DNA from: Opitutales bacterium
Lineage (GTDB): Bacteria > Verrucomicrobiota > Verrucomicrobiia > Opitutales > PNEW01
Assembly (NCBI GenBank): GCA_965219535.1
Contig: CBDCNV010000002.1
Coordinates: forward strand, 1,410,001-1,442,000
DNA length: 32,000 nt
Direction of reading: 5' to 3'
In this document: positions 1 to 32,000 of the stretch, piece after piece
Layout of the letters: each line of letters starts with the position of its first letter
Numbering within the stretch: the first letter of the stretch is position 1
Notes under the pieces: model-generated
The model's database searches: none
The model's input: the letters and a program-made list of their open reading frames with translations, nothing else
Told to the model about the DNA's origin: nothing
Made by a program: the position numbers and the translations under genes

Positions 1-94
1 TTTCTATCGATCCCAACTCATTGAGTGGATGGAGAAAACGGAAGATCCGATGCGGACCCAATTAGGAATTTAGATTTATGATGCTGTAAAGGTG

Positions 95-145
95 CTGCCC
101 GCCCTGAGCTCGATGATATCCCTGAGCTCGTCGAAGGGTCGAAGG
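95..145 (+). repeat. I module (CCTGAGC..GTCGAAGGG type), internally duplicated copy
   Basis: CTGCCCGCCCTGAGCTCGATGATATCCCTGAGCTCGTCGAAGGGTCGAAGG. Confidence 0.65.
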
Positions 146-175
146 TAAGCAAGCCATTCATGTATCTTTCTTTCT

Positions 176-250
176 GATATCCGACGTTTGATATTTGATG
201 TTTGATGTTTGAAGTGCTTTAATTACATCGCATATCAAATATCGGATATC
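176..250. repeat. GATATC-rich hairpin (F module) copy 1
   Basis: Arms GATATCCGACGTTTGATATTTGATG (176-200) and CATCGCATATCAAATATCGGATATC (226-250) pair at 21 of 25 positions. Confidence 0.8.
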
Positions 251-279
251 GTACCGAGGACGAAGTCCGACGTCTTCCA
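251..279 (+). repeat. G-element (GTACCGA-hairpin-GACATCTTCCA) copy 1
   Basis: GTACCGA GGAC-gaa-GTCC GACGTCTTCCA. Confidence 0.9.
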
Positions 280-297
280 AATCGTATATCTTTCCCA

Positions 298-333
298 CCG
301 AACCGTTGAACCGTGAACTGTGAACGGTGAACC
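298..333 (+). repeat. Degenerate GTGAAC-type heptamer array (5 units)
   Basis: CCGAACC GTTGAAC CGTGAAC TGTGAAC GGTGAAC C. Confidence 0.6.
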
Positions 334-383
334 CTCAAATTTCGATTGCAGAAAAGGGAAGTGTTATCAATCTGGAAAACACG

Positions 384-1145
384 ATGGGGAAATTAACGGG
401 TAAAGTTGCGCTGGTAACGGGCGGGGGTCGTGGACTTGGTCGGGCTTATGCGCTGCACCTGGCGAAACTGGGGGCGGATGTGGTGGTTAATGATATCAGC
501 ATGAAAGCGCATGAAGAGTACAATGAGGAAATCGGCGCGGACTCCGTTCCGGAAGAGATAGAAGCTCTGGGTGTGCAGGGCGTGGGGATTGTCGCTGATG
601 TGTCTGATAAAAAGCAGGTCGAGAAGATGGTGGCCGATATAGACGCAAAGTTCGGCCAACTGGATATTTTGATAAACAATGCGGGTGGCGCGCTCTGGGG
701 AGCCCGGGATTTTGATCCGATGTTTGCCTTGAATTTTCACGGGACAGTCTACTGTTGCGAGGCGGTCGCGGAAATTATGAAACGGCAGGGATCGGGCAAG
801 ATTGTTAATGTGGGCAGTCAGGCTGGAATGCGGGGAGGTGAAGGCGGTGCGTATGCAACAGCGAAGGCAGCAGTGATTCATTATACCCGCTGTTTGGCGC
901 TGAGCCTGGGACCGCATCAGATAAATGTAAACTGCATTGCACCGGCCTGGATATTAAGTTCACGCGCTATTGCGGGAGGTCGAGGAGAGAAGGAGACACG
1001 TGAAAAACTGGAGGCTACTATTGCCCTCGGTCGATTGGGTGTGCCGGATGACTGTGCAAAAGTCATTGAGTTTCTGGTCACGGATTTGTCAGACTATGTG
1101 ACCGGACAGACGATCGCGGTGTGTGGTGGCAATGTGCTGTTTTAA
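384..1145 (+). CDS. SDR-family oxidoreductase (short-chain dehydrogenase/reductase)
   Basis: ORF 327..1145. The translation has the TGGGRGLG Rossmann motif, NNAG and the YATAK catalytic motif. Start placed at ATG 384 (MGKLTGKVALVTGG) because the GTG at 327 lies inside the upstream GTGAAC heptamer array; exact start uncertain. Confidence 0.85.
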   Translation: MGKLTGKVALVTGGGRGLGRAYALHLAKLGADVVVNDISMKAHEEYNEEIGADSVPEEIEALGVQGVGIVADVSDKKQVEKMVADIDAKFGQLDILINNAGGALWGARDFDPMFALNFHGTVYCCEAVAEIMKRQGSGKIVNVGSQAGMRGGEGGAYATAKAAVIHYTRCLALSLGPHQINVNCIAPAWILSSRAIAGGRGEKETREKLEATIALGRLGVPDDCAKVIEFLVTDLSDYVTGQTIAVCGGNVLF

Positions 1146-1156
1146 ACGGAGCCTAT

Positions 1157-2272
1157 ATGAAGATAACTGAGATCAAACCCATCCTCACCGATCGTTATCT
1201 ACTTGTTCGTGTCTATACCGATGCTGGCATTGTGGGCAATGGCGAATCCGGTTGTTGGGCGCATCATAAACCAGTAGCTGAGACAATCAGGGAATTCAGC
1301 AATTACTTTATTGGCAAAGATCCCCGGTTAATCGAGCACCACCACCAGGTGTTGTCGCGGCAGACCCATTTTATGGGGGCGGTGATCAGTTCAGCGCTCA
1401 GCGCAATAGATATTGCGCTGTGGGATATTTTAGGAAAGTCGGTTGACCTGCCGGTGTATCAACTCCTTGGAGGAAAATGTCGCGAGAAGGTGCGGGTTTT
1501 TAATAACGTCAATGGCGATACTCTCGATGAGCGGGTCGCGTCGGCAAATCAAGCTGTTGTCGACGGGTTCACCTCATTGAGAATGACACCATTCTTCAGT
1601 GGGTTTGAAGAAAAGGATTCTACCGAGGTAATCACGACGGCCGTAGAGATGGTGGCTGCCGTGCGCGGTGCGGTTGGCGATAAGATTGACCTGGGTCTTG
1701 AGATCCATCGGAACCTTCAGCCCGATGAAGCGATCACCCTCGCGCAGGAACTGCGACCCTTTAAACTCAAATATTATGAAGACCCTCTCGCGCCCGAATG
1801 CAATGAAGCCCTTGAATATATCGCGCGTCAAATTGACATCCCGATGGCTGTTGGTGAACGCAGTTACAATCTGTTTCAATTTAAGGAACTGATTGATAAA
1901 AAAATCGCGTCGTTTATTCGTCCTGACGTGTCTCTCGCGGGTGGCTTTACCCAGGTGAAAAAAATCGCGGGGATTGCGGAGTCTGCTTTTGTGCAAATAT
2001 TTCCTCACCTCATGGGCAGCCCGGTTAACAATGCGGCTTTCACCCATTTAGCCGCGGCCATTCCCAATTATTATGTAATGGAATCGAATGCCCATTCCGA
2101 TGAACAATTGTCGCTCGTCGATAATCCCTTTCAAGTGTGTGACGGTTATCGGGAAATTCCAGACCGCCCCGGCATCGGCGTAGAAATAGATGAAGCCCGG
2201 TGTGAAAAGACACCCTTTGTCGGCCGTCAAATTTCAGGGAGTTTCCATGAGGATGGTTCCGTTGCGCATTGA
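1157..2272 (+). CDS. Enolase-superfamily enzyme (mandelate racemase/muconate lactonizing family, sugar-acid dehydratase-like)
   Basis: ORF 1121..2272. Start moved to ATG 1157 (MKITEIKPILTDRYLLVRV...), preceded by GGAG at 1148-1151 and 11 nt after the SDR stop, so probably the same operon. N-terminal capping domain plus barrel with acidic-ligand segments (LEIHRNL, YYEDP, VGERS) typical of this superfamily. Substrate unknown. Confidence 0.85.
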   Translation: MKITEIKPILTDRYLLVRVYTDAGIVGNGESGCWAHHKPVAETIREFSNYFIGKDPRLIEHHHQVLSRQTHFMGAVISSALSAIDIALWDILGKSVDLPVYQLLGGKCREKVRVFNNVNGDTLDERVASANQAVVDGFTSLRMTPFFSGFEEKDSTEVITTAVEMVAAVRGAVGDKIDLGLEIHRNLQPDEAITLAQELRPFKLKYYEDPLAPECNEALEYIARQIDIPMAVGERSYNLFQFKELIDKKIASFIRPDVSLAGGFTQVKKIAGIAESAFVQIFPHLMGSPVNNAAFTHLAAAIPNYYVMESNAHSDEQLSLVDNPFQVCDGYREIPDRPGIGVEIDEARCEKTPFVGRQISGSFHEDGSVAH

Positions 2273-2278
2273 ATATGA

Positions 2279-2307
2279 GTCAAAAGTCGAAGGTCTAAAG
2301 TCGAAAG
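2279..2307 (+). repeat. GTCGAAR heptamer array (C module)
   Basis: GTCAAAAGTCGAAGGTCTAAAGTCGAAAG. Begins 6 nt after the enolase-family stop. Confidence 0.8.
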
Positions 2308-2322
2308 CGTGGGAGAAGAATA

Positions 2323-2339
2323 GTGAACAGTAAACAGTG
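2323..2339 (+). repeat. GTGAACA/GTAAACA heptamer array (A module)
   Basis: GTGAACAGTAAACAGTG, abutting G-element copy 2. Confidence 0.8.
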
Positions 2340-2367
2340 TACCGAGGGTATATCCCGACATCTTCCA
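2339..2367 (+). repeat. G-element copy 2
   Basis: GTACCGA GGG-tatat-CCC GACATCTTCCA. Confidence 0.9.
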
Positions 2368-2374
2368 CGGTGGA

Positions 2375-2395
2375 CAGTGAACAGTAAACAGTGAG
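2375..2395 (+). repeat. A module
   Basis: CAGTGAACAGTAAACAGTGAG. Confidence 0.8.
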
Positions 2396-2420
2396 GGATG
2401 CTATCCGTATATCCATATTA

Positions 2421-2523
2421 GTGATATCCGGAGTTTGATATCCGATATGAGAGATGTCGGTTTTTAACCTCGGTACGATTTTTGAAGTGTTAGAATTATA
2501 TCGTAAATCGCATATCGAATATC
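2421..2523. repeat. F module copy 2, interrupted by G-element copy 3
   Basis: GTGATATCCGGAGTTTGATATCCGATATGA [G3] GATTTTTGAAGTGTTAGAATTATATCGTAAATCGCATATCGAATATC. The right half is similar to 205-250. Confidence 0.75.
2451..2476 (-). repeat. G-element copy 3 (nested in the loop of a GATATC-rich hairpin)
   Basis: Reverse complement reads GTACCGA GGTT-aaa-AACC GACATCTC. Confidence 0.85.
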
Positions 2524-2552
2524 GTACCGAGGACGAAGTCCGACATCTTCCA
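2524..2552 (+). repeat. G-element copy 4
   Basis: GTACCGA GGAC-gaa-GTCC GACATCTTCCA. With its 17-nt tail it is a near-identical 46-mer to 251..296 (1 mismatch). Confidence 0.9.
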
Positions 2553-2570
2553 AATCGTATATCTTTCCCC

Positions 2571-2600
2571 CGCCTGTCCTGAGCTTGACGAAGGGACACC
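2571..2600 (+). repeat. I module
   Basis: CGCCTGTCCTGAGCTTGACGAAGGGACACC. Confidence 0.7.
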
Positions 2601-2619
2601 TGAAACCCTTTCGCGTTTA

Positions 2620-2652
2620 CTTTTTGACTTTTTGACCTTTTGACTTTTTGAC
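2620..2652 (-). repeat. GTCAAAAG octamer array (B module), 4 units
   Basis: CTTTTTGAC TTTTTGAC CTTTTGAC TTTTTGAC on the plus strand. Confidence 0.85.
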
Positions 2653-2687
2653 GGAGGGAATGTTCGGTTCACCGAACACCTCCCTCC
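2653..2687. repeat. Strong hairpin enclosing the stop codon of the SBP-permease gene
   Basis: GGAGGGA..GTTCGG-ttca-CCGAAC..TCCCTCC, a two-part stem of about 13 bp. No U-tract follows on the gene strand (GTCAAAAAG array instead). Confidence 0.7.
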
Positions 2688-5600
2688 ATCCTAATCCGCG
2701 GATCGAGCCACATGAGCAGAAGGTCGCTGACAAGGGTGCCTAAGACTCCGAACAGGCTGAGTACCATGAGCATCGATCCGGCCAGATACATATCTTCTAT
2801 CATCAGGGCATCGAGCAATAACGGGCCGACGGTGGGCAAGCTGAGCACCATCGCGACAATGGCACCGCCGGAGACGAGTTGGGGAAAGATCGCGCCGATA
2901 CTGGAGATAAACGGATTGAGCGCCAGGCGCACAGGATATTTAATCAACACTTTAAAAGGTCGCAACCCTTTGGCTATCGCGGTAATAACGTAAGGTTTTC
3001 TCAACTCGTCGAGCAAGTTGCCACGCATGACCCGGATCATACTCGCGGTTCCCGTGACACCGAGGACGACAATGGGCACCCAGATGTGCTGCAGCAGGTC
3101 GACAATTTTTCCTCTTGTCCACTCCGGTTGGACAGCGTACTCGGGTGAATACAGACCCGTGACATTAATGCCCAGATACTTCGCACTCCAATAGAGCAGA
3201 ATCAGTGCGAGGAGAAAACTGGGAACACTCATCCCGATGAAACCGATCAACGTAAATAGATAATCACCCAAGGTATATTGGCGAACGGCCGAATAGATGC
3301 CGATGGGCAGAGCGACAGCCCAGGTAAATAAAATGGTGCCAAGTGAAATAAGAAAAGTAAGCAGGATGCGATCGCCTACCACTTCATTGACGGTGTTTTG
3401 GTTCTCCATCGACAATCCCATGTGACCCTGCAGTAATCCCTGGTCTTTCTTTTCAAAGGAAGTAAACCAGTAAAGCCCAAGCCAGCGGGCGTACTGCTCG
3501 GTGATGGGCTCATCGAGGTTAAAAATCTCGCGCAGCTTATCGACTTCTTTCATATCCGAGCTGCTGCCTCTTAACTGCAGCTCCATGATTTTAGTATCGA
3601 TGAAATTCCCCGGTGGCAGCTGGATGATTACAAAAGAAATGACCGAGATGATGAGCAGCGACGGAATCATGATGAGCAACCGCCTTCCGATGTAAGGGTG
3701 CCGCACCCCGGTCATTATTATACCGCAGACAAAAACACCGATAAACAAATACTTAATCAGTAATCCCAGGCGATTAACGCTTTTCGATTCACCTTCGGCG
3801 TCAACCAGACCGTAAGGGGCAGGAGTGATTTCGATTAATTCTTTTTTTATCTGCGCAATCGTTCCAGGAGAATGATAAGAATCTTCGAAATAGTAGGTTT
3901 CTAACCCCGCGTGGGCGGGTGGGTGGAAGCGATTACCATAAAACGCGAGGCGGGGAACATTTTTAAAATCGTTTTTGACCACGACCGGGTGCGGCGGCGC
4001 AGTACCTATATTGATCGACCAGACATTTTCTGCCGCGATGTCGAATATTTTATGGAATTGTTCACGTTGCGCTTCACGGGTGGTCGCACCGAAAGCGGAT
4101 TCGAGCAGTATCATCGATCGCCGTAAGGGATGATCGATCGGGGGCTCGATCCCGCCGAATTGAGTGGCTTCAGGATTGCCTGAAAGTCCCCCTCCTAAAT
4201 ACCACTTAAAATAGCCGAATGCTTGAAGACCTGTTAACCCAACAAATCTTTCAGGTCCCACAAGAGGATTGAATTCACTTTCGGTGGCCCAAATGGAAAT
4301 TTCCACTTGGCGCGAATTTTGTTCTGCGGAAAAGAGCGGTAGCGAAGGCTGACGTCGGATAGCGCGAATACCGACACGGCCCCAATCTTCGATGACGAGC
4401 TCAGTAGGCCCCTCGTCTTCCCCCTCCGGCAATGAATAATGCCAGGTCATACGCGTGCCGTCCTTAAACGTGCGGTAACCTTCTGAATCCCTGCCGGTGA
4501 GACCTATCGCATCGAGTATTTGATTGGCCTGTTCGGGCGCATAATCGGTAAAACTTTTATGCAGTTTTTCATGGTGAAAATACGATTCCCTTCCGGGTGA
4601 TAACTGCGCGGGCTCTCCCATCCCATTATAAACGATATCGATGATTTGCCGGCGGTTGATGGCGAGGGAGAGCGCCTGGCGGAAACGCTTGTCTATTAAA
4701 AGATCATGTTTCATCTGGGTGACCGGATTATCGGGATCGACCAAAAGGTTCATATTCGCATGGATGAGGTAACGCGAGCGTGTAGCGGGAAACCAGTGAT
4801 ACACTTCGTAATCATTGTCTTCTCGTTGTGACATGAGAAGGGTGTATGAGAGTTCCATATTCCAAATTAAGAAGGTGATCGCCCCGCTGGCAGCTGATAC
4901 AGGTATCAGATTATAATTTTTTACTTCGTAAAATAATTGATCCACATAGGGGAGCTGATTGCCTTCGGTATCAACGGCCCAGTAGTAGGGATTGCGGACA
5001 AAAACCTGGGGAGGGTTGGCGTTATAAGTACGATAGATCCAGGGCCAAAGTCGCGGGATTGCGGGGTTTGACCAAAGTTTCAATAAATAGTAGAGCCTAC
5101 TGCGCGACGGCAATCTTCTCTCCTCCAGGGTAGCCTCGATGAGCGCGTCATCGCCGATTACAGGGTTATACTTTTCCAGGTAATGACGGGGCGCGCAATA
5201 TTCAGTGGCTCGAGCCAGGCGTTCAAGAAATGTTCCATAAGGTTGAGGGAAAACGAACTTTACGGTGTGATCATCGATTTTTATAACATCCCCTCTCTTA
5301 CCGCCTATATCCATCCAATCGGCAGTTTCCATCCCAAGGATATTAAAAGGTATTTCTTTTTCCCACCAGTAGAGGATATCATCGACGGTAAAAGGGTGTC
5401 CATCAGACCATTTCATCCCTTTTCGCAGGTAAAAGGTCCATTCCCTCTTGTCGGGACTGGATTCCCAACCCTTGGCGACGTGAGGCACGATCGGGTAACC
5501 GAGCGCAGAGAAGCGCACTAGCGTGGATCCGGCATAATATCCCTTGACTCCACCCACTTCTGTTGGGGAACCCACCACTTGCAACCAGGTACCGCCATAG

Positions 5601-5953
5601 TTGCCGATACTGTCCACTCCTTTGAGCACCACCGGCTCGGGCCCCACACGTTCAGCAACCGGTGGCAGTTTTCCCTCCTTTACCAAGTCAGTAAAAAGGG
5701 GTGATTCGGATTTTGGATACCACGTGCTCGATTCACCCACACTGTAGTCAACATCCTGTTGAATTTGAAAAATATCATCCTCGGTGAAACTCACATCTCT
5801 TGAATTATTTATGAATTCAATTTCCTCCGGGTCATAGTAAATGGGTTCCTCTTCCAGATCCGGTTTTAAGATATCACTCCAGAGATATAGAAAACCGAAA
5901 AAGCAACAACCCGTGAGGAAGAGAAGAAGGAAGGTTTTTAAAATTTTATTCAT
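2669..5953 (-). CDS. Fused ABC-transporter protein: N-terminal TM anchor + family-5 (Dpp/Opp-type) solute-binding domain + linker TM + DppB/OppB-type permease
   Basis: 1094-aa ORF. It has a TM helix at the N-terminus (FLLLFLTGCCFFGFLYLW) followed by an SBP_bac_5-like core (VPHVAKGWESSPDKREWTFYLRKGMKWSDGHPFTVDD). An extra TM helix follows (LIKYLFIGVFVCGIIMTGV, about nt 3700-3775). The canonical DppB-like permease then starts at RRLLIMIPSLL, with EAA-loop region YVITAIAKGLRPFKVLIKYPVRLALNP and C-terminal LDPRIR. Confidence 0.9.
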   Translation of the reverse strand: MNKILKTFLLLFLTGCCFFGFLYLWSDILKPDLEEEPIYYDPEEIEFINNSRDVSFTEDDIFQIQQDVDYSVGESSTWYPKSESPLFTDLVKEGKLPPVAERVGPEPVVLKGVDSIGNYGGTWLQVVGSPTEVGGVKGYYAGSTLVRFSALGYPIVPHVAKGWESSPDKREWTFYLRKGMKWSDGHPFTVDDILYWWEKEIPFNILGMETADWMDIGGKRGDVIKIDDHTVKFVFPQPYGTFLERLARATEYCAPRHYLEKYNPVIGDDALIEATLEERRLPSRSRLYYLLKLWSNPAIPRLWPWIYRTYNANPPQVFVRNPYYWAVDTEGNQLPYVDQLFYEVKNYNLIPVSAASGAITFLIWNMELSYTLLMSQREDNDYEVYHWFPATRSRYLIHANMNLLVDPDNPVTQMKHDLLIDKRFRQALSLAINRRQIIDIVYNGMGEPAQLSPGRESYFHHEKLHKSFTDYAPEQANQILDAIGLTGRDSEGYRTFKDGTRMTWHYSLPEGEDEGPTELVIEDWGRVGIRAIRRQPSLPLFSAEQNSRQVEISIWATESEFNPLVGPERFVGLTGLQAFGYFKWYLGGGLSGNPEATQFGGIEPPIDHPLRRSMILLESAFGATTREAQREQFHKIFDIAAENVWSINIGTAPPHPVVVKNDFKNVPRLAFYGNRFHPPAHAGLETYYFEDSYHSPGTIAQIKKELIEITPAPYGLVDAEGESKSVNRLGLLIKYLFIGVFVCGIIMTGVRHPYIGRRLLIMIPSLLIISVISFVIIQLPPGNFIDTKIMELQLRGSSSDMKEVDKLREIFNLDEPITEQYARWLGLYWFTSFEKKDQGLLQGHMGLSMENQNTVNEVVGDRILLTFLISLGTILFTWAVALPIGIYSAVRQYTLGDYLFTLIGFIGMSVPSFLLALILLYWSAKYLGINVTGLYSPEYAVQPEWTRGKIVDLLQHIWVPIVVLGVTGTASMIRVMRGNLLDELRKPYVITAIAKGLRPFKVLIKYPVRLALNPFISSIGAIFPQLVSGGAIVAMVLSLPTVGPLLLDALMIEDMYLAGSMLMVLSLFGVLGTLVSDLLLMWLDPRIRMEGGVR

Positions 5954-5983
5954 CTAAAGGAATAAGCTCATTGTGAGCTTATT

Positions 5984-6010
5984 CAGTGAACAGTAAACAG
6001 TGAACAGTGG
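5984..6010 (+). repeat. A module upstream of SBP-permease gene 1
   Basis: CAGTGAACAGTAAACAGTGAACAGTGG. Confidence 0.85.
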
Positions 6011-6037
6011 AGAATCAGTGTTAAATTTTAGTTGAGA

Positions 6038-6111
6038 GGTGGAGCGGGCTGTCCCCAGCGCGCTTACTTTTTAAAAATTTATATAAACGTGCTGGGACAG
6101 CCCGTTCCACC
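6038..6111. repeat. Long hairpin (O module pair): about 24-bp GC-rich stem, 25-nt AT-rich loop
   Basis: GGTGGAGCGGGCTGTCCCCAGCGCG ...CTTACTTTTTAAAAATTTATATAAA... CGTGCTGGGACAGCCCGTTCCACC. Confidence 0.85.
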
Positions 6112-6130
6112 TAATACGCTTTTGCGTCTT

Positions 6131-6185
6131 TACCTAAAACTTGACACTTAAAACCTAACACGCGCGATGACTTCCGTCATCGCGC
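6131..6185 (-). terminator. Hairpin containing the stop codon + U-rich heptamer array 3' of the SBP-permease paralogue
   Basis: GCGCGATGA-cttccg-TCATCGCGC (6162-6185, 9-bp stem; the stop codon is in one arm). On the transcript it is followed by GUGUUAGGUUUUAAGUGUCAAGUUUUAGG. Confidence 0.45.
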
Positions 6186-9100
6186 TCCTCCTTCCATCCT
6201 AATCCTTGGATCGAGCCACATGAGCAAGAGGTCACTGACGAGGGTGCCTAAGACACCGAGCAGGCTGAGTACCATGAGCATCGATCCGGCCAGATACATA
6301 TCTTCTTTCATCAGGGCATCGAGCATTAAAGGCCCGACCGTTGGAAGGCTGAGCACCATCGCTACTATGGCGCCTCCTGAGATGAGTTGGGGAAAGATTC
6401 CACCGATGCTGGAAATGAATGGATTGAGCGCCAGGCGCACGGGATATTTCAGCAACAGCTTAAAGGGTCGCAGCCCCTTGGCCATCGCAGTAATGACATA
6501 AGGTTTTTTCAGCTCGTCCAACAGGTTACCGCGCATGACACGGATCATACCCGCGGTTCCAGTGACACCCAGAACGACAATCGGCACCCAGATGTGCTGC
6601 AACAAGTCGACAATCTTTCCTCGGGACCATCCAGGTTCAATCGCGTATTCGGGTGAAAATAGACCCGAGATATTAATCCCAAGATATTTCCCACTCCAAT
6701 AAAGTAGAATCAACGCAAGAAGAAAGCTGGGAATGCTCATCCCGATAAATCCGATCAAGGTGAAAAAATAATCACTCAAAGTATACTGGCGAACAGCTGA
6801 ATAGATGCCAATCGGCAAAGCGATCGCCCAGGTAAATAAAATCGTACCGAGTGAAATAAGAAAAGTGAGAAGGATGCGATCCCCAACCACTTCGTTGACC
6901 GTGTTCTGGTTCTCCATCGATAATCCCAGGTGACCCTGCAGTAAGCCCTGGTCTTTTTTTTCAAAGGAAGTAAACCAATTAAGGCCGAGCCAGTGCGCGT
7001 ATCGTTTAGCGATGGGCTTATCGAGGAGAAAGATCTCGCGCAGCTCTTCGATCTCATCGCTATTTATTTGACCTCCTTTTAATTGCAGCTCCAGGATTTT
7101 GGTCTCAATGAAATTCCCCGGAGGAAGCTGGATGATTACAAAAGAGATGACCGAGATGATAAGAAGGGTCGGGCCCAAAATGAGCAGCCGCCTTCCTATG
7201 TAGGGGTGCCTTACTCCAATCATTACCACTCCGCAGGTGAAAACACCGATAAATAAATACTTAATCAATTTTGCCAGGTGAATAACACTTTTCGATTTGC
7301 TCTTATCCTCCACTAGACCGTAAGGAGCGGGGGTTATTTCGAGTATTTCCTTTTTGATCTGAGCAACGGCTCCAGGTGATTCATCAGACTCTTCGAAGTA
7401 GTAGGTTTCTATTCCAGCCTGGGATGGCGGATTAAAGTAATTGCCATAGAATGCATTGCGCGGAATATTTTTAAAACCGTTTTTGACTACAACCGGGTGT
7501 GGTTGCGAGGTGCTTATATTGATCGACCAGACATTTTCCGCCGCAATGTCGAACACTTTATTGAAATGCTCACGTTGCGCTTCGCGCGTGGCCGCACCGA
7601 AAGCTGCTTCGGCTATTTCCATCGATCGCCTCATGGGATGATCGATCGGGGGCTCGATTCCTCCGAGTTGAGCAGCATCAGGATTGCCTGAAAGTCCACC
7701 TCTCAAATACCAGATATAGTAGCCGTATGCTTGGAGTCCCGTTAACCCGATAAAACGCGAGTATCCCAAAATAGGGTTGAATTCACTTTCTGAGGGCCAA
7801 ATGGAAAATTCCAATTGGCGTGATGTTTGTTTAAAGTAAAAAGAGAAAGCGCTGGCTGTTGTCGTATAGCGCGAATACCGACACGAGCCCAATCTTCAAT
7901 GATGAGCTCAGTCGGCCCTTCGAGCTCCCCCTCCGGGAGTGTAAAATTCCAGACCATGCGCGTACCATCCTTAAATGTGCGGTAGCCTCGCGCATCCCTA
8001 CCGGTTAGCCCTATCGCATCAAGCAGTTGATTGGCCCGGTCGGGCGCATAGTCGGTAAAGCTTTTATGTAATTTTTCATGGTGGAAAAACGATTCCCTCC
8101 CTGGTGATAACTGCGCGGGTTCCCCCACCCCATTGAATACGATGTCGATAATTTGCTGGCGATTGATGGCAAGGGAGAGCGCCTGGCGAAAGCGCTTGTC
8201 TATTAATAGATCATGTTTCATTTGGGTAACCGGATTATCAGGGTCGACCCTAAGATTTTGATTCGGATAGATGAGAAACCGCGAGCGTGTAGCAGGAAAC
8301 CAGTGATACACTTCATAGTCGTTTGTTTCGCGTTGTGACATGAGCAGGATATAGTTTAAATCCATACTTTCAAAAATCTTAAAGGTAATGGCCCCGTTGG
8401 CCGCTGCGATGGGAATCAAATTATAGTTTTTAACGTCGACAAATAATTGGTCCACATAGGGAAGCTGATTACCTTCGGTATCGACTGCCCAGTAGTAGGG
8501 ATTGCGGACAAATACCTGGGGAGGGTTGGCTTTATAAGTATGATATATCCAGGGCCATAGCCGTGGGTGTTCGGGATTGTTTGTTAATTTTAATATTACG
8601 TATAGGCTTCTACGCGATGGCAGTCTTCTCGCCTCGAGGGTAGCTTCGATGAGAGAATCATCACCGAGTTTCGGATGGTATTTTTCCAGGTAATGCCGCG
8701 GTGAGCAGAAATCACTGGATTTAGCCATGAAATCAAGAAACGATCCATAAGGTTGAGGAAAAATGAACTTTACGGTATAATCATCAATTTTTACAGTTTC
8801 TCCCACCTTTCCCCCCACTTTCATCCACTGGGGCGGTAAACTTCCCGGATATACAGGATCGGTTTCTCCATATAGACGGTAAAGGATATCGTCGGCAGTA
8901 AAAGGGTGACCATCGGACCACTTCATGCCTCGGCGCAAATAAAAAACCCATTCCCTCTTGTCGGGACTGGATTCCCAACCCTTGGCCACATGAGGCACAA
9001 TCGGGTAACCGAGCGGAGACCAGCGAACAAGTGTGGAACCTGAAGAGAAGGAAACAATTTTACGTATATCATTTTGTGATCCTGCCACTTCAAACCAGGT

Positions 9101-9463
9101 GCCGCCATAGCTACCGATACCTTCCACACCTTTAAACACTACCGGCTCGGGTCCTACCCGCTCTGCCACCAGGGGTAATTTGCCCTCGGCTACAAGTTCA
9201 GATAAGAGGGGTGACTCGGCTTGTGGATACCACGACGCGGTTTTCCCTTCACTGTAATCAACATCCAGCTGAATTTTGAAAAGATCATTTTCGGTGAAAC
9301 TCACATCTCTAGAATTTTCTATAAATTCAATTTCTTCCGGGTCATAGTAAATGGGTTCCTCTTCCAGATCCGGTTTTAGGATATCACTCCAAAGATAAAG
9401 AAATCCGAAAAAACAAAAACCCGTGAGGAGGAGGAGAAGGAAGGTTTTTAAAATTTTAATCAT
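6177..9463 (-). pseudogene. Frameshifted tandem paralogue of the fused SBP-permease gene
   Basis: ORFs 7742..9463 and 6177..7892 are collinear with the 1094-aa neighbour (roughly 75-80% aa identity by eye) but lie in different frames. The frame switch maps to the A5 run at 7838-7842 (T5 on the coding strand). Adding one T restores ...LFYFKQTSRQLEFSIW..., matching ...LFSAEQNSRQVEISIW... in the paralogue. The 3287-nt span is not a multiple of 3. This could be a real pseudogene, a homopolymer sequencing error or a slippage site. Confidence 0.8.
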
Positions 9464-9494
9464 CTAAAGGAATAAGCTCATCATGGGATGAATT

Positions 9495-9520
9495 CAGTGA
9501 ACAGTAAACAGTGAACAGTG
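9495..9520 (+). repeat. A module upstream of SBP-permease gene 2
   Basis: CAGTGAACAGTAAACAGTGAACAGTG. An inverted partner lies at 9740-9770. Confidence 0.85.
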
Positions 9521-9662
9521 AGAAAGTAGTGTCTAAGGTCAAAGGTCGGGGATGAATGGATGGTAGGAATGATGGAAGATTGAAATTCCCTTCGGTTCAA
9601 CACCAATTCTCCATACTTCCATACATCCAATATTCCATTTAAACCGCTGAACGGTGAGTCTA

Positions 9663-9686
9663 GGGTACAGCCCGACATCTTCCACC
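9663..9686 (+). repeat. G-element copy 5 (5' flank diverged)
   Basis: GGG-tacag-CCC GACATCTTCCACC, with TCTA in place of CCGA. Confidence 0.6.
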
Positions 9687-9694
9687 CTGAATTT

Positions 9695-9770
9695 CCTTAA
9701 CCTAAATCTTAACACTTAAAACGCGCGAAAACGCTTCCCCACTGTTCACTGTTTACCGTTCAATGTTCAC
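9695..9770 (-). repeat. Composite A-H-D module copy 4 (inverted)
   Basis: Reverse complement reads GTGAACATTGAACGGTAAACAGTGAACAGTGGGGAAGCGTTTTCGCGCGTTTTAAGTGTTAAGATTTAGGTTAAGG. Confidence 0.8.
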
Positions 9771-9780
9771 TAATTTTCTT

Positions 9781-9807
9781 CCTTTTATGACCTTTTGACT
9801 TTTTGAC
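9781..9807 (-). repeat. B module
   Basis: CCTTTTATGACCTTTTGACTTTTTGAC, followed by hairpin GCGCGC-tgat-GCGCGC. Confidence 0.8.
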
Positions 9808-9823
9808 GCGCGCTGATGCGCGC
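9808..9823. repeat. GC hairpin GCGCGC-tgat-GCGCGC
   Basis: Perfect 6-bp stem next to a B module. Confidence 0.7.
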
Positions 9824-9945
9824 TTGTGCTATATTTTTAATATATACCGTGATAAATTGTATAAATGCGATTGAGCATATTATTAAAATATGAATAATAA
9901 ATTAGATGTGTTTTTCAATTTCACCAACTAACTGATTTTTTACCC

Positions 9946-10827
9946 ATGTCTGAATATTCATTATCTGAGAAACAGATCAATCGGTATCAATCAGAAAGCC
10001 ACCTGGTGATTCCGTCGGTGTTTGGCAAAGACGTATTAGGGGAAATTGATCAAACAATTCGCGACTTGACCGACCAGGCCATCGAATCGGGTCAAGCGGA
10101 TAAAATCATGGAGCTGGAACCTCAACAGGTGAATGGTCATTACGTGCCGCGACGTATTTATAACCCGTTTGATCAGCATGAATGTTTTCGGAAACTGGCA
10201 ACCGACGATCGCATTATGGACCGTATCGGATCACTGATCGGCCCAAACATTGCATTGCACCACAGTAAGTTGAATATGAAGCCGGGGAAAGTCGGCTCAG
10301 TAGTCGAGTGGCATCAGGACCTGGCGTATTTTCCTCATACCAACGACGACCTGGTGACGACGCTGATCTATCTCGATGATGCTACGGAAAAAAACGGCTG
10401 CCTTCAGGTGCTGCCACGCCAACATACTCATCACTTCGATCACCGCTTACCTGACGGCAAGTTTGCGGGCATGATCACTGAATCGATCGACGAGAATCAA
10501 TTTGGAAAACCGGTCGCTCTGGCCGCGGAAGCAGGCAGTATAATTTTAATGCATGTCAACACACCGCACAGTTCGCTCCCGAATACTTCCGACAAGCCCC
10601 GCCGTACAATAATTTTTGAATACCGTGCCGCAGACGCGTTCCCGATTTACTCCGGTATTTATGTCCACGAATTAGAGATGCACGCCCATCATCTTCGCGG
10701 TGAACGATCACTTCATGCCCGTTTTGGTAATCTCGTGCCTATGATCCCGGACATTCCAGGAGACGCTCAAAAGAAGTCCCTTTACAAACTCCAGGAAGAA
10801 GCACGATCCCAACAAGAGGCATCTTAA
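9946..10827 (+). CDS. Phytanoyl-CoA dioxygenase (PhyH) family Fe(II)/2-oxoglutarate oxygenase, paralogue 1
   Basis: 293-aa ORF with HxD iron motif VEWHQDLAYFPH and distal His region ILMHVNTPHSSLPNTSDKPRR, typical of the PhyH family. Confidence 0.85.
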   Translation: MSEYSLSEKQINRYQSESHLVIPSVFGKDVLGEIDQTIRDLTDQAIESGQADKIMELEPQQVNGHYVPRRIYNPFDQHECFRKLATDDRIMDRIGSLIGPNIALHHSKLNMKPGKVGSVVEWHQDLAYFPHTNDDLVTTLIYLDDATEKNGCLQVLPRQHTHHFDHRLPDGKFAGMITESIDENQFGKPVALAAEAGSIILMHVNTPHSSLPNTSDKPRRTIIFEYRAADAFPIYSGIYVHELEMHAHHLRGERSLHARFGNLVPMIPDIPGDAQKKSLYKLQEEARSQQEAS

Positions 10828-10845
10828 AAGAGCGGTTGATTAGGA

Positions 10846-10875
10846 GTCGAAAGTCAAAGGTCGAAAGTCGAAGGT
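10846..10875 (+). repeat. C module 3' of PhyH paralogue 1
   Basis: GTCGAAAGTCAAAGGTCGAAAGTCGAAGGT. Confidence 0.85.
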
Positions 10876-10957
10876 AGAGATCAAAAAAAGAGAAAGTCAG
10901 AAGACCAGACAACCGGTTCAGCAGTTCTTCACTGACGCTCTCGACACTTCACTTTCC

Positions 10958-11010
10958 CACTTAACACCTAAAACTTAAAACCTAAAACGCGCGAAGCCGC
11001 TACTTCGCGC
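10958..11010 (-). terminator. Hairpin + U-rich tract 3' of the adenylate-kinase-like gene
   Basis: GCGCGAAG-ccgcta-CTTCGCGC (10989-11010, 8-bp stem) starts at the stop codon. On the transcript it is followed by GUUUUAGGUUUUAAGUUUUAGGUG (the GTKTTAR heptamer array). Confidence 0.5.
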
Positions 11011-11630
11011 TATGTCGTCTGCGGCACGGGGTTCGCGATCTCATCGCGGACTATATTGATGATGGAGAAGACAACGTCGATGGGAACTTTAGTGGCGTCG
11101 ATAGGACGGATCAAGTGATCCGGGTAGTAGGACAGGATAGGTTCCGTCTCTTCTTTGTACTCTTGAAAGCGGCGCTGGATGATATCATCGCGGGCGTCGT
11201 CGAGCCGGTTGTCGTGCAGGGCACGTCGGCGGATGCGTTCAATCAGTCTCTCCTCTTCCGCCGCCTCTAATAAAAAGACCAGAGTGACGTCGATATGCTC
11301 TTCCATCATTTCGGCTTGATGTTTATTGCGAGGAATGCCGTCGAGAATCAGGATCTCTTCCTCGGGACGAAAGTGATTCGTATGAGCCAGCTTGTGTATG
11401 TGCTCAGACCACAGACGAACAGTAATATCATCGGGCACGAGAAGACCCTGGCTTGAGTACTTGAGGAAAAATTTTCCCAACTCACTTTGATGATTCAACC
11501 GACGATAAACTTCTCCGCAAGAGAGATGAAAAAAACCAGGCAGTGCACCCAGCGATTTGCCCTGGGTTCCTTTTCCGGATCCGGGTTTACCTACTAAAAG
11601 TATCGTTCTGTAACGTTTGTCTTCAGCCAT
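11010..11630 (-). CDS. Adenylate kinase-like nucleoside monophosphate kinase (short type, orphan location)
   Basis: P-loop GKPGSGKGTQ, LVPDD, ILDGIPR and RLDDARDDIIQRRF segments match the short-form adenylate kinase layout. Not in a ribosomal-protein/secY context, so it may be a paralogue rather than the housekeeping adk. Confidence 0.7.
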   Translation of the reverse strand: MAEDKRYRTILLVGKPGSGKGTQGKSLGALPGFFHLSCGEVYRRLNHQSELGKFFLKYSSQGLLVPDDITVRLWSEHIHKLAHTNHFRPEEEILILDGIPRNKHQAEMMEEHIDVTLVFLLEAAEEERLIERIRRRALHDNRLDDARDDIIQRRFQEYKEETEPILSYYPDHLIRPIDATKVPIDVVFSIINIVRDEIANPVPQTT

Positions 11631-11664
11631 GTCCTGATTGTGTAATTTTGATTAAACCCCTACT

Positions 11665-11694
11665 ATTATAATGAACATAGCATAGGCCAGTCTA
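11665..11694 (-). promoter_or_regulatory. Possible sigma70-like promoter of the adenylate-kinase-like gene
   Basis: On the minus strand: TAGACT (11694-11689), an 18-nt spacer, then perfect TATAAT (11670-11665), about 35 nt upstream of the ATG. The promoter grammar of this organism is unknown, so this is weak. Confidence 0.25.
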
Positions 11695-11711
11695 AAATCA
11701 ATGAAAGTCGG

Positions 11712-11732
11712 TTCGCTTCCATAGGAAGCGAA
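11712..11732 (-). terminator. Hairpin TTCGCTTCC-ata-GGAAGCGAA between the IS end and the adk-like promoter region
   Basis: Perfect 9-bp stem. In the minus direction it is followed by CCGACUUUCAUUGAUUUUAG (moderately U-rich). The function is a guess. Confidence 0.3.
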
Positions 11733-11737
11733 AGCGA

Positions 11738-11768
11738 GGGTTCAGGGTTCAGGGTTCAGGGTTCAGGG
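11738..11768 (+). repeat. CAGGGTT heptamer array (E module) = G-quadruplex-type motif (GGG-TTCA)x4-GGG
   Basis: GGG runs at 11738, 11745, 11752, 11759 and 11766. The IS left end starts within or at the last run. Confidence 0.9.
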
Positions 11769-13141
11769 TACAACCAGGACATGGTTTACAGATTTAGATC
11801 AAGACATGGTTTACACTTTGTGAGGGATGCTGAACGGTAATCGGGTTATATAGTTAAGTTAATGTTATGCGGTTTTAGAGGTTTGGCTGGCATTGTTGGG
11901 GCCGCAAGCGGCCCCAATGAAAGCAGCCGTTGAAAGGTCAATCTGACCGATTCTGAGAGTGGCAAAGTAAACATCGAAGTGTACCGTGTCTAGTGGTTTT
12001 AGTCCAACGCTCCAACCGGCGAGGGCGGTGGAGATAGGAATCTGGAAGCCATCGAGTTTGATAGACCCGCTTTTTGAGACCCGGCGAGTCATCAAATCAT
12101 AGCTGATATCGGCAGGAGTGCCACCGTAAGGATGAGAGCTGTGCTGATAGATTTCAGAGGGCGTGCTCATGGCAAGAGCCGCATGGGGGCGTTCTTCATT
12201 GAAGGTCTTGCGCCACAGATCGAAGGCCACCTGTTGGGTGCGAAGATCGTCCTGGGCATGTTTTTGCAACTCCTCTTTGATATCGCGATGGAGACGCTCA
12301 TGGGCACCGTTATCCTGGGGTTTACCCGGACGTCCACGCTCGAGATTGATCCCTAAGGCCAGCCACCAGGCCGCCAGTTTGCTCAGGCCCAGGACCGCAT
12401 TGGCACTGGCAAAGGGACTGCCGTTGTCGCTGCGGATGCAAGCGGGAAGTCCATAGCGTTCAAAGAGTTTTGTGAAGCATTCACGCACCGCTTCGCTACG
12501 GGCTGAACTGAGCACCCGCACCTCTAATACATAGCGGCTCCATTCATCCCGTACCGTCAAAGGTTCACAACGGTTGCCATCAACGGTGTGCCACCACCCT
12601 TTGAAGTCTACGCTCCACACTTCGTTACAGCCACTGGCCTTGACGCTGCGGTAAAGGCGTCCGCTTTTTTGAGCGCTTCTGCGCCGACGCTTTTGCACCA
12701 GTCCCGCACGTTCCAAGACCCGTTTCACGCTCGAGTCTGAGGGGGCCTTCCCGTAACGCCTCTGGTAAAGCTCGCGGATCTTGTAGGGGCCCCACGTCGG
12801 GTGATGATGCTTGAGTTTGATCAGCGTACATACTACTGATTCGGATAGTTCCTGAACACTTCCATGCGGTCGGCGTGAGCGCTCGTGCAACCCCTCCATC
12901 CCTTCGCTCAGGAAGCGCTTCTTCCATTTATACCCTGTCGGTCGGCTGATCCCGTAGTCTTCACACAGCTCGTTCATCTTTACTCCCGGTTGCATCGATT
13001 CCAGGGCGAATTGGTATCTTTGGTCCATTTTATTTGTTTCCTTCCATGACATCATACCCCTTACTTAGCATCCTTCTTTCTTTGGCAATCTGTAAAGGAT
13101 GTCCTGAACCTTTTGTGTAAAGAATGTCTTGAACCTATACC
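11767..13141 (-). mobile_element. IS481-like insertion sequence, complete copy (about 1375 bp)
   Basis: The left boundary is defined by where identity with the second copy begins (11767 = 31273). Imperfect terminal inverted repeats: GGTACAACCAGGACATGGTTTACAG (left) vs the reverse complement of the right end, GGTATAGGTTCAAGACATTCTTTACAC. Each end carries two 17-nt motifs CARGACATNNTTTACAS (11775-11791, 11800-11816, 13090-13106, 13115-13131). No clear target-site duplication seen. Confidence 0.8.
11865..13055 (-). CDS. IS481-family-like DDE transposase (HTH + rve integrase core)
   Basis: 396-aa single ORF. N-terminal HTH (ELCEDYGISRPTGYKWKKRF). DDE-type core segments WSVDFKGWW, IRSDNGSPF, HERLHRDIKEE. 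The true start may be the internal Met at MDQRY. Confidence 0.85.
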   Translation of the reverse strand: MMSWKETNKMDQRYQFALESMQPGVKMNELCEDYGISRPTGYKWKKRFLSEGMEGLHERSRRPHGSVQELSESVVCTLIKLKHHHPTWGPYKIRELYQRRYGKAPSDSSVKRVLERAGLVQKRRRRSAQKSGRLYRSVKASGCNEVWSVDFKGWWHTVDGNRCEPLTVRDEWSRYVLEVRVLSSARSEAVRECFTKLFERYGLPACIRSDNGSPFASANAVLGLSKLAAWWLALGINLERGRPGKPQDNGAHERLHRDIKEELQKHAQDDLRTQQVAFDLWRKTFNEERPHAALAMSTPSEIYQHSSHPYGGTPADISYDLMTRRVSKSGSIKLDGFQIPISTALAGWSVGLKPLDTVHFDVYFATLRIGQIDLSTAAFIGAACGPNNASQTSKTA

Positions 13142-13144
13142 GGT

Positions 13145-13173
13145 TGGAAGATGTCGGGCTATGCCCTCGGTAC
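13145..13173 (-). repeat. G-element copy 6
   Basis: Reverse complement reads GTACCGA GGGC-ata-GCCC GACATCTTCCA. It starts 4 nt from the right end of the IS. Confidence 0.9.
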
Positions 13174-13175
13174 GA

Positions 13176-13202
13176 GTGTCGGGAAAATACCAGTAAACAG
13201 TG
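13176..13202 (+). repeat. M module
   Basis: GTGTCGGGAAAATACCAGTAAACAGTG. Confidence 0.8.
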
Positions 13203-13253
13203 GTGAATTGCGTATAATTCTAAACGGATTTTACTATCTTTCCCTGAACCCTG
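13196..13253 (+). repeat. Q module
   Basis: AACAGTGGTGAATTGCGTATAATTCTAAACGGATTTTACTATCTTTCCCTGAACCCTG, roughly 70% similar by eye to 28639-28702. Confidence 0.55.
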
Positions 13254-13281
13254 TACCGAGAGCGTAGCTCGACATCTTCCA
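13253..13281 (+). repeat. G-element copy 7
   Basis: GTACCGA GAGC-gta-GCTC GACATCTTCCA. Confidence 0.9.
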
Positions 13282-13299
13282 CCCTGAACCCTGAACCCT
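13282..13299 (-). repeat. E module (C-strand)
   Basis: CCCTGAACCCTGAACCCT. Overlaps the stop codon of the isomerase gene. Shorter CCCTGAACCCTG copies lie at 13242, 27099 and 27139. Confidence 0.8.
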
Positions 13300-14137
13300 A
13301 TCTCTTTATTCCCACCTCTTCAAAAGCACATGTCAGGGTTTTGTAGGATAGCTCGGCCGCGGCGAAGGGGTCGTAATCTGGGCGTCGTTGGGCCATAACG
13401 CTTACTTCGACGGTGATAAAATCATCGTACCCCGCGCTCTGCATCGCTCTTAGGTAGCTCACGTAATCAAATTCTCCTTCTCCAGGGATAAGGAATTCGT
13501 GGTCTGGGTGACGTCCTTTTTGGTCCTTAACGTGGGTATGCACAGAGTGGGGTGCTAAGAGGGAAACAGTTTCATCTATTGACATTCCGAGCACGTCAAA
13601 GTGGCTGATATCGAAGTTAATTTTAAAGTGTGGGGAACCAATCTTTTCTAAAAGCCAGAGAACTTTATCTGGGGTATCAAGGGCCATAGAAACATGGGGT
13701 TCCATCGCTATGGTAACACCTTTAGTCGAAGCGTGATCCACTATCTCCTTTGTTCTATTCAAAAGGAGGTCTTTGTCTTGATCCCACTTCGTCTCATTTC
13801 CTCCGGAACAAGTGTTAATCACCGGGGGCACCACACCGGGTTTTAACTCCAGGGCGAGGTCAATGGCTTTTCTTAGTTGGTCCATATTTTTTCTGAGGAT
13901 TCGGGGATCCTCCTCAAGAATACTATGATGGGCAGAAATTGCCGTTAATTCTAGATCGTGATCAATGATTAGCTGCTTAATCCTGCCCACCTCTCTATCG
14001 TCCAACTTATCCAGTTCCGTTGTATACCCCGGTATCACAGTCAATTCAAAACCATCATACCCCAATCCCTTAATACACCCGAGCGCCTCATCGATCGGAA
14101 CCTCCGGCATCCCCCAAGTACTATAACCCAGTTTCAT
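13298..14137 (-). CDS. Sugar phosphate isomerase/epimerase (xylose-isomerase-like TIM barrel)
   Basis: 279-aa ORF. The pattern MKLGYSTWG...GYDGFEL...AMEPH...INFDISH...HVKD is typical of the AP-endonuclease-2/xylose-isomerase-like TIM-barrel family. Confidence 0.8.
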   Translation of the reverse strand: MKLGYSTWGMPEVPIDEALGCIKGLGYDGFELTVIPGYTTELDKLDDREVGRIKQLIIDHDLELTAISAHHSILEEDPRILRKNMDQLRKAIDLALELKPGVVPPVINTCSGGNETKWDQDKDLLLNRTKEIVDHASTKGVTIAMEPHVSMALDTPDKVLWLLEKIGSPHFKINFDISHFDVLGMSIDETVSLLAPHSVHTHVKDQKGRHPDHEFLIPGEGEFDYVSYLRAMQSAGYDDFITVEVSVMAQRRPDYDPFAAAELSYKTLTCAFEEVGIKR

Positions 14138-14237
14138 CTATTCTCTTTTCAATGTCGCTTTTCACCTAACTCTTCCCGCATACACCCGTTTTCGCATTTA
14201 CTCGTTCACTTTTGGCTATGAATGCTCATAGCCAAAA

Positions 14238-15509
14238 TCACAGCCCCAAGCTCTCATTTATCTCCTTCTGATAATCATTAGTCTCATCCCCCATCACCTC
14301 GTCGATAGTGACCGGCTTTCCCGACTCGCCGGATTCAAGTAAAGCATAGGAGACAGCGACCGATCTAGCCCCCGTGGATGCGTCCACTTCAGGGGCGGTC
14401 CCATTTTGGATGGATTTAAAGAAGTCGTAATACTCGATGGCGATTATCTTGCGATCGACTTCTTTAAAGGGAAAGTCATAAGACCATACCCTGTCCCCAC
14501 CAAAGAGGGTGGCCGTCACCTCGTCGAGGTGATAGTCCGGGACAGCGTCTAAAATACGTGCGTCGTTTACCGGGTCACCATCATCCAGGTGCAGGGTGAT
14601 GGGGTTTCCATTTCTGTCTCCGGGAAGGGTTAAAGAACCCTTGGAACCGAATATAATTCTCTGCCCTAAGGATTCACCATGACCGCCGTGATCTTCGAGA
14701 TAACTTCCGACTACTCCGCTCTTAAAGAGAATCGTTCCATAGGCGGCGTCCTCAGCAGTGGCTTTGAAACTGGCCGGCATCTCCTTCTGCCATTTGCCAT
14801 AAACCTGACTGATGGGTGAATCGAGATCTGCCTCTTTTCCAGCCGCGGGGTTTATCCGGGTGGGTTCGTGAAGCCTTGTCTGGGCGTAAACCGAGGAGAT
14901 ATCTCCGAGTAAATATTCCATGAGATCAGCAAAATGTACACCGACGTCGAGGAGAATTCCACTGGCGTTTTTCTGATGCCTCCAGACTGAGATTATCATA
15001 CGATCCCTTCCCCCTATATAATTCTGGACAAACAAACGCGGCTCACCGATCACACCGGATTTTAAAAGAGACTTAGTCAGCCGGTTGATGGGGTCCCGAC
15101 GGTAGTTCTCCGCGACGGCGAGTAGTCTCCCGGTTTTAACCGCGGCATTGATCATCTCATTACAGGCTCTTGAGGTCAGACCCATTGGCTTTTCCACCAT
15201 CACGTCCCAATTGTTTTCCATCGCTTCAACCGCGAGGGTGTGGTGATAACGCGGGTCGGTTGTGATATCAACCGCCCTTAACTCACTGACTTTTTTTAGT
15301 TCATCCAGGTTCGCGACAACAGCAGGTTTCACTCCAAAGAGCTCTTCAGCTAACGATGCCAGGGAGAGGGCGTTCGCCTCAACCGGATCACATACTCCCG
15401 CCAGTTCGAATGCGCACAAATTGGAAGCTTCCAATTCCTTCAACCCACGCAGATGCCGATGCCCCATGCCCCCACATCCCACTATCGCTAAGCGAATCTT
15501 TTCACTCAT
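14238..15509 (-). CDS. Gfo/Idh/MocA family NAD(P)-dependent oxidoreductase
   Basis: 423-aa ORF. N-terminal Rossmann segment IRLAIVGCGGMGHRH and EKP motif (VMVEKPMG). Confidence 0.85.
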   Translation of the reverse strand: MSEKIRLAIVGCGGMGHRHLRGLKELEASNLCAFELAGVCDPVEANALSLASLAEELFGVKPAVVANLDELKKVSELRAVDITTDPRYHHTLAVEAMENNWDVMVEKPMGLTSRACNEMINAAVKTGRLLAVAENYRRDPINRLTKSLLKSGVIGEPRLFVQNYIGGRDRMIISVWRHQKNASGILLDVGVHFADLMEYLLGDISSVYAQTRLHEPTRINPAAGKEADLDSPISQVYGKWQKEMPASFKATAEDAAYGTILFKSGVVGSYLEDHGGHGESLGQRIIFGSKGSLTLPGDRNGNPITLHLDDGDPVNDARILDAVPDYHLDEVTATLFGGDRVWSYDFPFKEVDRKIIAIEYYDFFKSIQNGTAPEVDASTGARSVAVSYALLESGESGKPVTIDEVMGDETNDYQKEINESLGL

Positions 15510-15532
15510 AAAAGACCAACCCCTTTTTACTT

Positions 15533-16390
15533 TTAATTATTCATCGCTTCGATAAAGCCCCACTTCTTCAACCAATTTATCCAGCGCGCTCGCCTCGCGC
15601 TGCCATCTGGGTTGTCCAACCACCACGGATGGTAGTATTGCGAATTTTGCAAATCCATGGTCGGTCTGATGGTTTTGGCCCTTTCCACCTGTGCACGAAG
15701 ATCATATTCTTCTTGAGCAGACGTAGGGTTGCTGTAAAAGGCAAGGGAACAGTTCCTGCGGTCTTCATAACCACCAAAAGCCGCGTGCCATGTATTCTGG
15801 TTAAAGGTAATGACATCGCCTGGATGCGAACAAAATATATAGCAGGGAATATCTTCACCACTCATGCCGGATTCTTTTAGAAACTTCGATTCGTTATTAT
15901 CAGATTTACTCAACCCTATGCGAATTAGCTCATCGAACAGAGGACTCTTATGCGAACCAGGGATTAGACGCAAAGATCCGCGGTCACCGGTCGTTGGTTG
16001 CAGATAGAAGAGATTTTTGAGCATACGCAAATGTCGCTGCCGCGAATCGGGGTGCCAGTCGGTGTTATGTCTAAAGCTGTTGGCATTGGAAAGCACGGGA
16101 ACCGTGTCTTCTCCTTGTAATTGTTCTGTAGGTAGGTAAATGCGTGGATCTTCCAATAAATTTGCAATAAAAGGGGTCTCCGGAATCAGGTTAGACCAAT
16201 TAGGCCATTTACGAGAACGGCTATCCTTCTTTTTATTAAATTCATCTTTAATCGCGGTGAGATTCTTATCGAACTCCTCATTGATCCGGTCAATTTCCTC
16301 CTGGCTGAACACCTGTCGACGGACGAGAAAACCGAAGGTTTCAAAATGCTGGATCTGCTGTTCTGTGAGACTGTGATTTTCCTGAATCAT
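15533..16390 (-). CDS. PhyH-family Fe(II)/2-oxoglutarate oxygenase, paralogue 2
   Basis: 285-aa ORF. N-terminal LTEQQIQHFETFGFLVRRQVFSQEEI is typical of PhyH. HxD motif in TDWHPDS; distal His in NTWHAAFGG. Confidence 0.75.
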   Translation of the reverse strand: MIQENHSLTEQQIQHFETFGFLVRRQVFSQEEIDRINEEFDKNLTAIKDEFNKKKDSRSRKWPNWSNLIPETPFIANLLEDPRIYLPTEQLQGEDTVPVLSNANSFRHNTDWHPDSRQRHLRMLKNLFYLQPTTGDRGSLRLIPGSHKSPLFDELIRIGLSKSDNNESKFLKESGMSGEDIPCYIFCSHPGDVITFNQNTWHAAFGGYEDRRNCSLAFYSNPTSAQEEYDLRAQVERAKTIRPTMDLQNSQYYHPWWLDNPDGSARRARWINWLKKWGFIEAMNN

Positions 16391-16427
16391 GATTATTTTT
16401 TTTGATTACTTAATACTCAATAGGGTT

Positions 16428-16859
16428 TCAATGTGGCACCTTAGGGTCCAACGCATCCATATCAAGGACGCAACCGATTACTGCCGCAACCAACATCTCT
16501 TCGCCTACTGCGGCAACGTCGTGCTCGACTTTTGCTGGCATATACGAAGAGCTTCCCGGCCCTACGATCCGTTTCTCATTCCCAACGGTGATCTCTGCCT
16601 GACCTGCAATGATGTAATAGCACTGCTCCCAGCTTGGATGATGGTGAGTGCCGTGATTCTTACCAGGAGGCCATGTATGGATGGCACATATTAACCGCTG
16701 TGTGGGAAGCTGATTCAATCCCAGCTTGCCGTATAATTTATCAGGCCCGGCAATTATGACCGTGTAGCCCTCCTCTTCATCCGGAATGCCGGGCACCGTA
16801 TCATCGCCGAATCCAGTAAAGGTCCCCGTTGAATCTTCCGGGGTGTGAATATACTTCAT
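16428..16859 (-). CDS. Cupin-domain protein
   Basis: 143-aa ORF with cupin motif 1 (GTHHHPSWEQCYYIIAG) and motif 2 (GPGSSSYMPAKVEHDV). It lies 37 nt upstream of PhyH paralogue 2 on the same strand. Confidence 0.8.
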   Translation of the reverse strand: MKYIHTPEDSTGTFTGFGDDTVPGIPDEEEGYTVIIAGPDKLYGKLGLNQLPTQRLICAIHTWPPGKNHGTHHHPSWEQCYYIIAGQAEITVGNEKRIVGPGSSSYMPAKVEHDVAAVGEEMLVAAVIGCVLDMDALDPKVPH

Positions 16860-16951
16860 TTTCTATCGCCTTTCTTTATGAGATTTTTCATCTGATATGT
16901 AATCGCTTCTCAGGCGGTACGAAAAGCACAATCAGTAAAATAAGTGAACGG

Positions 16952-16980
16952 TGGAAGATGTCGGGGTATACCCTCGGTAC
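16952..16980 (-). repeat. G-element copy 8
   Basis: Reverse complement reads GTACCGA GGG-tata-CCC(C) GACATCTTCCA. Confidence 0.9.
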
Positions 16981-17068
16981 ACGGTTAAGAGTGTATATTC
17001 GCAAGGATCAATCTGCAATCGAGAAGGTGTGTCAAGTTGCCGATTAATCCTAATGGTGCAACATTCTT

Positions 17069-17129
17069 CACCCGACACCCGACACCCTGCCTGCCCTGAG
17101 CGAAGTCGAAGGGACACCCGACATCCCTC
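17069..17129 (+). repeat. I module, long copy
   Basis: CACCCGACACCCGACACCCTGCCTGCCCTGAGCGAAGTCGAAGGGACACCCGACATCCCTC. Confidence 0.85.
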
Positions 17130-17138
17130 AATTTGCAA

Positions 17139-18035
17139 TTACAATGGCCCGCGTGAATTTTCTTCAAAGAATTTGAGTATGGCAGTGGTATCTTCTTCGC
17201 CGTAGCCGTTGGCAAAAGCTTGTTCGTGTAGAGCCAGCAAGTTATCACCCAGGGTGGTGGGCACACCTGTTTCACGCGCGAGATCGATCATGTAGCGAAT
17301 ATCCTTGAGCACGAATTTTTGATGAAAATTAATGGTGAAATCTCGCGTCATTAATTTTGGCATATAGCCCTGAAATGAAGTGCTGTTACCCCCGCTGACA
17401 GAAATTACCTCAAACATTTTCTTGAGGTCGACACCATAGGTCTGGGCGAAGACAAGCATTTCACAAATGGCCGCTAAATTGAACTGACCAAGATAATTAT
17501 TGATCAATTTTATCGTGTGCCCCGTGCCCGCAGGACCCACATAAAATATATTGGAGCCAATAGCATTAAATGCGGGTTTAATGCTTTCAAAAGTCTTCTC
17601 GGGTCCACCGCAGATTACATTCAACGTCCCCGCCGCGGCTTCATTTTTGCTACCCGTAAGCGGAGCGTCAATGAGATCAATGCCCCGGGATTTCAGGGTT
17701 TCAGCAAGCTTGCGCGTCGAGCTGGGATGACTCGTAGAAAAATCTACGACCACCTGTCCTTCGCGAAGGTGAGGGCCAATACCCTGATCTGACAACAGGA
17801 CATGTTCGACAATCTTAGAGTCCGGCAAGCTGAGCATGATTGCATCGTTTTCTGTAGCTAGGATCGTGTAACTCTCAACTTCCACGGCTCCCCTTTCTTT
17901 TACGATGCTAGCATTGGCACGTGAGCGTTCATCGTCTTGTGCCACGAATTTAACGGAGAAACCAGCTTTACACAGGTTGGATACCATCCCTGTTCCCATG
18001 ATTCCTACACCAATGAATCCGATTTTCATATTCAT
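17139..18035 (-). CDS. NAD(P)-dependent beta-hydroxyacid dehydrogenase (3-hydroxyisobutyrate/6-phosphogluconate dehydrogenase-like)
   Basis: 298-aa ORF. N-terminal MKIGFIGVGIMGTGM dinucleotide-binding motif and the family-typical central GPAGTGHTIKLINN segment. The start may be the third codon (MKIGF). Confidence 0.85.
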   Translation of the reverse strand: MNMKIGFIGVGIMGTGMVSNLCKAGFSVKFVAQDDERSRANASIVKERGAVEVESYTILATENDAIMLSLPDSKIVEHVLLSDQGIGPHLREGQVVVDFSTSHPSSTRKLAETLKSRGIDLIDAPLTGSKNEAAAGTLNVICGGPEKTFESIKPAFNAIGSNIFYVGPAGTGHTIKLINNYLGQFNLAAICEMLVFAQTYGVDLKKMFEVISVSGGNSTSFQGYMPKLMTRDFTINFHQKFVLKDIRYMIDLARETGVPTTLGDNLLALHEQAFANGYGEEDTTAILKFFEENSRGPL

Positions 18036-18174
18036 TATCTTTCAGCAGTTACCTGTTTTGTTTAATTGCGGATGGAAATATATCTTTCCCCCATTGCTTT
18101 GAGAGACGTTGTGATTAAAAACGAATGCTATTTAACAGAATGCACCATCATCGGTTCACTGAGGCAACACATAA

Positions 18175-18202
18175 GGTGTCGGGGAGAAGCGCTAGCGCGC
18201 GT
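18175..18202 (+). repeat. N module (contains palindrome GCGCTAGCGC)
   Basis: GGTGTCGGGGAGAAGCGCTAGCGCGCGT. Confidence 0.8.
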
Positions 18203-18225
18203 CAAAAAGTCAAAAGGTCAAAAAG
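18201..18225 (+). repeat. B module, left arm of a large palindrome
   Basis: GTCAAAAAGTCAAAAGGTCAAAAAG. Confidence 0.9.
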
Positions 18226-18244
18226 GGGGAGATTCTTGTAAATA

Positions 18245-18282
18245 GTAAACAGCCGCCGACGTTTCACTATGGCGTGCCAAGG
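18245..18282 (+). repeat. J module copy 1
   Basis: GTAAACAGCCGCCGACGTTTCACTATGGCGTGCCAAGG. Confidence 0.75.
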
Positions 18283-18313
18283 GTTTCAGAAAATGCGCGT
18301 CAGCGTTCTTCTA

Positions 18314-18346
18314 CCTTTTGACCTTTTGACTTTTTGACCTTTTGAC
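18314..18346 (-). repeat. B module, right arm of a large palindrome
   Basis: CCTTTTGACCTTTTGACTTTTTGACCTTTTGAC. Confidence 0.9.
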
Positions 18347-18521
18347 GCACGCTTTCTCGTGCTACCGCGCTTAATTCTGAGAAATAATTAGATTTTTCTC
18401 GAAAATATGTTTATATAGATTTACGAATCTAATTCTATCCACTTAACTGGCATTCGAGGGAAGCTCCACAGAATGCCTGAAGGCATAAAGAATTCAAATC
18501 TCAAAATATAAAAGGCCGCTA

Positions 18522-19367
18522 ATGAACAAGGAAACTTTCTCAAACCTTAAATTGTTGCTCTGCTCGGGCATATTAATCCTCACATTGGCCAGTTTAACGG
18601 GTTGCGCCAAAAAAGAGGAACCGACAGTTACCGAAGCTGAACAACCAACTGCAGAGCAAGCGATCGCCGAAGCGGAGCAAGCGATCGCCGAAGTAAAAGC
18701 GGAAATACCGGCTGCCCTTGCCGAAGCAGAGCAAGCGATCGCCGAAGTTAAAGCGGAACATCCGACTGCCGATGCAGAGCATCCGACCGAAGTAGCGGAA
18801 CACCCGACCGAAGAACACCCCACTGAAGAAGCGGAACACCCGGTCGCAGAAGCAGGAGAAGAGCATCTGACTGAGGAACATCCGACCGAAGAAGCAGAGC
18901 ATCCGACCGAGGAACACCCAGCTGAAGAAGCAGAACATCCGGAACACTCTGATGAAGAAGCGGAACATCCAGAACATCCGGCTGAAGAAAGCGATCAGAC
19001 CCAGGTACAACCCCAGCGTGAAGTGGGATTGGCAGACATTTCAGATGGCATCAAAAAGCATATCGCTGAATTATCCTCCCAATCCAGTGACGGTATGTTT
19101 CACGCAGATTATGACGGTACGGACCTCGCATTAACCCTCGTAAAGGTACACGATGAAAAATTGGCTGTGTTAGGTAGCGGTGCTTACTTTGCCTGCACCG
19201 ATCTCAAGGCCACTGACGGCAGCATCTACGACCTGGATTTTTTCCTCACCGGTGAGGCCGGTAATATGAAAGTTACCGAAACTGCGGTCCATAAAGACAA
19301 TGGTACGCCACTTTACGGTTGGAAACAAAGGGATGATGGCGTCTGGATAAAAAGTCCCTTGCAATAA
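18522..19367 (+). CDS. Lipoprotein with acidic His-rich repeat region and unknown C-terminal domain
   Basis: 281-aa ORF. Signal peptide with lipobox LASLTGC (Cys28). Residues about 38-158 are low complexity: three AEQAIAE units, then 12 EHP and 1 EHL triplets (13 His) embedded in Glu/Ala/Thr. A C-terminal domain of about 120 aa has no motif I recognise. Confidence 0.8.
   Translation: MNKETFSNLKLLLCSGILILTLASLTGCAKKEEPTVTEAEQPTAEQAIAEAEQAIAEVKAEIPAALAEAEQAIAEVKAEHPTADAEHPTEVAEHPTEEHPTEEAEHPVAEAGEEHLTEEHPTEEAEHPTEEHPAEEAEHPEHSDEEAEHPEHPAEESDQTQVQPQREVGLADISDGIKKHIAELSSQSSDGMFHADYDGTDLALTLVKVHDEKLAVLGSGAYFACTDLKATDGSIYDLDFFLTGEAGNMKVTETAVHKDNGTPLYGWKQRDDGVWIKSPLQ
18633..18995 (+). repeat. In-frame coding repeats of the lipoprotein (AEQAIAE x3, EHPxEE-type x about 12)
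   Basis: Nucleotide repeats GAGCAAGCGATCGCCGAAG (x3, each containing GCGATCGC) and GAACA(T/C)CCGACCGAAGAAGC-type units. They also generate spurious antisense ORFs 18494..18823 and 18594..19010. Confidence 0.85.
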
Positions 19368-19384
19368 TTATCCTATAGAAGGAT

Positions 19385-20407
19385 TTATAAATTAATTTTT
19401 GGAATCTCCGATAACTGAAATCCAAATTTTGTCTCCACCTTATCGTGTGGCTTCCCGTCGATTTCCACATAGGGATAAACAAAATAATTTAAGGCGTCTC
19501 CCTTTTGTCTGGGCTCTAAAACCAGGTCTCTACCCTGGGTTAGTTCAATGCGAGCATCGGTGAGATTTCCAAAATAATATTCTTTCAGCGAGGGCTCTTT
19601 CCAGGCTTCTGAAATATCAACTGGAATCCAACCCAGATTATTATCATAAAACGCTGCCCAGCAATGATACCCTGTATGTTGTGGTGTCTCTTTCACAAAG
19701 GGGACACCCATGTAAAATTTGGCGGGTATTTGACTGGCACGACATAGCGAGATGAAAAGTGAGTGAAAATCCGTGCAGTTTCCCGTTTTCACATCACAGG
19801 CTCGCGCCACGTTCCCGTCTCCCCACCCGGGTATACTTTTGTCGTAGGACATATTATCAAAAACATAGTCATAAATCGCTTTCGCCTTTTCTACGGTCGT
19901 AAAATTTCCCTCGGTTACTGCTGATGCGATTAACCTGATCGTGTCATTAATGATAACCAGTTTGTTCGGACTGAGAAAATTGTCTAAATCGGCAGGGGGC
20001 TTGTGCAGGGCAACCGGGAAAATCGGCATCTGCTTTTGAGTCATGGAAATTTCAAAACGGATGACACGATAACGAAGGTTAAACGCCATCGTCCCAGAGG
20101 TGGGCTCTATTGAGGAGTAATATAACTTGTTTTTATATTTTGGATCTGTGGTTGTGACAAAATTTATCTCCCCTGTGGATTCAAGCAATTCAACTTTCTG
20201 AAACTCATTCTGGGCAGGGATTGGAATCCAAACCTGTAATTCTTCAGCCTCCGCAGGAATATCTTTTACTTGAAATGTATAATCAAAAACAAAACTGCTT
20301 TTGTTCGGCCCCTGTCCCGAAAGCAAACCTGTAGAAAACCACAGGATAAGAAATACCGTTAGAAGCAGATGTCCTTTATACCGAGTTTTCCCATTTGTTT
20401 GAAGCAT
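19385..20407 (-). CDS. Secreted transglutaminase-like (cysteine protease fold) protein
   Basis: 340-aa ORF with an N-terminal signal/TM segment (LLLTVFLILWFSTGLLSG). Transglutaminase-core triad context GNCTDFHSLFISLCRASQIPAKF (Cys), GYHCWAAF (His), IPVDISE (Asp). Confidence 0.8.
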   Translation of the reverse strand: MLQTNGKTRYKGHLLLTVFLILWFSTGLLSGQGPNKSSFVFDYTFQVKDIPAEAEELQVWIPIPAQNEFQKVELLESTGEINFVTTTDPKYKNKLYYSSIEPTSGTMAFNLRYRVIRFEISMTQKQMPIFPVALHKPPADLDNFLSPNKLVIINDTIRLIASAVTEGNFTTVEKAKAIYDYVFDNMSYDKSIPGWGDGNVARACDVKTGNCTDFHSLFISLCRASQIPAKFYMGVPFVKETPQHTGYHCWAAFYDNNLGWIPVDISEAWKEPSLKEYYFGNLTDARIELTQGRDLVLEPRQKGDALNYFVYPYVEIDGKPHDKVETKFGFQLSEIPKINL

Positions 20408-20436
20408 TTGTTCTTCATTGAATTATGGAAAAGAGA

Positions 20437-20475
20437 CATGTCGATCTTTTTGTAATAGAATAGGTGCCGGGTGTC
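20437..20475 (-). repeat. L module upstream of the transglutaminase-like gene
   Basis: CATGTCGATCTTTTTGTAATAGAATAGGTGCCGGGTGTC, 29 nt from the start codon. Confidence 0.8.
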
Positions 20476-20497
20476 GGGAAAATACCAGTGAACAGTG
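20471..20497 (+). repeat. M module
   Basis: GTGTCGGGAAAATACCAGTGAACAGTG (26 of 27 identical). Confidence 0.8.
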
Positions 20498-20552
20498 AAC
20501 AGTGAACAGTGAAAGAGCGCTGACGCGCGTGTTAAGTATTAAGTGTTAGGTA
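20486..20552 (+). repeat. Composite A-H-D module copy 1 (GTGAACA array + small GC hairpin + GTKTTAR array)
   Basis: (CAGTGAA)x3 CAGTGAAAGAGCGCTGACGCGCGTGTTAAGTATTAAGTGTTAGGTA. Confidence 0.85.
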
Positions 20553-20588
20553 TCGAAATCGGGATCGATATCGGTATCGGGTTTCGGG
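20549..20588 (+). repeat. P module (ATCG-rich)
   Basis: Shares the 19-nt core GGTATCGAAATCGGGATCG with 23541-23559. Confidence 0.65.
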
Positions 20589-20598
20589 GAGGATCAGT

Positions 20599-20627
20599 GC
20601 ACCGAGGGTATAGCCCGACATCTTCCA
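20599..20627 (+). repeat. G-element copy 9
   Basis: GCACCGA GGG-tatag-CCC GACATCTTCCA. Confidence 0.9.
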
Positions 20628-20727
20628 CAGAACCATCCATTATTCCAATCTTCCATTCTTCCTCGTTCTTACAATTCGAATCCTTTTTCCTTTCATTAAA
20701 CAATTAAAAGACGTTAAGCTCCACCTC

Positions 20728-22230
20728 ATGAGAATCGCCATAGCTTATTACATGCAAGAGACGAGCAGCTTCAGCCCTGTTCTAACTACATTGGATACAT
20801 TCAAACTGCACGGTCTCTATGAGGGTGATGAAATCCTCGAGAAATGCAAAAGTGGAGACCTTCGAGGATTTATGGATGCGGCGAAAGAGTCAGGGGTCGA
20901 CTGGACTCCCGTGCCAATCATCTGCGGTAATGGAGGGGCTCATGGCCCGATTACCGCAGAAACGCTTTCCTATTTCGAGGAAAAGATTTGCTCGGGTATA
21001 AAAGCTGCTCAACCGATAGACGCGATCTACTTCGGCTTGCACGGGGCGGGCGAAGCAGAAAATGCCCCTGATTCAGAAGGTTATTTATTAAATAAATTGA
21101 GAGAGGTAATTGGGGATGATCTACCGTTAGTTAGTTCTCTTGATCATCACGCGAACATTACCCAACTGATGATGGACAAGGTAGATGCTCTGGTGGCGCA
21201 TCGCACCCAACCGCACGATTTATATGATACCGGGAGAGAAGCTGGGCGAATATTATTTTCCCTTCTTAAAGGGGAAATCAAACCAACCATGGCGTTGAAG
21301 AAGATCCCAATTATCACACACCAGGAGCAATATTTAACATCAAAAGGGCCGATGAAAATCTGGTTTGATCTCGCGCGTGAAATGGAGACCCGACCGGGAG
21401 TTATATCAACAACGACCTGTCCCATGCAGCCCTGGCTGGATGTCCCGGAAGGTGGCTGGTCTGCAGTGGTCGTGACCGACAATGATCTCCCCTTGGCTGA
21501 GCGCCTATCCGAAGAGTTAGCTGATAAAGCCTGGGAACTGAGAGATGACTTTCTTCATCGTGAAAGTATCCCTGCAGCCGAAGCAGTAAAGCGGGCGGTA
21601 GCTGCCGAGAGTGGACTGGTGGTCCTTTCCGATACGGGAGACAGCGTCTACGGTGGCGCAACGGGAGACAGTAATTGCCTCTTAAAAGAAATGCTCACAC
21701 AGCAAATAAAGGTACCTGCACTTGTGCCGATGGTTGATGCTGAAGTTGTTGAGAAGGCGATTAATGCCGGAGTCGGCGAAACGATCACGGTAATGATAGG
21801 AGGAAAGCTCAACACAAACTTTTGCCAGCCGGTGGAGATTACGGCGAATGTTGTTCGCATTGGCGGGGGCATCATTACCCGGACACCCAGCACACCTGAT
21901 TCGGTTACAACTGACGCGAACGAAGATTTAGGCATTTACTTTGATATGGGACGAGCAGTCCTCCTTGAGAGTGGAAGTATCAAAATCGTAGTCAGTGAAG
22001 AAGTCGGTATTGGTGGAAATAATCCTATCGTATACGAGCACTTCGGATTGAATCCGGGCGACGCGAAAATGGTAGTCGTTAAAACGGCGAGCAACTGGCA
22101 GTCTTATCAAGAGTATATAGCCGAAGTCATCCGCGCGGACACCCCCGGTGCCACGATGTCGAATCTAAAACAGTTTAACTGGAAACACCTGCCCCGACCG
22201 ATATATCCCCTCGATGAATTTCCAGAATAG
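20728..22230 (+). CDS. M81-family metallopeptidase (MlrC-like, microcystinase C family)
   Basis: 500-aa ORF. N-terminus MRIAIAYYMQETSSFSP and overall length match the MlrC N-terminal (DUF1485) + MlrC C-terminal layout. Confidence 0.75.
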   Translation: MRIAIAYYMQETSSFSPVLTTLDTFKLHGLYEGDEILEKCKSGDLRGFMDAAKESGVDWTPVPIICGNGGAHGPITAETLSYFEEKICSGIKAAQPIDAIYFGLHGAGEAENAPDSEGYLLNKLREVIGDDLPLVSSLDHHANITQLMMDKVDALVAHRTQPHDLYDTGREAGRILFSLLKGEIKPTMALKKIPIITHQEQYLTSKGPMKIWFDLAREMETRPGVISTTTCPMQPWLDVPEGGWSAVVVTDNDLPLAERLSEELADKAWELRDDFLHRESIPAAEAVKRAVAAESGLVVLSDTGDSVYGGATGDSNCLLKEMLTQQIKVPALVPMVDAEVVEKAINAGVGETITVMIGGKLNTNFCQPVEITANVVRIGGGIITRTPSTPDSVTTDANEDLGIYFDMGRAVLLESGSIKIVVSEEVGIGGNNPIVYEHFGLNPGDAKMVVVKTASNWQSYQEYIAEVIRADTPGATMSNLKQFNWKHLPRPIYPLDEFPE

Positions 22231-22231
22231 T

Positions 22232-22246
22232 GCGCGCGGGCGCGCG
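22232..22246. repeat. GC hairpin directly after the MlrC-like stop codon
   Basis: GCGCG-cggg-CGCGC, followed by an A-rich B module, so not a canonical intrinsic terminator. Confidence 0.55.
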
Positions 22247-22269
22247 TCAAAAGGTCAAAAAGTAAACAC
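22246..22269 (+). repeat. B module 3' of the MlrC-like gene
   Basis: GTCAAAAGGTCAAAAAGTAAACAC, preceded by the GC hairpin at 22232-22246. Confidence 0.8.
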
Positions 22270-22280
22270 TCCGGTCTCAC

Positions 22281-22312
22281 CACTTTCGACTTTCGACCTT
22301 TGACTTTAGACC
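22281..22312 (-). repeat. C module
   Basis: CACTTTCGACTTTCGACCTTTGACTTTAGACC on the plus strand. Confidence 0.85.
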
Positions 22313-22364
22313 ATTCAATCTCTGATTGAATGTCCCACCGTTCAGCGGTTCTGGTCCTCCGGTT

Positions 22365-22398
22365 TGGAAGATGTCGTTCCGCGACTGCGGAACTCGGA
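22365..22398 (-). repeat. G-element copy 10 (long-stem variant)
   Basis: Reverse complement reads TCCGA GTTCCGC-agtc-GCGGAAC GACATCTTCCA. It begins 9 nt after the PhyH-3 stop, in gene sense. Confidence 0.8.
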
Positions 22399-22406
22399 AC
22401 CGCCTT

Positions 22407-23288
22407 TCAGGCTTTCCGGTTTTCCGGACCTCCGGTTCCCTGGTAATCATACTTCTTGTTCCGGCTGATGTAGTCGATCGGCCCTTTCACGAACTTTGTT
22501 GTGGTTTTCAAGGGGCTCCCTTCGAAAAGGGCTTCCGACCCTTTTAGAAATCGGAGCGAATTATTGGTATGCCACCAACGGACAAAGTGGACCATGGCGA
22601 TCATCGGCCGTGGGGTGTCGGTGTGATTGGGCATGCCGCGATGCCAGAGGCGCATGTCGCGGATGACTACGCCCCCAGCGGGGACGTTGGGTTGGAGGGG
22701 CTCGACTTCGGCGCGCCGTCTCGCCTCGTCTTCGGGCGGGATCTTGATATCTTTTTCATCGAACGAGCGGGTGGTATCGAGGTGGGTGCCGGGCCAGATC
22801 TCGGTGCTGCCATTTTCTGGGGTCATGTCGACTACCGGGACATTGACGACGAGGGCATAAGCGGGGGTAGCCGTTTTGAGACCGGGCCACAGCTGGCCGT
22901 AGTCGACGTGCAACGGTTGCTGAGTCTCGTTCGGCAGGCAGGTGTTACCGCTGTACATGTTGTTTTTCACCCCTTCGCCAAGCGTGGCCCTCGTGATTTG
23001 GACGACGAAGTCATTGAAGAGGACATCGCGGAAGAGGTAAGGGGGAAACGGTGGCGGGTCCTGTTGCAAGTGACCGTCGTTGAATTGAAAAGGGACATTG
23101 TCGAGTGCGAGGATGTCGGCGACATCAGCGACCATGCGCTCGCCCAGGGCCTCGATGTGTTTTGAGGAAATGACATCATGGAGAATAACGAAGCCGTCCT
23201 CGCGAAGCGCTTTAAGAGTAAGTTTTAAATGTTGGGCATCGAAGCTCTGGCTCTTTCGTTCATCCTCGCTGAGGTGTAATTCTAACAT
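22407..23288 (-). CDS. PhyH-family Fe(II)/2-oxoglutarate oxygenase, paralogue 3
   Basis: 293-aa ORF. HxD in QPLHVDYG; distal His in MRLWHRGMPNHTDTPR. GC-rich relative to most neighbours. Confidence 0.75.
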   Translation of the reverse strand: MLELHLSEDERKSQSFDAQHLKLTLKALREDGFVILHDVISSKHIEALGERMVADVADILALDNVPFQFNDGHLQQDPPPFPPYLFRDVLFNDFVVQITRATLGEGVKNNMYSGNTCLPNETQQPLHVDYGQLWPGLKTATPAYALVVNVPVVDMTPENGSTEIWPGTHLDTTRSFDEKDIKIPPEDEARRRAEVEPLQPNVPAGGVVIRDMRLWHRGMPNHTDTPRPMIAMVHFVRWWHTNNSLRFLKGSEALFEGSPLKTTTKFVKGPIDYISRNKKYDYQGTGGPENRKA

Positions 23289-23318
23289 CTGATCATTACA
23301 GAGAAATCAATAAGGGAT

Positions 23319-23357
23319 CATGTCGATCTTTTTGTAATTGAATAGGTGTCTGGTGTC
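23319..23357 (-). repeat. L module upstream of PhyH paralogue 3
   Basis: CATGTCGATCTTTTTGTAATTGAATAGGTGTCTGGTGTC (36 of 39 identical to the other copy), 30 nt from the start codon. Confidence 0.8.
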
Positions 23358-23394
23358 CCTTCGACTTCGCTCAGGGCAGGCAGGGTGTCGAGGG
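23345..23394 (-). repeat. I module, long copy (inverted)
   Basis: A 39-nt core (23352-23390) is the exact reverse complement of the core of 17069-17129. Confidence 0.85.
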
Positions 23395-23412
23395 AGAAGC
23401 GCTAGCGCGCGT
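23384..23412 (+). repeat. N module
   Basis: GGTGTCGAGGGAGAAGCGCTAGCGCGCGT. Confidence 0.8.
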
Positions 23413-23422
23413 GTTTAAAAAA

Positions 23423-23451
23423 GTCTAACGTCGAAGGTCGAAAGTCGAAGG
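23423..23451 (+). repeat. C module
   Basis: GTCTAACGTCGAAGGTCGAAAGTCGAAGG. Confidence 0.85.
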
Positions 23452-23465
23452 CAGGGGAGGGGATT

Positions 23466-23535
23466 AGTAAACAGTGAACAGTGAACAGTGAACAGTGAAA
23501 GAGCGCTGACGCGCGCGTTAAGATTTAGGTTAAAG
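23466..23535 (+). repeat. Composite A-H-D module copy 2
   Basis: AGTAAACAGTGAACAGTGAACAGTGAACAGTGAAAGAGCGCTGACGCGCGCGTTAAGATTTAGGTTAAAG. Confidence 0.85.
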
Positions 23536-23568
23536 ATATCGGTATCGAAATCGGGATCGGGTGTCGAG
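23535..23568 (+). repeat. P module
   Basis: GATATCGGTATCGAAATCGGGATCGGGTGTCGAG. Confidence 0.65.
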
Positions 23569-23691
23569 TATCAGGAAATAACGTTTTTTTAAATCCGCAA
23601 CTTGTCACGCCGTAGCTGGCGAAGGCGGATCCGCATTCCTCAATCCGCAATCGATTGACATCCATAATCCGTCGATTAGCGTTGAAATCGC

Positions 23692-24597
23692 GTGAGTGAA
23701 TCTGAGACACCTGTGCTGACGAGTGAAGAGGTTGGTAAATTTTTAAATGATGGGTTTTTCATCGTTCGGGATCTGTTACCGCCCGCGGCGATTCAGCCAT
23801 TTATCGATGAATTAGTACTGAAAGTCGACGTGGCGGCAAATGCCGCCGTCGAAAAAGGTGTGCTCGACCCGGCAGATACCTTCGACGATGCGCCGTTTGA
23901 GACTCGTCTCGGTTTGATTTGCAAGGCATGCTCGGAGCGCAACTGGGTATGGAAGCATTACTTCGGTGAAGCGAGTATCTACGATGAGATACAAAAACCG
24001 CGATCGAATGGCATGTTTATCCTGCGAACCTGGCCATCGCTCCTGGATCTTGTCGAATCGGTAATCGGTCCCGAGATATTTGCCCACCCGCAATATAATA
24101 TTCGCACTAAACTTCCCGATCAGGTAGAGACTGTCATTCCCTGGCATCAGGACCTGGCCTTCTTGAACGCGAATGAGGTCGGCGATACCCTTGTCTTGAA
24201 TTTCTGGATTCCTCTTGTCGATGCGCGGGCTGAAAACGGTTGTATGCAGATGATGCGCGGGACCCACGCGCTGCCGCTGTTGCCCCACAATCTGCAGCTG
24301 CCGGTGCCTGACGGCAAGATACTCGTCGGCATCGAGGACCGTGATCTTCCAGACGGGGAGATTGTGACAGGCGAGATGAATGTCGGCGATGTGCTTATGA
24401 CCACTGAACGCGTCCTTCATCGATCGCTGCCCAACATCTCGGACACCGTCCGCTGGAGCGTTGATACCCGCTACAGCGCCCTGGGAAAACCGACCGGTCG
24501 CGACGACGTGCCGGGCTTTGTCGCCCGCAGCCGTGAACATCCTGACCGCGTCGCCCAATCAGCACGCGATTGGAAGCAAAAATTTGAAAACGTTTAA
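23692..24597 (+). CDS. PhyH-family Fe(II)/2-oxoglutarate oxygenase, paralogue 4
   Basis: 301-aa ORF with a GTG start at 23692. HxD in IPWHQDLAFL; distal His in RVLHRSLPNISDTVR. Confidence 0.8.
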   Translation: MSESETPVLTSEEVGKFLNDGFFIVRDLLPPAAIQPFIDELVLKVDVAANAAVEKGVLDPADTFDDAPFETRLGLICKACSERNWVWKHYFGEASIYDEIQKPRSNGMFILRTWPSLLDLVESVIGPEIFAHPQYNIRTKLPDQVETVIPWHQDLAFLNANEVGDTLVLNFWIPLVDARAENGCMQMMRGTHALPLLPHNLQLPVPDGKILVGIEDRDLPDGEIVTGEMNVGDVLMTTERVLHRSLPNISDTVRWSVDTRYSALGKPTGRDDVPGFVARSREHPDRVAQSARDWKQKFENV

Positions 24598-24626
24598 TTA
24601 CAATAACGAAGGAGAGGAATTAAAAG

Positions 24627-25277
24627 ATGACTAAAATTAAGCAGGAAGTACTGAATAAATTGCGTACTATTGATACGCCAACGATCTGTAATCTTGTTGA
24701 ACACTTTGAACTGCGTCCCCGTAACACGGGTTACATGGATGAGCGCATTAAAGCGTGTTATCCCGAAATGCCACCGATGGTCGGTTTTGCCCTGACCGCG
24801 ACCTATCGATCTTCGGCCCCACCTCCCGAGAATACCGCAATGACAATCAAAGAGCTGGCAGATGAAATCGAACAAATGAATAAAACGACGGGGCCGCCCG
24901 TCATCGTCGTTCAGGATCTAGATAATCCAACCGTTGCCGCAACCTTTGGCGAAATCATGTGTACTAAATGCCAGGTTTATGGAGCGGTCGGCCTTATCAC
25001 CAGCGGAGCGGGACGGGATCTCAACCAGGTCCGAGCGCTCGACTTCCCCGTCTTTACAAGCGGCACAATTTGCGCGCATGCCTACTGCCATCTCATTCAA
25101 TTCAACGTTCCCGTAAGTGTGGGAGGTATCACCGTCAACCCGGGTGATCTGCTTCATGGCGATCTTAATGGAGTAACGACAATACCTAACGCGATTGCGG
25201 AAGAACTGTCAGAAATGGGCGACGAATATCTCGCCAATGAGAAGAAGACATTAGCCGCCATTCGCAGTGAACGGTGA
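24627..25277 (+). CDS. RraA-like protein (RraA / 4-hydroxy-4-methyl-2-oxoglutarate aldolase / oxaloacetate decarboxylase family)
   Basis: 216-aa ORF, 29 nt after PhyH paralogue 4, with AAGGAGAGGA upstream. Family-typical segments VVVQDLD...ATFGEIM...GAVGLITSGAGRDL...DFPVFTSG. Confidence 0.75.
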   Translation: MTKIKQEVLNKLRTIDTPTICNLVEHFELRPRNTGYMDERIKACYPEMPPMVGFALTATYRSSAPPPENTAMTIKELADEIEQMNKTTGPPVIVVQDLDNPTVAATFGEIMCTKCQVYGAVGLITSGAGRDLNQVRALDFPVFTSGTICAHAYCHLIQFNVPVSVGGITVNPGDLLHGDLNGVTTIPNAIAEELSEMGDEYLANEKKTLAAIRSER

Positions 25278-25402
25278 ATCCAATTATGAATTAGGAGTTT
25301 AGAATTATGATGCGATGGCAGCTTTTCCATAGTGTATATTATAAATAATAAAAAAGAAACGATGACATTTAATTTCAATGTTTGACCCCTTTCCCGCGCC
25401 CC

Positions 25403-26854
25403 ATGAAGTCCAAAACCATCGCGTCAGTCGTCCTGCTACTGAGCGTTTTCGCAATGCCGCTAACCGCCACCGATCCCATCGCCATAGACTCGCGGCGGGA
25501 ACTGTTTATTGATCATCATTTGATCGGATCGCTCAACGGTGTGCGCCTCGTGTTGCATCGCCCGCAACCGCGCGAAATCGTCTTCGAGTTCGATCAGCCC
25601 TGGGAGGGACTCTACAGCGGGTACGAGACCGTGCTCAAAGACGGCGAGACCTACCGGTTCTATTATCGGGGGATGCCCGAAGCAAAACACGATCTCGATA
25701 CGGAAGTCATCTGTGTCGCGGATAGCAAAGACGGTATTCACTGGACGCGGCCCAAACTGGGCATATACGAAGTCCGCGGCACGAAAGACAACAACGTGGT
25801 GCTGGCGCGTAATCGCGGCTGCCACAACCTCGCACCGTTCATAGACACCAATCCGAATTGCCCGGCCGAAGAACGGTATAAAGCGCTGGGCGGGACCGGC
25901 GAACCGGGTCTGCTGGCCTTTGTATCGGCCGACGGTCTGCACTGGAAGCAACTCCAGGCGGACCCTGTAATCACCAAAGGCGCATTTGATTCCCAGAACA
26001 ACGCATTCTGGTCCGTCAGCGAAAAACAGTACGTTTGCTATTTCCGAGTCTTCCGGGATGGAATTCGTTGGATTGCGCGTACGACGTCGATGGATTTCGT
26101 CCACTGGACGGAACCGATCGACCTGGAGCTTGGCGGCCAGCCCCGCGAACACCTCTACACGAACCAGTTCGACCCCTACGTCCGAGCTCCGCACATCTAT
26201 CTGGGACTTCCTACGCGTTACCTGCCCGGGCGTCGTGTATTGACGGACGAGGAAGCCAAAGGGATCGGCACACCCACGAAATGGAACTACGTCGATGATA
26301 GTACGGACATCCTGCTTGCATCAGCACGCGGTGGTGACAACTTCCAGCGCACATTCATGGAGGCCTTTGTTCGGCCGGGAGCAGACCTGCAAAACTGGAC
26401 GTCACGAGCAAATTACGCGGCGCGCGGCATCGTGCAAACGGGCGAACGAGAATTGTCCCTCTTCGTGAAGCACCACTCCGGCTATCCCTCGAATCACGTC
26501 CAGCGCTATGTGATCCGACCGGACGGCTTTGTCTCCGTGCAAGCTCCTTACAACGGTGGCGAGTTGATCACCAAACCGTTCACCTTCACCGGCGCAAAGT
26601 TGTCGCTTAACTACGCCACTTCCGCTGTAGGTGGGATATTCGTCGAGATTCAGACTCCCGACGGTAAACCAATCGAAGGATTTGCACTTGCGGACTGCTT
26701 GGAAATGATCGGAGACCGGATATACCACACCGTAAACTGGAAAAAAGGTTCGGATGTGAATTCCCTGGCCGGCAAGCCCGTCCGAGTGAAGTTCGCAATG
26801 AAAGACGCCGACCTCTACTCGATGCAATTCACTAGCAGGGGAGGGACAAAGTGA
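25403..26854 (+). CDS. Secreted protein, predicted beta-propeller glycoside-hydrolase-like fold (function unknown)
   Basis: ORF 25382..26854. Start moved to ATG 25403 (MKSKTIASVVLLLSVFAMPLTA signal peptide). Repeated segments such as DQPWEG...YRFYYRG, SKDGIHWTRP, SADGLHWKQ and SMDFVHWTEP resemble blades of GH32/43-type propellers. The family assignment is from pattern memory only. Confidence 0.6.
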   Translation: MKSKTIASVVLLLSVFAMPLTATDPIAIDSRRELFIDHHLIGSLNGVRLVLHRPQPREIVFEFDQPWEGLYSGYETVLKDGETYRFYYRGMPEAKHDLDTEVICVADSKDGIHWTRPKLGIYEVRGTKDNNVVLARNRGCHNLAPFIDTNPNCPAEERYKALGGTGEPGLLAFVSADGLHWKQLQADPVITKGAFDSQNNAFWSVSEKQYVCYFRVFRDGIRWIARTTSMDFVHWTEPIDLELGGQPREHLYTNQFDPYVRAPHIYLGLPTRYLPGRRVLTDEEAKGIGTPTKWNYVDDSTDILLASARGGDNFQRTFMEAFVRPGADLQNWTSRANYAARGIVQTGERELSLFVKHHSGYPSNHVQRYVIRPDGFVSVQAPYNGGELITKPFTFTGAKLSLNYATSAVGGIFVEIQTPDGKPIEGFALADCLEMIGDRIYHTVNWKKGSDVNSLAGKPVRVKFAMKDADLYSMQFTSRGGTK

Positions 26855-26874
26855 ACGGTGAACAGTAAACAGTG
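26851..26874 (+). repeat. A module containing the stop codon of the preceding gene
   Basis: GTGAACGGTGAACAGTAAACAGTG. The TGA stop (26852-26854) is part of the first unit. Confidence 0.85.
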
Positions 26875-26902
26875 TACCGAGGGTATGTCCCGACATCTTC
26901 CA
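26874..26902 (+). repeat. G-element copy 11 (left end of MITE-like copy a)
   Basis: GTACCGA GGG-tatgt-CCC GACATCTTCCA. Confidence 0.9.
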
Positions 26903-27038
26903 TCCAGACCGAGCACCAAACATCAATTATCAAATCACAAATAAGCTCCAATGATTGAAATACCAATTCATGAAATAAATGAAAAGACAGTTTGGTTATT
27001 TATAATTGTAAATTGGATTTTATTTGAAATTTGTGATT

Positions 27039-27065
27039 GGGGGATGTCGGGCTTTGCCCTCGGTA
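27039..27065 (-). repeat. G-element copy 12 (right end of MITE-like copy a)
   Basis: Reverse complement reads TACCGA GGGC-aaa-GCCC GACATCCCCC. Confidence 0.85.
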
Positions 27066-27109
27066 GCTTTTTGTAATTTCTCGACTTGTCCTCGACTCCC
27101 CTGAACCCT

Positions 27110-27138
27110 GTACCGAGAGCGTAGCTCGACATCTTCCA
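27110..27138 (+). repeat. G-element copy 13
   Basis: GTACCGA GAGC-gta-GCTC GACATCTTCCA. Confidence 0.9.
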
Positions 27139-27149
27139 CCCTGAACCCT

Positions 27150-27177
27150 GTACCGAGGGTATATCCGACATCTTCCA
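27150..27177 (+). repeat. G-element copy 14
   Basis: GTACCGA GGG-tatat-CC GACATCTTCCA (one stem base missing). Separated from copy 13 by CCCTGAACCCTG. Confidence 0.85.
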
Positions 27178-27289
27178 CCGTGAACCGAGAGAGAAAAGAG
27201 AAGGAGTCAGACCCTGCATTTTCGCAATTATAATTTTGCAGGAACGCAGAGCCTAACCCCTTTAGACCTTCGTTAGTAATCACGCTCTC

Positions 27290-27844
27290 TTATTGATTAA
27301 TCTTAACCGTGACAGGTACCGTATTCTGTACCGTGTCAAAGATGACAGAGTGCTGGATAATCTCCTTTAACTCTTCTTCATCCGCATCAGATTGTATATT
27401 GAATCCAATCTCAATATCCTGAAACCCGGGACGCACCTTAGGATCTATTCCCAGTAAACCTTGAAGATCTAATTTTCCTTTAGCTTTTGATTTCATTTTA
27501 TATATCGTTATCCCTCTGGCAGCGGCATGATAGGCGATCGTCGTCGTTAAACATCCTGCTAGGGCATGCAGTAAATATTCAGCAGGATTCACGGCCTTGT
27601 CTGTTCCCAGAAGAGAAATAGGTTCATCATTGGTATATTCGAATTCCTGAGTCCGCGTTGTGTCTTCTTCCTTCGCTCCGTAGAAGCCTTTAAAGGTTGA
27701 TTTATTTATCGACCCATCGACCCAGGTGTTGTCAGCCCTGAATTCAAACTGGGCTAATTCAGGATCACTTTTCATGACTTCGATGTTTTCATTGAGTTGA
27801 GCGACGTCTACTCCGTTTACTTTTGTTTCTATTGTTTTGTTCAT
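27290..27844 (-). CDS. OsmC/Ohr-family peroxiredoxin-like protein
   Basis: 184-aa ORF with the conserved LLHALAGCLTTTIAYHAAARGI segment of the OsmC family. AT-rich compared with flanking genes. Confidence 0.8.
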   Translation of the reverse strand: MNKTIETKVNGVDVAQLNENIEVMKSDPELAQFEFRADNTWVDGSINKSTFKGFYGAKEEDTTRTQEFEYTNDEPISLLGTDKAVNPAEYLLHALAGCLTTTIAYHAAARGITIYKMKSKAKGKLDLQGLLGIDPKVRPGFQDIEIGFNIQSDADEEELKEIIQHSVIFDTVQNTVPVTVKINQ

Positions 27845-27878
27845 TTTTTGTCCTTTGTTGTGTTTTTATGGTTAATAT

Positions 27879-27892
27879 ACAGACATGTCTGT
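27879..27892. promoter_or_regulatory. Candidate TetR operator O2 (perfect palindrome ACAGACATGTCTGT) upstream of the osmC-like gene
   Basis: A perfect 14-bp palindrome lies in the 71-nt tetR-osmC spacer, 35 nt upstream of the osmC ATG. It has the same half-sites as the site upstream of tetR. Confidence 0.6.
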
Positions 27893-27915
27893 CTGTTTTA
27901 TTCGAAAAAAATATA

Positions 27916-28500
27916 TTATTTAATAAGCGACTCTACTTGCCTTATCGCGTGGCGTACAGGCCACAGTTCATGATATATCATCACCAGAGCAATCGCTCCC
28001 GTAAGTATGTTTAAGTAATCGTTTGTTAAGATTTCGACATCGAGATGTCTGTATTTTTTCCCGTCGGACTGTATAAGGTCAGATGAGATGTCTTTAATGA
28101 TTGCCTTCAAAGTTTCATAATGGAATTTACTCTCCTTTCTTACCGGATCTGCATGATTAGAGATCTCGGGCACCATACGAAGGAAACCGCAGCCGTGCAG
28201 CCCATTTTCTATAATCCATGGCTCAATACATTCAATCAAAGCCATAAACCTGGTCCGTGGAGTTTTCTTTTCGTGGATAGCAGCTTTTATATCCCGGATC
28301 TCCTTAATATTAAGATTGGTGATATACGCTAAGTTCAAGTGATCTTTAGTCGGAAAATGCGAATAGAATGTGGCCTTTGATACGTTTGCTTTCTTTATAA
28401 TTTCGTTCGTCCCGGTTTGATGATACCCCTGTTGGTAGAACAACTCTGTTGCCGTCTTCAAAATCCGGTCTCTCGCTGGACTGTCTTTCTTTACCATCAT
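27916..28500 (-). CDS. TetR/AcrR-family transcriptional regulator
   Basis: 194-aa ORF. N-terminal HTH RDRILKTATELFYQQGYHQTGTNEIIKKANVSKATFYSHFPTKDHL. It lies upstream of, and co-directional with, the OsmC-like gene. Confidence 0.9.
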   Translation of the reverse strand: MMVKKDSPARDRILKTATELFYQQGYHQTGTNEIIKKANVSKATFYSHFPTKDHLNLAYITNLNIKEIRDIKAAIHEKKTPRTRFMALIECIEPWIIENGLHGCGFLRMVPEISNHADPVRKESKFHYETLKAIIKDISSDLIQSDGKKYRHLDVEILTNDYLNILTGAIALVMIYHELWPVRHAIRQVESLIK

Positions 28501-28517
28501 TGAGCAAAGCTAAATAA

Positions 28518-28533
28518 GACAGACCTGTCTGTC
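28518..28533. promoter_or_regulatory. Candidate TetR operator O1 (GACAGAC-CT-GTCTGTC) upstream of tetR
   Basis: 7-bp inverted arms with a 2-nt centre, 18 nt upstream of the tetR ATG. It shares ACAGAC-NN-GTCTGT with O2. Confidence 0.6.
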
Positions 28534-28620
28534 AAGTATTTTTAAAAAAAAATGCCTATAAGCACAAACAGGTACTTTAACGTGTTAAATTTAAATAGGT
28601 TAGGACCTGTGTGGGGGGAT

Positions 28621-28646
28621 CAGTGAACAGTAAACGGTGAACAGTG
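28621..28646 (+). repeat. A module
   Basis: CAGTGAACAGTAAACGGTGAACAGTG. Confidence 0.85.
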
Positions 28647-28702
28647 GGAGAGTTGCGTGTTATTTCTAATGGAGATTATTATATTTCCCTGAACCCTGAA
28701 CC
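28639..28702 (+). repeat. Q module
   Basis: AACAGTGGGAGAGTTGCGTGTTATTTCTAATGGAGATTATTATATTTCCCTGAACCCTGAACC. Confidence 0.55.
28687..28702 (-). repeat. E module (C-strand)
   Basis: CCCTGAACCCTGAACC. Confidence 0.75.
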
Positions 28703-28727
28703 TCTTCATTCGTATATCGTTCTACCT

Positions 28728-28803
28728 GATATCCGACGTTTGATATCCGATGTTTGATGTGCAAGAAGTTAAATCAACATCGTATATCGCATATCAGATA
28801 TCA
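28728..28803. repeat. F module copy 3
   Basis: GATATCCGACGTTTGATATCCGATGTTTGATGT...ACATCGTATATCGCATATCAGATATCA, followed directly by the tail TAGATCGTATATCTTTC with no G-element. Confidence 0.75.
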
Positions 28804-28825
28804 TAGATCGTATATCTTTCTCCCT

Positions 28826-28885
28826 GTACCGAGGGCATAGCCCGCCTGTCGTCCATAGCCTTGTGCGACGGATGGACATCTTCCA
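28826..28885 (+). repeat. G-element copy 15, expanded (left end of MITE-like copy b)
   Basis: GTACCGA GGGC-ata-GCCC, then a 31-nt insert (GCCTGTCGTCCATAGCCTTGTGCGACGGATG, itself able to pair GTCCAT/ATGGAC), then GACATCTTCCA. Confidence 0.75.
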
Positions 28886-29015
28886 TTCAGACCGAGCACC
28901 AAACATCAATTATCAAATCACAAATAAGCTCCAATGATTGAAATACCAATTCATGAAATAAATGAAAAGACAGTTTGGTTATTTAATAATTGTAAATTGG
29001 ATTTTATTTGAAATT

Positions 29016-29041
29016 GGGGATGTCGGGCTTTGCCCTCGGTA
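29016..29041 (-). repeat. G-element copy 16 (right end of MITE-like copy b)
   Basis: Reverse complement reads TACCGA GGGC-aaa-GCCC GACATCCCC. Confidence 0.85.
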
Positions 29042-29109
29042 GTGATTTGATATTTTCTCGACTTCTCCCGGCATCTTCAACAGAGAAAATTATAAGTAAT
29101 TAAAAGAAG

Positions 29110-29137
29110 CGTGCTAGGGACAGCCCGCTCCACCTAA
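29110..29137 (+). repeat. O module, single copy upstream of the Gfo-AKR fusion gene
   Basis: CGTGCTAGGGACAGCCCGCTCCACCTAA vs 6088-6115 CGTGCTGGGACAGCCCGTTCCACCTAA. Confidence 0.8.
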
Positions 29138-29166
29138 AACCTAACACTGCGGGGCCGCGCACTTCA

Positions 29167-31167
29167 ATGAAAAACAAACTCAAGTGGGGTATCCTCGGAC
29201 CGGGGAGGATCGCAGATAAATTTGCTATTGGCGTGCGGGAATCTGCGCACAGTGAACTCATCGCGGTGGGAAGTCGCTCGCGCAAGCGGGCTGATAGTTT
29301 CGGAGATGCGCATGAGATTCCGAACCGCTACGGTTCCTATGAGAAACTCTTGGAGGACTCTGACGTCCATGCTGTATATATCGCTACGCCGCATCCTCTT
29401 CATGCCCTGTGGGCGATTCGAGCTGCGGAAGCGGGAAAACACATCCTCTGCGAAAAACCGATCGCAATCAACCACGCCGAGGCGATGGCCATCGTGGAGG
29501 CGGCATACAGGGGCGGTGTCTTTCTCATGGAGGCCTTCATGTATCGCTGCGCCCCTCAGACCGAGCGCATCGTCGAGCTGATTCAGGAAGGTGCGATTGG
29601 TGAGGTTCAAATGATCAAGGCGTCGTTTGGCTTTCATAGCCCCTACAATCTTGAGAGTCGAATTTTGAATAGAAATCTTGGAGGCGGGGGGATCCTGGAC
29701 ATAGGCTGTTACGCCGTGTCGATGGCTCGCCTGATCGCTGGTGTAGCTCGCGGGAAGGCTTTCGCCAACCCGATTAAGGTTGAAGCGTCGGGAAAGCTGG
29801 GTGACGAATCGAAGGTCGATGAGTATGCTGCCGCTCTCCTTACTTTCCCTGAAGACTTCATTGCCCAGGTGTCTACGAGTGTTCAGTTGAGTCAGGAGAA
29901 CACGGCGCAGATATTCGGGACGGAAGGGAACATACTCGTTCCCAATCCATGGACGGCAGCAAGCGGTGGCGGCCGTTGGTCCTTTACAGTCACGCGAACT
30001 TCAGGCGACGGTCCCGAGACGATTGAAGGCGACACTCCGAATTTGTACGGACTTGAAGCGGACAAAGTGGCCGAGGGTGTAGGGGCGGCGAAGAGGGAAT
30101 CACCCGCCATGAGCTGGGAAGATTCACTTGGGAACATGGAGACCCTGGACAGGTGGCGAGAAGCTATTGGTCTGGACTATCCGAAAGAAAGAATAACCTC
30201 CAAACGGCCCACCATTCACGGTCGGCCACTGAAAAAACTAACGGGCGCGCCCCTTACCTACGGACGGGTCGAAGGTATTGATAAACCCATATCCCGCCTC
30301 GTCATGGGAGTGGATAACCAGGAGAACCTGTCCCACGCCTCCATCATGTTTGATGATTTCATCGAACAGGGCGGCAACTGTTTCGACACCGCCTATATCT
30401 ACGGTCGCGGCATGCGGGAAAAGCTGCTCGGTCAGTGGATGAGAAATCGCGGCATCCGCGAAGATATCGTTCTTATCGTCAAGGGCTCACACAGTCCTCT
30501 TAACTTTCCGGAGTACGCCACAAAACAACTCTTCGAGAGCCTGGAGCACCTGCAGACCGACTACGCGGACATCTATTTTCTGCACCGGGACAATCTGGAT
30601 CTTCCTGCGGGGGATTTCGTCGAGGTTCTCAACGAACACTATCGAGCCGGACGCATTAAGGCATTTGGTGGATCCAACTGGACGACCGAACGCATCGACG
30701 AAGCCAACGCTTACGCCGATGAACATGGACTACAGCGGTTCACGGTGTGGAGCAACAACTTCAGCCTGGCGCGTATGGTCAATCCAGTCTGGGCCGGCTG
30801 CATTGCAGCTTCCGACTCGAAATCCCGGAAATGGTTAGAGAAGAATCAAATGCCACTCTTCCCCTGGTCGAGTCAGGCGCGTGGCTTCTTTACAGATCGC
30901 GCAGGGCCCGATAAACGGGACGACGAGCTCTTGGTCAGCAGTTGGTATTCAAAGGATAACTTTAAAAGACGCGAAAGAGCGATCGAGCTCGCTGAGAAAA
31001 AAGGCGTCCTCCCCATCAACATCGCGCTGGCCTACGTCCTCTGTCAGCCTTTCCCCACCTTCCCACTCTTCGGTCCGCGCGTCCTCAGTGAAACCCGCAC
31101 CTCCATCCCCGCCGTAAATATCTCCCTTACCCCCGAGGAACTCCAGTATCTAAATCTGGAAGCGTAA
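29167..31167 (+). CDS. Fusion protein: Gfo/Idh/MocA oxidoreductase (N-terminal half) + aldo-keto reductase (C-terminal half)
   Basis: 666-aa ORF. The N-terminal half has KWGILGPGRIADKF and the EKP motif (ILCEKPIA). The C-terminal half has AKR segments CFDTAYIYGRGMREKLLGQWM, IVLIVKG, DIYFLHRD and GGSNW. Confidence 0.85.
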   Translation: MKNKLKWGILGPGRIADKFAIGVRESAHSELIAVGSRSRKRADSFGDAHEIPNRYGSYEKLLEDSDVHAVYIATPHPLHALWAIRAAEAGKHILCEKPIAINHAEAMAIVEAAYRGGVFLMEAFMYRCAPQTERIVELIQEGAIGEVQMIKASFGFHSPYNLESRILNRNLGGGGILDIGCYAVSMARLIAGVARGKAFANPIKVEASGKLGDESKVDEYAAALLTFPEDFIAQVSTSVQLSQENTAQIFGTEGNILVPNPWTAASGGGRWSFTVTRTSGDGPETIEGDTPNLYGLEADKVAEGVGAAKRESPAMSWEDSLGNMETLDRWREAIGLDYPKERITSKRPTIHGRPLKKLTGAPLTYGRVEGIDKPISRLVMGVDNQENLSHASIMFDDFIEQGGNCFDTAYIYGRGMREKLLGQWMRNRGIREDIVLIVKGSHSPLNFPEYATKQLFESLEHLQTDYADIYFLHRDNLDLPAGDFVEVLNEHYRAGRIKAFGGSNWTTERIDEANAYADEHGLQRFTVWSNNFSLARMVNPVWAGCIAASDSKSRKWLEKNQMPLFPWSSQARGFFTDRAGPDKRDDELLVSSWYSKDNFKRRERAIELAEKKGVLPINIALAYVLCQPFPTFPLFGPRVLSETRTSIPAVNISLTPEELQYLNLEA

Positions 31168-31171
31168 GAGA

Positions 31172-31209
31172 GTGAACAGCCGTCGTCGCTTCGCTATGAC
31201 GTGCCAAGG
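31172..31209 (+). repeat. J module copy 2
   Basis: GTGAACAGCCGTCGTCGCTTCGCTATGACGTGCCAAGG. Confidence 0.75.
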
Positions 31210-31270
31210 TGAACAGTGAAAGAGCGCTTATGCGCGTGTTAAGTTTTAGGTGTTAAGTGTTAGGTTAGGG
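31209..31270 (+). repeat. Composite A-H-D module copy 3 (abuts IS copy 2)
   Basis: GTGAACAGTGAAAGAGCGCTTATGCGCGTGTTAAGTTTTAGGTGTTAAGTGTTAGGTTAGGG. Confidence 0.85.
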
Positions 31271-31272
31271 TC

Positions 31273-32000
31273 GGTACAACCAGGACATGGTTTACAGATT
31301 TAGATCAAGACATGGTTTACACTTTGTGAGGGATGCTGAACGGTAATCGGGTTATATAGTTAAGTTAATGTTATGCGGTTTTAGAGGTTTGGCTGGCATT
31401 GTTGGGGCCGCAAGCGGCCCCAATGAAAGCAGCCGTTGAAAGGTCAATCTGACCGATTCTGAGAGTGGCAAAGTAAACATCGAAGTGTACCGTGTCTAGT
31501 GGTTTTAGTCCAACGCTCCAACCGGCGAGGGCGGTGGAGATAGGAATCTGGAAGCCATCGAGTTTGATAGACCCGCTTTTTGAGACCCGGCGAGTCATCA
31601 AATCATAGCTGATATCGGCAGGAGTGCCACCGTAAGGATGAGAGCTGTGCTGATAGATTTCAGAGGGCGTGCTCATGGCAAGAGCCGCATGGGGGCGTTC
31701 TTCATTGAAGGTCTTGCGCCACAGATCGAAGGCCACCTGTTGGGTGCGAAGATCGTCCTGGGCATGTTTTTGCAACTCCTCTTTGATATCGCGATGGAGA
31801 CGCTCATGGGCACCGTTATCCTGGGGTTTACCCGGACGTCCACGCTCGAGATTGATCCCTAAGGCCAGCCACCAGGCCGCCAGTTTGCTCAGGCCCAGGA
31901 CCGCATTGGCACTGGCAAAGGGACTGCCGTTGTCGCTGCGGATGCAAGCGGGAAGTCCATAGCGTTCAAAGAGTTTTGTGAAGCATTCACGCACCGCTTC
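31273..32000 (-). mobile_element. IS481-like insertion sequence, second copy (truncated by window end)
   Basis: 31273..32000 appears identical to 11767..12494 (offset 19506), in the same orientation. The left flank differs (GTTAGGGTC vs GGTTCAG). Confidence 0.9.
31371..32000 (-). CDS. IS481-family-like transposase, C-terminal part (runs off window)
   Basis: The translation of 31371..31994 is identical to the C-terminal 206 residues of the 11865..13055 product. Confidence 0.9.
   Translation of the reverse strand, partial: EAVRECFTKLFERYGLPACIRSDNGSPFASANAVLGLSKLAAWWLALGINLERGRPGKPQDNGAHERLHRDIKEELQKHAQDDLRTQQVAFDLWRKTFNEERPHAALAMSTPSEIYQHSSHPYGGTPADISYDLMTRRVSKSGSIKLDGFQIPISTALAGWSVGLKPLDTVHFDVYFATLRIGQIDLSTAAFIGAACGPNNASQTSKTA

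Follow-up and report, generated by a model that had tools for sequence, protein, structure and literature searches.

Intergenic mosaics of REP-like hairpin elements and heptamer arrays in an Opitutales genome

The window and its array-filled spacers

The window analyzed here, a stretch of 32,000 nucleotides from an Opitutales bacterium (contig CBDCNV010000002.1), carries adk and two paralogous SBP-permease genes, and is syntenic with the metagenome-assembled genome (MAG) OY829953.1, to which its genes are approximately 92-94% identical. Repeat searches place an IS481-family insertion sequence on its minus strand twice, at 11767-13134 and at 31273-32000, the second copy continuing past the window end. 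A first-pass annotation had put the non-coding DNA at about 5 kb, with spacers of 200-660 bp, and we measure 5.15-5.43 kb and a longest spacer of 666 nt. It had also parsed almost all of this DNA into modules, which proved too generous: a large share is recurrent, approximately half by a strict measure and two thirds by a loose one. At minimum 47% of intergenic bases, versus 3.5% of ordinary coding bases, lie in exact 14-mers found again elsewhere at non-orthologous positions. To a large extent, the non-coding DNA of the window is a mosaic of recurrent modules.

Tandem Repeats Finder (TRF) and a second detector of our own agree that the window has 20 arrays with a period of 7 or 8, of types A to E and at the places first proposed. 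TRF finds C arrays at 130-145 (plus strand, (GTCGAAGG)x2), 2278-2307 (plus; units GTCAAAA, GTCGAAG, GTCTAAA and GTCGAAA), 10845-10875 (plus) and 22282-22316 (minus); the third has 4 units versus 2 in OY829953.1, which is also without approximately 72 nt present in the window directly past this array. A-type heptamer variants (GTGAACC/GTGAACT/GTGAACG) lie at 300-333 (plus), and further A arrays at 5984-6009 and 9495-9521 (both plus, in the leaders of the two SBP-permease paralogues), 9740-9771 (minus), 26850-26873 (plus, running up to a G element) and 28620-28702, where module Q and E units (28687-28702) follow. B octamers occupy 2616-2652 (minus, (GTCAAAAG)x4), 9782-9824 (minus, followed by the small GCGC hairpin H at 9808-9823) and 18313-18346 (minus). 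D units (GTKTTAR) are found at 6135-6161 (minus) and, after an H hairpin, at 31223-31265 (plus, abutting the second insertion sequence), while an E array, (AGGGTTC)x4.7 at 11737-11769 (plus), abuts the first and fills an "array slot" upstream of adk. CACCCGA heptamers at 17069-17125 (plus) are joined to module I (CCCTGAGCGAAGTCGAAGGGA, 17094-17114), of which an inverted copy lies at 23356-23376. There are also an A array (GTGAACA/GTAAACA) at 2318-2392 (plus), split by a G element at 2339-2366; an E array at 13242-13299 (minus; CCCTGAA on the plus strand), split by a plus-strand G at 13253-13280; and H hairpins joined to B arrays at 18188-18225 (H first) and 22232-22263 (both plus), the latter lacking two octamers (16 nt) that the near-identical assembly L001 has. 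A minus-strand composite at 10958-11009, an H hairpin with a 9-bp stem (10989-11010) and then a D array, stands immediately past the adk stop and scores as terminator-like.

Period statistics were gathered over the window and 31 further loci, 280 kb in total; most of these loci were picked for holding G or the insertion sequence, so the array densities are not an unbiased genome-wide estimate. Period-7 arrays number 103 against 0.8 expected, and period 8 is the second most over-represented (22 against 0.4), followed by 10 arrays of period 6 (2 expected) and 2 of period 9; periods 10-12 are not represented. The seven-nucleotide period had been singled out as striking; the excess is indeed approximately 100-fold, but such a period is a documented bias of bacterial repeats and not peculiar to the present case (PMC4692102, PMC4679880). 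Non-coding DNA, 20% of the 280 kb, holds 94 of the 103 heptamer arrays. Every type of spacer contains arrays, convergent ones at the highest density (36 per 11.8 kb), and no clear preference for one strand with respect to the genes is seen.

The arrays had been described as of five different and unrelated kinds. We find 47 different consensus heptamers in 507 kb, 42 of which join a single component at one mismatch or fewer (random sets: mean 15, maximum 32), and within the first 280 kb one unit is common to 29 of the 103 heptamer arrays. To judge from their units, the heptamer arrays mostly form one mutational network, related by descent and not independent. An octamer family, its unit derived through one added A, coexists with the heptamers, and two non-repetitive linkers, GGGGAGAATT before A and AGAGCGCTGACGCGCG between A and D, are found repeatedly, at many unlinked loci and in several genomes.

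Re-reading agrees with the parses first given for 13176-13281, 20437-20627 and 23319-23568, which do vary, although the order is more constrained than the shuffling then proposed: of 15 D arrays, 11 have H immediately on their 5' side, as do 6 of 13 B arrays, and C-A-H-D-P is a recurring order. The composite at 20484-20626 (plus) reads A, H (20516-20529), D, P, G (20599-20626), and that at 23356-23570 (plus) reads inverted I, H, C, A, H, D, P, an order also present at two other loci (L020 and L029). Module L (20437-20466 and 23319-23348) had been counted among the shuffled modules. Both copies are conserved at orthologous sites in OY829953.1. L probably stands outside the fluid mosaic, and the copy at 20437-20466 is probably a true cis element. 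Rfam gave no match, promoter-like and terminator-like sites are not enriched, and no fixed distance from array to start codon or -10/-35 pair was seen. The array site upstream of adk is occupied in all genomes compared. Conservation of this site, and of the A array in both SBP-permease leaders and their OY829953.1 orthologue, could mean function instead of self-targeting.

Hairpin elements and their composites

The mosaics are built around hairpins, among them module R. The R palindrome is imperfect and 31 nt long, and its 7-bp stem covaries (94.1% paired, two compensatory pairs); it is intergenic, and its copies are mostly inverted doublets (REPINs) of two sequence types, at least nine of them spaced by approximately 57 nt. 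The window has one such REPIN at 6036-6112 (GGTGGAGCGGGCTGTCCC at 6038 plus and 6094 minus, with D-type units on either side), and a lone REP at 29102-29144 (minus), preceded by D units. Elsewhere in the same genome a RAYT-like gene (locus L038, 7449-7886) has R copies on either side. Against Pfam Y1_Tnp it reaches 24.7 bits, with a cutoff of 23, and against NCBIfam REP_Tyr_transpos 78.1 bits, slightly below the curated cutoff; the top PDB match of its protein is 4er8, TnpArep, with which the HUH and Y motifs align. This is the one RAYT-like gene found, and R is the only hairpin family that borders it. R is a true REP/REPIN, and the BIME-like logic suspected from the outset is thereby borne out more fully than foreseen. 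Part of the vocabulary thus belongs to a known repeat family with a known class of mobilizing enzyme, REP/RAYT, but no enzyme was found linked to the hairpins G and K.

G is a 28-nt element that runs from GTACCGAG through a variable stem of 4 bp, closing a loop of 3 nt, to CGACATCTTCC. Its stem is paired in 92.9% of cells, against 18-54% in slid controls, with 15 double changes versus 4.1 in shuffled sets. The sequences on either side of G look like a repeat of 4-5 nt (3.54 of 5 positions match, versus 2.28 after permutation), and G-bearing copies differ from G-less ones by a net +26 nt, in one case with a 12-nt repeat. Because this insertion signature is unclean, transposition, template switching and gene conversion are indistinguishable for G, and some "empty" sites may be deletions. 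Besides the copies above, there is a G at 13146-13173 (minus), the inverted mate of 13253-13280; one at 16953-16980 (minus) within an A-type array whose OY829953.1 ortholog is unbroken; a degenerate copy found by repeat search at 9656-9683 (plus); a variant with a longer stem at 22366-22400 (minus); and a tandem pair (27110-27137, 27150-27176) amid CCCTGAA units at 27099-27186 (plus). K, of approximately 30 nt (CCAGCCGTCGCCAAGGCTATGGCCGGCAAG), is nested within arrays, R and G, in the R loop at 5 sites; the window has 30-nt copies at 18252-18281 and, amid GTGAACA units, at 31179-31208 (both plus).

Larger palindromic composites, found by repeat search, combine these parts. The MITE-like F element at 155-296 has 7-nt arrays as arms (TTTGATG / ATATCGN) and holds a G variant (GACGAAGTC) at 251-278 (plus); that at 2402-2569 holds an inverted G pair (2449-2476 minus, 2524-2551 plus), and that at 28707-28830 is without G. 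The last is 87-89% identical to copies at three other loci (L011, L013, L021), with overlapping matches of 87.5% to L015 (28697-24) and 81.8% to L023 (28695-28830); F copies at other loci likewise occur with and without G. An element of approximately 190 nt lies between inverted G copies at 26874-27066 (G at 26874 plus and 27039 minus), and has a second copy at 28826-29042 whose left G (28826-28884) contains a nested K (28845-28871, minus).

Host range and turnover between relatives

The host belongs to the Opitutales and is no cyanobacterium. A pattern search for G in 185,579 species genomes gave matches in three Opitutales MAGs only; in OY829953.1, 22 tiles contain G, 5 of them within the region syntenic to the window. 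Relatives whose Adk is 96%, 81% and 78% identical have, per 20 kb, 8-20 heptamer arrays and 2-10 octamer arrays, largely of shared unit families, and no arrays occur in the 57 kb of three loci whose Adk is at most 60% identical. At core-genome loci (LeuRS, L31, MutS), each 21 kb has 5-9 heptamer arrays and 3-4 octamer arrays. Since the modules are found at core-genome loci, and no fewer than six related genomes have them, confinement to this region, as in a single decayed element, does not hold; they are spread across the genomes of a narrow clade and are missing from more distant relatives.

Spacers at orthologous positions have the same borders, but their interiors are wholly different in module content. 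G is polymorphic for presence at orthologous sites, and a 46-nt indel with K distinguishes strains that are 99.3% identical. Unit numbers vary as slippage would have it: strains separated by approximately 30 substitutions per 20 kb have arrays that differ in whole units, from 7 to 63 nt. L045 and L047 differ by 30 substitutions and 14 indels (14, 14, 63, 7, 7, 49, 7, 8, 14, 21 and 7 nt, and three of 1 nt), the pairs L043/L044 and L045/L046 show a similar pattern, and the window differs from L001 by the two octamers noted above. In L047, a 7-nt tandem duplication, GTGCCAG, has arisen de novo in a coding gene.

Known repeat systems and the origin of the mosaic

REPs have already been reported as abundant in Opitutus terrae (PMC3733652). 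The present system shares with REP/REPIN-RAYT systems and enterobacterial BIMEs the R palindrome, the inverted doublets, the intergenic location and the RAYT-like HUH gene flanked by R; as in BIMEs, REPs are combined with other short motifs and, as reported for REPs, an insertion sequence inserts preferentially into or beside them. It differs in its 5' tag, GGTGG instead of GTAG, in having hypervariable 7-8-nt arrays and the G and K hairpins as the other motifs, and in nesting one hairpin in the loop of another, which is not a BIME feature; the modules have no sequence similarity to the E. coli PU/BIME motifs. The Neisseria dRS3/RS arrays, too, form large mosaics between genes, with small tagged palindromes alternating with members of other repeat families (PMC3733652), although those involve other families without heptamer arrays, and dRS3 has no dedicated transposase.

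The arrays resemble cyanobacterial STRRs and the heptamers of Xanthomonas, Nostoc (GGGNATC) and Beggiatoaceae (TAACTGA) in being 7-nt tandem arrays of several families, strongly intergenic and present at many loci; lengths that differ among close relatives at one site are likewise on record (PMC4692102, PMC4679880). They differ in host (Verrucomicrobiota) and units, in the coexisting 8-nt family, and in their physical coupling to hairpin elements and fixed linkers. Beggiatoaceae heptamers are biased to positions just upstream of start codons (PMC4679880), a bias absent here. A G-quadruplex reading is inapplicable because the present units are not G-rich. The SDRs that Elhai et al. described in 2008 are reportedly no longer than 30 nt, with conserved ends around a variable hairpin center, polymorphic for presence at orthologous sites, nested, and linked to heptamer arrays. 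G and K are alike in size, ends, hairpin center, presence/absence and nesting. SDRs have been reported only in Nostocaceae (PMC5861425).

We consider it probable that the spacers are made of selfish or neutral REP-like elements and slippage-prone STRR-like arrays, each targeting and carrying the other. In this lineage, the spacers would have been colonized by a lineage-specific community of tiny non-autonomous repeats building upon each other. The hairpin elements R, G and K would be recognized by shape, R presumably being mobilized by the HUH tyrosine transposase of RAYT type encoded in the gene that it borders, and G and K by putative enzymes. Arrays would gain and lose whole units through slipped-strand mispairing and move as flanks or arms of hairpins (H-D-R, A-H-D-P, the F arms), with F and the G-bounded element of approximately 190 nt as larger palindromic composites. 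Hairpins would insert preferentially in or beside arrays and within other hairpins, and arrays would expand and contract, promoting deletion or copying of the intervening DNA. The resulting mosaic would change far more quickly than the genes and have no general gene-specific function; single copies may be recruited, for instance as terminators.

The arrays might instead be functional cis elements, tandem sites at which a protein would read units of 7-8 nt, on DNA or on single-stranded RNA or DNA, and tune transcription, termination or mRNA stability of adjacent catabolic and transport genes. Ribbon-helix-helix repressors bind DNA in this manner, omega on 7-bp heptads and MetJ on 8-bp met boxes. 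Cold-shock proteins bind single-stranded nucleic acid, one per heptamer (PMC4679880). The A array and small hairpin conserved in both SBP-permease leaders and the OY829953.1 orthologue, the terminator-like H and D array past adk and the constantly filled site upstream of it favor such a role, as do the constrained stems, which transposase recognition explains equally well. The 47 different units, the concentration in promoter-less convergent spacers with no strand bias, the variation of unit type and number at one site between close species (number even between strains) and the unenriched promoter- and terminator-like sites make it rather unlikely. Unlikely, too, is a pure mutational bias, in which the replisome of the clade makes 7-nt (and 8-nt) tandem duplications with unusual frequency, arrays arise independently, locus by locus, out of chance proto-repeats, and only the classical REPINs and the insertion sequence are mobile. 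The many unit types, the predominance of whole-unit indels between strains and the de novo GTGCCAG duplication would fit it, and a polymerase-footprint cause of heptamer excess has been proposed (Mrazek 2007, as cited in PMC4692102). Against it stand the same units and linkers at many unlinked loci of several genomes, the unit common to 29 of 103 arrays, the single unit network, which independent origin leaves unexplained, and the coming and going of G and K as discrete units.

Contingency loci, whose changes in unit number in promoters or leaders would switch or tune adjacent transport and catabolic genes and be kept by selection for population heterogeneity, would account for variation among co-occurring, near-identical strains and for the many arrays between the divergently oriented genes of a catabolic island; we hold this for improbable, since arrays are equally or more common in convergent and core-genome spacers, keep no fixed distance to start codon or -10/-35 pair, and number several per spacer, which would blur switching. 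An artifact of low-coverage long-read metagenomes is scarcely credible: certain contigs are at 4-9x and the 1-nt strain indels are perhaps errors, but the other indels are exact multiples of the local unit, and the modules appear in independent assemblies and samples, including contigs at 21x, 34x and 63x, a closed 4.49-Mb chromosome and three GTDB species genomes. A mosaic of mutually targeting hairpins and arrays would be junk of a known bacterial kind (BIME/REPIN, STRR, SDR), of which this seems to be the first description for the Opitutales lineage.

Heptamer and octamer arrays across an Opitutales clade

The window carries 24 ordinary genes, including a short-chain dehydrogenase, an enolase-superfamily member, MlrC and TetR/OsmC, and also codes for adenylate kinase, four PhyH dioxygenases and two tandem SBP-permease fusions; a repeat search placed the two copies of an IS481-family insertion sequence (IS), identical in sequence, at 11767-13134 and 31273-32000. 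Non-coding DNA totals 5.15-5.43 kb, the longest spacer being 666 nt. Twenty arrays of period 7 or 8 were found in the window by Tandem Repeats Finder and a separate detector, and the two agree on the positions at which the first-pass annotation had placed arrays of GTGAACA/GTAAACA (A), the octamer GTCAAAAG (B), GTCGAAR (C), GTKTTAR (D) and CAGGGTT (E). Its three example parses of spacers into modules also proved correct on re-reading. The intergenic mosaic that it described is real, but the share that can be parsed into modules is nearer half to two thirds than "almost all". Dispersed, non-orthologous exact 14-mers cover 47% of intergenic bases in the window versus 3.5% of ordinary coding bases.

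In the window and 31 related loci (280 kb), 103 arrays of period 7 were found against 0.8 expected from local shuffles, with 22 against 0.4 for period 8, 10 against 2 for period 6, two arrays of period 9, and none of periods 10-12. Non-coding DNA, which makes up 20% of this sample, holds 94 of the 103 heptamer arrays. In the full sample of 507 kb, 187 heptamer arrays reduce to 47 consensus units, 42 of which (179 arrays) belong to a single one-mismatch network; random sets of the same composition average 15 and reach at most 32. A and E, for example, are linked through GAACAGT, GAACGGT, GAACCGT and GAACCCT, and octamer B is GTCAAAG with one additional A. The arrays had been regarded as unrelated, a view that the network contradicts, and since the units form one network, their shared period is at least partly inherited. 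The arrangement of modules is likewise a mosaic, as had been proposed, but one with constrained rather than free order. Of 15 D arrays, 11 have the small GCGC hairpin H directly 5' of them, as do 6 of 13 B arrays, and at least 14 of the 36 copies of the R hairpin come straight after a D array. The series C - GGGGAGRATT - A - AGAGCGCTGACGCGCG - D - P, where P is a further short spacer module, recurs in the window, L020 and L029, the last of which has a 640-nt spacer composed entirely of modules.

A cyanobacterial host, suggested by the heptamers and five GCGATCGC sites, was refuted by a genome scan and by synteny with Opitutales MAGs. When 185,579 species genomes were scanned for exact matches to the pattern of the small hairpin element G, GTACCGAG-N9-CGACATCTTCCA, three Opitutales (Verrucomicrobiota) MAGs were the only hits. 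The closed chromosome OY829953.1 is syntenic with the window at a gene identity of about 90-95%, and two ENA metagenome assemblies contain contigs near-identical to the window. Ten 21-kb loci of the window's own species (L033-L042), picked via copies of the IS, take in the core regions of LeuRS, L31, MutS and HU, where each locus still has 5-9 heptamer and 3-4 octamer arrays. In relatives with Adk at 96%, 81% or 78% identity, a stretch of 20 kb holds 8-20 heptamer arrays and 2-10 octamer arrays, whose unit families are largely those of the window, and arrays are absent from three loci with Adk at most 60% identical (57 kb searched). Because the modules occur in core loci and close relatives and disappear at this distance, they are genome-wide and clade-specific, and the suggestion that they might be confined to one region as a decayed element did not hold. 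The window region is somewhat enriched, as 5 of the 22 OY829953.1 tiles with G are syntenic with it. In a much more AT-rich Opitutales MAG (JAJFLR01, GC 37%; L030 6473-6586), G abuts a 12-unit (GAATGGT) array, so that the coupling of G to arrays survives large compositional divergence.

Three hairpin families and a RAYT-like gene

The R element has the layout GGTGGA-[7-bp stem]-TGTCCCTA-[stem]-TT and is present in 36 copies in 507 kb, which gives it the form of a REP, an imperfect palindrome of 20-40 nt in many intergenic copies. Its 7-bp stem and 8-nt loop are maintained, with 94.1% of stem positions paired and compensatory pairs at 7-26 and 12-21. Most copies lie in inverted doublets about 57 nt apart (at least nine doublets), the form of a REPIN, as at window 6036-6112 with REPs at 6038(+) and 6094(-); a single copy lies at 29102-29144. 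Two sequence types of R exist and pair as heterodimers. The unpaired 5' GTAG or CGTC that tags known REPs is replaced here by an invariant 5' GGTGG(A), which reads as a variant tag, one base from GTAG.

A RAYT-like gene of 145 aa (L038 7449-7886, + strand) is flanked by R copies at 7359(+), 7940(-) and 7983(+), as RAYT genes are by their cognate REPs; an H hairpin and a D array also flank it, and one of the flanking REPs contains a nested K, another small hairpin element. The ORF scores 24.7 bits against Pfam Y1_Tnp (cutoff 23) and 78.1 against NCBIfam REP_Tyr_transpos, just under the cutoff of 80. Of the solved structures, E. coli TnpArep (PDB 4er8) matches it best (E 8.6e-5), and the HUH and Y motifs of the two line up. 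A search of the first 31 loci for RAYT motifs gave no match, and the gene turned up only in the IS-anchored sample. From the form of R, its doublets and the flanked gene, we infer that the mosaic includes a true REP/REPIN-RAYT system with a candidate RAYT, whose product would presumably move R. An abundance of REPs had already been reported in Opitutus terrae (PMC3733652).

The window holds 16 copies, full or degenerate, of the 28-nt G element, and the sampled clade DNA 75. The ends of G are invariant and its centre is a variable 4-bp stem with a 3-nt loop, in which 92.9% of stem cells are paired and double changes number 15 against 4.1 in shuffles. Single-sequence folding of G was no better than that of shuffles, so the hairpin is visible through covariation only. 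G lies within or at the edge of heptamer arrays and also inside the palindromic composite F, and two G copies in inverted orientation form the ends of an element of about 190 nt, of which the window has two copies. K, of about 30 nt, is located within octamer or heptamer arrays, and is nested in the R loop at five sites and in one G copy (window 28845-28871). In roughly 0.5 Mb of genome sampled, neither G nor K flanks the one RAYT-like gene found.

F and the G-bounded element have inverted ends like those of MITEs; no target-site duplication of consistent length was found, and the G flanks are confounded by array periodicity. The flanks of G match each other at 3.54 of 5 positions versus 2.28 of 5 for permuted flanks, which proves no target duplication because the DNA there is periodic. 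A clean 5-bp duplication was entertained for G and dropped once copies of F with and without G had been compared: the net difference is +26 nt, and in one case there is a 12-nt repeat equal to two extra units. Given these two observations, G could owe its distribution to HUH-type insertion, to template switching, or to conversion or deletion mediated by arrays.

Turnover of the spacers and the origin of the arrays

The comparison of unit numbers between strains that had been proposed revealed whole-unit differences. Loci L045 and L047, from closely similar strains, differ by 30 substitutions and 14 indels, the latter of 14, 14, 63, 7, 7, 49, 7, 8, 14, 21 and 7 nt plus three of 1 nt. Similar whole-unit indels separate L043 from L044 and L045 from L046, one of 46 nt containing K, and the window differs from its near-identical assembly (L001) by two octamers at 22246. 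Unit number therefore varies between clonal relatives, as it does in contingency SSRs. A de novo 7-nt tandem duplication (GTGCCAG GTGCCAG) lies outside any array, at L045 16134 versus L047, in an ADP-ribosylglycohydrolase gene that is called as two ORFs in L047. Between species whose genes are about 92% identical, orthologous spacers keep their gene-proximal borders and differ in their interiors. The array into which G is set at 16953-16980 runs uninterrupted in OY829953.1. Upstream of adk (window 11631-11766; L015, L043, L045, L047, L048 and L049), every genome compared has tandem arrays just distal to a conserved small hairpin, CGCTTCC-N4-GGAAGCG; their units and lengths vary (CCCTGAA from 1.5 to about 12 units, CACTGTT, D units), and G is present in three genomes and missing in four. 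A 29-nt difference between L037 and L039 was ruled out as a new hairpin insertion, as the second IS3-family copy of that locus has a matching sequence and the difference represents variation within the IS. The IS481-family element has at least ten copies with identical transposase in the window's species (window; L033-L042). Since nearly all of these directly adjoin D arrays or sit within a D-REPIN-D palindrome, their positions suggest a target preference for such sites.

The tandem SBP_bac_5 solute-binding domain-ABC permease fusions (2669-5953 and 6177-9463) are paralogues with 74-86% nucleotide identity; two ORFs that overlap at 7742-7892 make up the second, which is therefore frameshifted or contains a sequencing error, and OY829953.1 has one copy only at this site. 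An ORF for a repetitive acidic protein (18522-19367; units of 21-54 nt) has no Pfam match, and an in-frame indel of 9 nt distinguishes it from near-identical L001. PhyH-family dioxygenase paralogues are unusually numerous in this catabolic island, with four in the window and others in flanking loci, and its gene order varies among close relatives (for both, L033, L034, L037 and L043-L049). Palindromes ACAGACATGTCTGTCTGT (27879-27896) and GACAGACCTGTCTGTC (28518-28533), which bracket a TetR-family gene (27916-28500) with an OsmC gene adjacent, look like putative operators.

The whole-unit changes fit slipped-strand mispairing. Loops of 7-8 nt exceed the known range of MutS-type repair, and a MutS gene is present in the window's species. 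It is also conceivable, though we think it improbable, that the heptamer arrays are made and spread by the machinery of the hairpin elements themselves and are no by-product of general slippage. The units would then carry the flank or target motif of HUH-type (RAYT-like) single-stranded DNA enzymes, the arrays would be amplified landing pads that accompany R, G and K as these move, and the geometry of the reaction would set the 7-nt period. If true, such coupling would account for the joint presence of heptamer arrays and tiny mobile hairpins in Nostocaceae, and perhaps in Beggiatoaceae and Xanthomonas.

A promoter or terminator reading of the modules was dropped, as neither type of site was enriched over shuffles. 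Arrays are present in divergent, tandem and convergent spacers, at highest density in the convergent ones, with no clear strand bias relative to genes, and an Rfam search matched no family. No fixed placement was found of the kind that would let arrays switch expression, whether inside an ORF or where promoter spacing is critical, and arrays are common in convergent spacers. This distribution, the lack of enrichment and of Rfam matches, and the turnover of the arrays together weigh against any general role in regulation. Individual copies may have been co-opted locally, for example H and the D array after adk as a predicted terminator, or a conserved A array in the SBP leaders. The short spacer module L (CATGTCGATCTTTTTGTAATNGAATAGGTG; 20437-20466 and 23319-23348) lies 30-60 nt upstream of two minus-strand genes and, unlike the rest of these spacers, is kept at both orthologous sites in OY829953.1; given this conservation, L is probably a genuine cis element that the two genes share, of regulatory or leader type.

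Relation to known systems

The nearest systems are REP/REPIN-RAYT and BIMEs, the STRRs of cyanobacteria with other heptamer arrays, the SDRs of Nostocaceae and the mosaics of Neisseria. E. coli BIMEs alternate Y and Z palindromic units with a fixed set of linker motifs and bind IHF, gyrase and Pol I. Here the two R types pair as heterodimers and the linkers are fixed, an arrangement that may resemble theirs, but the sequences are unrelated to E. coli BIMEs. Like STRRs, the arrays are tandem heptanucleotide units, dispersed and intergenic, whereas STRR hosts are (heterocystous) cyanobacteria and the units here also differ from STRR1-3. The commonest unit, AACAGTG, is one mismatch from STRR3, which is compatible with chance. 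SDRs are dispersed sequences, about 21-27 nt in length, that occupy some orthologous sites and not others and are nested in other repeats. G (28 nt) and K (30 nt) are similarly dispersed, filled or empty at orthologous sites, and nested; it is by these features that they are likened to SDRs, and their Opitutales host lies outside the Nostocaceae, in which SDRs are reported (PMC5861425).

An excess of heptamers in some bacteria has been noticed since 1990. To our knowledge, the usual models (Nostoc, Xanthomonas, Beggiatoaceae) offer few genomes of close relatives in which array change could be watched. Heptamer arrays are known in these three groups (PMC4692102, PMC4679880), and the excess is a recognised, still unexplained bias, for which PMC4692102 cites a polymerase-footprint hypothesis; intergenic mosaics of Neisseria provide a further comparison (PMC3733652). 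A literature search found no description, for Verrucomicrobia, of heptamer arrays or of G- or K-type elements. The Opitutales mosaic is a variation on known kinds and no new category. In practical terms, such spacers are hot spots for mis-assembly and IS insertion, and for strain typing. The clade offers a tractable system, with many graded and near-identical relatives assembled from long reads, visible whole-unit changes, three tiny structure-constrained hairpin families and a RAYT candidate, in which the origin of 7-nt arrays and the movement of elements no longer than 30 nt become testable questions in a new phylum.

Follow-up and report, generated by a model that had tools for sequence, protein, structure and literature searches.

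A hairpin repeat of less than 30 nt behaves as a discrete insertion unit in the intergenic DNA of a marine Opitutales bacterium

Introduction

How DNA units too small to encode anything are spread is still unsettled; for REPs, the outline is known. The small dispersed repeats (SDRs) SDR4, SDR5 and SDR6 of Nostoc punctiforme are reportedly dispersed, about 21–27 nt long and potentially hairpin-forming. They are said to occur inside one another, within tandem heptamer repeats and within MITE-like modules, and their mobility was reportedly inferred from filled versus empty sites. To our knowledge, these cyanobacterial repeats encode no enzyme, and we know of no mechanism that explains their spread. 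Elements of the IS200/IS605 group move by 'peel and paste'. Briefly, this process is single-stranded, hairpin-dependent and strand-specific; no target duplication is made and insertion occurs beside a short specific sequence. REP and REPIN elements, together with RAYT transposases, have been described (Nunvar 2010; Bertels & Rainey 2011, PMC3116915; Di Nocera 2013, PMC3733652). The palindromic stem of a REP is about 5–13 bp, while MITEs span 70–300 bp, end in inverted repeats and duplicate their target site (PMC3733652). Opitutus terrae, placed in Verrucomicrobia by Di Nocera, is reported to be REP-rich (PMC3733652).

Here, we describe G, an intergenic hairpin repeat of a marine Opitutales bacterium. 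The whole stretch of DNA analysed, 32,000 nt in length, is referred to as the window. Like SDRs, G is shorter than 30 nt, encodes no enzyme, is nested in other repeats and tandem heptamer arrays, and has filled and empty versions of equivalent (paralogous) sites. Unlike SDRs, G belongs to Verrucomicrobiota rather than Cyanobacteria, and its sequence is probably unrelated. Furthermore, the conserved parts of G are its unpaired flanks, and the hairpin is freely exchangeable (7–42 nt) between these constant arms.

REPs are extragenic, 20–40 bp and present in high copy number. Similarly, G has a 29-nt block, occurs 16 times in 32 kb and is always outside ORFs. It also shares with REPs a conserved unpaired tag, a CCA-type tail, stem subfamilies that differ by compensatory changes, and use as an IS insertion target. 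Inverted doublets of G that lie close together fold into one long hairpin, as in REPINs. Unlike REPs, G has a stem of 3–4 bp and its tag is GTAC or CTAC, not unpaired GTAG or CGTC. The hairpin, strand specificity, short target and lack of target duplication recall IS200/IS605. However, the two ends of an IS200/IS605 element are different hairpins and tnpA (and tnpB) is usually carried, whereas G consists of just one 27-nt hairpin unit. Bacterial MITEs (Correia/NEMIS, ERIC, RUP, Nezha) are, like G, non-autonomous, intergenic and hairpin-forming. Composites of G with its host modules K and F are MITE-sized, but G itself is only 27–29 nt and has neither terminal inverted repeats nor a target duplication.

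Results

The consensus of G is GTACCGA-[4-bp stem, 3-nt loop]-GACATCTTCCA. Conservation extends over a 29-nt block, and the inserted or missing block comprises 27–29 bases overall. In the cleanest filled/empty pairs the limits are TACC...TTCC. The block is then 27 nt, or 23 nt in the short-hairpin form with its 7-nt mini-hairpin, and has the general form TACCGA-[short hairpin]-GACATC-YYCC. At several filled sites the gain in length over the empty counterpart is just 26 nt. Ten matches to the pattern TACCGAGG-N-GACRTC are present in the window; 0.00 are expected by chance. A covariance model identified 13 full and 3 variant copies, and 16 of 16 are intergenic, outside long ORFs (Table 1).

In about 397 kb of clade sequence, strict copies of G number 63, and begin with GTAC (43), CTAC (19) or ATAC (1). 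GTAG occurs in the CTAC class alone, where it is read 3' of the hairpin from the complementary strand. The ends of the element, TACCGA and GACATCTTCC, are not inverted repeats of each other. Genome-wide, the loose pattern TACCGA-N11-GACATCTTCC matched at least 104 stretches, mostly by chance in coding DNA. Among the matches listed, real copies were confined to two Opitutales MAGs, and a lone Poribacteria match was attributed to chance. No copy was found in the viral contigs searched.

The stem of G covaries. It is 91.9% paired, with 14 double-change cells, and 0 of 500 shuffles reach this; in slid controls, pairing is 24–53%. The covarying stem is 4 bp, or 3 bp in the GGGTATA subtype, and non-canonical G-A pairs are possible at two positions on each side. 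A single stem (3–4 bp) does not surpass shuffled sequence in predicted free energy, which is a point against a hairpin-dependent mobile element. Inverted pairs of G occur in the window at 2448/2524, 13145/13253, 26874/27038 and 28826/29014. The first of these, in the module copy F2, forms a REPIN-like long hairpin (DNA fold -27.7 kcal/mol, z -4.95). We also considered the hairpin as a P-nucleotide-like palindromic footprint and rejected this; the stems are not templated by the adjacent flanks.

We next describe the F module, itself a hairpin, of which the window contains three copies. The strings quoted for these copies in a first-pass annotation were present at their coordinates. Alignment of the three copies with MAFFT produced exactly two 26-column gaps, with one copy of G in each. 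The base gap, at the foot of the F hairpin, is filled in F1 and F2 but empty in F3. The loop gap is filled in F2, on the minus strand, and empty in F1 and F3. The annotation had described F3 as having no element at 28791-28824. F3 is indeed empty at both compared sites, but a long variant of G lies 13 nt further along, and is 98% identical to L075:858-921. The annotation had also equated the missing block exactly with the element. A sharp unit is indeed evident, but the indel is 26 nt compared with a 29-nt block, and the two coincide to within 1–3 nt. Moreover, the leading G and trailing A assigned to the element are common to the target, which places the limits at TACC...TTCC instead.

Eleven copies of F, from three related genomes, were then compared and four states were apparent. 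Seven copies have neither site filled, F1 has only the base site filled, F4 only the loop site, and F2 and one copy from another species have both. Recombination between F copies could also produce these four states. The proposal that G is inserted, or precisely lost, as a unit, including nesting within another repeat, is strengthened by the 11 F copies and by other host repeats with filled and empty versions.

Table 1. Copies of G and of the F module in the window (window coordinates).
Feature	Position	Strand	Evidence
F1 hairpin module, unfilled at the loop site (near 199/200)	170..300	+	DNA fold -16.7 kcal/mol, z -2.5; alignment
G, GGACGAAGTCC subtype, foot of F1 (filled base site)	251..279	+	covariance model 43.9 bits, F alignment
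G (GGGTATATCCC) within CAGTGAA heptamer array	2339..2367	+	covariance model
F2 module, both sites filled; same composite in CBDANS01 (L099:2660-2850)	2418..2570	+	
G (GGTTAAAAACC), F2 loop (filled loop site)	2448..2476	-	alignment, covariance model
G (GGACGAAGTCC), F2 foot (filled base site)	2524..2552	+	alignment, fold, covariance model
Degenerate partial G, 5' part mutated	9662..9684	+	covariance model 25.7 bits, model positions 7-29
G (GGGCATAGCCC); IS481 copy ends 4 nt from 3' end; inverted pair with 13253-13281	13145..13173	-	
G (GAGCGTAGCTC) in CCCTGAA array	13253..13281	+	covariance model
G (GGGTATACCCC)	16952..16980	-	covariance model
G, GCACC start, GGGTATAGCCC	20599..20627	+	covariance model
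Long-hairpin G variant, TTCCGC-AGTC-GCGGAA between conserved flanks	22365..22400	-	covariance model 20.6 bits
G, left edge of K module copy 1	26874..26902	+	covariance model
G, CTACC...CCCCCA class, inside K copy 1; site empty in OY829953.1 (L075)	27038..27066	-	
G (GAGCGTAGCTC) in CCCTGAA array	27110..27138	+	covariance model
G, one base shorter (GGGTATATCC)	27150..27177	+	covariance model
F3 module, base site empty near 28803/28804, loop site empty near 28751/28752	28720..28825	+	
Long G variant: normal hairpin + 31 extra nt (nested second hairpin module) between conserved flanks	28826..28885	+	
G, CTACC class, inside K copy 2	29014..29042	-	covariance model

Filled and empty versions were also found for the K module and for two kinds of heptamer array. 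A long palindromic element can be filled in either arm, so that neither, one or both arms carry G between gap-free flanks. In one such pair, the filled site reads ...GCCGACTGCGGC(TACCGAGCGCAGCGACATCTTCC)ATTCCAGGGG and the empty site ...GCCGACTGCGGC/AATCCAGGG, with ungapped flanks. Hence, at no fewer than five unrelated kinds of site the block is either there or missing as a whole: the F foot, the F loop, K, the palindrome arms and the two heptamer-array kinds. All filled/empty comparisons are between paralogous sites, since orthologous spacers are too diverged. The filled/empty pairs show no target duplication, and no direct repeats able to drive slippage deletion were found around the block. 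The orientation of G is fixed relative to its target; 22 copies adjoin same-strand heptamers and 0 adjoin opposite-strand heptamers.

A first search for RAYT genes, in 253 kb of clade sequence, found nothing. After 210 kb had been added via an IS481 look-up, one RAYT was found; a search of about 400 kb from the clade, with 10% of the genome or less sampled, revealed no second. The gene is a 145-aa ORF (L121:7449-7886). Its score is 24.7 bits with Pfam Y1_Tnp (cut-off 23) and 78.1 bits with the NCBIfam REP-associated tyrosine transposase (cut-off 80), the latter match covering almost the entire length. Homologues were named RayT by JGI and, where the source record names an organism, are mostly from Verrucomicrobia, including several Opitutaceae genera. 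This RAYT, with its different cognate repeat, is on a contig of the same assembly that carries an identical IS481 transposase. As a source of G, the ends of IS481 were rejected; similarity does not extend beyond a common GTAC.

In REPs, inverted copies flank RAYT genes. By contrast, W hairpins (stem-AGGGAC-stem-CCACC) flank the RAYT loci seen in the clade (L121, L127, L128 and L132), and no G was found within about 1 kb of these four loci. This observation weighs against a RAYT mechanism. W and G have a (T)TCCA(CC) 3' tail in common.

Discussion

Our data support the interpretation of G as a discrete insertion unit. It acts like a mobile DNA element, among the smallest of its kind, and resembles REPs and cyanobacterial SDRs. 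Our preferred explanation, with a probability of roughly 50%, is that G is a non-autonomous REP/SDR-like miniature hairpin element, moved in trans by an HUH/Y1 transposase of the RAYT/IS200 kind and later amplified with its hosts. Initial insertions would be made in trans, on single-stranded DNA, by this tyrosine transposase. The enzyme would recognise the small hairpin and the conserved unpaired flanks together. It would then cut on both sides of G and rejoin the DNA beside a short target, ...G/A..., often followed by ATC. Later amplification would mostly involve recombination, gene conversion or slippage among host modules, or among heptamer arrays of the same type.

Besides the SDRs, the Opitutales clade provides a further clean system from a phylum unrelated to Cyanobacteria, with sharply defined ends and many filled/empty pairs. 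Together with the exchangeable hairpin and a RAYT that has W as its cognate repeat, these features make it testable whether RAYT moves non-cognate mini-hairpins or another mechanism is responsible. The system of G and its host modules also explains complete spacer turnover while genes stay 93–95% identical.

Once inserted, G is carried along by its host module; the F2 composite, with both sites filled, is seen again in another species, at a non-orthologous place. Hairpin subtype and flank type are also linked. Flanks of the ..ATCG/AAATCG type accompany the GGACGAAGTCC subtype in 7 of 10 F-like copies, and these are 7 of the 7 copies of that subtype. Similarly, GAGCGTAGCTC or GGGCGTAGCCC hairpins are found with CCCTG/ACCC flanks in 17 of 21 cases. 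Because subtype follows flank type almost perfectly, co-amplification with the host fits better than frequent free transposition. Taken with the recurrence of F2, this indicates that many copies spread with the host module rather than by separate insertions. Hence, most copies of G probably spread together with host modules.

These same observations fit a different explanation, which we regard as somewhat doubtful: that G is not mobile alone. It would instead be a building block of modular intergenic repeats, present or absent owing to gene conversion, unequal recombination or template switching between host copies. Its conservation would reflect a cellular function, as a protein-binding site or a DNA/RNA hairpin. 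The link between subtype and flank, and the recurrence of the F2 composite as a whole, are both expected in this case, and the coexistence of all four F states is a classic sign of recombination. Orthologous spacers are also consistent with it, being entirely different module mosaics despite 93–95% gene identity (OY829953.1). For example, the spacer upstream of the SDR/MR_MLE genes differs completely in its mosaic from those of OY829953.1 (93–95% nucleotide identity in genes) and metagenome contig L112 (88%), which precludes a site-by-site orthologous comparison of G. In addition, no presence/absence polymorphism of G was seen between L120 and L122 (two samples, 99.95–99.98% identical over 21 kb, with about 8 G-like copies). 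However, the same conserved flanks occur in at least eight unrelated contexts, unique sequence included, so several non-homologous insertions must have occurred. Furthermore, one site in the long palindromic element contains more than 10 different hairpins, of 7–17 nt, between constant flanks. This is hard to obtain from a single conversion donor.

It is unlikely, in our estimation, that G-type elements and cyanobacterial SDRs are moved by an undescribed mechanism. Such a mechanism would insert a DNA unit of <30 nt sequence-specifically in place of one base of a single-stranded target, without duplication, and would need just a tiny hairpin between two conserved unpaired arms. The mover might be a RAYT acting outside its cognate repeat, or there might be no dedicated transposase. 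If so, tandem heptamer arrays with sub-30-nt hairpin inserts would be a general way in which spacers evolve, reached convergently by distant phyla.

We consider it quite improbable that G functions as an RNA motif. In that case it might, for example, stabilise or process transcripts as a hairpin or be bound by an RNA-binding protein; selection would act on the RNA, and spread would be secondary. On the plus strand, covariation of the stem includes G-U type pairs, and G-T pairing in REP stems has been taken as a hint of RNA function (Di Nocera et al., PMC3733652). Several copies lie just downstream of genes in the sense orientation (2339, 26874 and 16952), and tandem G-A/A-G positions adjoin the stem. 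However, A-C mismatches, which would read as G-T in the complementary strand, occur at about the same frequency as G-T. Both orientations of G occur within one spacer, and divergent and convergent spacers are occupied alike. Rfam 15 gave no match in the window at the gathering threshold and no relevant match in 69 kb of related loci even at E ≤ 1. The C-GNA-G triloops, a motif stable in DNA, also argue against a role in RNA. By eye, the GA-[stem]-GA core is similar to a hammerhead or k-turn; both were rejected, as the other core positions, CUGAUGA/GAAA or a helix-closed 3-nt bulge, are missing.

More improbable still is that the filled state is ancestral and that the hairpin was precisely deleted again and again to leave the empty sites, through replication slippage or hairpin processing, for instance. 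Hairpins can be deletion-prone, loss had been allowed for in the first-pass annotation and paralogue comparison gives no direction. However, among the 11 F copies, 7 lack G at both sites and are spread over several backbone lineages, G lacks flanking direct repeats for slippage, and it is less diverged than the host backbone. Between F2 and its counterpart in CBDANS01 (L099), 52 of 52 columns in G are identical, compared with 75 of 99 in the backbone (p = 1.3e-5). The flanks of G are more conserved than the host repeat. This lower divergence suggests that G is younger or constrained, rather than an old decaying relic.

G forms a sharply bounded block in its host repeats

The first-pass annotation proposed that G, a short intergenic hairpin repeat, is a discrete insertion unit that can nest inside other repeats. 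The strings it quoted were confirmed where it placed them. We aligned the three window copies of F, a GATATC-rich hairpin module, using MAFFT. Exactly two gaps were evident, of 26 columns apiece. At the hairpin foot, G is present in F1 and F2 and absent from F3. In the loop, only F2 contains G, as a reverse-strand copy. The wider alignment that the annotation had proposed, comprising 11 F copies from the window genome and the related genomes OY829953.1 and CBDANS01, returned the same two 26-column gaps. Seven of these copies have G at neither site. In F1, only the foot is filled, and in F4, ~17 kb upstream on the window's contig, only the loop. Both sites are filled in F2 and in one CBDANS01 copy (L099). 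To explain these four states, G must have inserted recurrently or been excised, or F copies must have recombined with one another.

K, an AT-rich module of 135 nt, has a reverse G copy in both window copies; in OY829953.1, K lacks G at this internal site and at its left edge. A preferred host is a nearly perfect palindrome of 100–160 nt with ends GTCATTGCGAGG...CCTCGCAATGAC, common in related genomes. Here, G occupies one fixed site in neither, one or both arms, with identical orientation relative to local sequence in each arm. This palindromic element was not found in the window and had no Rfam match. Filled and empty sites in all three hosts support the proposed insertion unit, nesting included.

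In the cleanest comparison, the filled site reads ...GCCGACTGCGGC, block TACCGAGCGCAGCGACATCTTCC, then ATTCCAGGGG, and the empty site ...GCCGACTGCGGC followed directly by AATCCAGGG. The flanks align without gaps. Hence, the block runs from TACC to YYCC. These limits differ from those first described, of which the first G and last A are common to block and target. Filled sites in the F foot, F loop, K and the CCCTGAA and CAGTGAA arrays contain a 27-nt block and one target base fewer. Hence, the net difference is 26 nt, and of the 26–29 nt originally given, 26 is the net gain at several sites and 27 the block itself. Target duplication was absent from every filled/empty case, and no direct repeats able to drive slippage deletion were found beside the block. 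The annotation had suggested looking for a conserved motif at empty sites. There, (C/T)G or GC precedes the insertion point and A follows it, often with ATC within the next 1–3 nt. As F is itself made of ATC-containing heptamers, this target rule is tentative.

Anatomy of G

The pattern TACCGAGG-N(3–33)-GACRTC matched the window 10 times (0.00 expected). Using 31 distinct copies, we built a covariance model that identified 16 copies in the window (13 full, 3 variant), all between long ORFs. G has the consensus GTACCGA-[4-bp stem, 3-nt loop]-GACATCTTCCA, in which A3, C5–A7, C18–C21, T23, C24 and A29 do not vary across the 31 distinct variants. Stem changes are compensated (GGAC/GTCC, GAGC/GCTC, GGGC/GCCC, GGTT/AACC); 91.9% of cells are paired, with 14 cells changed on both sides, and 0 of 500 shuffles scored as high. 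Slid-stem controls gave 24–53% pairing. For so short a hairpin, predicted energy was no better than for shuffled sequence. Hence, the structure is supported by covariation, not thermodynamics. Between the constant arms, the hairpin is usually 11 nt, with forms of 7 nt (GCGCAGC), 16–17 nt and 42 nt, the last holding a second nested hairpin module. No Rfam family matched G in the window or related loci. Degenerate copies, with the 5' arm GAATCGAGGG or AGTCTAGGG in place of GTACCGAGG, show that a copy decays after losing the arm sequence.

Inverted pairs spaced by <200 nt account for eight of the 16 G copies in the window. Folded as single-stranded DNA, the two G copies of F2 are predicted to pair from end to end (−27.7 kcal/mol, z −4.95). 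Hence, the loop insertion also makes a REPIN-like doublet. K between inverted G copies forms a MITE-like composite of ~195 nt, found twice in the window. A long G copy 3' of the OY829953.1 K module is 98% identical to the 42-nt hairpin form in the window.

Distribution and spread of G

The window is part of the 117 kb contig ctg828868 of ENA assembly ERZ25067264. Among matches listed in a collection scan, true G copies occurred only in two Opitutales bacterium MAGs, OY829953.1 (4.49 Mb) and CBDANS01. Window genes share 93–95% DNA identity with OY829953.1 at 1.96–1.976 Mb. G is also present in a metagenome contig of 88% identity (L112). Orthologous loci at ≤82% amino-acid identity had neither G nor heptamer arrays.

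The hairpin subtype tracks its flank. Subtype GGACGAAGTCC has flanks ..ATCG and AAATCG, CCCTGAA arrays contain GAGCGTAGCTC and GGGCGTAGCCC, GGGTATAxCCC adjoins ..GTG and GCGCAGC is found in the palindromic element. All 22 copies touching a recognisable heptamer array have one relative orientation. The F2 composite, with both sites filled, is also found in CBDANS01, where the neighbouring genes are unrelated; G columns are identical at 52/52 positions, and the F backbone at 75/99 (p = 1.3e-5). These patterns are consistent with a few true insertions into unrelated contexts, which would then have spread along with their host modules or arrays. The G sequence would be under selection, possibly with homogenisation as well. 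Most copies have probably multiplied together with their hosts.

Presence/absence polymorphism between strains, also suggested as a check, was not seen; two samples sharing a 21-kb region at 99.95–99.98% identity had no difference among ~8 G-like copies. These regions (L120 and L122) differ in length only twice. In one case, inside an IS3-family element, L120 has ~29 nt where L122 has 1 nt (by eye, ~36 versus 8 nt). The L120 stretch resembles a hairpin, and the difference could stem from an assembly error at 5x coverage. Besides this, the second aligned block has a single gap of 1 nt.

A candidate transposase is flanked by a different repeat

Searching with E. coli RayT (tblastn) gave no match in the first 253 kb of clade sequence. 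A further 210 kb of the same two assemblies, reached via the window's IS481 transposase, gave one, in L121. The 145-aa product has HUH (PDHLHVI) and tyrosine (YIRYNPV) motifs. Against Pfam Y1_Tnp, it reaches 24.7 bits (cut-off 23); against the NCBIfam REP-associated tyrosine transposase (RAYT), it reaches 78.1 bits, below the cut-off of 80, covering positions 5–145 of 146. Homologues are called RayT in JGI naming, and those with a named source organism are mostly from Verrucomicrobia, including several Opitutaceae genera. The gene is annotated just as a 64-aa fragment.

In L121, L127 (92% identical), L132 (74%) and L128 (70%), the RAYT gene lies between inverted copies of W, another hairpin repeat. 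W has an 8-bp stem, AGGGAC loop and CCACC tail, for example AACGCGGT-AGGGAC-ACCGCGTT-CCACC. Its stems covary among orthologues (L127, L128, L132, L133), and a covarying W-like hairpin flanks a 58% homologue. No G copy was near any of the four RAYT genes, and G and W have only the 3' tail (T)TCCA(CC) in common. The right enzyme class is thus present in the clade, yet the association that defines REP–RAYT systems is with W, not G. A transposase of this class is an inferred mover of G.

Likeness to known repeats

We rejected G as a MITE; it has no terminal inverted repeats, makes no target duplication and is far smaller. Like REP/REPIN sequences, G is short, extragenic and hairpin-forming, has an unpaired tag and a CCA-type tail, and occurs in stem subfamilies and doublets. 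However, it differs in stem length, GTAG/CGTC tag and flanked RAYT, which define REPs. Opitutus terrae has been reported as REP-rich (PMC3733652). We found no description of repeats like G in Verrucomicrobia in a full-text literature search. Closest in behaviour are the small dispersed repeats of Nostoc. These are reportedly <30 nt and nested in each other, heptamer arrays and MITE-like modules.

Spacer mosaics and other window features

Nearly every longer window spacer is a mosaic of small hairpin modules and short tandem heptamer/octamer arrays (units CAGTGAA, CCCTGAA, GTCGAAA, TTTTGAC(C), CTAAAAC, CACCCGA and GATATCN). The arrays resemble STRR repeats of heterocystous cyanobacteria. Two orthologous spacers, between genes 93–95% identical, have wholly different modules or ~70-nt whole-module indels, with conservation limited to 20–50 nt beside genes.

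Coordinates of repeats and associated features (window positions unless a related locus, L, is named)
Feature	Location	Remark
F copies aligned	160-310, 2395-2585, 28700-28830	F1, F2, F3
F4	L117:1615-1775	
K with inverted G copies	26874-27066, 28826-29042	
K, OY829953.1	L075:840-1110	
Long G copy	L075:858-921	
G, 42-nt hairpin	28826-28885	
G, 16-17-nt hairpin	22365-22400	example
Degenerate G	L117:1784-1812, L117:1601-1629, 9662-9684	
Palindromic element	L041:2794-2955, L026:5365-5519, L051:6792-6896, L058:6462-6565, L063:5988-6088, L010:4310-4413	among others
RAYT gene	L121:7449-7886	
W flanking RAYT	L121:7355-7387, 7930-7958, 7984-8046	
W in window	6038-6055(-), 6094-6111(+), 29117-29134(+)	two of three form an inverted pair
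Length difference	L120:15351-15379, L122:15351	
Orthologous spacers	55-331 and L052:7616-7809; 10875-10945 and L069	
Mosaic spacers	1-326, 2273-2668, 5954-6176, 9464-9945, 10828-11009, 13056-13297, 18036-18521, 20408-20727, 22231-22406, 23289-23691, 26855-27289, 28501-29166, 31168-31370	
IS481 family	11767-13141, 31273-32000	
G beside IS481	13145-13173	minus strand
CCCTGAA array beside IS481	11731-11766	
ABC-transporter fusion	2669-5953, 6177-9463	tandem duplicate
In-frame tandem repeats	18666-18942	within ORF 18522-19367

The two IS481-family copies match at every position of the 300 nt compared. The same 387-aa transposase occurs on 12 contigs of two assemblies, with 3 of 10 listed places on the window's contig. 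The first copy lies exactly between G and a CCCTGAA array, which normally follows G. Hence, IS481 inserted at the G 3' junction. Elsewhere, a large SBP_bac_5/BPD_transp_1 ABC-transporter fusion is tandemly duplicated (74–86% DNA identity). The second copy appears to be divided between two ORFs, and OY829953.1 seemingly has one copy at this place. A further ORF contains in-frame tandem repeats of 54 nt and ~36–63 nt (families D14 and D18).

Follow-up and report, generated by a model that had tools for sequence, protein, structure and literature searches.

We suggest that a short hairpin-bearing repeat in the window, i.e. the whole 32,000-nucleotide stretch of Opitutales DNA analysed here, is a miniature insertion module of the SDR/REP type, which would act at the level of DNA and, being non-autonomous, would be mobilised in trans by a factor encoded elsewhere; we hold this model with about even confidence. 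In this model, the functional form of the element would be DNA, namely the strand that reads GTACCGA...TTCCA; once folded, this single strand, together with the two arms, would be what a trans-acting factor from another locus of the genome recognises.

The first-pass annotation listed 16 copies in both orientations, all outside coding sequence. All 16 are present in the window sequence, in both orientations, and a covariance model built from distinct copies retrieves 16/16. Minor coordinate corrections apply to the copies placed at 2451, 9663, 27039 and 29016, and the copy at 28826 is 60 nt long because of a 30-nt foreign insert (Table 1). Chance would produce none of them: as an exact pattern, GTACCGA-N(8-22)-GACATCTTCCA has 8 matches in the window while 0.00 are expected from shuffles. 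The element is mostly 29 nt long (range 25-36 nt). No window copy lies in a credible gene, and the sole ORF overlaps involve a spurious 121-aa ORF spanning repeats.

Table 1. Copies of the hairpin element and associated features in the window.
Feature	Coordinates	Strand	Sequence features	Bits	Context
Element copy	251..279	+	GGAC-GAA-GTCC, 1 mismatch in 3' arm	45.6	Within ~190-nt composite repeat; gene starting at 327 is 48 nt downstream
Element copy	2339..2367	+	GGG-TATAT-CCC	48.7	Within GAACAGT/AAACAGT heptamer array
Element copy (earlier 2451)	2448..2476	-	GGTT-AAA-AACC, 3' arm GACATCTCTCA	40.6	Occupies GAA position of ~190-nt composite; site empty in paralogous composites
Element copy	2524..2552	+	GGAC-GAA-GTCC	50	In ~190-nt composite repeat
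Weak, degenerate candidate (17th)	9573..9598	-	GAACCGAAGGGAATTTCAATCTTCCA	14.9 (E=0.33)	
5'-truncated copy (earlier 9663)	9662..9684	+	Model positions 7-29 only, arm GTACCGA absent	24.3	Interior of intergenic giant hairpin closed by inverted CAGTGAA/CACTGTT arrays
Element copy	13145..13173	-	GGGC-ATA-GCCC	51.6	3' end 3 nt from end of IS481-family insertion sequence (11766-13141)
Element copy	13253..13281	+	GAGC-GTA-GCTC (includes GCGTAGC)	49.3	In CCCTGAA units; a breakpoint, because L065:904 has a homologous left flank but an unrelated right flank
Element copy	16952..16980	-	GGG-TATAC-CCC	47.7	GAACGGT context; homology with OY829953.1 stops exactly at the copy
Element copy	20599..20627	+	5' arm GCACCGA, GGGT-ATA-GCCC (T.G wobble)	45.5	Divergent intergenic region; orthologous OY829953.1 region has a different copy at a different position
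Long-stem variant, 36 nt	22365..22400	-	GTTCCGA-GTTCCGC-AGTC-GCGGAAC-GACATCTTCCA; 7-bp stem, predicted DNA fold -8.3 kcal/mol, z -3.8	22	Stop codon 7 nt upstream
Element copy	26874..26902	+	GGG-TATGT-CCC	44.6	Adjoins left end of ~190-nt AT-rich repeat unit
Subfamily copy (earlier 27039)	27038..27066	-	CTACCGAG-GGCAAAGCC-CGACATCCCCCA	43.3	Within AT-rich unit; site empty in paralogous unit of L048
Element copy	27110..27138	+	GAGC-GTA-GCTC	49.3	First of tandem pair; spacer CCCTGAACCCT
Element copy, 28 nt	27150..27177	+	1-nt stem deletion	37.6	Second of tandem pair
Split copy, 60 nt	28826..28885	+	GGGC-ATA-GCCC, foreign insert between hairpin and 3' arm	22.2	
Nested insert	28845..28874	+	CCTGTCGTCCATAGCCTTGTGCGACGGATG		Inside copy 28826..28885; belongs to a second family of small repeats (consensus GGCCATAGCCTTGGCGACGGCTG) with about 14 copies in 200 kb
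Subfamily copy (earlier 29016)	29014..29042	-	CTACCGAG...CCCC	35	In second AT-rich unit; one heptamer off from position used in 27038 unit

Invariant, non-complementary arms (5'-[G/C]TACCGA and GACATC[T/C][T/C]CCA-3') flank a mini-hairpin with a stem of 2-7 bp that is always G-C closed, i.e. the hairpin opens with G and ends with C. The stem differs among copies in sequence and length but stays paired, and the stem variants listed earlier are correct. The proposal that this design of conserved arms and variable hairpin reflects selection on pairing, and not on a peptide or a linear site, is supported by stem covariation in two independent sets. The 27 distinct copies of 29 nt have 91.7% of cells paired and 12 cells changed on both sides, with 0 of 500 shuffles as high and slid registers reaching at most 55%; among 39 distinct metagenome copies, 98.6% are paired with 14 two-sided changes (0/500 shuffles). 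The loops are mostly GNA but also ANA, and the 81 model matches in Opitutales DNA include C(GNA)G in 36, GNA in about 43 and RNA (R = purine) in about 56. C(GNA)G loops are confined to the strand written GTACCGA...TTCCA, and many copies contain on that strand exactly GCGNAGC, a known hyper-stable DNA mini-hairpin described as nuclease- and heat-resistant; it is because of these two observations that we propose action as DNA on this strand. The nearest-neighbour energies of the hairpin (-2 to -3.4 kcal/mol, z about -1) are not exceptional, and the stability of a 4-bp stem is not significant under standard parameters. Thus, the evidence for the hairpin is covariation and loop type, not predicted stability. 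The weak predicted energies are accounted for by the fact that GCGNAGC, which melts at 70-76 C and requires GNA loops, is missed by standard parameters (PMC13037366).

The copies are located in tandem heptamer arrays, where they replace the GAA of an N4-GAA-N4 unit. In two paralogue comparisons GAA is replaced while the flanks are otherwise identical, and in a third CAA is replaced; for the ~190-nt composite, at least 6 copies are empty and 8 are filled. Flanking 4-mers agree only in a 4-nt register, and insertion costs 1-3 target bases. We propose that new copies would enter tandem N4-GAA heptamer arrays by taking the place of GAA, as a result of which the element would be flanked left and right by the same four bases, with no true duplication of the target. 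Further spread to arrays of the same type would probably occur by short-homology copying, either as gene conversion or as annealing of single-stranded DNA at the fork. Such copying would explain two observations. Hairpin subfamilies track array types in the genome set, a correlation that is weaker in the metagenome set, and in several comparisons the element marks the end of homology (16952 versus OY829953.1, 13253 versus L065, L133 versus L136/L142, and the right end of an Avd-like cassette).

The element also nests with other small modules, and the 60-nt nested composite with an identical insert is found again at L048 858-917 with flanks different from those of 28826-28885. Because larger composites duplicate with a copy inside, independent insertions are far fewer than copies; for instance, the whole GGACGAAGTCC subfamily represents the spread of the ~190-nt composite carrying a copy. 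In most cross-sample contig pairs, identity is 99.9-100% and the element is neither gained nor lost, which argues for slow activity; in population contigs, array length varies while element gain or loss is almost nil. In one pair, L136 and L142, which share 99% identity over more than 1 kb to the left and to the right, the sole difference is one 33-nt unit (the element and 4 nt), and this indel may have arisen by loss between tandem copies and not by insertion.

The window is metagenome DNA of verrucomicrobial and not cyanobacterial origin, and its contig shares about 92% identity with the Opitutales MAG OY829953.1. With the model, 292 kb of Opitutales DNA gave 81 matches and 359 kb of marine metagenome contigs gave 89. 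Multi-copy status is restricted to a small number of Opitutales genomes and to metagenome contigs of marine origin that are related to them. In the genome scan, more than one match or recurrence across blocks was found only in Opitutales/Puniceicoccaceae records; the about 60 single matches in other records correspond to the estimated chance level. The viral contigs searched gave 0 matches. The family is confined to a single lineage of marine Opitutales, within the Verrucomicrobiota.

All copies are intergenic, more often in convergent (23) than in divergent (8) regions. Relative to the nearest gene, 33 are on the same strand and 29 on the opposite strand, i.e. there is no bias. In OY829953.1, the strand counts are 7+/15- in the first chromosome half and 15+/4- in the second (Fisher p=0.004), a possible replication-strand bias that depends on an origin assumed to lie near coordinate 0 and on noisy block-wise GC skew. 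Ton-Hoang and colleagues reportedly described in 2010 a strand bias of IS200/IS605 in the opposite direction. The window encodes ordinary enzymes and, as its sole transposases, two IS481-family DDE copies, which bears out the earlier statement that it holds no Y1 enzyme; none was found among ten copy-flanked ORFs either. The sequence read covers about 6% of the reference genome. Copy-flanked ORFs at related loci encode mostly ordinary enzymes. At related loci, copies also adjoin Avd-like genes and a truncated reverse transcriptase of the DGR type, and an Avd-like cassette and the AT-rich unit carry element copies along.

Three other explanations have to be weighed against the trans-mobilised module. 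In a strict REP/RAYT system, the hairpin would be cut and pasted as single-stranded DNA by a Y1 HUH transposase (RAYT or IS200/IS605 TnpA) elsewhere in the genome, and we consider this unlikely. Conserved single-stranded arms around a hairpin whose stem co-varies, a DNA mini-hairpin specific to one strand and the lack of a clear target duplication once the heptamer register is considered all fit such a system, as does the preference for convergent intergenic regions, which REPs share (PMC3733652); moreover, GTAG REPs and RAYTs are known in Opitutus terrae, another member of the order Opitutales. However, the arm reads GTAC/CTAC and then CGA, so that no GTAG/CGTC tag abuts the stem, and the stem has 4 bp rather than 6-9 bp; the element is not a GTAG REP. 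Also, copies are mostly singletons and not REPIN doublets, 1-3 target bases are lost whereas REP/RAYT insertion would be seamless 3' of a fixed tetranucleotide, the target 4-mers vary by subfamily while the stem-adjacent arms (the location of the guide bases in IS608) are invariant, no Y1 gene was seen in the window or among the ten ORFs, and the apparent strand bias is opposite to that of IS200/IS605. Of the first-pass recall of REPs and Y1 transposases, REP membership is, therefore, not supported, while the best class of mechanism is still one in which a trans-acting enzyme recognises a single-stranded DNA hairpin.

The element could instead be immobile itself, i.e. a host site for a nucleoid or regulatory protein or a replication-stalling structure, passively moved by composite duplication and inter-array gene conversion. 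We judge this to be quite improbable. Spread of the ~190-nt composite entirely accounts for the GGACGAAGTCC subfamily, the Avd-like cassette and AT-rich unit carry copies too, and subfamilies following array types, copies at homology breakpoints and the near-constancy of the element in population contigs point in the same direction. By contrast, passive movement does not predict that just GAA is replaced in otherwise paralogous composites, that copies occupy at least 5 unrelated array/flank contexts, that DNA is unique beyond 9-11 nt of flank in type-A copies, or that AT-rich units ~99% identical otherwise are adjoined by two different variants; the nested composite at unrelated loci and the 33-nt population indel also argue against it. 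Even less probable, in our view, is an RNA-level element, either a structured UTR motif (stabiliser, terminator or processing site) or one spread through an RNA intermediate and reverse transcription (a route suggested by Elhai et al. for the cyanobacterial SDRs). Top-strand G.U-compatible wobbles are somewhat commoner than A.C (6 vs 3, distinct copies), several sense copies lie 7-20 nt past a stop codon (22365 and 26874), and the reverse transcriptase and Avd-like genes would fit as well. However, that reverse transcriptase is a pseudogene fragment in a single genome, no poly-A or other retro-insertion scar is present and the C(GNA)G triloop is a DNA-specific stability motif. The structured 3'-UTR motif offered in the first-pass annotation is contradicted by the unbiased gene orientation, by copies in divergent promoter regions and by the absence of a U-tract 3' of the stem; a terminator was rejected for lack of both a U-tract and an orientation preference.

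The element matches no Rfam family, even at E<=1, and does not appear in the GTAG-REP lists published for Opitutus terrae, consistent with the consensus not having been recognised as a described family. Its closest described parallel is not the REPs but the "small dispersed repeats" (SDR), which it parallels closely and which were so far described only in Nostoc-type cyanobacteria. In its behaviour, the Opitutales element resembles one of the smallest known mobile DNA modules, and the Avd-like gene cassettes are an interesting lead.

The repeat is dense in the window: exact matches to GTACCGA-N(8-22)-GACATCTTCCA occur eight times in 32 kb, with 0.00 expected from dinucleotide-preserving shuffles. 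A covariance model trained on 27 distinct 29-nt copies finds 16/16 of the copies claimed in the first-pass annotation and, on reading, a copy lies at each position listed there. Several of the coordinates were slightly adjusted: the starts at 2451, 27039 and 29016 were shifted and 9663 becomes 9662 (see the table). The modal length is 29 nt with a range of 25-36 nt. Every window copy lies between credible genes, in line with the earlier placement outside coding sequence, and copies are intergenic in sampled DNA of which ~81% is coding by a crude ORF call.

The hairpin pairs columns 8-11 with columns 15-18 of the 29-nt element. Among the 27 distinct copies, standard pairs make up 91.7% of cells and 12 cells are altered on both sides, neither of which is matched by any of 500 shuffles, while pairing reaches at most 55% in a slid register. 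In an independent set of 39 distinct marine-metagenome copies, 98.6% of cells are paired with 14 double-sided changes (0/500 shuffles), in an alignment that was fitted to the model and therefore leans towards structure. Compensatory changes in both sets thus bear out the initial description of a stem that varies while pairing is kept. The first base of the stem is always G and the last always C; the stem spans 2-7 bp, with 4 bp in 48 of the 76 scored copies (76 of 81 model hits were scored). The nearest-neighbour DNA energy is weak (-2 to -3.4 kcal/mol, z ~ -1).

The loops are distinctive. C(GNA)G triloops are present in 36 of the 81 model hits (GTA 20, GAA 12, GCA 4) and only on the GTACCGA...TTCCA strand; counted by loop, ~43 hits have GNA and ~56 have purine-N-A, with other loops (TAA, TAT, pentaloops) in about a quarter of copies. 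At the hairpin tip, many copies carry exactly GCGTAGC, GCGAAGC or GCGCAGC, i.e. the mini-hairpin DNA d(GCGNAGC), which has a Tm of 70-76 C, requires GNA loops, is nuclease-resistant and is missed by standard parameters (PMC13037366). The element shares with the mini-hairpin DNA of Hirao and colleagues (review: PMC13037366) its defining feature, a C(GNA)G loop that contains a sheared G.A pair; however, mini-hairpin DNA is a structural motif and not a genetic element, unlike the present repeat. The complementary strand would have TNC loops, and the fold would therefore be specific to the GTACCGA...TTCCA strand. Mainly from this strand-specific GNA fold, we infer a role for the element as single-stranded DNA. 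The invariant CGA...GAC could suggest a K-turn with tandem G.A pairs, but there is no conserved closing helix and this reading was dropped.

Copies are usually set in heptamer units. Tandem heptamer or octamer arrays are present in nearly all intergenic regions of the window, with units such as GAACAGT, CCCTGAA, GTCGAAA/GTCAAAAG, ATATCGN and TAAAACC, and these arrays are STRR-like DNA outside cyanobacteria. Arrays often form inverted pairs and, as a result, the fold of a whole intergenic region is a giant hairpin (z -4.8, -6.6). In the genome set, hairpin subfamilies follow their flanking context: CGTAG loops are found in CCCTGAA units, TATAG loops in GAACAGT/GAACGGT units, the GGACGAAGTCC subfamily within a ~190-nt composite repeat, the CTACCGAG...CCCTCA subfamily in CGAAAAT units and the 25-nt form within a further composite. 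This correlation is weaker in the metagenome set.

Comparison of filled and empty sites suggests how copies are gained. The ~190-nt composite (AAGCCATTCATGTATCTTTCT...ATATCGN heptamers...CCCTGAGCGAAGTCGAAGGG) is repeated many times and either carries the element (at least 8 copies) or lacks it (at least 6 copies), the empty form reading GGATATC-GAA-AATCG and the filled form GGATATC-(element)-AATCG; the composite itself apparently moves or duplicates as a unit. Copy 2448 is present in the composite only in the window and at the compared locus L062, and with identical flanks its site is AAAAATC-GAA-TATCGG in empty paralogues and AAAAATC-(element)-TATCGG when filled. In other words, GAA is replaced by the element with a net gain of 26 nt. 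Copies 27038 and 29014 lie inside an AT-rich ~190-nt unit of which the paralogue at compared locus L048 is empty, the replaced trinucleotide there being CAA, and the two window units are ~99% identical, yet their elements are positioned one heptamer apart. The idea that the replaced trinucleotide is kept as the loop of the hairpin agrees with one case but not with another, and was dropped. The left flanking 4-mer equals the right one in 16 of 76 unique copies and matches it at three or more of four positions in 43/76, with zero exact matches at offsets of 1-6 nt; the 4-mers themselves vary (CCCT, AATC, CNGT, ACCC). This 4-nt repeat could be taken for a target duplication; however, because the two cleanest filled/empty pairs show GAA replacement, the heptamer register explains it equally well. 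Copy 16952 was at first interpreted as a clean insertion of 33 nt that had duplicated 4 bp of its target; this was likewise withdrawn, since homology to OY829953.1, an Opitutales MAG ~92% identical to the window, merely ends at the element.

Copies also coincide with breakpoints. Homology stops at the element for copy 16952 against OY829953.1, for copy 13253 against compared locus L065 and where a 640-nt cassette, described below, ends. Between the marine metagenome contigs L136 and L142, which show 99% identity over more than 1 kb to either side, there is a difference of exactly one 33-nt unit, consisting of CCAT plus an element with five positions different from the neighbouring element; in a third marine contig, L133, the left flank and the element are shared but the right flank is unrelated. 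The 60-nt nested composite of copy 28826 is found a second time at L048, where the insert is the same and the flanks are not. In most comparisons of contigs between samples, identity is 99.9-100% and array-length indels are the only differences, and element turnover is therefore slower than array slippage.

Coordinates of element copies, other repeats and genes. Positions are those of the window unless a compared locus (L handle) is named.
Feature	Position	Strand	Remark
Element copy	2448-2476	-	corrected from 2451
Element copy	27038-27066	-	corrected from 27039
Element copy	29014-29042	-	corrected from 29016
Element copy	9662-9684		5'-truncated
Element copy	22365-22400		7-bp stem
Element copy	28826-28885		interrupted by 30-nt foreign insert
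Weak 17th candidate	9573-9598		covariance-model match
Nested composite of copy 28826	L048 858-917		
Heptamer/octamer arrays	130-333, 2278-2392, 2619-2652, 5984-6009, 9495-9521, 9740-9807, 10845-10988, 11737-11769, 18201-18346, 20486-20579, 22282-22316, 23430-23499, 26850-26874, 28687-28816, 31236-31265		
~190-nt composite	108-304, 2400-2620; L065 619-741; L077 4023-4161, 4266-4398; L066 272-400; L045 5510-5622; L075 7122-7230		
AT-rich ~190-nt unit	26903-27100, 28886-29090; L048 ~700-960		
Second small repeat family	28845-28874; L048 877-907		inserted in element
Third small hairpin family	2570-2600, 17060-17110; L045, L077, L088 and others		
IS481-family IS	11766-13141, 31236-32000		two copies
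Low-GC OsmC/TetR genes	27290-28500		flanked by AT-rich units
Solute-binding/permease fusion	2669-5953		1094 aa
Paralogue of fusion	6177-9463		two overlapping ORFs
Gene without Pfam match	18522-19367		tandem repeats at 18640-18990
PhyH and GFO/IDH/MocA genes	9946-10827, 15533-16390, 22407-23288, 23692-24597; L024, L048, L060		
Avd-like cassette	L081 5335-5927; L020 ~6110-6721		two copies, OY829953.1
pNPUN01 four-helix-bundle genes	L103 1617-1982; L106 9762-10184, 12595-13050		
Truncated DGR-type reverse transcriptase	L069 589-1215	-	JAJFLR010000087

Further repeats share the intergenic regions. A second small family (GGCCATAGCCTTGGCGACGGCTG-like) is found at ~14 copies per 200 kb and at many OY829953.1 loci, is inserted in the element at two sites, and abuts the element in marine contigs, where the left flank is gcgacggcggct. 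A third small hairpin family, CCCTGCCTGCCCTGAGCGAAGTCGAAGGG, often directly follows the element or lies at the right end of the ~190-nt composite. The pair of ~99% identical AT-rich units flanks the low-GC OsmC/TetR genes, and the 26.9-29.1 kb segment is missing from the syntenic position in OY829953.1. One of the two copies of an IS481-family IS (DDE, rve domain) ends 3 nt from element 13145, and the same IS occurs at a different locus in OY829953.1. Among the genes, an SBP_bac_5 solute-binding plus BPD_transp_1 permease fusion has a ~80% identical paralogue that is split and may represent a frameshift or pseudogene; a gene without Pfam match contains 15-54-nt tandem repeats rich in GAACA[TC]CC and GCGATCGC, with a 9-nt indel in this stretch between the window and compared locus L001; and PhyH (phytanoyl-CoA dioxygenase family) paralogues are unusually dense, together with GFO/IDH/MocA oxidoreductases, several being flanked by copies.

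A scan for the exact pattern in one genome per GTDB species gave at least 101 matches. Among the matches listed, more than one match, or recurrence across fetched blocks, is seen only in Opitutales/Puniceicoccaceae (OY829953.1, CBDANS01, JAJFLR01), a Puniceicoccaceae MAG has one match, unrelated taxa account for at least ~60 single matches, which is near the estimated chance number, and there is no cyanobacterial record. No element was found in a scan of viral contigs, while 40 JGI metagenome contigs contain it. The model yields 89 hits in 359 kb of the latter and 81 hits in 292 kb of Opitutales genome blocks, both samples having been chosen for containing a copy. Window genes are 90-95% identical to OY829953.1 at ~1.96-2.00 Mb, in rearranged order, and the intergenic DNA is mostly unalignable. 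One window protein maps to the 117-kb ENA metagenome contig ERZ25067264:ctg828868. A cyanobacterial source, first suspected from the heptamer arrays and from a GCGATCGC within a coding repeat, was rejected in favour of an Opitutales host.

The closest described parallel is the SDR elements of Nostocaceae, and the present repeat would be an element of the same kind in another phylum, sequence relatedness to SDR1-8 aside. In 2008, Elhai et al. reportedly described SDR1-SDR8 of Nostoc punctiforme and relatives as intergenic repeats of 21-27 nt, several families of which are said to have a hairpin backed by compensatory changes; SDRs reportedly often lie inside tandem heptamer repeats or larger mini-elements and show nested insertions, and the authors are said to have favoured an RNA intermediate. 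We know of no enzyme associated with SDRs. The element likewise measures tens of nt, although it is slightly longer (25-36 vs 21-27 nt), is intergenic, has a hairpin with compensatory changes (92-99% of cells paired, 12-14 double-sided), and is found in heptamer repeats and larger mini-elements with nested insertions. It differs in its hosts, Verrucomicrobiota rather than Nostocaceae, and in its GNA mini-hairpin, which points to DNA rather than to the RNA intermediate favoured for SDRs. A k-mer survey of 200 kb of the N. punctiforme plasmid pNPUN01 detected no SDR-like small repeat family. A further likeness is that insertion is precise and always hits the same place within a short host motif, the motif being HIP1 for SDR5 (PMC5861425, PMC4390886) and the heptamer GAA for the element. 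These sources also state that SDR-like repeats were not found outside Nostocaceae among HIP1-rich cyanobacteria, and SDRs are reported in PMC5861425 to be confined to Nostocaceae.

The first-pass annotation had instead likened the design to REP elements and Y1-type subterminal hairpins, or to a structured 3'-UTR motif. Much of the REP description applies: REPs are short extragenic hairpin repeats with hundreds of copies and downstream-of-gene enrichment (PMC3116915, PMC3733652), have subfamilies with complementary stem changes, are presumed to be mobilised in trans as single-stranded DNA by an enzyme, and provide other mobile DNA with places to land or break; here, too, convergent regions outnumber divergent ones (23 vs 8). 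However, in REPs/REPINs a GTAG or CGTC tag directly abuts a 6-9-bp stem and inverted doublets are formed (PMC3733652), whereas the element has GTAC/CTAC, an invariant CGA between arm tag and stem, mostly 4 bp, and mostly singletons, with few inverted pairs (e.g. 2448/2524 and 13145/13253). Its arms are long, conserved and non-palindromic, and its embedding in heptamer arrays is a further difference. We conclude that it is not a REP of the GTAG or CGTC type. Opitutus terrae has GTAG REPs (PMC3116915, PMC3733652), and the supplementary files to the paper describing these families contain neither GTACCGAG nor CGACATC. A structured 3'-UTR motif is not supported by orientation, as 33 copies lie on the same strand as the nearest gene and 29 on the opposite strand (no preference); the same counts, together with a 3' arm that lacks a T-run, led us to reject an intrinsic terminator. 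IS200/IS605 elements (IS608, ISDra2) resemble the element in that a strand-specific DNA hairpin and adjacent conserved single-stranded bases define the ends, there is no true target duplication, and a replication-strand bias is expected. By contrast, they have two different hairpins with the transposase gene between, and their insertion is seamless and lies 3' of a single fixed tetra- or pentanucleotide, while the element is a single hairpin, loses 1-3 target bases and has varying flanking 4-mers; on inspection, loop and stem showed no Watson-Crick complementarity to the flanking 4-mers of the kind that would act as an IS608-style guide. MITEs (Correia/NEMIS, Nezha) are also non-autonomous intergenic repeats with presence/absence polymorphism, but they exceed 100 nt, their terminal inverted repeats match a DDE transposase and they show a target duplication of fixed type; the element has none of these features. 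A CRISPR repeat, an integron attC site and a dif-like site were rejected, given the lack of spacer arrays and the non-complementary arms. Rfam gave 0 hits in the window at the gathering score, only a chance miRNA hit for 26800-29200 at E<=1, and 0 hits for six related loci at E<=0.1, in agreement with the earlier view that the consensus is not a recognised family.

The data fit a non-autonomous module, the folded single strand of which would be recognised by a factor encoded elsewhere. Insertion would be aimed at the GAA of N4-GAA heptamers, and short-homology copying would then carry the element from array to array within one array type. Such copying would account for the correlation between subfamilies and arrays as well as for the breakpoints. 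The orientation of copies in OY829953.1 changes from 7+/15- in blocks at 0-2.05 Mb to 15+/4- in blocks at 2.19-4.49 Mb (Fisher p=0.004 for copies and 0.009 for blocks, with the origin inferred from noisy block GC skew). This switch is possibly a replication-strand bias, as would be expected of a process that acts on single-stranded DNA at the fork. In the apparent direction of the bias, the top strand is opposite the G-rich strand; the strand bias reported for IS200/IS605 is the reverse of this. As to a candidate enzyme, Pfam detected no Y1 transposase in 26 window or copy-flanked ORFs, 8 of 10 copy-flanked ORFs being ordinary enzymes or lacking a family match, and no RAYT (Y1 HUH) gene, which in REP systems typically lies between REPs, was seen in the window or in the 10 copy-flanked ORFs, ~6% of OY829953.1 being covered. 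Thus, as originally noted, the window encodes no Y1 enzyme; its ORFs are ordinary enzymes, transporters, TetR and two IS481 DDE transposases.

A different type of gene is associated with the arrays. OY829953.1 encodes a 144-aa TIGR02436/PF05635 four-helix-bundle (Avd-like) protein in a ~640-nt cassette with two ~99% identical copies, flanked by inverted GTGAACAG arrays. Both cassette copies terminate precisely where an element has its 3' end, at one locus an inverted element abuts the other end, and the terminal elements of the two cassettes differ at 4/29 positions despite the near-identical cassettes. The plasmid pNPUN01 has three genes annotated as "four helix bundle protein", and each of them sits between inverted heptamer arrays, with a different heptamer in each case. 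Our literature search found no paper linking four-helix-bundle genes with heptamer repeats; such genes may be linked to the origin of the arrays. In an Opitutales contig, a truncated DGR-type reverse transcriptase (motif YVRYMDD) lies between element copies, continues in frame into an FGE-sulfatase/C-lectin variable-region-like tail and adjoins TTGTCATTGCGAGGAGC...GCGACG repeats. On the basis of these observations, we considered a "Nostoc syndrome", defined as heptamer arrays, ultra-small hairpin modules inserting into arrays and each other, and TIGR02436/Avd-like cassettes bracketed by inverted arrays. We regard it as conceivable, if rather improbable, that this syndrome arose independently in a verrucomicrobial lineage via shared machinery including the Avd-like protein, possibly with a reverse transcriptase or single-strand annealing at the fork, and that the 29-nt element is its mini-hairpin-protected substrate.

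Repeats of this type lie at the breakpoints of rearrangements, and at them short-read assemblies of these marine Verrucomicrobiota will be fragmented or wrongly joined. The structural hypothesis can be tested cheaply in vitro, as it concerns a GCGNAGC DNA mini-hairpin on one strand with two fixed arms. To our knowledge, the movement of SDRs has been an open question since 2008 and the origin of tandem heptamer (STRR) arrays since the 1990s, with no enzyme identified for either. Elements of such a size are at the lower size limit of mobile DNA, and a second, remote lineage with the same combination of features opens the question to comparative genomics: it can now be asked which genes are common to element-rich Opitutales and Nostocaceae and absent from their element-free relatives.

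Follow-up and report, generated by a model that had tools for sequence, protein, structure and literature searches.

Short tandem arrays fill almost every spacer between transcription units in the 32-kb stretch of DNA analysed here (the window), and they raise the question of whether their orientation follows the neighbouring genes and, if so, what could read it.

Composition of the repeat modules

The marine Opitutales (Verrucomicrobiota) genome to which this locus belongs carries polar repeat modules in its intergenic spacers, a set that occurs throughout the lineage. Each module consists of a short tandem array with a unit of 7 or 8 nt, and at least six families were distinguished, with the units GTRAACA (A), GTCAAAAR (B), GTCDAAR (C), GTKTTAR (D) and GGGTTCA (E) among them; further arrays in the window are built from GGTGTCG, from a CCGGAAAR octamer, from an ATCG-type unit and from a GGTGAAC-type unit (A2). 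The start of B and D arrays usually abuts a small GC hairpin with the junction GCGC/GT, and in A arrays such a hairpin usually stands just past the array end. The hairpins are mostly 12-24 nt long with GCGC...GCGC stems, and folding revealed small hairpins only, the arrays themselves being unstructured. Array abundance was far above chance (Tandem Repeats Finder, TRF; shuffles expect 0 for a related pattern), and an Rfam 15 scan of the window gave 0 matches at the gathering score. Two hairpin inserts, SDR-a (29 nt) and SDR-b (27 nt), occupy a fixed site inside arrays and show compensatory stem changes; these nested inserts and four IS481 insertions lie inside modules or at module ends.

The arrays at gene ends in the window are as follows.

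2279..2307, plus strand: C array (GTCDAAR x4), 6 nt past the enolase-family stop TGA 2270-2272
2317..2397, plus strand: A array (GTRAACA), interrupted by the 29-nt hairpin insert SDR-a at 2339-2367
2620..2652, minus strand: B array (GTCAAAAR x4) after SBP-permease 1
2653..2687, minus strand: hairpin with the SBP-permease 1 stop TGA 2671-2669 as its loop, the B array directly next to it
6131..6163, minus strand: D array (GTKTTAR) after SBP-permease 2
6162..6185, minus strand: GC hairpin enclosing the SBP-permease 2 stop TGA 6179-6177
10846..10875, plus strand: C array, 18 nt past the PhyH-1 stop 10825-10827
10954..11010, minus strand: GC hairpin (10989-11010) and D array (from 10988) of the adk-like gene, stop 11012-11010
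11735..11773, plus strand: E array (GGGTTCA x5) with an IS481-family element inserted at its 3' end
13241..13301, minus strand: E array with an SDR-a insert (13253-13281), overlapping the xylose-isomerase-like stop TAG 13300-13298
17066..17090, minus strand: GGTGTCG array following the stop of the HIBADH-like gene
22232..22268, plus strand: GC hairpin (22232-22245) and B array (from 22246) after MlrC, stop 22228-22230
22279..22317, minus strand: C array downstream of PhyH-3, ~90 nt from the stop
22400..22427, minus strand: CCGGAAAR octamer array with the PhyH-3 stop TGA 22409-22407 inside
26846..26879, plus strand: A array whose first unit (GTGAAC) holds the TGA stop 26852-26854 of the propeller-like 490-aa gene; SDR-a at 26874-26902
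27098..27155, minus strand: E array carrying SDR-a inserts, at the OsmC side of a convergent spacer
31170..31268, plus strand: A unit, SDR-b (27 nt, 31179-31205), A array, hairpin (31224-31235) and D array, past the Gfo-AKR stop 31165-31167; the 3' end carries a second IS481-family insertion

The first-pass annotation had described nine arrays that follow a stop codon and read GT-first in the sense of the gene, and all nine were recovered in that arrangement (9/9), which replicates in relatives; that they begin within a few nucleotides of the stop held for eight of the nine (0-21 nt) and failed for the C array of PhyH-3. The xylose-isomerase-like and HIBADH-like genes are two stop-codon cases beyond these nine.

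Arrays at gene starts and in divergent spacers were mapped likewise.

307..333, plus strand: A2 array (GGTGAAC-type), just upstream of the short-chain dehydrogenase gene
5980..6013, plus strand: A array on the non-coding strand, 26 nt upstream of the SBP-permease 1 start
9492..9551, plus strand: A array then C array in the left half of a divergent spacer, on the non-coding strand, 28 nt upstream of the SBP-permease 2 start
9698..9823, minus strand: hairpin (9808-9823), B, A, hairpin (9723-9734) and D, in minus-strand 5'->3' order; right half of the SBP-permease 2/PhyH-1 divergent spacer, directed away from PhyH-1
18189..18227, plus strand: GC hairpin and B array, left half of a divergent spacer
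18309..18362, minus strand: hairpin and B array, right half of the spacer begun at 18189; the B arrays of the two halves pair in a long stem (z = -3.8)
20483..20590, plus strand: composite module of A array, GCGCTGACGCGC hairpin, D array and ATCG-type array, on the non-coding strand, 75 nt upstream of the transglutaminase-like gene
23399..23565, plus strand: hairpin, C, A, hairpin, D and ATCG-type array in the divergent spacer PhyH-3/PhyH-4
28615..28648, plus strand: A array on the non-coding strand, 115 nt upstream of the TetR-family gene
29129..29150, minus strand: D array on the non-coding strand, 16 nt upstream of the Gfo-AKR start

Each of the window's five divergent spacers carries arrays (5/5), and arrays are as frequent and as close at start codons as at stops, in mirror orientation.

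A polarity rule that is symmetric about the gene

These positions follow one symmetric rule: read GT-first, that is, on the strand with G>C, an array turns its 5' end toward the nearest gene, at stop and start alike, and arrays therefore converge within a spacer in the order (+)...(+)(-)...(-). For families A-D the rule was followed by 26 of 29 arrays in the window and 39 of 44 in the 46.7-kb contig, where arrays following the rule outnumbered opposite ones by 25:1 at stops and 26:7 at starts, and 12 of 13 mixed spacers were strictly convergent. Taken by itself the window is weak evidence, nine out of nine over four families amounting to ~1/32 (about p=0.03), because the GT-first orientation of each family was chosen post hoc. 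The orientation conventions were then frozen before arrays were counted in relatives, with ORF calls that are crude (longest-ORF) except in the source contig and at locus L188; here 68 of 82 arrays followed the rule, with 35 sense and 6 antisense near stops and 33 antisense and 8 sense near starts, so that the opposite orientation of upstream arrays, also noted in the first pass, proved correct and equally strong. Non-orthologous loci of the relatives gave 30/32 (stops 18:1, starts 12:1), adjacent opposite-oriented array pairs were convergent in 20 cases and divergent in 0, and a locus from an Opitutales MAG with database gene calls gave 23/29, its mixed spacers being convergent in 4/4. The exception is A2, whose polarity is opposite to that of A despite a one-base difference (4/4 in the contig, by eye; 6/8 in relatives).

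The best single predictor of polarity was G>C. In a family-blind comparison of G>C strand direction with the nearest ORF in a small multi-phylum sample, again with crude longest-ORF calls beyond the contig and L188, the G>C strand pointed away from the ORF at ratios of 49:9 in the lineage, 116:43 in cyanobacteria and 104:35 in other phyla. Within 60 nt of an ORF the family-blind counts were 135:26 at stops and 78:12 at starts (cyanobacteria, 95:17), and opposite-oriented neighbouring arrays were convergent in 76 cases and divergent in 3. Array-free flanks in other phyla lacked any such G>C skew toward or away from the ORF.

The polarity is kept while the arrays behave as minisatellites, in which slippage alters copy number and modules are rapidly gained, lost and swapped. 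Copy number varies between strains that are 99.9% identical, one of which carries a B array after MlrC that is two units longer. At the orthologous site upstream of the transglutaminase-like gene, A-hairpin-D-F is replaced by hairpin and B with polarity retained, and the MlrC/PhyH-3 spacer, 176 nt long in the window, reaches 510 nt in the MAG, where the additional modules obey the rule on each side.

What could read the orientation

Since the rule mirrors itself at the two ends of a gene and persists when the array sequence is entirely replaced, selection most likely acts on orientation. Our best guess as to its function, offered tentatively from sequence, is that the module may be a polar boundary element that acts on transcription running out of the gene. 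Transcription would read it directionally: outward, a gene-proximal hairpin followed by a G-skewed, mostly purine-rich tail would terminate or block RNA on its way out of the unit, which at the 3' end would be sense read-through and at the 5' end antisense or divergent RNA; inward, as mRNA leader, the module would be harmless. Several arrays lie only 7-31 nt from start codons, where the gene's own mRNA must cross them inward, so that only an outward-acting barrier fits. The terminator-like hairpin plus D array points to a boundary as well; in vitro, transcription blockage is strictly orientation-dependent and needs the G-rich purine strand as non-template (PMC3561996), and in Xanthomonas transcript starts and stops at comparable heptamer arrays exceed controls (PMC4692102). 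Against a boundary stand the opposite polarity of A2 and the fact that a classical terminator scan is passed by one module only. In addition, the tails of A, B and C are A-rich rather than U-rich and, not being homopurine, would give a weak R-loop block; the majority of GC hairpins have just 4-6 bp; and arrays occur in divergent spacers as often as in convergent ones, a distribution uncommon for terminators. Rapid turnover and the tolerance of nested inserts and IS elements also fit dispensable DNA.

By a second explanation, possible but doubtful, arrays, hairpins and nested inserts would be selfish or neutral modular repeats, junk of the REPIN or STRR kind. They would spread by slippage, local duplication, inter-spacer recombination and small mobile inserts, and would be polar as new modules copy the orientation of a neighbour and purifying selection removes misoriented copies beside genes. 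The copy-number polymorphism among near-identical strains, the family replacement and large length changes in orthologous spacers, the similar behaviour of many unrelated unit sequences and the SDR-a/SDR-b and IS481 insertions within or at the ends of modules are consistent with this, as is the preference of REP elements for one dimer orientation and for ORF 3'-end positions (PMC3733652). It must, however, posit an unspecified harm of one orientation at stops and of the mirror orientation at starts; the G>C rule spans unrelated families and phyla, contrary to an element-specific insertion mechanism, and neither a RAYT-like nor another dedicated enzyme was found within the 46.7-kb contig.

The proposal of the first-pass annotation, that the arrays work as 3'-UTR elements and affect the upstream mRNA through termination, stabilisation or protein binding, is unlikely as a full account. 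Its post-stop half is real and an RNA role is possible, given the sense arrays that begin 0-21 nt after eight of nine stops, the 35:6 excess of sense arrays near stops in relatives and the terminator-like hairpin plus D array; D arrays are indeed, as it claimed, the only ones to give a U-rich tail after a hairpin, and only the adk hairpin with its D array passes a simple terminator scan. The start-codon half of the pattern is left uncovered, however: the mirror rule is equally strong there (33:8 in relatives, 26:7 in the contig), and a function confined to 3'-UTRs is insufficient because mirror-oriented arrays equally adjoin starts and occupy divergent spacers, 5/5 of them in the window.

It is improbable that the arrays are inward insulators, whose C>G, G-poor strand, read toward the gene, would be a Rho loading site that keeps untranslated RNA out of the gene on both sides. 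In nearly all families the inward strand holds no more than ~14% G with C >= G, and G>C best predicts polarity, yet the rule is as strong (95:17 within 60 nt) in cyanobacteria, which are not known to have Rho, arrays 7-31 nt from starts would place Rho on the leader of the very gene they adjoin, and the arrays measure only 20-40 nt, the B family being U-rich, not C-rich. A DNA-level role, as binding platforms or as recombination substrates that shuffle gene cassettes between spacers, is similarly hard to credit: the gene content of relatives differs exactly at array-filled spacers (MlrC is missing from one relative, OsmC-TetR-Gfo-AKR from the MAG), inverted-orientation arrays flank genes and the 12-mer GCGCTGACGCGC recurs, but the ends of the indels do not simply join one array to another, no array-linked recombinase was found, and a role in recombination gives no reason to expect G>C polarity with respect to genes across many phyla.

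Comparison with known systems

Intrinsic terminators are resembled in part by modules in which a GC hairpin directly past the stop is followed by a U-rich D array (adk-like, SBP-permease 2, Gfo-AKR); a GC stem of at least 5 bp with a direct U-rich tract is present in the adk module and roughly in the other hairpin-plus-D modules, and is missing from hairpin plus B, hairpin plus C and A arrays. Unlike terminators, the same modules also stand antisense beside start codons and the A, B and C tails are A-rich; the total of terminator-like sites in the window was no higher than in shuffles. In Nostoc, small dispersed repeats (SDR) nested in heptamer arrays were reportedly described by Elhai et al. 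in 2008, and the 27-29-nt hairpin inserts SDR-a/SDR-b are nested in arrays in a like manner, although their sequences and phylum are other and the likeness covers inserts, not array orientation.

The cyanobacterial STRR are said to have been defined by Mazel et al. in 1990 as short tandemly repeated repetitive heptamers. Arrays of both kinds are dispersed intergenic tandem heptamers that fall into several families; GAACAGT, the A unit, differs by one base from STRR3 (CAACAGT), and (GTGAACA)n arrays were found in many cyanobacterial genomes. Hairpin junctions and a polarity rule, both present here, do not belong to the STRR definition, and membership in the cyanobacterial class was rejected on the host, which is an Opitutales: the window proteins cluster at >=90% identity with proteins of the 4,492,227-bp chromosome OY829953.1 ('Opitutales bacterium'), coding DNA at the syntenic locus L188 is 85-95% identical to the window, and the cyanobacterial HIP1 octamer occurs merely 5 times in 32 kb.

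REP, BIME and REPIN elements are likewise small intergenic hairpin repeats near ORF 3' ends, probably transcribed, in which one inverted-dimer orientation dominates (PMC3733652), as it does here (20:0 in relatives; 12/13 contig spacers). A REP is a single imperfect palindrome of 20-40 bp that bears a terminal GTAG or CGTC, and REPs of the GTAG type are linked to RAYT transposases (PMC3733652), whereas the bulk of the modules consists of unstructured tandem arrays, the GTAG tag is absent, as is RAYT from the 46.7 kb, and CGTC occurs only as an accidental GCG/CGTC/AAAA junction in B and C arrays. The TAACTGA heptamers of Beggiatoaceae, cyanobacteria and Bacteroidetes (MacGregor 2015) are likewise intergenic direct repeats, strongly biased in where they lie and how they point with respect to the adjacent ORF, with indels in 7-nt steps between strains (PMC4679880). 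They have one unit sequence, directed mostly toward the start codon and ending 1 nt before it, for which a translational role was proposed (PMC4679880), whereas the present arrays are directed away from the gene at both ends.

The same geometry has already been described for one G-rich heptamer by Rehm et al. 2015 (PMC4692102). Their arrays in Xanthomonas and Nostoc PCC 7120 are intergenic tandem heptamers, usually of 3-5 units, that lie <=50 bp after stops on the coding strand or <=50 bp before ORFs on the non-coding strand, with frequent convergent inverted pairs and copy numbers that vary between relatives (PMC4692102); this geometry recurs here in the relatives, the nine stop cases and the contig counts. 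The unit that marks the G-quadruplex class, GGGNATC with runs of at least three G so that a quadruplex can form from four units, is not the one used here, GGGTTCA being the only unit with a G-run and GTRAACA, GTCAAAAR, GTCDAAR and GTKTTAR having none. The units of Rehm et al. are of the GGGNATC type, quadruplex-forming and under-represented between divergent genes (PMC4692102), whereas the modules described here comprise at least six families without G-tracts, are joined to GC hairpins and are abundant in divergent spacers.

Array families and their orientation to genes

The window holds 23 genes by Pfam, encoding PhyH dioxygenases, Gfo/Idh/MocA oxidoreductases, MlrC and two solute-binding-protein (SBP)/permease fusions, among others, together with two copies of an IS481-family element; a tRNA scan of the window found no tRNAs and an Rfam scan gave no matches. 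Nearly all of its spacers longer than about 170 nt are packed with arrays of units 7 or 8 nt long, repeated in tandem, as judged by TRF and a family scan. To the families of the first-pass annotation (A, GTRAACA; B, GTCAAAAR; C, GTCDAAR; D, GTKTTAR) we added E (GGGTTCA), G (GGTGTCG), A2 (GGTGAAC type), ATCG-rich arrays and AATTAGG arrays.

Every array was tabulated with both of its neighbouring genes, revealing that an array written GT-first has its 5' end toward the nearest gene, equally at stops and at starts. The sample was enlarged with 46.7 kb of a metagenome contig that is 99.9% identical to the window and carries database gene calls, which was rebuilt and counted by script.

Orientation of GT-first arrays
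Window, families A-D: 5' end toward nearest gene in 26 of 29 (p = 1.5e-5)
Contig, families A-D: 5' end toward nearest gene in 39 of 44 (p = 1.4e-7)
Contig, nearest gene end a stop: 25:1 following versus breaking the rule
Contig, nearest gene end a start: 26:7 following versus breaking the rule

Thirteen spacers contain both orientations, and in 12 the order is (+)...(+)(-)...(-), the exception being one array of GGTGAAC type, which is ambiguous; arrays occur in each of the window's five divergent spacers. The first-pass annotation had placed arrays within a few nucleotides of nine stop codons, always in the sense of the gene. An array does follow each of the nine, at 0-21 nt in eight cases; the C array of PhyH-3 lies about 90 nt away, and the PhyH-3 stop codon sits within an array of CCGGAAAR octamers. 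A hairpin separates stop and array in four of the eight close cases (the stop codon being inside the hairpin in two of these), and two further cases were found, at the xylose-isomerase-like and HIBADH-like genes. GT-first was fixed post hoc as the orientation of each family, so that a full score of nine, spread over four families, is worth only about 1/32 by itself. The opposite orientation claimed upstream of genes was borne out as well; it and the common sense after stops are two mirror halves of one symmetric rule, with arrays pointing inward within spacers. The original observation on orientation is confirmed and generalised.

Of the loci returned by a scan of a metagenome collection, anchored on a 29-nt hairpin insert nested in the arrays, about 30 belong to relatives whose shared genes are 82-96% identical in nucleotide sequence. 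With family orientations frozen before counting and ORFs taken from simple longest-ORF calls, 68 of 82 arrays had their 5' end toward the nearest ORF (p = 1e-9), as did 30 of 32 at loci non-orthologous to the window (p = 2.5e-7). Arrays near stops were sense in 35 cases and antisense in 6, and those near starts antisense in 33 and sense in 8, at median distances of 15 nt and 31 nt, respectively; opposite-oriented neighbours were convergent (pointing at each other inside the spacer) in 20 cases and divergent in none. The 90%-identity protein clusters of the window's MlrC and adk include proteins of OY829953.1 ('MAG: Opitutales bacterium'), and locus L188 of this MAG is syntenic with the window, with coding DNA 85-95% identical and with array families, hairpins and inserts in common. 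On database gene calls, 23 of its 29 arrays obey the rule, the six others being the distal ends of long runs in one orientation, and all four of its mixed spacers are convergent.

Two side observations concern individual families. A single base separates GGTGAAC/CGTGAAC units from the unit of family A (AGTGAAC), but arrays of them have reversed polarity in 4 of 4 contig cases (by eye) and 6 of 8 in relatives; their G count appears by eye to be close to their C count.

GGTGAAC/CGTGAAC arrays
Window 307-333
Contig 707-738
Contig 1945-1974
Contig 40953-40979

By hand tally, the + strand of the chromosome carries most A and C arrays (18:4) and the - strand most of those of families E and G (3:9), with A arrays tending toward the left side of a spacer and E/G arrays toward the right; this strand-dependent family use may be a replication-strand effect.

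The G>C strand across phyla

The matches listed in a scan for (GTGAACA)n included loci from many phyla, though none from the source genome, and all 23 opposite-oriented pairs of A arrays among them were convergent. Tested by family, A arrays in the cyanobacteria among these matches had no bias (25:25), whereas a bias did appear in a family-blind test, in which all arrays called by TRF with a period of 7 or 8 were oriented by G>C.

Family-blind test at loci selected for an A array, several possibly from one genome (matches listed, for cyanobacteria and other phyla); ORFs are simple longest-ORF calls except in the source contig and L188
This lineage: G>C strand away from nearest ORF 49:9; within 60 nt 34:3; neighbours convergent:divergent 11:0
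Other phyla: G>C strand away from nearest ORF 104:35; within 60 nt 84:18; convergent:divergent 29:2
Cyanobacteria: G>C strand away from nearest ORF 116:43; within 60 nt 95:17; convergent:divergent 36:1

Over the three groups, again among the matches listed, opposite-oriented neighbours were convergent in a ratio of 76:3, a comparison that is independent of gene calls. G>C predicted polarity better than stop-codon and start-codon content and better than purine excess, A>T or keto skew, which were rejected as its basis, each being the weaker predictor. Translation punctuation, that is, stop codons on the outward strand and no start codons on the inward strand, scored 95:53 and 38:40 against 135:26 and 78:12 for G>C and is also contradicted by the B family. 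General spacer composition was discarded too, as flanks free of arrays, in cyanobacteria and in other phyla, are not G>C-skewed in the outward direction.

Near-perfect intergenic palindromes of the form (GTGAACA)n-loop-(TGTTCAC)n, invariably in this order, occur in Acidobacteriota, Chloroflexota, Gemmatimonadota, Saprospiraceae and Proteobacteria (loci including L013, L015, L018, L032, L043, L072 and L078).

Hairpins, inserts and spacer turnover

A short GC hairpin usually lies directly ahead of B arrays and D arrays, and of some C arrays (junction GCGC/GT), A arrays usually end just ahead of one (CAGTGAAAGA/GCGC), and a G-run (GGGGGAG) is a frequent array terminus. In predicted folds only the small hairpins are structured and the arrays themselves are not. 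Whole spacers are predicted to form a long stem where similar or same-family arrays converge (z -3.8 and -3.4); the PhyH-1/adk spacer gave no good fold, so such a stem is not general. Composite A-hairpin-D-F modules, considered as long imperfect hairpins, folded no better than shuffles (z -1.4 to +0.9). Classical terminators and promoters in the window were likewise no more numerous than in shuffles, a simple terminator definition matching only the adk hairpin with its D array, and the TTGAC motifs antisense to B arrays lack, by eye, a correctly spaced -10 element. A cyanobacterial origin or STRR membership, suggested by a GCGATCGC motif, was rejected, the window being Opitutales. V(D)J recombination signals comprise the heptamer CACAGTG and the nonamer ACAAAAACC; the likeness of the A and B units to them was dismissed as coincidence.

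Several other elements accompany the arrays.

Small inserts nested in arrays
Window 2339-2367, 2524-2552, 13253-13281, 26874-26902, 27110-27138 and, on the - strand, 13145-13173 and 16952-16980: 29-nt hairpin element
Window 18252-18278 and 31179-31205: second small insert, GCCGYCG..CGCTATGRCGTGCC, ~27 nt
L037 ~4895-4925 and loci L153, L176 and L188: second small insert, further sites

The 29-nt element reads GTACCGAG-N10-GACATCTTCCA, with compensatory variation in its stems (GGG/CCC, GAGC/GCTC, GGAC/GTCC). It has a fixed insertion site in A arrays (..CAGT/GTACC..), is found also in GGGTTCA arrays, and lies on the + strand in 11 of its 14 copies in the 46.7-kb contig, independent of array polarity. 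Arrays of families A, B or D harbour the second insert, which is also present in the Opitutales MAG. The contig has four IS481-family copies (window ~11770-13140 and 31269 to beyond 32000; two in the flanking contig), and all four have the same IS end (..GG/TACAACCAGGACATGG) directly next to an array module's 3' end (the modules being E, D, D and ATCG-type). A dispersed AT-rich repeat of 200 nt (window 26892-27091 and 28875-29068, 92% identical) has GGGGATGTCGGGCTTTGCCCTCGGTAG hairpins at its borders and more copies in the flanking contig. The two SBP-permease paralogues share an upstream A array and a downstream hairpin layout; the first (2669-5953) is a single fusion of 1094 aa, and the second (6177-9463, - strand) is divided between the overlapping ORFs 6177-7892 and 7742-9463, by a frameshift or as a genuine split.

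Four substitutions and three indels separate the window from its 99.9%-identical contig, and a change in array copy number accounts for each of two indels.

Indels, contig relative to window
Window 59: an additional AATTAGG unit, where the upstream sulfatase gene ends
Window 18930: 9 extra nt, within a coding repeat
Window 22245: two extra B octamers, after MlrC

Across relatives, spacers are remodelled while genes keep 82-95% identity. In one relative, hairpin and B stand upstream of the transglutaminase-like gene in place of the A-hairpin-D-ATCG found here, at the same orientation and distance, and the MlrC/PhyH-3 spacer measures 176 nt in the window (hairpin-B+, then C-) versus 510 nt in the MAG (G+ B+ A+ D+, then C- G- A- C-), with the additional modules correctly oriented on both sides. 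Array-bearing spacers are also sites of gene-cassette gain and loss. The starts of the transglutaminase-like gene and of PhyH-3 have a conserved 20-nt motif, ATGTCGATCTTTTTGTAAT, at 35-60 nt upstream (window 20440-20462 and 23322-23344); the motif may belong to a promoter, because it is retained in relatives where the adjoining arrays are swapped. The ORF at 18522-19367 (+), which has no Pfam match, contains coding tandem repeats of 15-54 nt rich in Glu, His and Pro (18654-18989) that are polymorphic between strains, its protein having 281 aa here versus 350 aa in the MAG.

Readings of the polarity and known systems

The polarity rule is symmetric about genes, survives sequence turnover and cuts across unrelated unit sequences, and array orientation is probably under selection. 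We propose transcription as the reader of the arrays, since no other process would read a spacer in a direction set by the gene. A gene-proximal hairpin with its G-skewed tail would end or block RNA exiting the transcription unit on both sides; G-rich purine tracts block transcription only as the non-template strand (PMC3561996). We put forward this outward-acting boundary tentatively, as a possible rather than a probable reading, and it is nearly as likely that the arrays are selfish repeats whose orientation has been filtered by selection. The proposal of the first-pass annotation, that the arrays act as transcribed 3'-UTRs, is partly supported: it accounts for the half of the data at stops and misses the mirror rule at starts. 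A barrier acting inward is unlikely, as arrays 7-31 nt from start codons are necessarily traversed by the gene's own mRNA, and a Rho-based version fails in cyanobacteria, which are not known to have Rho; this leaves the outward-acting element.

A broader and more doubtful reading is a general bacterial law, by which intergenic tandem repeats of 7-8 nt at gene ends would carry their G>C strand outward at starts and stops, inverted neighbours hence being nearly always convergent. Such a law, which we consider unlikely as it stands, would reflect an orientation-dependent interaction of G-skewed repeats with transcription, for example stable RNA:DNA hybrids serving as polar insulators of transcription units; the interaction would be protein-independent, because the law spans unrelated units and Rho-less cyanobacteria. 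If the G>C rule holds genome-wide, it offers an easy way into a directional process acting where transcription units border one another and would help, in practice, to annotate operon boundaries and gene ends. An orientation so strict, symmetric and turnover-proof also poses a testable question, namely whether turning a module round alters its behaviour.

Cyanobacterial STRRs have been known since about 1990. The literature searched contained nothing on Verrucomicrobia and no general formulation of the G>C rule. Tandem heptamers are reported to be over-represented in the intergenic DNA of some bacterial genomes (PMC4692102), oriented TAACTGA heptamers adjoin start codons (MacGregor 2015; PMC4679880), and REP elements adjoin ORF 3' ends with one dimer orientation preferred (PMC3733652). 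In two Xanthomonas genomes and Nostoc PCC 7120, G-rich heptamer arrays lie on the coding strand up to 50 bp downstream of stops or occupy the non-coding strand upstream of ORFs, with many convergent pairs, and the authors found no function for them (Rehm et al. 2015; PMC4692102). Their geometry is the same as that of the Opitutales arrays. The present locus, from a marine polysaccharide-degrading lineage, is an unusually rich instance, combining hairpin junctions and nested inserts with six or more families, and its arrays are an unusually elaborate form of a bacterial repeat of a kind already known.

Follow-up and report, generated by a model that had tools for sequence, protein, structure and literature searches.

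Opp/Dpp importers are textbook five-gene systems in which the binding protein is free. How, then, could a gene operate that fuses such a binding protein to a single permease and has no ATPase beside it? This question is raised by two neighboring genes, A and B, in a 32,000-nucleotide stretch of Opitutales DNA (hereafter the window, meaning the whole stretch analyzed). The available data favor, with moderate confidence, a model in which gene A provides an exchangeable cassette ("binding domain plus B-half") for a C-D-F module encoded elsewhere, and gene B is a recently inactivated paralogue.

A binding protein and a permease in one chain

Gene A (5953..2669, minus strand) appears in the ORF list as an intact frame of 1094 aa, and its product is one uninterrupted polypeptide in which the binding domain is covalently joined to the permease, as it is in 42 related loci. 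Across the gene (2669..5953), Pfam recognizes PF00496, PF19300 and PF00528, namely SBP_bac_5 at residues 155-556 (E=2e-47), BPD_transp_1_N at 755-867 and BPD_transp_1 at 881-1088. Hydropathy and an AlphaFold model (pLDDT 81 with a 102-sequence alignment, 49 with 16 sequences) agree with the order that the first-pass annotation had read from the letters, that is, anchor helix, family-5 binding domain, linker helix and DppB-type permease; the domain search that it had proposed (PF00496, PF00528) does find a solute-binding fold in the N-terminal part.

The N-terminal anchor helix (TM0, residues 2-29; 5867..5950, minus strand) is delimited by the model helix, with the hydropathy peak at residues 4-22, and its mean pairwise identity of 27% within the fusion family is as low as expected for a passive anchor. 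A lipoprotein signal (LTGC, residues 12-15) was considered here and rejected: gene B has LTGF at the same position, the hydrophobic stretch extends to residue 25, and the model has a single long helix. According to hydropathy and the model, some 680 extracytoplasmic residues follow, which PDB sequence matches and Foldseek assign to the large, carbohydrate-binding subtype among cluster-C (family 5) substrate-binding domains (residues 30-712; 3818..5866, minus strand). Subsequently, residues 713-751 (3701..3817, minus strand) form a tether, disordered at 715-731, and an extra linker transmembrane helix at 728-751, both poorly conserved (22% and 37%, respectively). This extra helix brings the chain back into the cytoplasm and is topologically needed, a requirement that the first reading had already stated and that hydropathy and the model bear out. 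A short K/R-rich loop (GVRHPYIGRRL) then leads into the six helices of the permease.

The permease (residues 752-1094; 2672..3700, minus strand) is of the DppB/OppB type by blastp, PDB match, NCBIfam models and invariant columns. Specifically, residues 4-336 of E. coli DppB align with A 754-1088 at E=1e-29, and DppC reaches only E=0.13; the DppB of PDB entry 8z1v matches at 1.2e-24; and every B-type NCBIfam model covers the A permease in full length, whereas the C-type model gives just 3e-4. The earlier assignment of both permease halves to the B type holds. The periplasmic loop between TM1 and TM2 constitutes the scoop region, and the EAA coupling loop (D982 E983 ... A994 K995 G996) is invariant in 102 members of the fusion family. 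Since this includes the lone genes, an ATPase appears still to be needed.

No partner genes in the neighborhood

Of the components of PepT systems, a family-5 module and a B-type permease are present in A, and the binding protein is not a separate one. The C-type permease and the two oligo_HPY ATPases are absent from the window: tblastn (E<=1e-4) finds no DppC-, DppD- or DppF-like sequence in any frame of the 32 kb, and Pfam finds no ABC component among the 20 other ORFs. The 7 kb beyond the window's left end, read on the near-identical contig L084, likewise contain no ABC genes, the C-type permease included. In all, about 39 kb of sequence of the window's genome was covered for C, D and F. 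The first-pass annotation had stated that these genes are missing in cis, as is now confirmed, and had named a dppCDF set just outside the window as a finding that would overturn its reading; none lies in those 7 kb. The ATPases are most reasonably taken to be recruited from elsewhere in the genome, as it had proposed.

The flanking genes are convergent or divergent, again as first described: the 3' neighbor of A is a convergent enolase-superfamily gene and the 5' neighbor of B a divergent PhyH gene. An SDR, further PhyH genes and sulfatases also surround the pair. The 223-bp spacer between B and A contains a long inverted repeat (6038..6111) with two arms of about 21 nt and an AT-rich loop, a third half-copy of which lies at 29116-29134. 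Judging from its sequence, this could be either a terminator or a REP-like element, in which case A would be a separate transcription unit. In addition, a heptamer repeat, (ACTGTTY)n, lies on the minus strand upstream of both start codons, at 5985..6009 for A (30-57 nt upstream) and at 9496..9520 for B (33-57 nt upstream); the window holds 14 heptamer copies, with 0 expected. In consensus scans of the window, promoter and terminator sites were no more numerous than in shuffled sequence.

Gene B carries a single frameshift

Gene B (9463..6177, minus strand) is a paralogue of A with the same layout, as the ORF list, Pfam and an in silico repair indicate, and is split into two overlapping ORFs. 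The first (9463..7742, 573 aa) encodes the anchor and most of the binding domain, and the second (7892..6177, 571 aa) encodes, in another frame, the remainder of the binding domain and the permease. The frame changes by -1 at a T5 run (7838-7842, minus strand), where one added T (T6) restores the reading ...LSLFYFKQTSRQLEFSIW, matching A. The repaired product has 1095 aa and is 78.5% identical to A, with permease halves 87% identical. The initial description of two intact fusion genes is therefore correct for A and wrong for B, whose frameshift it had missed; similarly, its concern that the fusion might be an artifact such as a missed stop does not apply to A, a single intact ORF, and B does consist of two ORFs in different frames.

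Programmed recoding was considered and judged unlikely. The site C-TTT-TTA-C permits only a single-tRNA slip and offers no zero-frame X XXY YYZ heptamer for -1 frameshifting, and the T5 run is too short for transcriptional slippage. The sequence rather suggests that B is a cassette recently inactivated by a one-base deletion. A homopolymer assembly error, which would leave B intact and two live cassettes both using a C-D-F set encoded elsewhere, is unlikely but deserves to be weighed, as the single defect in 3.3 kb is located in a T5 run, B retains 127 of 127 family-invariant residues, and one contig with the defect has only 5x coverage. Against such an error, the same frameshift recurs in L090 and in the independently assembled contig L084, which one SNP and a 7-bp indel set apart from the window, and contigs of three size classes encode precisely the 573-aa product. 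Furthermore, sister genomes lack B altogether, which indicates that it is dispensable.

Fusions across phyla and within Opitutales

The best 120 database matches to A are all full-length fusions of about 1090 aa, and among 79 loci from species-representative genomes 42 are true fusions, distributed over Verrucomicrobiota, Planctomycetota, Kiritimatiellia, Lentisphaerae, Armatimonadota and other phyla. The survey that the first-pass annotation had suggested thus reveals a common arrangement. Its impression that the fusion was unfamiliar for family-5 proteins is right in that the literature searched yielded no paper describing one, and wrong in that sequence databases contain them in abundance, labeled generically as 'ABC transporter substrate-binding protein' or 'permease subunit'. 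Apparent fusions in Rhizobium, Agrobacterium, Roseobacter and Chloroflexi (L041-L043, L045, L047-L082) were discarded as adjacent, same-frame separate genes that tblastn had joined; a fusion in cultured rhizobia was accordingly withdrawn, a stop codon separating the binding-protein and permease genes.

The commonest operon is fusion-DppC-DppD-DppF (23 of the 42 fusion loci), followed by the fusion alone (12/42) and the fusion with C (7/42), so that a C-type gene adjoins in 30/42. All 23 loci with ATPases place a C-type permease between the fusion and the ATPases, and none of the 42 has ATPases without it. In the related operons, this C-type partner has about 390 aa with OppC_N and BPD_transp_1 domains, and the ATPases carry ABC_tran and oligo_HPY. 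In relatives, two operons (L095, L096) consist of tandem fusions, both intact, and then one C-D-F set with such ATPases; a third (L019) has the same layout with one in-frame stop in its first copy. Gene junctions in these three operons are 2-75 nt, and their second fusion shares 73-74% identity with A and B as a whole and 86-90% in the permease half.

This distribution bears on the earlier suggestion that A and B form a heterodimeric membrane unit with two tethered binding domains and ATPases from elsewhere. In its favor, the two genes lie side by side on one strand and are similar in sequence, above all in their permease halves, with similar repeats upstream and no C-type gene nearby. Nevertheless, both are B-type, B is frameshifted in several assemblies, the tandem fusions of L095, L096 and L019 precede a C-type permease, and no related locus has ATPases without C. 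Moreover, each of four sister genomes (L001, L091-L093) has at the syntenic locus just one such gene, the orthologue of A with 96-97% identity, which by itself largely refutes the heterodimer, and a paralogue is single in L094. The proposal is hence not borne out, and we regard it as very improbable.

Fusions away from C, D and F occur in the window and in L001, L004, L005, L091-L094 and L097. One relative combines both states on a single 2.88-Mb contig (ERZ28763718:ctg125045), where the L096 operon and the lone fusion P0045 (L097), which has no C, D or F gene within 10 kb, lie 1.35 Mb apart. Lone C-type genes (L085, L087, L088) and loci with a fusion and C without ATPases (L017, L023, L025, L028) are also found in Opitutales and point to a general dispersal of subunit genes. 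That lone fusions are relics of broken operons and have no function is also very improbable. The surroundings of these loci are rich in IS481 and IS1595 elements and in rearrangements, and B and one L002 copy are visibly damaged; yet A is an intact ORF, conserved at 96-97%, with every family-invariant residue, and dozens of intact lone paralogues persist per clade.

A more substantial alternative, which we nonetheless consider improbable, is that lone fusions such as A are OpuA-like homodimers (A2) with two tethered domains, ATPases from elsewhere and no C-type subunit. At least 10 contexts sampled in the nearest clade have no C-type gene within 10 kb, and neither a profile search nor a query with a lone C-type protein gave a C-type match tied to the genomes nearest the window; a C-type set was linked to a fusion genome only for the 74% relative. 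Homodimeric permeases with fused binding domains are, furthermore, known in other ABC families (OpuA, GlnPQ). To our knowledge, the Opp/Dpp family is otherwise strictly heteromeric, and A2, powered by a stand-alone ATPase pair, would, if true, be its first homodimeric member, arisen repeatedly in Opitutales beside catabolic gene islands. Several observations argue against it: the fusion with C is the ancestral and majority state (30 of 42 loci), every complete operon contains a C-type partner, one relative's contig holds a lone fusion together with a complete operon, and the permease half of A and that of an operon-encoded fusion with a C partner share 88% identity, so that there is no sign of a remodeled interface in A. 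In E. coli, finally, the B and C permeases bind different ATPases, DppB pairing with DppD and DppC with DppF (PMC12136057).

Likely substrate

The closest PDB sequence matches to the binding domain of A are 5ipw (1.8e-79) and SPH1118 (2e-67). In Foldseek, galacturonate-bound SPH1118 leads (TM 0.90, rmsd 2.9 A), followed by MelB/AgpA (TM 0.71) and then by chitooligosaccharide-binding proteins. The nearest structures are therefore binders of pectin/galacturonate, alpha-galactosides and chitooligosaccharides, and together with the neighboring genes they suggest that the substrate of A is probably an acidic or sulfated sugar or oligosaccharide. SPH1118 (pectin-binding, Sphingomonas sp. A1, PDB 7veu) and MelB/AgpA (alpha-galactoside-binding, Agrobacterium, 6epy), the nearest solved folds (PMC9314435), are free periplasmic proteins with 20-30% identity to A, and this likeness of fold assigns no ligand to A.

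Within the fusion family, conservation amounts to 56% in the binding domain, 48% in the scoop-region loop and 76-84% in the rest of the permease, which fits specificity parts mounted on a core that meets common partners. Permeases are usually better conserved than binding proteins in unshared systems as well, and the pattern is weakly discriminating.

Proposed mechanism and its implications

The exchangeable-cassette model would account for these data as follows. The carbohydrate-type domain of A would be held at the membrane by its anchor and linked by tether and extra helix to the B-type half. A alone would be an incomplete transporter, which would assemble with a C-type permease and two Opp-type ATPases from elsewhere. 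In close relatives, the corresponding C-D-F set lies behind one or two fusion paralogues. In this lineage, the C-D-F partners are probably common to many fusion genes, and the many fusion paralogues dispersed next to genes of catabolism (PhyH dioxygenases, sulfatases, sugar-acid enzymes) would be rivals for one module, to which each would contribute a binding domain and a periplasmic scoop loop of its own. Once loaded with substrate, the tethered domain would dock on its own B/C pair, trigger ATP hydrolysis and release its load into the channel. In E. coli DppABCDF, the scoop motif of DppB enters the cleft of DppA (PMC12136057), which offers a reason for the binding protein and the B permease to travel together. 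The tandem of A and B would then reflect duplication or insertion of a cassette.

In Opitutales, the unit of binding protein and B permease is detached from the rest of the transporter, and the detached units have multiplied beside genes for the breakdown of sulfated or acidic sugars. If many of them plug into one C-D-F half-transporter, type I importers would have a counterpart to the shared-module logic of ECF transporters. Such sharing would also explain why genome-based tallies of 'complete' ABC systems put the uptake capacity of marine Verrucomicrobiota too low. The arrangement itself offers a natural setting in which to study the co-evolution of binding proteins with the scoop loops of their permeases. 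As the fusions carry no annotation beyond 'substrate-binding protein' or 'permease', they will escape pathway tools built around operons.

Comparison with known systems

The closest parallels are the DppABCDF/OppABCDF importers (PepT, TC 3.A.1.5; 8z1v). A shares their family-5 (cluster C) module, BPD_transp_1_N, six helices and EAA loop, and its relatives share the OppC_N-containing C-type permease, the two oligo_HPY ATPases and the gene order A-B-C-D-F. In contrast to these importers, the binding protein of A has an N-terminal anchor and is joined to the B permease via a tether and an extra helix, C, D and F do not adjoin the gene in this lineage, and the substrate is probably a carbohydrate and not a peptide. 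Unfused homologous systems occur in Rhizobium, Agrobacterium and Chloroflexi. An example, HA461_RS30490-30510 on R. leguminosarum pRL9b3, lies beside genes for a fucosidase and a LacI regulator. Gene order in these systems matches that of the fusion operons, beginning with a binding protein of the large subtype seen in A (641 aa) and continuing with B, a long C (377 aa), D and F; the proteins are 33-38% identical to A. In contrast to A, a stop codon separates the gene for the binding protein from that for the B permease.

OpuA (OpuABC) and GlnPQ resemble A in that the translocator carries a binding domain by covalent linkage, so that capture and delivery take place in cis. They belong to other ABC families and are reportedly homodimeric, with 2 or 4 cluster-F domains per complex. 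The domain of A, however, is of family 5/cluster C and not of the amino-acid/osmolyte type (cluster F), its expected partner is a different, C-type permease, which would give one binding domain per complex, and those fusions have no need for an extra helix and anchor of A's kind.

Finally, the multitask ATPases MsmK and MsiK of sugar ABC importers and the group II ECF transporters combine scattered specificity parts with a module encoded once. The Opitutales fusions are comparable in being encoded away from an energizing module. They would differ in the composition of the two parts, since the shared one would include one permease and both ATPases, and the exchangeable one would be a permease half with its own binding domain.

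Results

Two homologous minus-strand coding regions occupy positions 2669-9463 of the window. Gene A (5953..2669) is a single intact open reading frame (ORF) of 1094 aa, in which Pfam recognizes SBP_bac_5 (residues 155-556, E=2e-47), BPD_transp_1_N (residues 755-867) and BPD_transp_1 (residues 881-1088). Hydropathy and an AlphaFold model derived from 102 homologues (pLDDT 81, pTM 0.78) are concordant on its topology, which runs from an N-terminal anchor helix (residues 2-29) through a well-folded extracytoplasmic domain (to about residue 712), a disordered tether (residues 715-731), an extra helix (residues 728-751) and an 11-residue K/R-rich loop into a six-helix permease part. The six helices can be aligned from first to last with residues 4-336 of E. 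coli DppB (E=1e-29), as against only E=0.13 for E. coli DppC, and the NCBIfam B-type models Opp4B, NikB, GsiC, OppB and DppB each match A over the full length of the model, the best C-type model reaching 3e-4. The domain architecture proposed in the first-pass annotation, including the need for an extra helix, is therefore correct.

That annotation counted two fused binding protein-permease genes; this stands for A, but it had overlooked that B (9463..6177) is frameshifted. Specifically, B consists of two overlapping ORFs in different frames (9463..7742, 573 aa; 7892..6177, 571 aa), with the switch at a five-T run (7838-7842), and inserting one T yields a 1095-aa protein 78.5% identical to A. 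The same frameshift is present in contig L084, which matches the window at 99.95% over 15.9 kb and, because one SNP (within B) and one 7-bp repeat unit set it apart, represents a sister strain that was assembled independently. The identical 573-aa product also has records on contigs of three size classes, and B, frameshift aside, retains 127/127 residues invariant among 102 family members. The lesion thus arose very recently, unless it is a consensus error in the homopolymer; one contig bearing it has 5x coverage, and we consider such an error unlikely. We infer that B is a recently disabled copy of the cassette formed by binding domain and B-type permease half.

The A-B tandem pair is not conserved. 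In four sister genomes (L001, L091-L093) the A orthologue (96-97%) is a single gene, in the order adenylate-kinase-like, PhyH, fusion, ADP-ribosylglycohydrolase, PhyH, enolase-superfamily, SDR and sulfatase; compared with these, B is present only in the window's strain and L084, both of which are without the two genes next in order after the fusion in the sisters. P0050, a paralogue at 61%, is likewise a lone gene, adjoining PhyH and sulfatase. With B frameshifted and the A orthologue single, the heterodimeric A-B membrane unit suggested earlier is not borne out. The locus is rearranged relative to the sister genomes, with B gained and the ADP-ribosylglycohydrolase and PhyH genes lost. IS481-family transposase copies flank the region (window 11865-13055 and 31371-31994; L084 2926-4089 and 22864-23285), and the window and L084 diverge exactly at such copies.

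No tblastn match to E. coli DppC, DppD or DppF was found in any frame of the window. Among the neighbours listed from the 20 other window ORFs run against Pfam, none is a transporter part: they comprise an SDR and an enolase-superfamily enzyme convergent with A, four PhyH-family dioxygenases (9946-10827, 15533-16390, 22407-23288, 23692-24597), an adenylate-kinase-like protein, an IS481 transposase, sugar-type oxidoreductases, an M81 peptidase and others. The convergent orientation of the genes downstream of A excludes a dppCDF set that would continue the operon just beyond the window; L084 reaches 7 kb past the window's left end, into a sulfatase, an ankyrin protein, a PhyH gene and another IS481 copy.

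Further features of the neighbourhood deserve mention. PhyH-family proteins are Fe/2-oxoglutarate dioxygenases, and four in the window is unusually numerous; PhyH genes lie directly beside fusion genes and sulfatases in many genomes of the clade (L001, L003, L091-L094, L096), a recurrence that suggests a linked catabolic role. The tandem heptamer (ACTGTTY)n, for example CACTGTTTACTGTTCACT, occurs 14 times in the window versus 0 expected (2322-2393, 5985-6009, 9496-9520, 9747-9764, 20487-20511, 23466-23497, 26857-26874, 28622-28639), mostly 30-180 nt ahead of a gene start and oriented like the gene; the downstream genes are A, B, two PhyH, a transglutaminase-like and a TetR gene, and the motif may act as their common promoter, operator or 5'-UTR element. 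The B-A spacer carries a long GC-rich inverted repeat (GGTGGAACGGGCTGTCCCAGC ... GCTGGGGACAGCCCGCTCCACC, 6038-6111), which may be a REP-like element or terminator; a third half-copy (29116-29134) precedes a 666-aa ORF (29167-31167) that fuses two oxidoreductase families, GFO/IDH/MocA and aldo/keto reductase. A 490-aa ORF (25382-26854) has no match in Pfam or NCBIfam, the only match of a 281-aa ORF (18522-19367) is a weak one, below cutoff, to the Lpp/OprI alanine-zipper family, and GC falls to 0.39-0.42 over the OsmC-like and TetR-family genes (27000-29000), versus about 0.49 elsewhere.

Beyond this locus, a search of 5.8 billion proteins gave 120 best matches, every one about 1090 aa long and with both domains present. 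A one-genome-per-species scan returned 79 loci, 42 of which (L001-L040, L044, L046) proved true fusions when checked for stops between the halves; their hosts are Opitutales and other Verrucomicrobiota, Planctomycetota, Kiritimatiellia, Victivallis, Armatimonadota, Gemmatimonadaceae, a spirochaete, Raymondbacteria, Fibrobacterota and Polyangiaceae. Alphaproteobacteria and Chloroflexi loci (33-38% identical) were rejected as separate adjacent genes; RefSeq annotates the Rhizobium plasmid system as unfused (SBP 641 aa, permeases 328 and 377 aa, two ATPases). A junction-spanning query (A residues 620-800) matched 60 representatives at E<=1e-10 in a 50%-identity clustered library, the majority with alignments that cross the junction. 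Taken together, database matches, species scan and junction query show the fusion to be one family of moderate diversity, with abundant members in the PVC group.

Across the 42 true-fusion loci, 23 show the fusion followed by a C-type permease (about 380-390 aa, OppC_N domain) and two ATPases, in that order. Fusion and C-type permease alone occur in 7/42 (10 kb of downstream sequence in 4/7), the fusion alone in 12/42 (full flanks in 9/12, all Opitutales or Verrucomicrobia), and ATPases without the C-type permease in none (0/42). Three loci place two tandem fusions ahead of a single set of C-type permease and DppD- and DppF-type ATPases (C-D-F): L019, whose first fusion has one in-frame stop; L095, with both fusions intact (1066 and 1094 aa), then C (392 aa) and ATPases (343 and 288 aa); and L096, laid out as L095. 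In the L095 and L096 operons, the fusion in second place shares 73-74% identity with both A and B (permease half 86-90%, binding domain 66-68%). The 2.88-Mb contig ERZ28763718:ctg125045 carries the L096 operon at 1.69 Mb and, at 0.33 Mb, a lone fusion, P0045, whose flanks lack C, D and F out to 10 kb (L097).

Such dispersal of subunit genes is also seen on other Opitutales contigs. L028, a fusion with C but without ATPases, shares a contig with the complete L019 operon, and lone C-type genes in L085, L087 and L088 have a conserved setting between a fucosidase gene and a protein of about 1750 aa. In this protein, directly upstream of the permease gene, FtsX is the sole recognized domain (L085 4319-9574; L087 20075-21158, cut at the locus end; L088 4317-9527).

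Discussion

The earlier inference that the ATPases are recruited from elsewhere holds. Because the view is limited to part of the genome, the C-D-F set of the window's own genome is placed by analogy with the 74% relative, and would be encoded elsewhere. In E. coli DppABCDF, DppB pairs with DppD and DppC with DppF, and DppB inserts a periplasmic scoop motif into the DppA ligand cleft (PMC12136057). Mean pairwise identity within the fusion family is 27% for the anchor helix (TM0), 56% for the binding domain, 22% for the tether, 37% for the linker helix, 48% for the first half of the TM1-TM2 loop (the scoop region) and 76-84% for the rest of the permease, with the EAA coupling loop invariant. 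This pattern fits binding domain and scoop diverging together while surfaces toward C and the ATPase stay fixed. A would therefore be an interchangeable cassette, docking onto a C-D-F half-transporter whose genes lie elsewhere and which other cassettes also use, and one tethered domain per complex would be expected, not two. That lone fusions instead work as homodimers seems improbable.

The solved structures nearest to the binding domain are SPH1118 with galacturonate (TM 0.90, rmsd 2.9 A; PMC9314435) and 5ipw, as well as MelB/AgpA, which binds alpha-galactosides, and chitooligosaccharide binders; A misses all NCBIfam equivalog cut-offs. In view of these structures and the neighbouring sugar-acid, PhyH and sulfatase genes, the putative substrate would be a sugar or oligosaccharide, acidic or sulfated. 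In L089 (R. leguminosarum pRL9b3, 2306-11192), the homologous system in its unfused form adjoins alpha-L-fucosidase and a LacI regulator, followed by 5-deoxy-glucuronate isomerase and a glycosyl hydrolase, a context that supports a sugar, not peptide, substrate for the whole subfamily.

No description of a family-5 binding protein-permease fusion was found in the literature searched, and the fused architecture, widespread in databases, seems to be undescribed. Reviews that touch on fused binding domains cite OpuA and GlnPQ; in this lineage the fused architecture occurs as lone genes.

Follow-up and report, generated by a model that had tools for sequence, protein, structure and literature searches.

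In the 32,000-nt stretch of DNA analysed here (the window), an operon encoding a TetR-family regulator and an OsmC-family protein lies in a strain-specific segment of ~6.1 kb and is framed by two directly repeated copies, E1 and E2, of a non-coding, AT-rich element termed E, an imperfect palindrome of ~130 nt. The probable explanation is that the operon is a self-contained unit within a segment inserted by recombination, and that E1 and E2 are sister spacer repeats likely to have been copied or converted recently. The segment would have recombined into the spacer that separates a conserved gene for a 483-aa hypothetical protein from an acetyltransferase gene, the accessory region here being very plastic, with the sister copies E1 and E2 occupying the two spacers around the operon (Table 1). 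The locus documents plasticity on the scale of single genes, one spacer having received a stress-response operon together with an oxidoreductase gene and an insertion sequence, and the spacer repeats apparently having been homogenised around the operon; overall, the plasticity is of an ordinary kind and its interest modest. It also carries a caution, in that direct repeats around a gene pair of low GC content mimic a mobile cassette. Comparison of ten copies of the repeat family and of five relatives does not bear out the repeat as a defined mobile unit and places the GC contrast inside the normal spread of the genome.

Table 1. Features of the TetR-OsmC locus and its spacers (window coordinates)
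Feature	Positions	Strand	Basis or remark
Conserved 483-aa hypothetical gene	25403–26854	+	No Pfam domain; left anchor of the variable slot
Heptamer array (GTGAACR)n	26849–26874	+	Mosaic spacer families D7/D17; copies at 5983, 9494, 20485, 23471 and 28620
Generic short-form G-element (REP-like hairpin)	26875–26902	+	G-element scan; outside the E family unit
E1 core	26907–27039	+	AT-rich at 28% GC, non-coding; its internal inverted arms are conserved
E-linked G-element variant, CAAAG loop (GGGGATGTCGGGCTTTGCCCTCGGTAG)	27040–27066	-	Absent in E9 and E10
E1 right extension CTTTTTGTAATTTCTCGACTTGTCCTC	27067–27093	+	Common to E3, E5, E6 and E7
(CCCTGAA)n heptamers and two G-elements (27111–27139, 27151–27179)	27099–27190	+	Repeat searches
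TetR-OsmC operon block, self-contained	27273–28586	-	Sole stretch shared (89% nucleotide identity) with the second locus
OsmC-family gene, 184 aa	27290–27844	-	Pfam PF02566, E = 5e-16
Palindrome ACAGACATGTCTGTCTGT, putative TetR operator upstream of osmC	27879–27896		Conserved in L013
TetR-family regulator gene, 194 aa	27916–28500	-	Pfam PF00440, E = 8e-17
Palindrome GACAGACCTGTCTGTC, putative autoregulatory operator upstream of tetR	28518–28533		Counterpart conserved, L013 9239–9258
Mosaic spacer: GTGAACA heptamers, CCCTGAA heptamers, TGATATCCGAYGTT repeats	28615–28826	+	D7, D17, D20
Long-form G-element with nested 31-nt hairpin insertion	28827–28885	+	Own repeat subtype
E2 core	28890–29015	+	Alignment with E1 and the family
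E-linked G-element (CAAAG loop) of E2	29016–29042	-	Alignment, G-element scan
E2 right extension	29043–29068	+	Diverged, ~80% identity to that of E1
GFO/IDH/MocA–aldo-keto-reductase (GFO/AKR) fusion gene, 666 aa	29167–31167	+	In the strain-specific 6.1-kb segment
IS481-family insertion sequence, running past the window end	31273–32000	-	Identical to the copy at 11767–13142

In three relatives (L010, L041 and L043, with 93–95% nucleotide identity in the region of the 483-aa gene) the acetyltransferase gene directly follows the 483-aa gene, and in L011 the latter is followed by an esterase and then by GFO/AKR. The genome studied here carries an extra ~6.1 kb, comprising E1, OsmC-TetR, E2, GFO/AKR, IS481 and E3, a segment absent from the orthologous slot of close relatives. 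The TetR/OsmC pair is not ancestral at this position, as a first-pass annotation of the locus, which proposed its acquisition, had anticipated. Homology to L010, L011, L041 and L043 stops at 26843–26846, 8–11 nt short of the stop codon of the 483-aa gene. The insertion cost the last 8 nt of this gene and ~105 nt of element M, a multi-copy, MITE-like sequence of ~132 nt with a perfect 23-nt terminal inverted repeat, and the right junction keeps a remnant of the right inverted repeat of M. Orthologues of GFO/AKR (90–91% nucleotide identity) are found in other contexts in L011, L039, L040 and L042, with homology running from the start codon, and four E copies lie near them.

The same annotation had contrasted the AT-rich pair with its GC-rich neighbours. 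The contrast is real (41.2–41.3% GC in osmC and tetR, 56.3% in the 483-aa gene and 54.9% in GFO/AKR), but the pair is no outlier: relative to 125 ORFs spread over ~190 kb of the same genome, in which gene GC is 48.3 ± 4.4%, its z-score is −1.6, with GC3 z-scores of −0.4 and −1.4, and the flanking genes lie at +1.5 to +1.8. The pair and its neighbours are opposite tails of one broad distribution, and neither the GC content nor the GC3 of the pair falls outside that of host genes, as would be expected of a compositional island. Since the pair deviates so little and the acetyltransferase gene is more AT-rich still (38% GC), yet syntenic in three relatives, low GC content is no sign of foreign origin.

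Judged from its sequence, the operon appears to be an ordinary, self-contained, TetR-repressed stress operon of ~1.3 kb, with a peroxiredoxin-like OsmC and a putative palindromic operator for each gene. Only these two genes, each with its palindrome, lie between E1 and E2, in agreement with the earlier description. A homologous operon (89% nucleotide identity) occurs at an unrelated locus in L013, L014 and L015 (9183–10488), where homology is confined to window positions 27273–28586. As in other systems that pair a TetR repressor with an adjacent effector, palindromes of 16–18 nt precede both genes, the effector here being of the OsmC/Ohr family; the TetR-OsmC arrangement is kept in the second locus, and nothing unusual relative to such systems was detected. 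The nearest homologue of OsmC outside the lineage is 58% identical.

E1 and E2 are the near-identical direct copies that they had been taken for: pairwise alignment of 26892–27066 with 28875–29042 shows a single substitution (26904 C/28887 T), a 1-nt indel and an 8-nt indel. These repeats of ~170 nt are spaced 1983 nt apart, as given by a repeat search of the window, and their uninterrupted identity spans ~99 nt. Over the aligned core columns the two are 100% identical, compared with 76–96% for all other pairs in the family. The high-identity tract starts inside the left of the two GC-rich hairpins (G-elements) that adjoin each copy and runs as far as the outer border of the right one. Beyond it, homology continues on the right for ~26 nt past the G-element at ~80% identity, and on the left the hairpin of E2 differs from that of E1 at 3 of 17 positions and bears the nested 31-nt insertion. 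Mismatches number 1 in 167 positions of the core and 8 in 42 positions of the flanks (Fisher p = 1e-5, the flanks being short at 42 nt). The reported bounding of each copy by a plus-oriented left and a minus-oriented right G-element is correct for E1 and E2, but the left pair is non-equivalent, and a role of the G-elements as termini of a unit is not supported.

The likeliest origin of E1 and E2 would be recent copying or gene conversion from one spacer to its neighbour, with the G-element sequences common to both as anchors; gene conversion and a short duplicative copy event would look alike by sequence alone. It is this conversion, and the order of events with it, that we infer for the locus, and a transposed unit with terminal inverted repeats as its boundaries is a less likely source of the pair. 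On the other hand, a circle carrying TetR-OsmC and one E might have integrated Campbell-style by homologous recombination at a resident E, and direct repeats around a self-contained module are the expected product of such an event; the acetyltransferase gene, too, has direct E copies on either side (E3 and E4). We consider this route quite unlikely. No E lies near the operon at its only other known locus, and the diverged homologous flanks, together with the differing subtypes of the left G-element, would imply an incoming E that was near-identical in the core and different at the edges. Moreover, E4 is ancestral at its site, where it has an orthologue in L041, and the acetyltransferase gene is syntenic in relatives without any E, so that being flanked by E is no mark of an integration event.

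Under the preferred reading of E1 and E2 as sister spacer repeats, RecA-dependent recombination between the two could still delete the operon, and their inverted partner copies, E3 and E4, may act as substrates for inversion. Looping-out by recombination, as put forward in the first-pass annotation, is mechanistically possible given the uninterrupted identity of the repeats, but no deletion variant was seen: the three contigs (of three) that carry the RraA, PhyH and MlrC proteins of the strain also carry TetR, OsmC and GFO/AKR, and no relative yielded a junction with a single E.

Ten copies of the E family (E1–E10) were found across three genomes, and they share only the AT-rich core of ~130 nt with its own inverted arms, the latter being the most conserved part of the element. 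The search for further copies thus yielded a family, but the four copies found in this genome (E1–E4) are confined to 7 kb of the DNA examined. The copies of the relatives are likewise clustered, and no E was found in the ~210 kb fetched around ten other IS481 copies, a set in which two loci overlap the window and two are near-duplicates. Among the GTDB species representatives, a 20-mer from the E core gave just eight chance matches, in unrelated taxa, and in JGI metagenomes a 21-mer conserved in E1–E4 gave 12 matches, none of which extended past the seed. The GTDB representatives evidently do not include the source genome, or its representative has no E.

The G-elements themselves are hairpins of ~28 nt, of which a Hamming-distance scan detected 20 in 38.5 kb and none in shuffled sequence. 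They occur on both strands in the spacers between called genes, are present in relatives too, and in 13 of the 20 cases are not linked to E. In the family alignment the left G-element is absent from E3–E10, and the right one is missing from both copies in L041 (E9 and E10); at the orthologous site occupied by E4 and E10 the core is conserved, with a G-element in one genome and none in the other. The MITE-like unit with inverted G-element termini that had been described is not supported by this comparison, as its left terminus exists only in E1 and E2 and its right terminus is lacking in two copies. The variant with a CAAAG loop is found, in the window genome, solely beside E cores, and the long form recurs at L011 1358–1404 and at L041 14164–14225 and 16355–16414, with 91–95% identity. 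G-elements are independent REP-like repeats and not part of the E unit, and the spacers of the region are mosaics of these repeats, heptamer and octamer arrays, M and the low-copy E.

REP, BIME and REPIN repeats cover repetitive extragenic palindromes as well as mosaics and doublets of these (PMC2817692, PMC3116915, PMC3337134, PMC3733652). G-elements alone have the combination of features expected of a REP sequence, being short, GC-rich, imperfect palindromes that are strictly intergenic, multicopy, dispersed and present in both orientations, and they join other short motifs in mosaic spacers as in BIMEs. They differ from REPs in beginning with GTAC or CTAC instead of the 5' GTAG or CGTC tag, and the locus departs from REP–RAYT systems in that the DNA examined shows no RAYT gene and only a low copy number of E.

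The arrangement of E1 and E2, with two inverted REP-like hairpins around a spacer, recalls a REPIN (PMC3337134, PMC3116915), and E, alone or with its G-elements, could be a non-autonomous element of the MITE or REPIN type moved in trans, the E1/E2 composite having brought TetR-OsmC or being able to move it. E is indeed small (about 130–200 nt), AT-rich, non-coding, intergenic and foldable, the full unit reaching a folding z-score of −4.8, and has conserved inverted arms. E pairs at non-orthologous sites of different genomes (E1/E5 and E3/E9) are 92–96% identical, a value equal to or above that of orthologous genes, so that true mobility retains some plausibility. The 6.1-kb insert is, in addition, framed by E1 and E3 in inverted orientation (+ and −, respectively). 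Nevertheless, such mobility is unlikely. In a REPIN an inverted REP doublet is mobilised as a unit, but here the doublet occurs only in E1 and E2, and the spacer, itself a 130-nt AT-rich palindrome, is also found with one hairpin or with none. The sequences flanking the aligned copies contain no visible target-site duplication, E3, E4, E6 and E8 break off at differing positions and so leave ragged ends, and the family does not conserve the G-element termini, so that E shows none of the terminal inverted repeats with uniform ends that characterise MITEs. Comparison of filled and empty orthologous spacers (the window genome and L041 versus L010 and L043) revealed replacement of the whole spacer and no clean interruption, and the losses from M and the 483-aa gene likewise mark the 6.1-kb insertion as unclean. 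The segment shared with the second TetR-OsmC locus excludes the E copies, which in the DNA examined are also few and clustered. With respect to a source of transposase, E has no similarity to the IS481 copies of the window, no transposase or related autonomous insertion sequence with E-like ends is present in the fetched loci, and the fetched gene tables list neither a Y1/RAYT (PF01797-type) protein nor any other candidate transposase. The definition of a MITE fits the neighbouring element M much better; E, in the DNA examined, is best read as a rare repeat of the local spacers and not as a proven mobile element with hairpin termini.

The conserved arms of E might instead reflect a function in cis or a small gene, with E serving, for example, as a promoter-like or terminator-like module, as a binding site of a nucleoid protein, or as the source of a small RNA or of a membrane peptide of 25–50 aa. 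Gene callers place ORFs of 41–62 aa inside several copies, the deletion of 9 nt in E4 is in frame, and E1 contains a sigma-70-like match and a terminator-like hairpin. This function is nonetheless very unlikely: the copies have no conserved reading frame in common, the region is no richer in promoter-like matches than shuffled sequence, and E is found at varying distances from its neighbours, whether these are convergent, divergent or in tandem. No Rfam match was obtained anywhere in the window, and RNAalifold detected no compensatory or covarying pairs in nine E copies, a result that neither favours nor disfavours a selected structure. A small ORF in E, encoding a peptide of 25 aa or ~45 aa, was considered and rejected, because E6 contains a stop codon, E1 and E2 are shifted in frame against each other, and the ATG of the longer frame reads ACG in E3 and E4. 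A rule by which E would lie antisense to its cargo was also discarded as uninformative, seven of eight copies being located between convergent or divergent genes or having an unseen neighbour.

Gene-sized units between direct, imperfectly palindromic repeats, with AT-rich cargo of accessory type (TetR-OsmC and the acetyltransferase), are reminiscent of integron cassettes. In contrast to these, the consensus ends of E have no GTTRRRY/RYYYAAC core sites, the gene tables of the window and its flanks contain no integron integrase or tyrosine recombinase, E also flanks transporter genes of 680–1064 aa in L039, and the cargo has its own promoter and putative operators. An integron/attC arrangement had also been suggested by a series of small accessory genes, all on one strand, that follows TetR-OsmC in L013; we rejected it, as there is no E or other repeat family between these genes, no attC core site and no integrase.

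The blocks of homology between genomes (93–95% nucleotide identity) each correspond to one gene or operon, with breakpoints 0–90 nt from coding ends, and TetR-OsmC, GFO/AKR and the acetyltransferase gene each recur in different contexts. These observations hint at a dedicated shuffling of single genes and operons, cassette-like in outcome and independent of an integron integrase, in which the mosaic spacer repeats would serve as recognition or anchor sites and E1(+) and E3(−) would mark the ends of the insert, a scheme that we regard as highly improbable. The wider pattern of spacers built from shared repeat modules, coupled with synteny breaks at gene ends, could bear on the scrambling of gene order.

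The TetR-OsmC operon is enclosed by two direct repeats, E1 and E2, spaced 1,983 nt apart, which pairwise alignment and a repeat search showed to differ by one substitution (C at 26904, T at 28887), one 1-nt indel and one 8-nt indel. The first-pass annotation was right on this point, and also in stating that the copies enclose only these two genes and their operators, as is evident from the gene and Pfam content of the interval. Both copies carry a G-element, a REP-like hairpin repeat of about 28 nt, in plus orientation at the left and in minus orientation at the right. The left G-elements are nevertheless non-equivalent, differing at 3 of 17 positions, with a nested 31-nt insertion in that of E2, while beyond the right G-element homology runs on for about 26 nt at just ~80% identity. 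Mismatches affect 1 of 167 aligned positions in the core versus 8 of 42 in the flanks (Fisher p = 1e-5), a contrast that identifies the near-perfect identity as a patch. The left limit of this patch falls within the left G-element and its right limit at the outer edge of the right-hand G-element. The E1 and E2 cores are 100% identical, all other pairs of the family lying at 76-96%. E1 and E2 are sister copies, with the identity tract embedded in homologous but diverged flanks. They are likely to derive from recent copying or gene conversion involving neighbouring mosaic spacers, for which shared G-element sequence may have served as the anchor; on our reading of the alignment, they would not represent insertions of a unit with terminal inverted repeats. 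The uninterrupted identical stretch of ~99 nt makes RecA-dependent loss of the 1,983-bp unit possible. However, all three assemblies with the flanking genes of this strain also contain TetR, OsmC and GFO/AKR (the fusion gene to the right), and no deletion variant of the operon was seen among them.

Location of the features discussed (positions refer to the window unless a locus is named; L001 is a window-genome locus running past the window end)
Feature	Position	Strand	Remark
483-aa gene	25403-26854	plus	left neighbour
E1	26892-27066
OsmC-family gene	27290-27844	minus	PF02566
Palindrome, ACAGAC..GTCTGT type	27879-27896		before OsmC gene
TetR-family gene	27916-28500	minus	PF00440
Palindrome, ACAGAC..GTCTGT type	28518-28533		before TetR gene
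E2	28875-29042
GFO/AKR fusion gene	29167-31167	plus	right neighbour
Long-form G-element	28827-28885; L011 1358-1404; L041 14164-14225, 16355-16414		91-95% identity in other genomes
M copies	L010 11450-11585; L011 11399-11535; L041 11400-11533; L001 1560-1845; L029 1984-2118
M remnant	L001 5493-5512
M degenerate match	25368-25387
IS481-family element	11767-13142; 31273-32000; L028, L031-L037		second copy runs past window end
Module-built spacers, examples	2315-2416, 2608-2660, 5983-6032, 9494-9543, 9771-9807, 18302-18346, 20485-20574, 23459-23560, 28615-28760
Accessory-gene run	L013/L014/L015 9183-20471	same strand	TetR-OsmC homologue first
Split acetyltransferase gene	L001 4909-5458		between E3 and E4
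ABC-transporter paralogues	2669-5953; 6177-9463		tandem
Repeat-rich ORF	18522-19367

Further members of the E family were found after the window had been extended past its end with the ENA metagenome contig ERZ25067264 ctg828868 (117 kb; 99.8% nucleotide identity over the 14 kb in common); the encoded proteins are present on a 2.31-Mb NCBI/ENA contig as well. E3 and E4 lie there, inverted with respect to E1 and E2, on either side of a frameshifted acetyltransferase gene. In one relative (L039/L040), four successive spacers upstream of the GFO/AKR orthologue each hold a copy, and another (L041) has two, including an orthologue of E4. Alignment of the copies revealed a common AT-rich core of ~130 nt (28% GC) with conserved inverted arms of its own, in which CAAATCACAAATAA..TCCAA pairs with TTGGA..TTATTTGAAATTTG. 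The first-pass annotation had described a MITE-like element with G-element termini, an interpretation that the family does not bear out: the left G-element occurs in E1 and E2 only, the right one (with a distinctive CAAAG loop and an extension of ~27 nt) accompanies the core in seven copies and is absent from both L041 copies, and E4 and E10, which occupy orthologous sites, agree in the core and differ in the G-element segment. True MITE- or REPIN-type mobility of E is unlikely in spite of the layout of E1 and E2 and of a folding z-score of -4.8, as the ends are variable (E3, E4, E6 and E8 are each truncated at different points), no target-site duplication is visible around the copies, the copies are clustered, and E is absent from the other TetR-OsmC locus. 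The high identity that some copies show across genomes despite their non-orthologous positions (92-96%, the level of orthologous genes) also speaks for such mobility and implies that movement of some kind has occurred, with or between spacers. Campbell-type integration of an E-carrying circle, as another origin for the repeats, is slightly less probable still. That E functions in cis or constitutes a small gene is very improbable: no reading frame is intact across all copies, although gene callers place ORFs of 41-62 aa in some, E has no match in Rfam, and its consensus fold displays no compensatory changes.

All four copies in the window genome fall inside 7 kb. No further copy was found in the remaining 26 kb of the window or in ~210 kb around ten other IS481 copies (of these loci, two lie partly within the window and a pair are near-duplicates), and exact-seed scans of GTDB species representatives and JGI metagenomes returned chance seed matches only. 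Within the sampled DNA, E is a repeat of low copy number that clusters locally and belongs to a narrow lineage. The textbook MITE of the locus is not E but M, an element of ~132 nt with perfect 23-nt terminal inverted repeats (GGGGTCAAACGTAGAATTTAAAT) that is multi-copy in the lineage and occupies, in L010, L011 and L041, the spacer directly 3' of the stop codon of the 483-aa gene.

The slot was compared with that of relatives. In L010, L041 and L043, whose PhyH-RraA-483-aa block has 93-95% nucleotide identity, the acetyltransferase gene comes next after the 483-aa gene; in L011 the next gene is an esterase gene, whose ORF starts inside the right inverted repeat of M, and GFO/AKR comes after it. 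The window genome has an additional segment of ~6.1 kb (26847-32957 in merged coordinates) in the order E1, OsmC-TetR, E2, GFO/AKR, IS481 and E3, which has replaced the final 8 nt of the 483-aa gene together with ~105 nt of M; of M, only the right inverted repeat is left, joined to E3 at its truncated end and lying immediately upstream of the acetyltransferase gene. The insertion is not a clean transposition. The pair is thus non-ancestral in the slot, and the earlier suggestion that it had been acquired or moved holds; a normal, self-contained regulator-effector operon would have reached the slot through recombination, within or alongside the 6.1-kb segment. The orthologues of GFO/AKR are found in three other contexts, with homology beginning at the start codon, and each homology block among these genomes corresponds to one gene or operon, the spacers being replaced wholesale. 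The locus combines a spacer repeat specific to the lineage with an operon insertion specific to the strain, both of known kinds, and the sole thread that could exceed the ordinary is that synteny consistently breaks at gene ends, in spacers built from repeats.

In a collection of 5.8 billion proteins, the only other TetR-OsmC pair of the same type belongs to a close relative (OsmC 91% identical in amino acids and 89% in nucleotides), at an unrelated locus with no E copy nearby; homology between the two loci is restricted to 27273-28586. After this one, the closest OsmC homologue has just 58% identity, and a donor therefore cannot be named. The relative's pair is the first in a low-GC stretch (39-45%) of at least 13 small accessory genes, including several acetyltransferases, glyoxalases, a metallophosphatase, a methyltransferase, a guanylate cyclase, a sulfotransferase, an APH and a HIT protein. 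A 26-nt motif, AAAACCTNTTGGCTAATCTAATGTTA, is present in four intergenic gaps of this run and overlaps a called start codon at 18284; the layout is reminiscent of a cassette array, but attC-like repeats were not found in it. An integron-like reading of E was rejected, as it lacks attC core sites, no integrase appears in the gene tables for the window and its flanks, E is also found beside large transporter genes and the cargo brings its own promoter.

The first-pass annotation had also set the AT-rich pair against its GC-richer neighbours. The contrast is real (41.2-41.3% GC for TetR and OsmC, 56.3% for the 483-aa gene and 54.9% for GFO/AKR), but does not mark the pair as compositionally foreign. 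Relative to 125 ORFs from ~190 kb of the window genome, collected around identical IS481 transposase copies (mean 48.3%, standard deviation 4.4%), the pair has a z-score of -1.6 (GC3, -0.4 for TetR and -1.4 for OsmC) and the flanking genes +1.8 (483-aa) and +1.5 (GFO/AKR), and the contrast thus reflects opposite tails of one broad distribution lying side by side. The nearby acetyltransferase gene is more AT-rich (38%, z = -2.4) and is syntenic in three relatives; low GC is no marker of recent acquisition in this genome.

The G-elements constitute an independent, dispersed, REP-like family: the merged locus of 38.5 kb has 20, of which 13 have no adjoining E core, compared with none in shuffled sequence, and relatives have them too. 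They behave like REPs, families of which are on record in Planctomycetes (PMC3733652), and the spacers resemble BIME-type mosaics, whereas the likeness of E1 and E2 to REPINs is superficial only. In the long form, a second hairpin of 31 nt is nested between the hairpin and the GACATCTTCCA tail; its recurrence in other genomes points to a subfamily rather than a one-off insertion. G-elements are far fewer in housekeeping-gene regions (L035, L036). The sampled spacers are built from a small set of short tandem modules, found again in relatives: (GTGAACA)n, (CCCTGAA)n, (TTGACYTT)n, (GGTATCG)n, TGATATCCGAYGTT, and GAAAGAGCGCTGACGCGCG followed by GTTAAGT-type heptamers. The IS481-family element (~1,376 nt) occurs in identical form at least ten times in this assembly and a sister one, and its left end is adjoined in most copies by a (GTKTTAR)n heptamer array, which is either an insertion preference or part of the element.

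Among the neighbouring genes, that of 483 aa encodes a widespread, well-conserved family without assigned function: it has no Pfam domain, and its homologues in MAGs of Planctomycetota and Verrucomicrobiota number more than 7,800, with 65-96% identity among the top 120 and the best named ones in Planctomycetaceae and Pirellulales MAGs. The acetyltransferase gene is probably decaying, being split into ORFs of 112 and 83 aa in the window genome and shortened to 100 aa in L043, while intact (182 aa) in L010 and L041. The tandem paralogues (74-86% nucleotide identity) correspond to a 1094-aa fused SBP_bac_5/BPD_transp_1 ABC-transporter gene, and the second copy is split into two ORFs (571 and 573 aa), apparently through a frameshift. 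Finally, the repeat-rich ORF contains many degenerate in-frame repeats of the GAACAYCCGACCGAAGAAGC type with periods of 21-63 nt, and thus encodes a low-complexity repeat protein.
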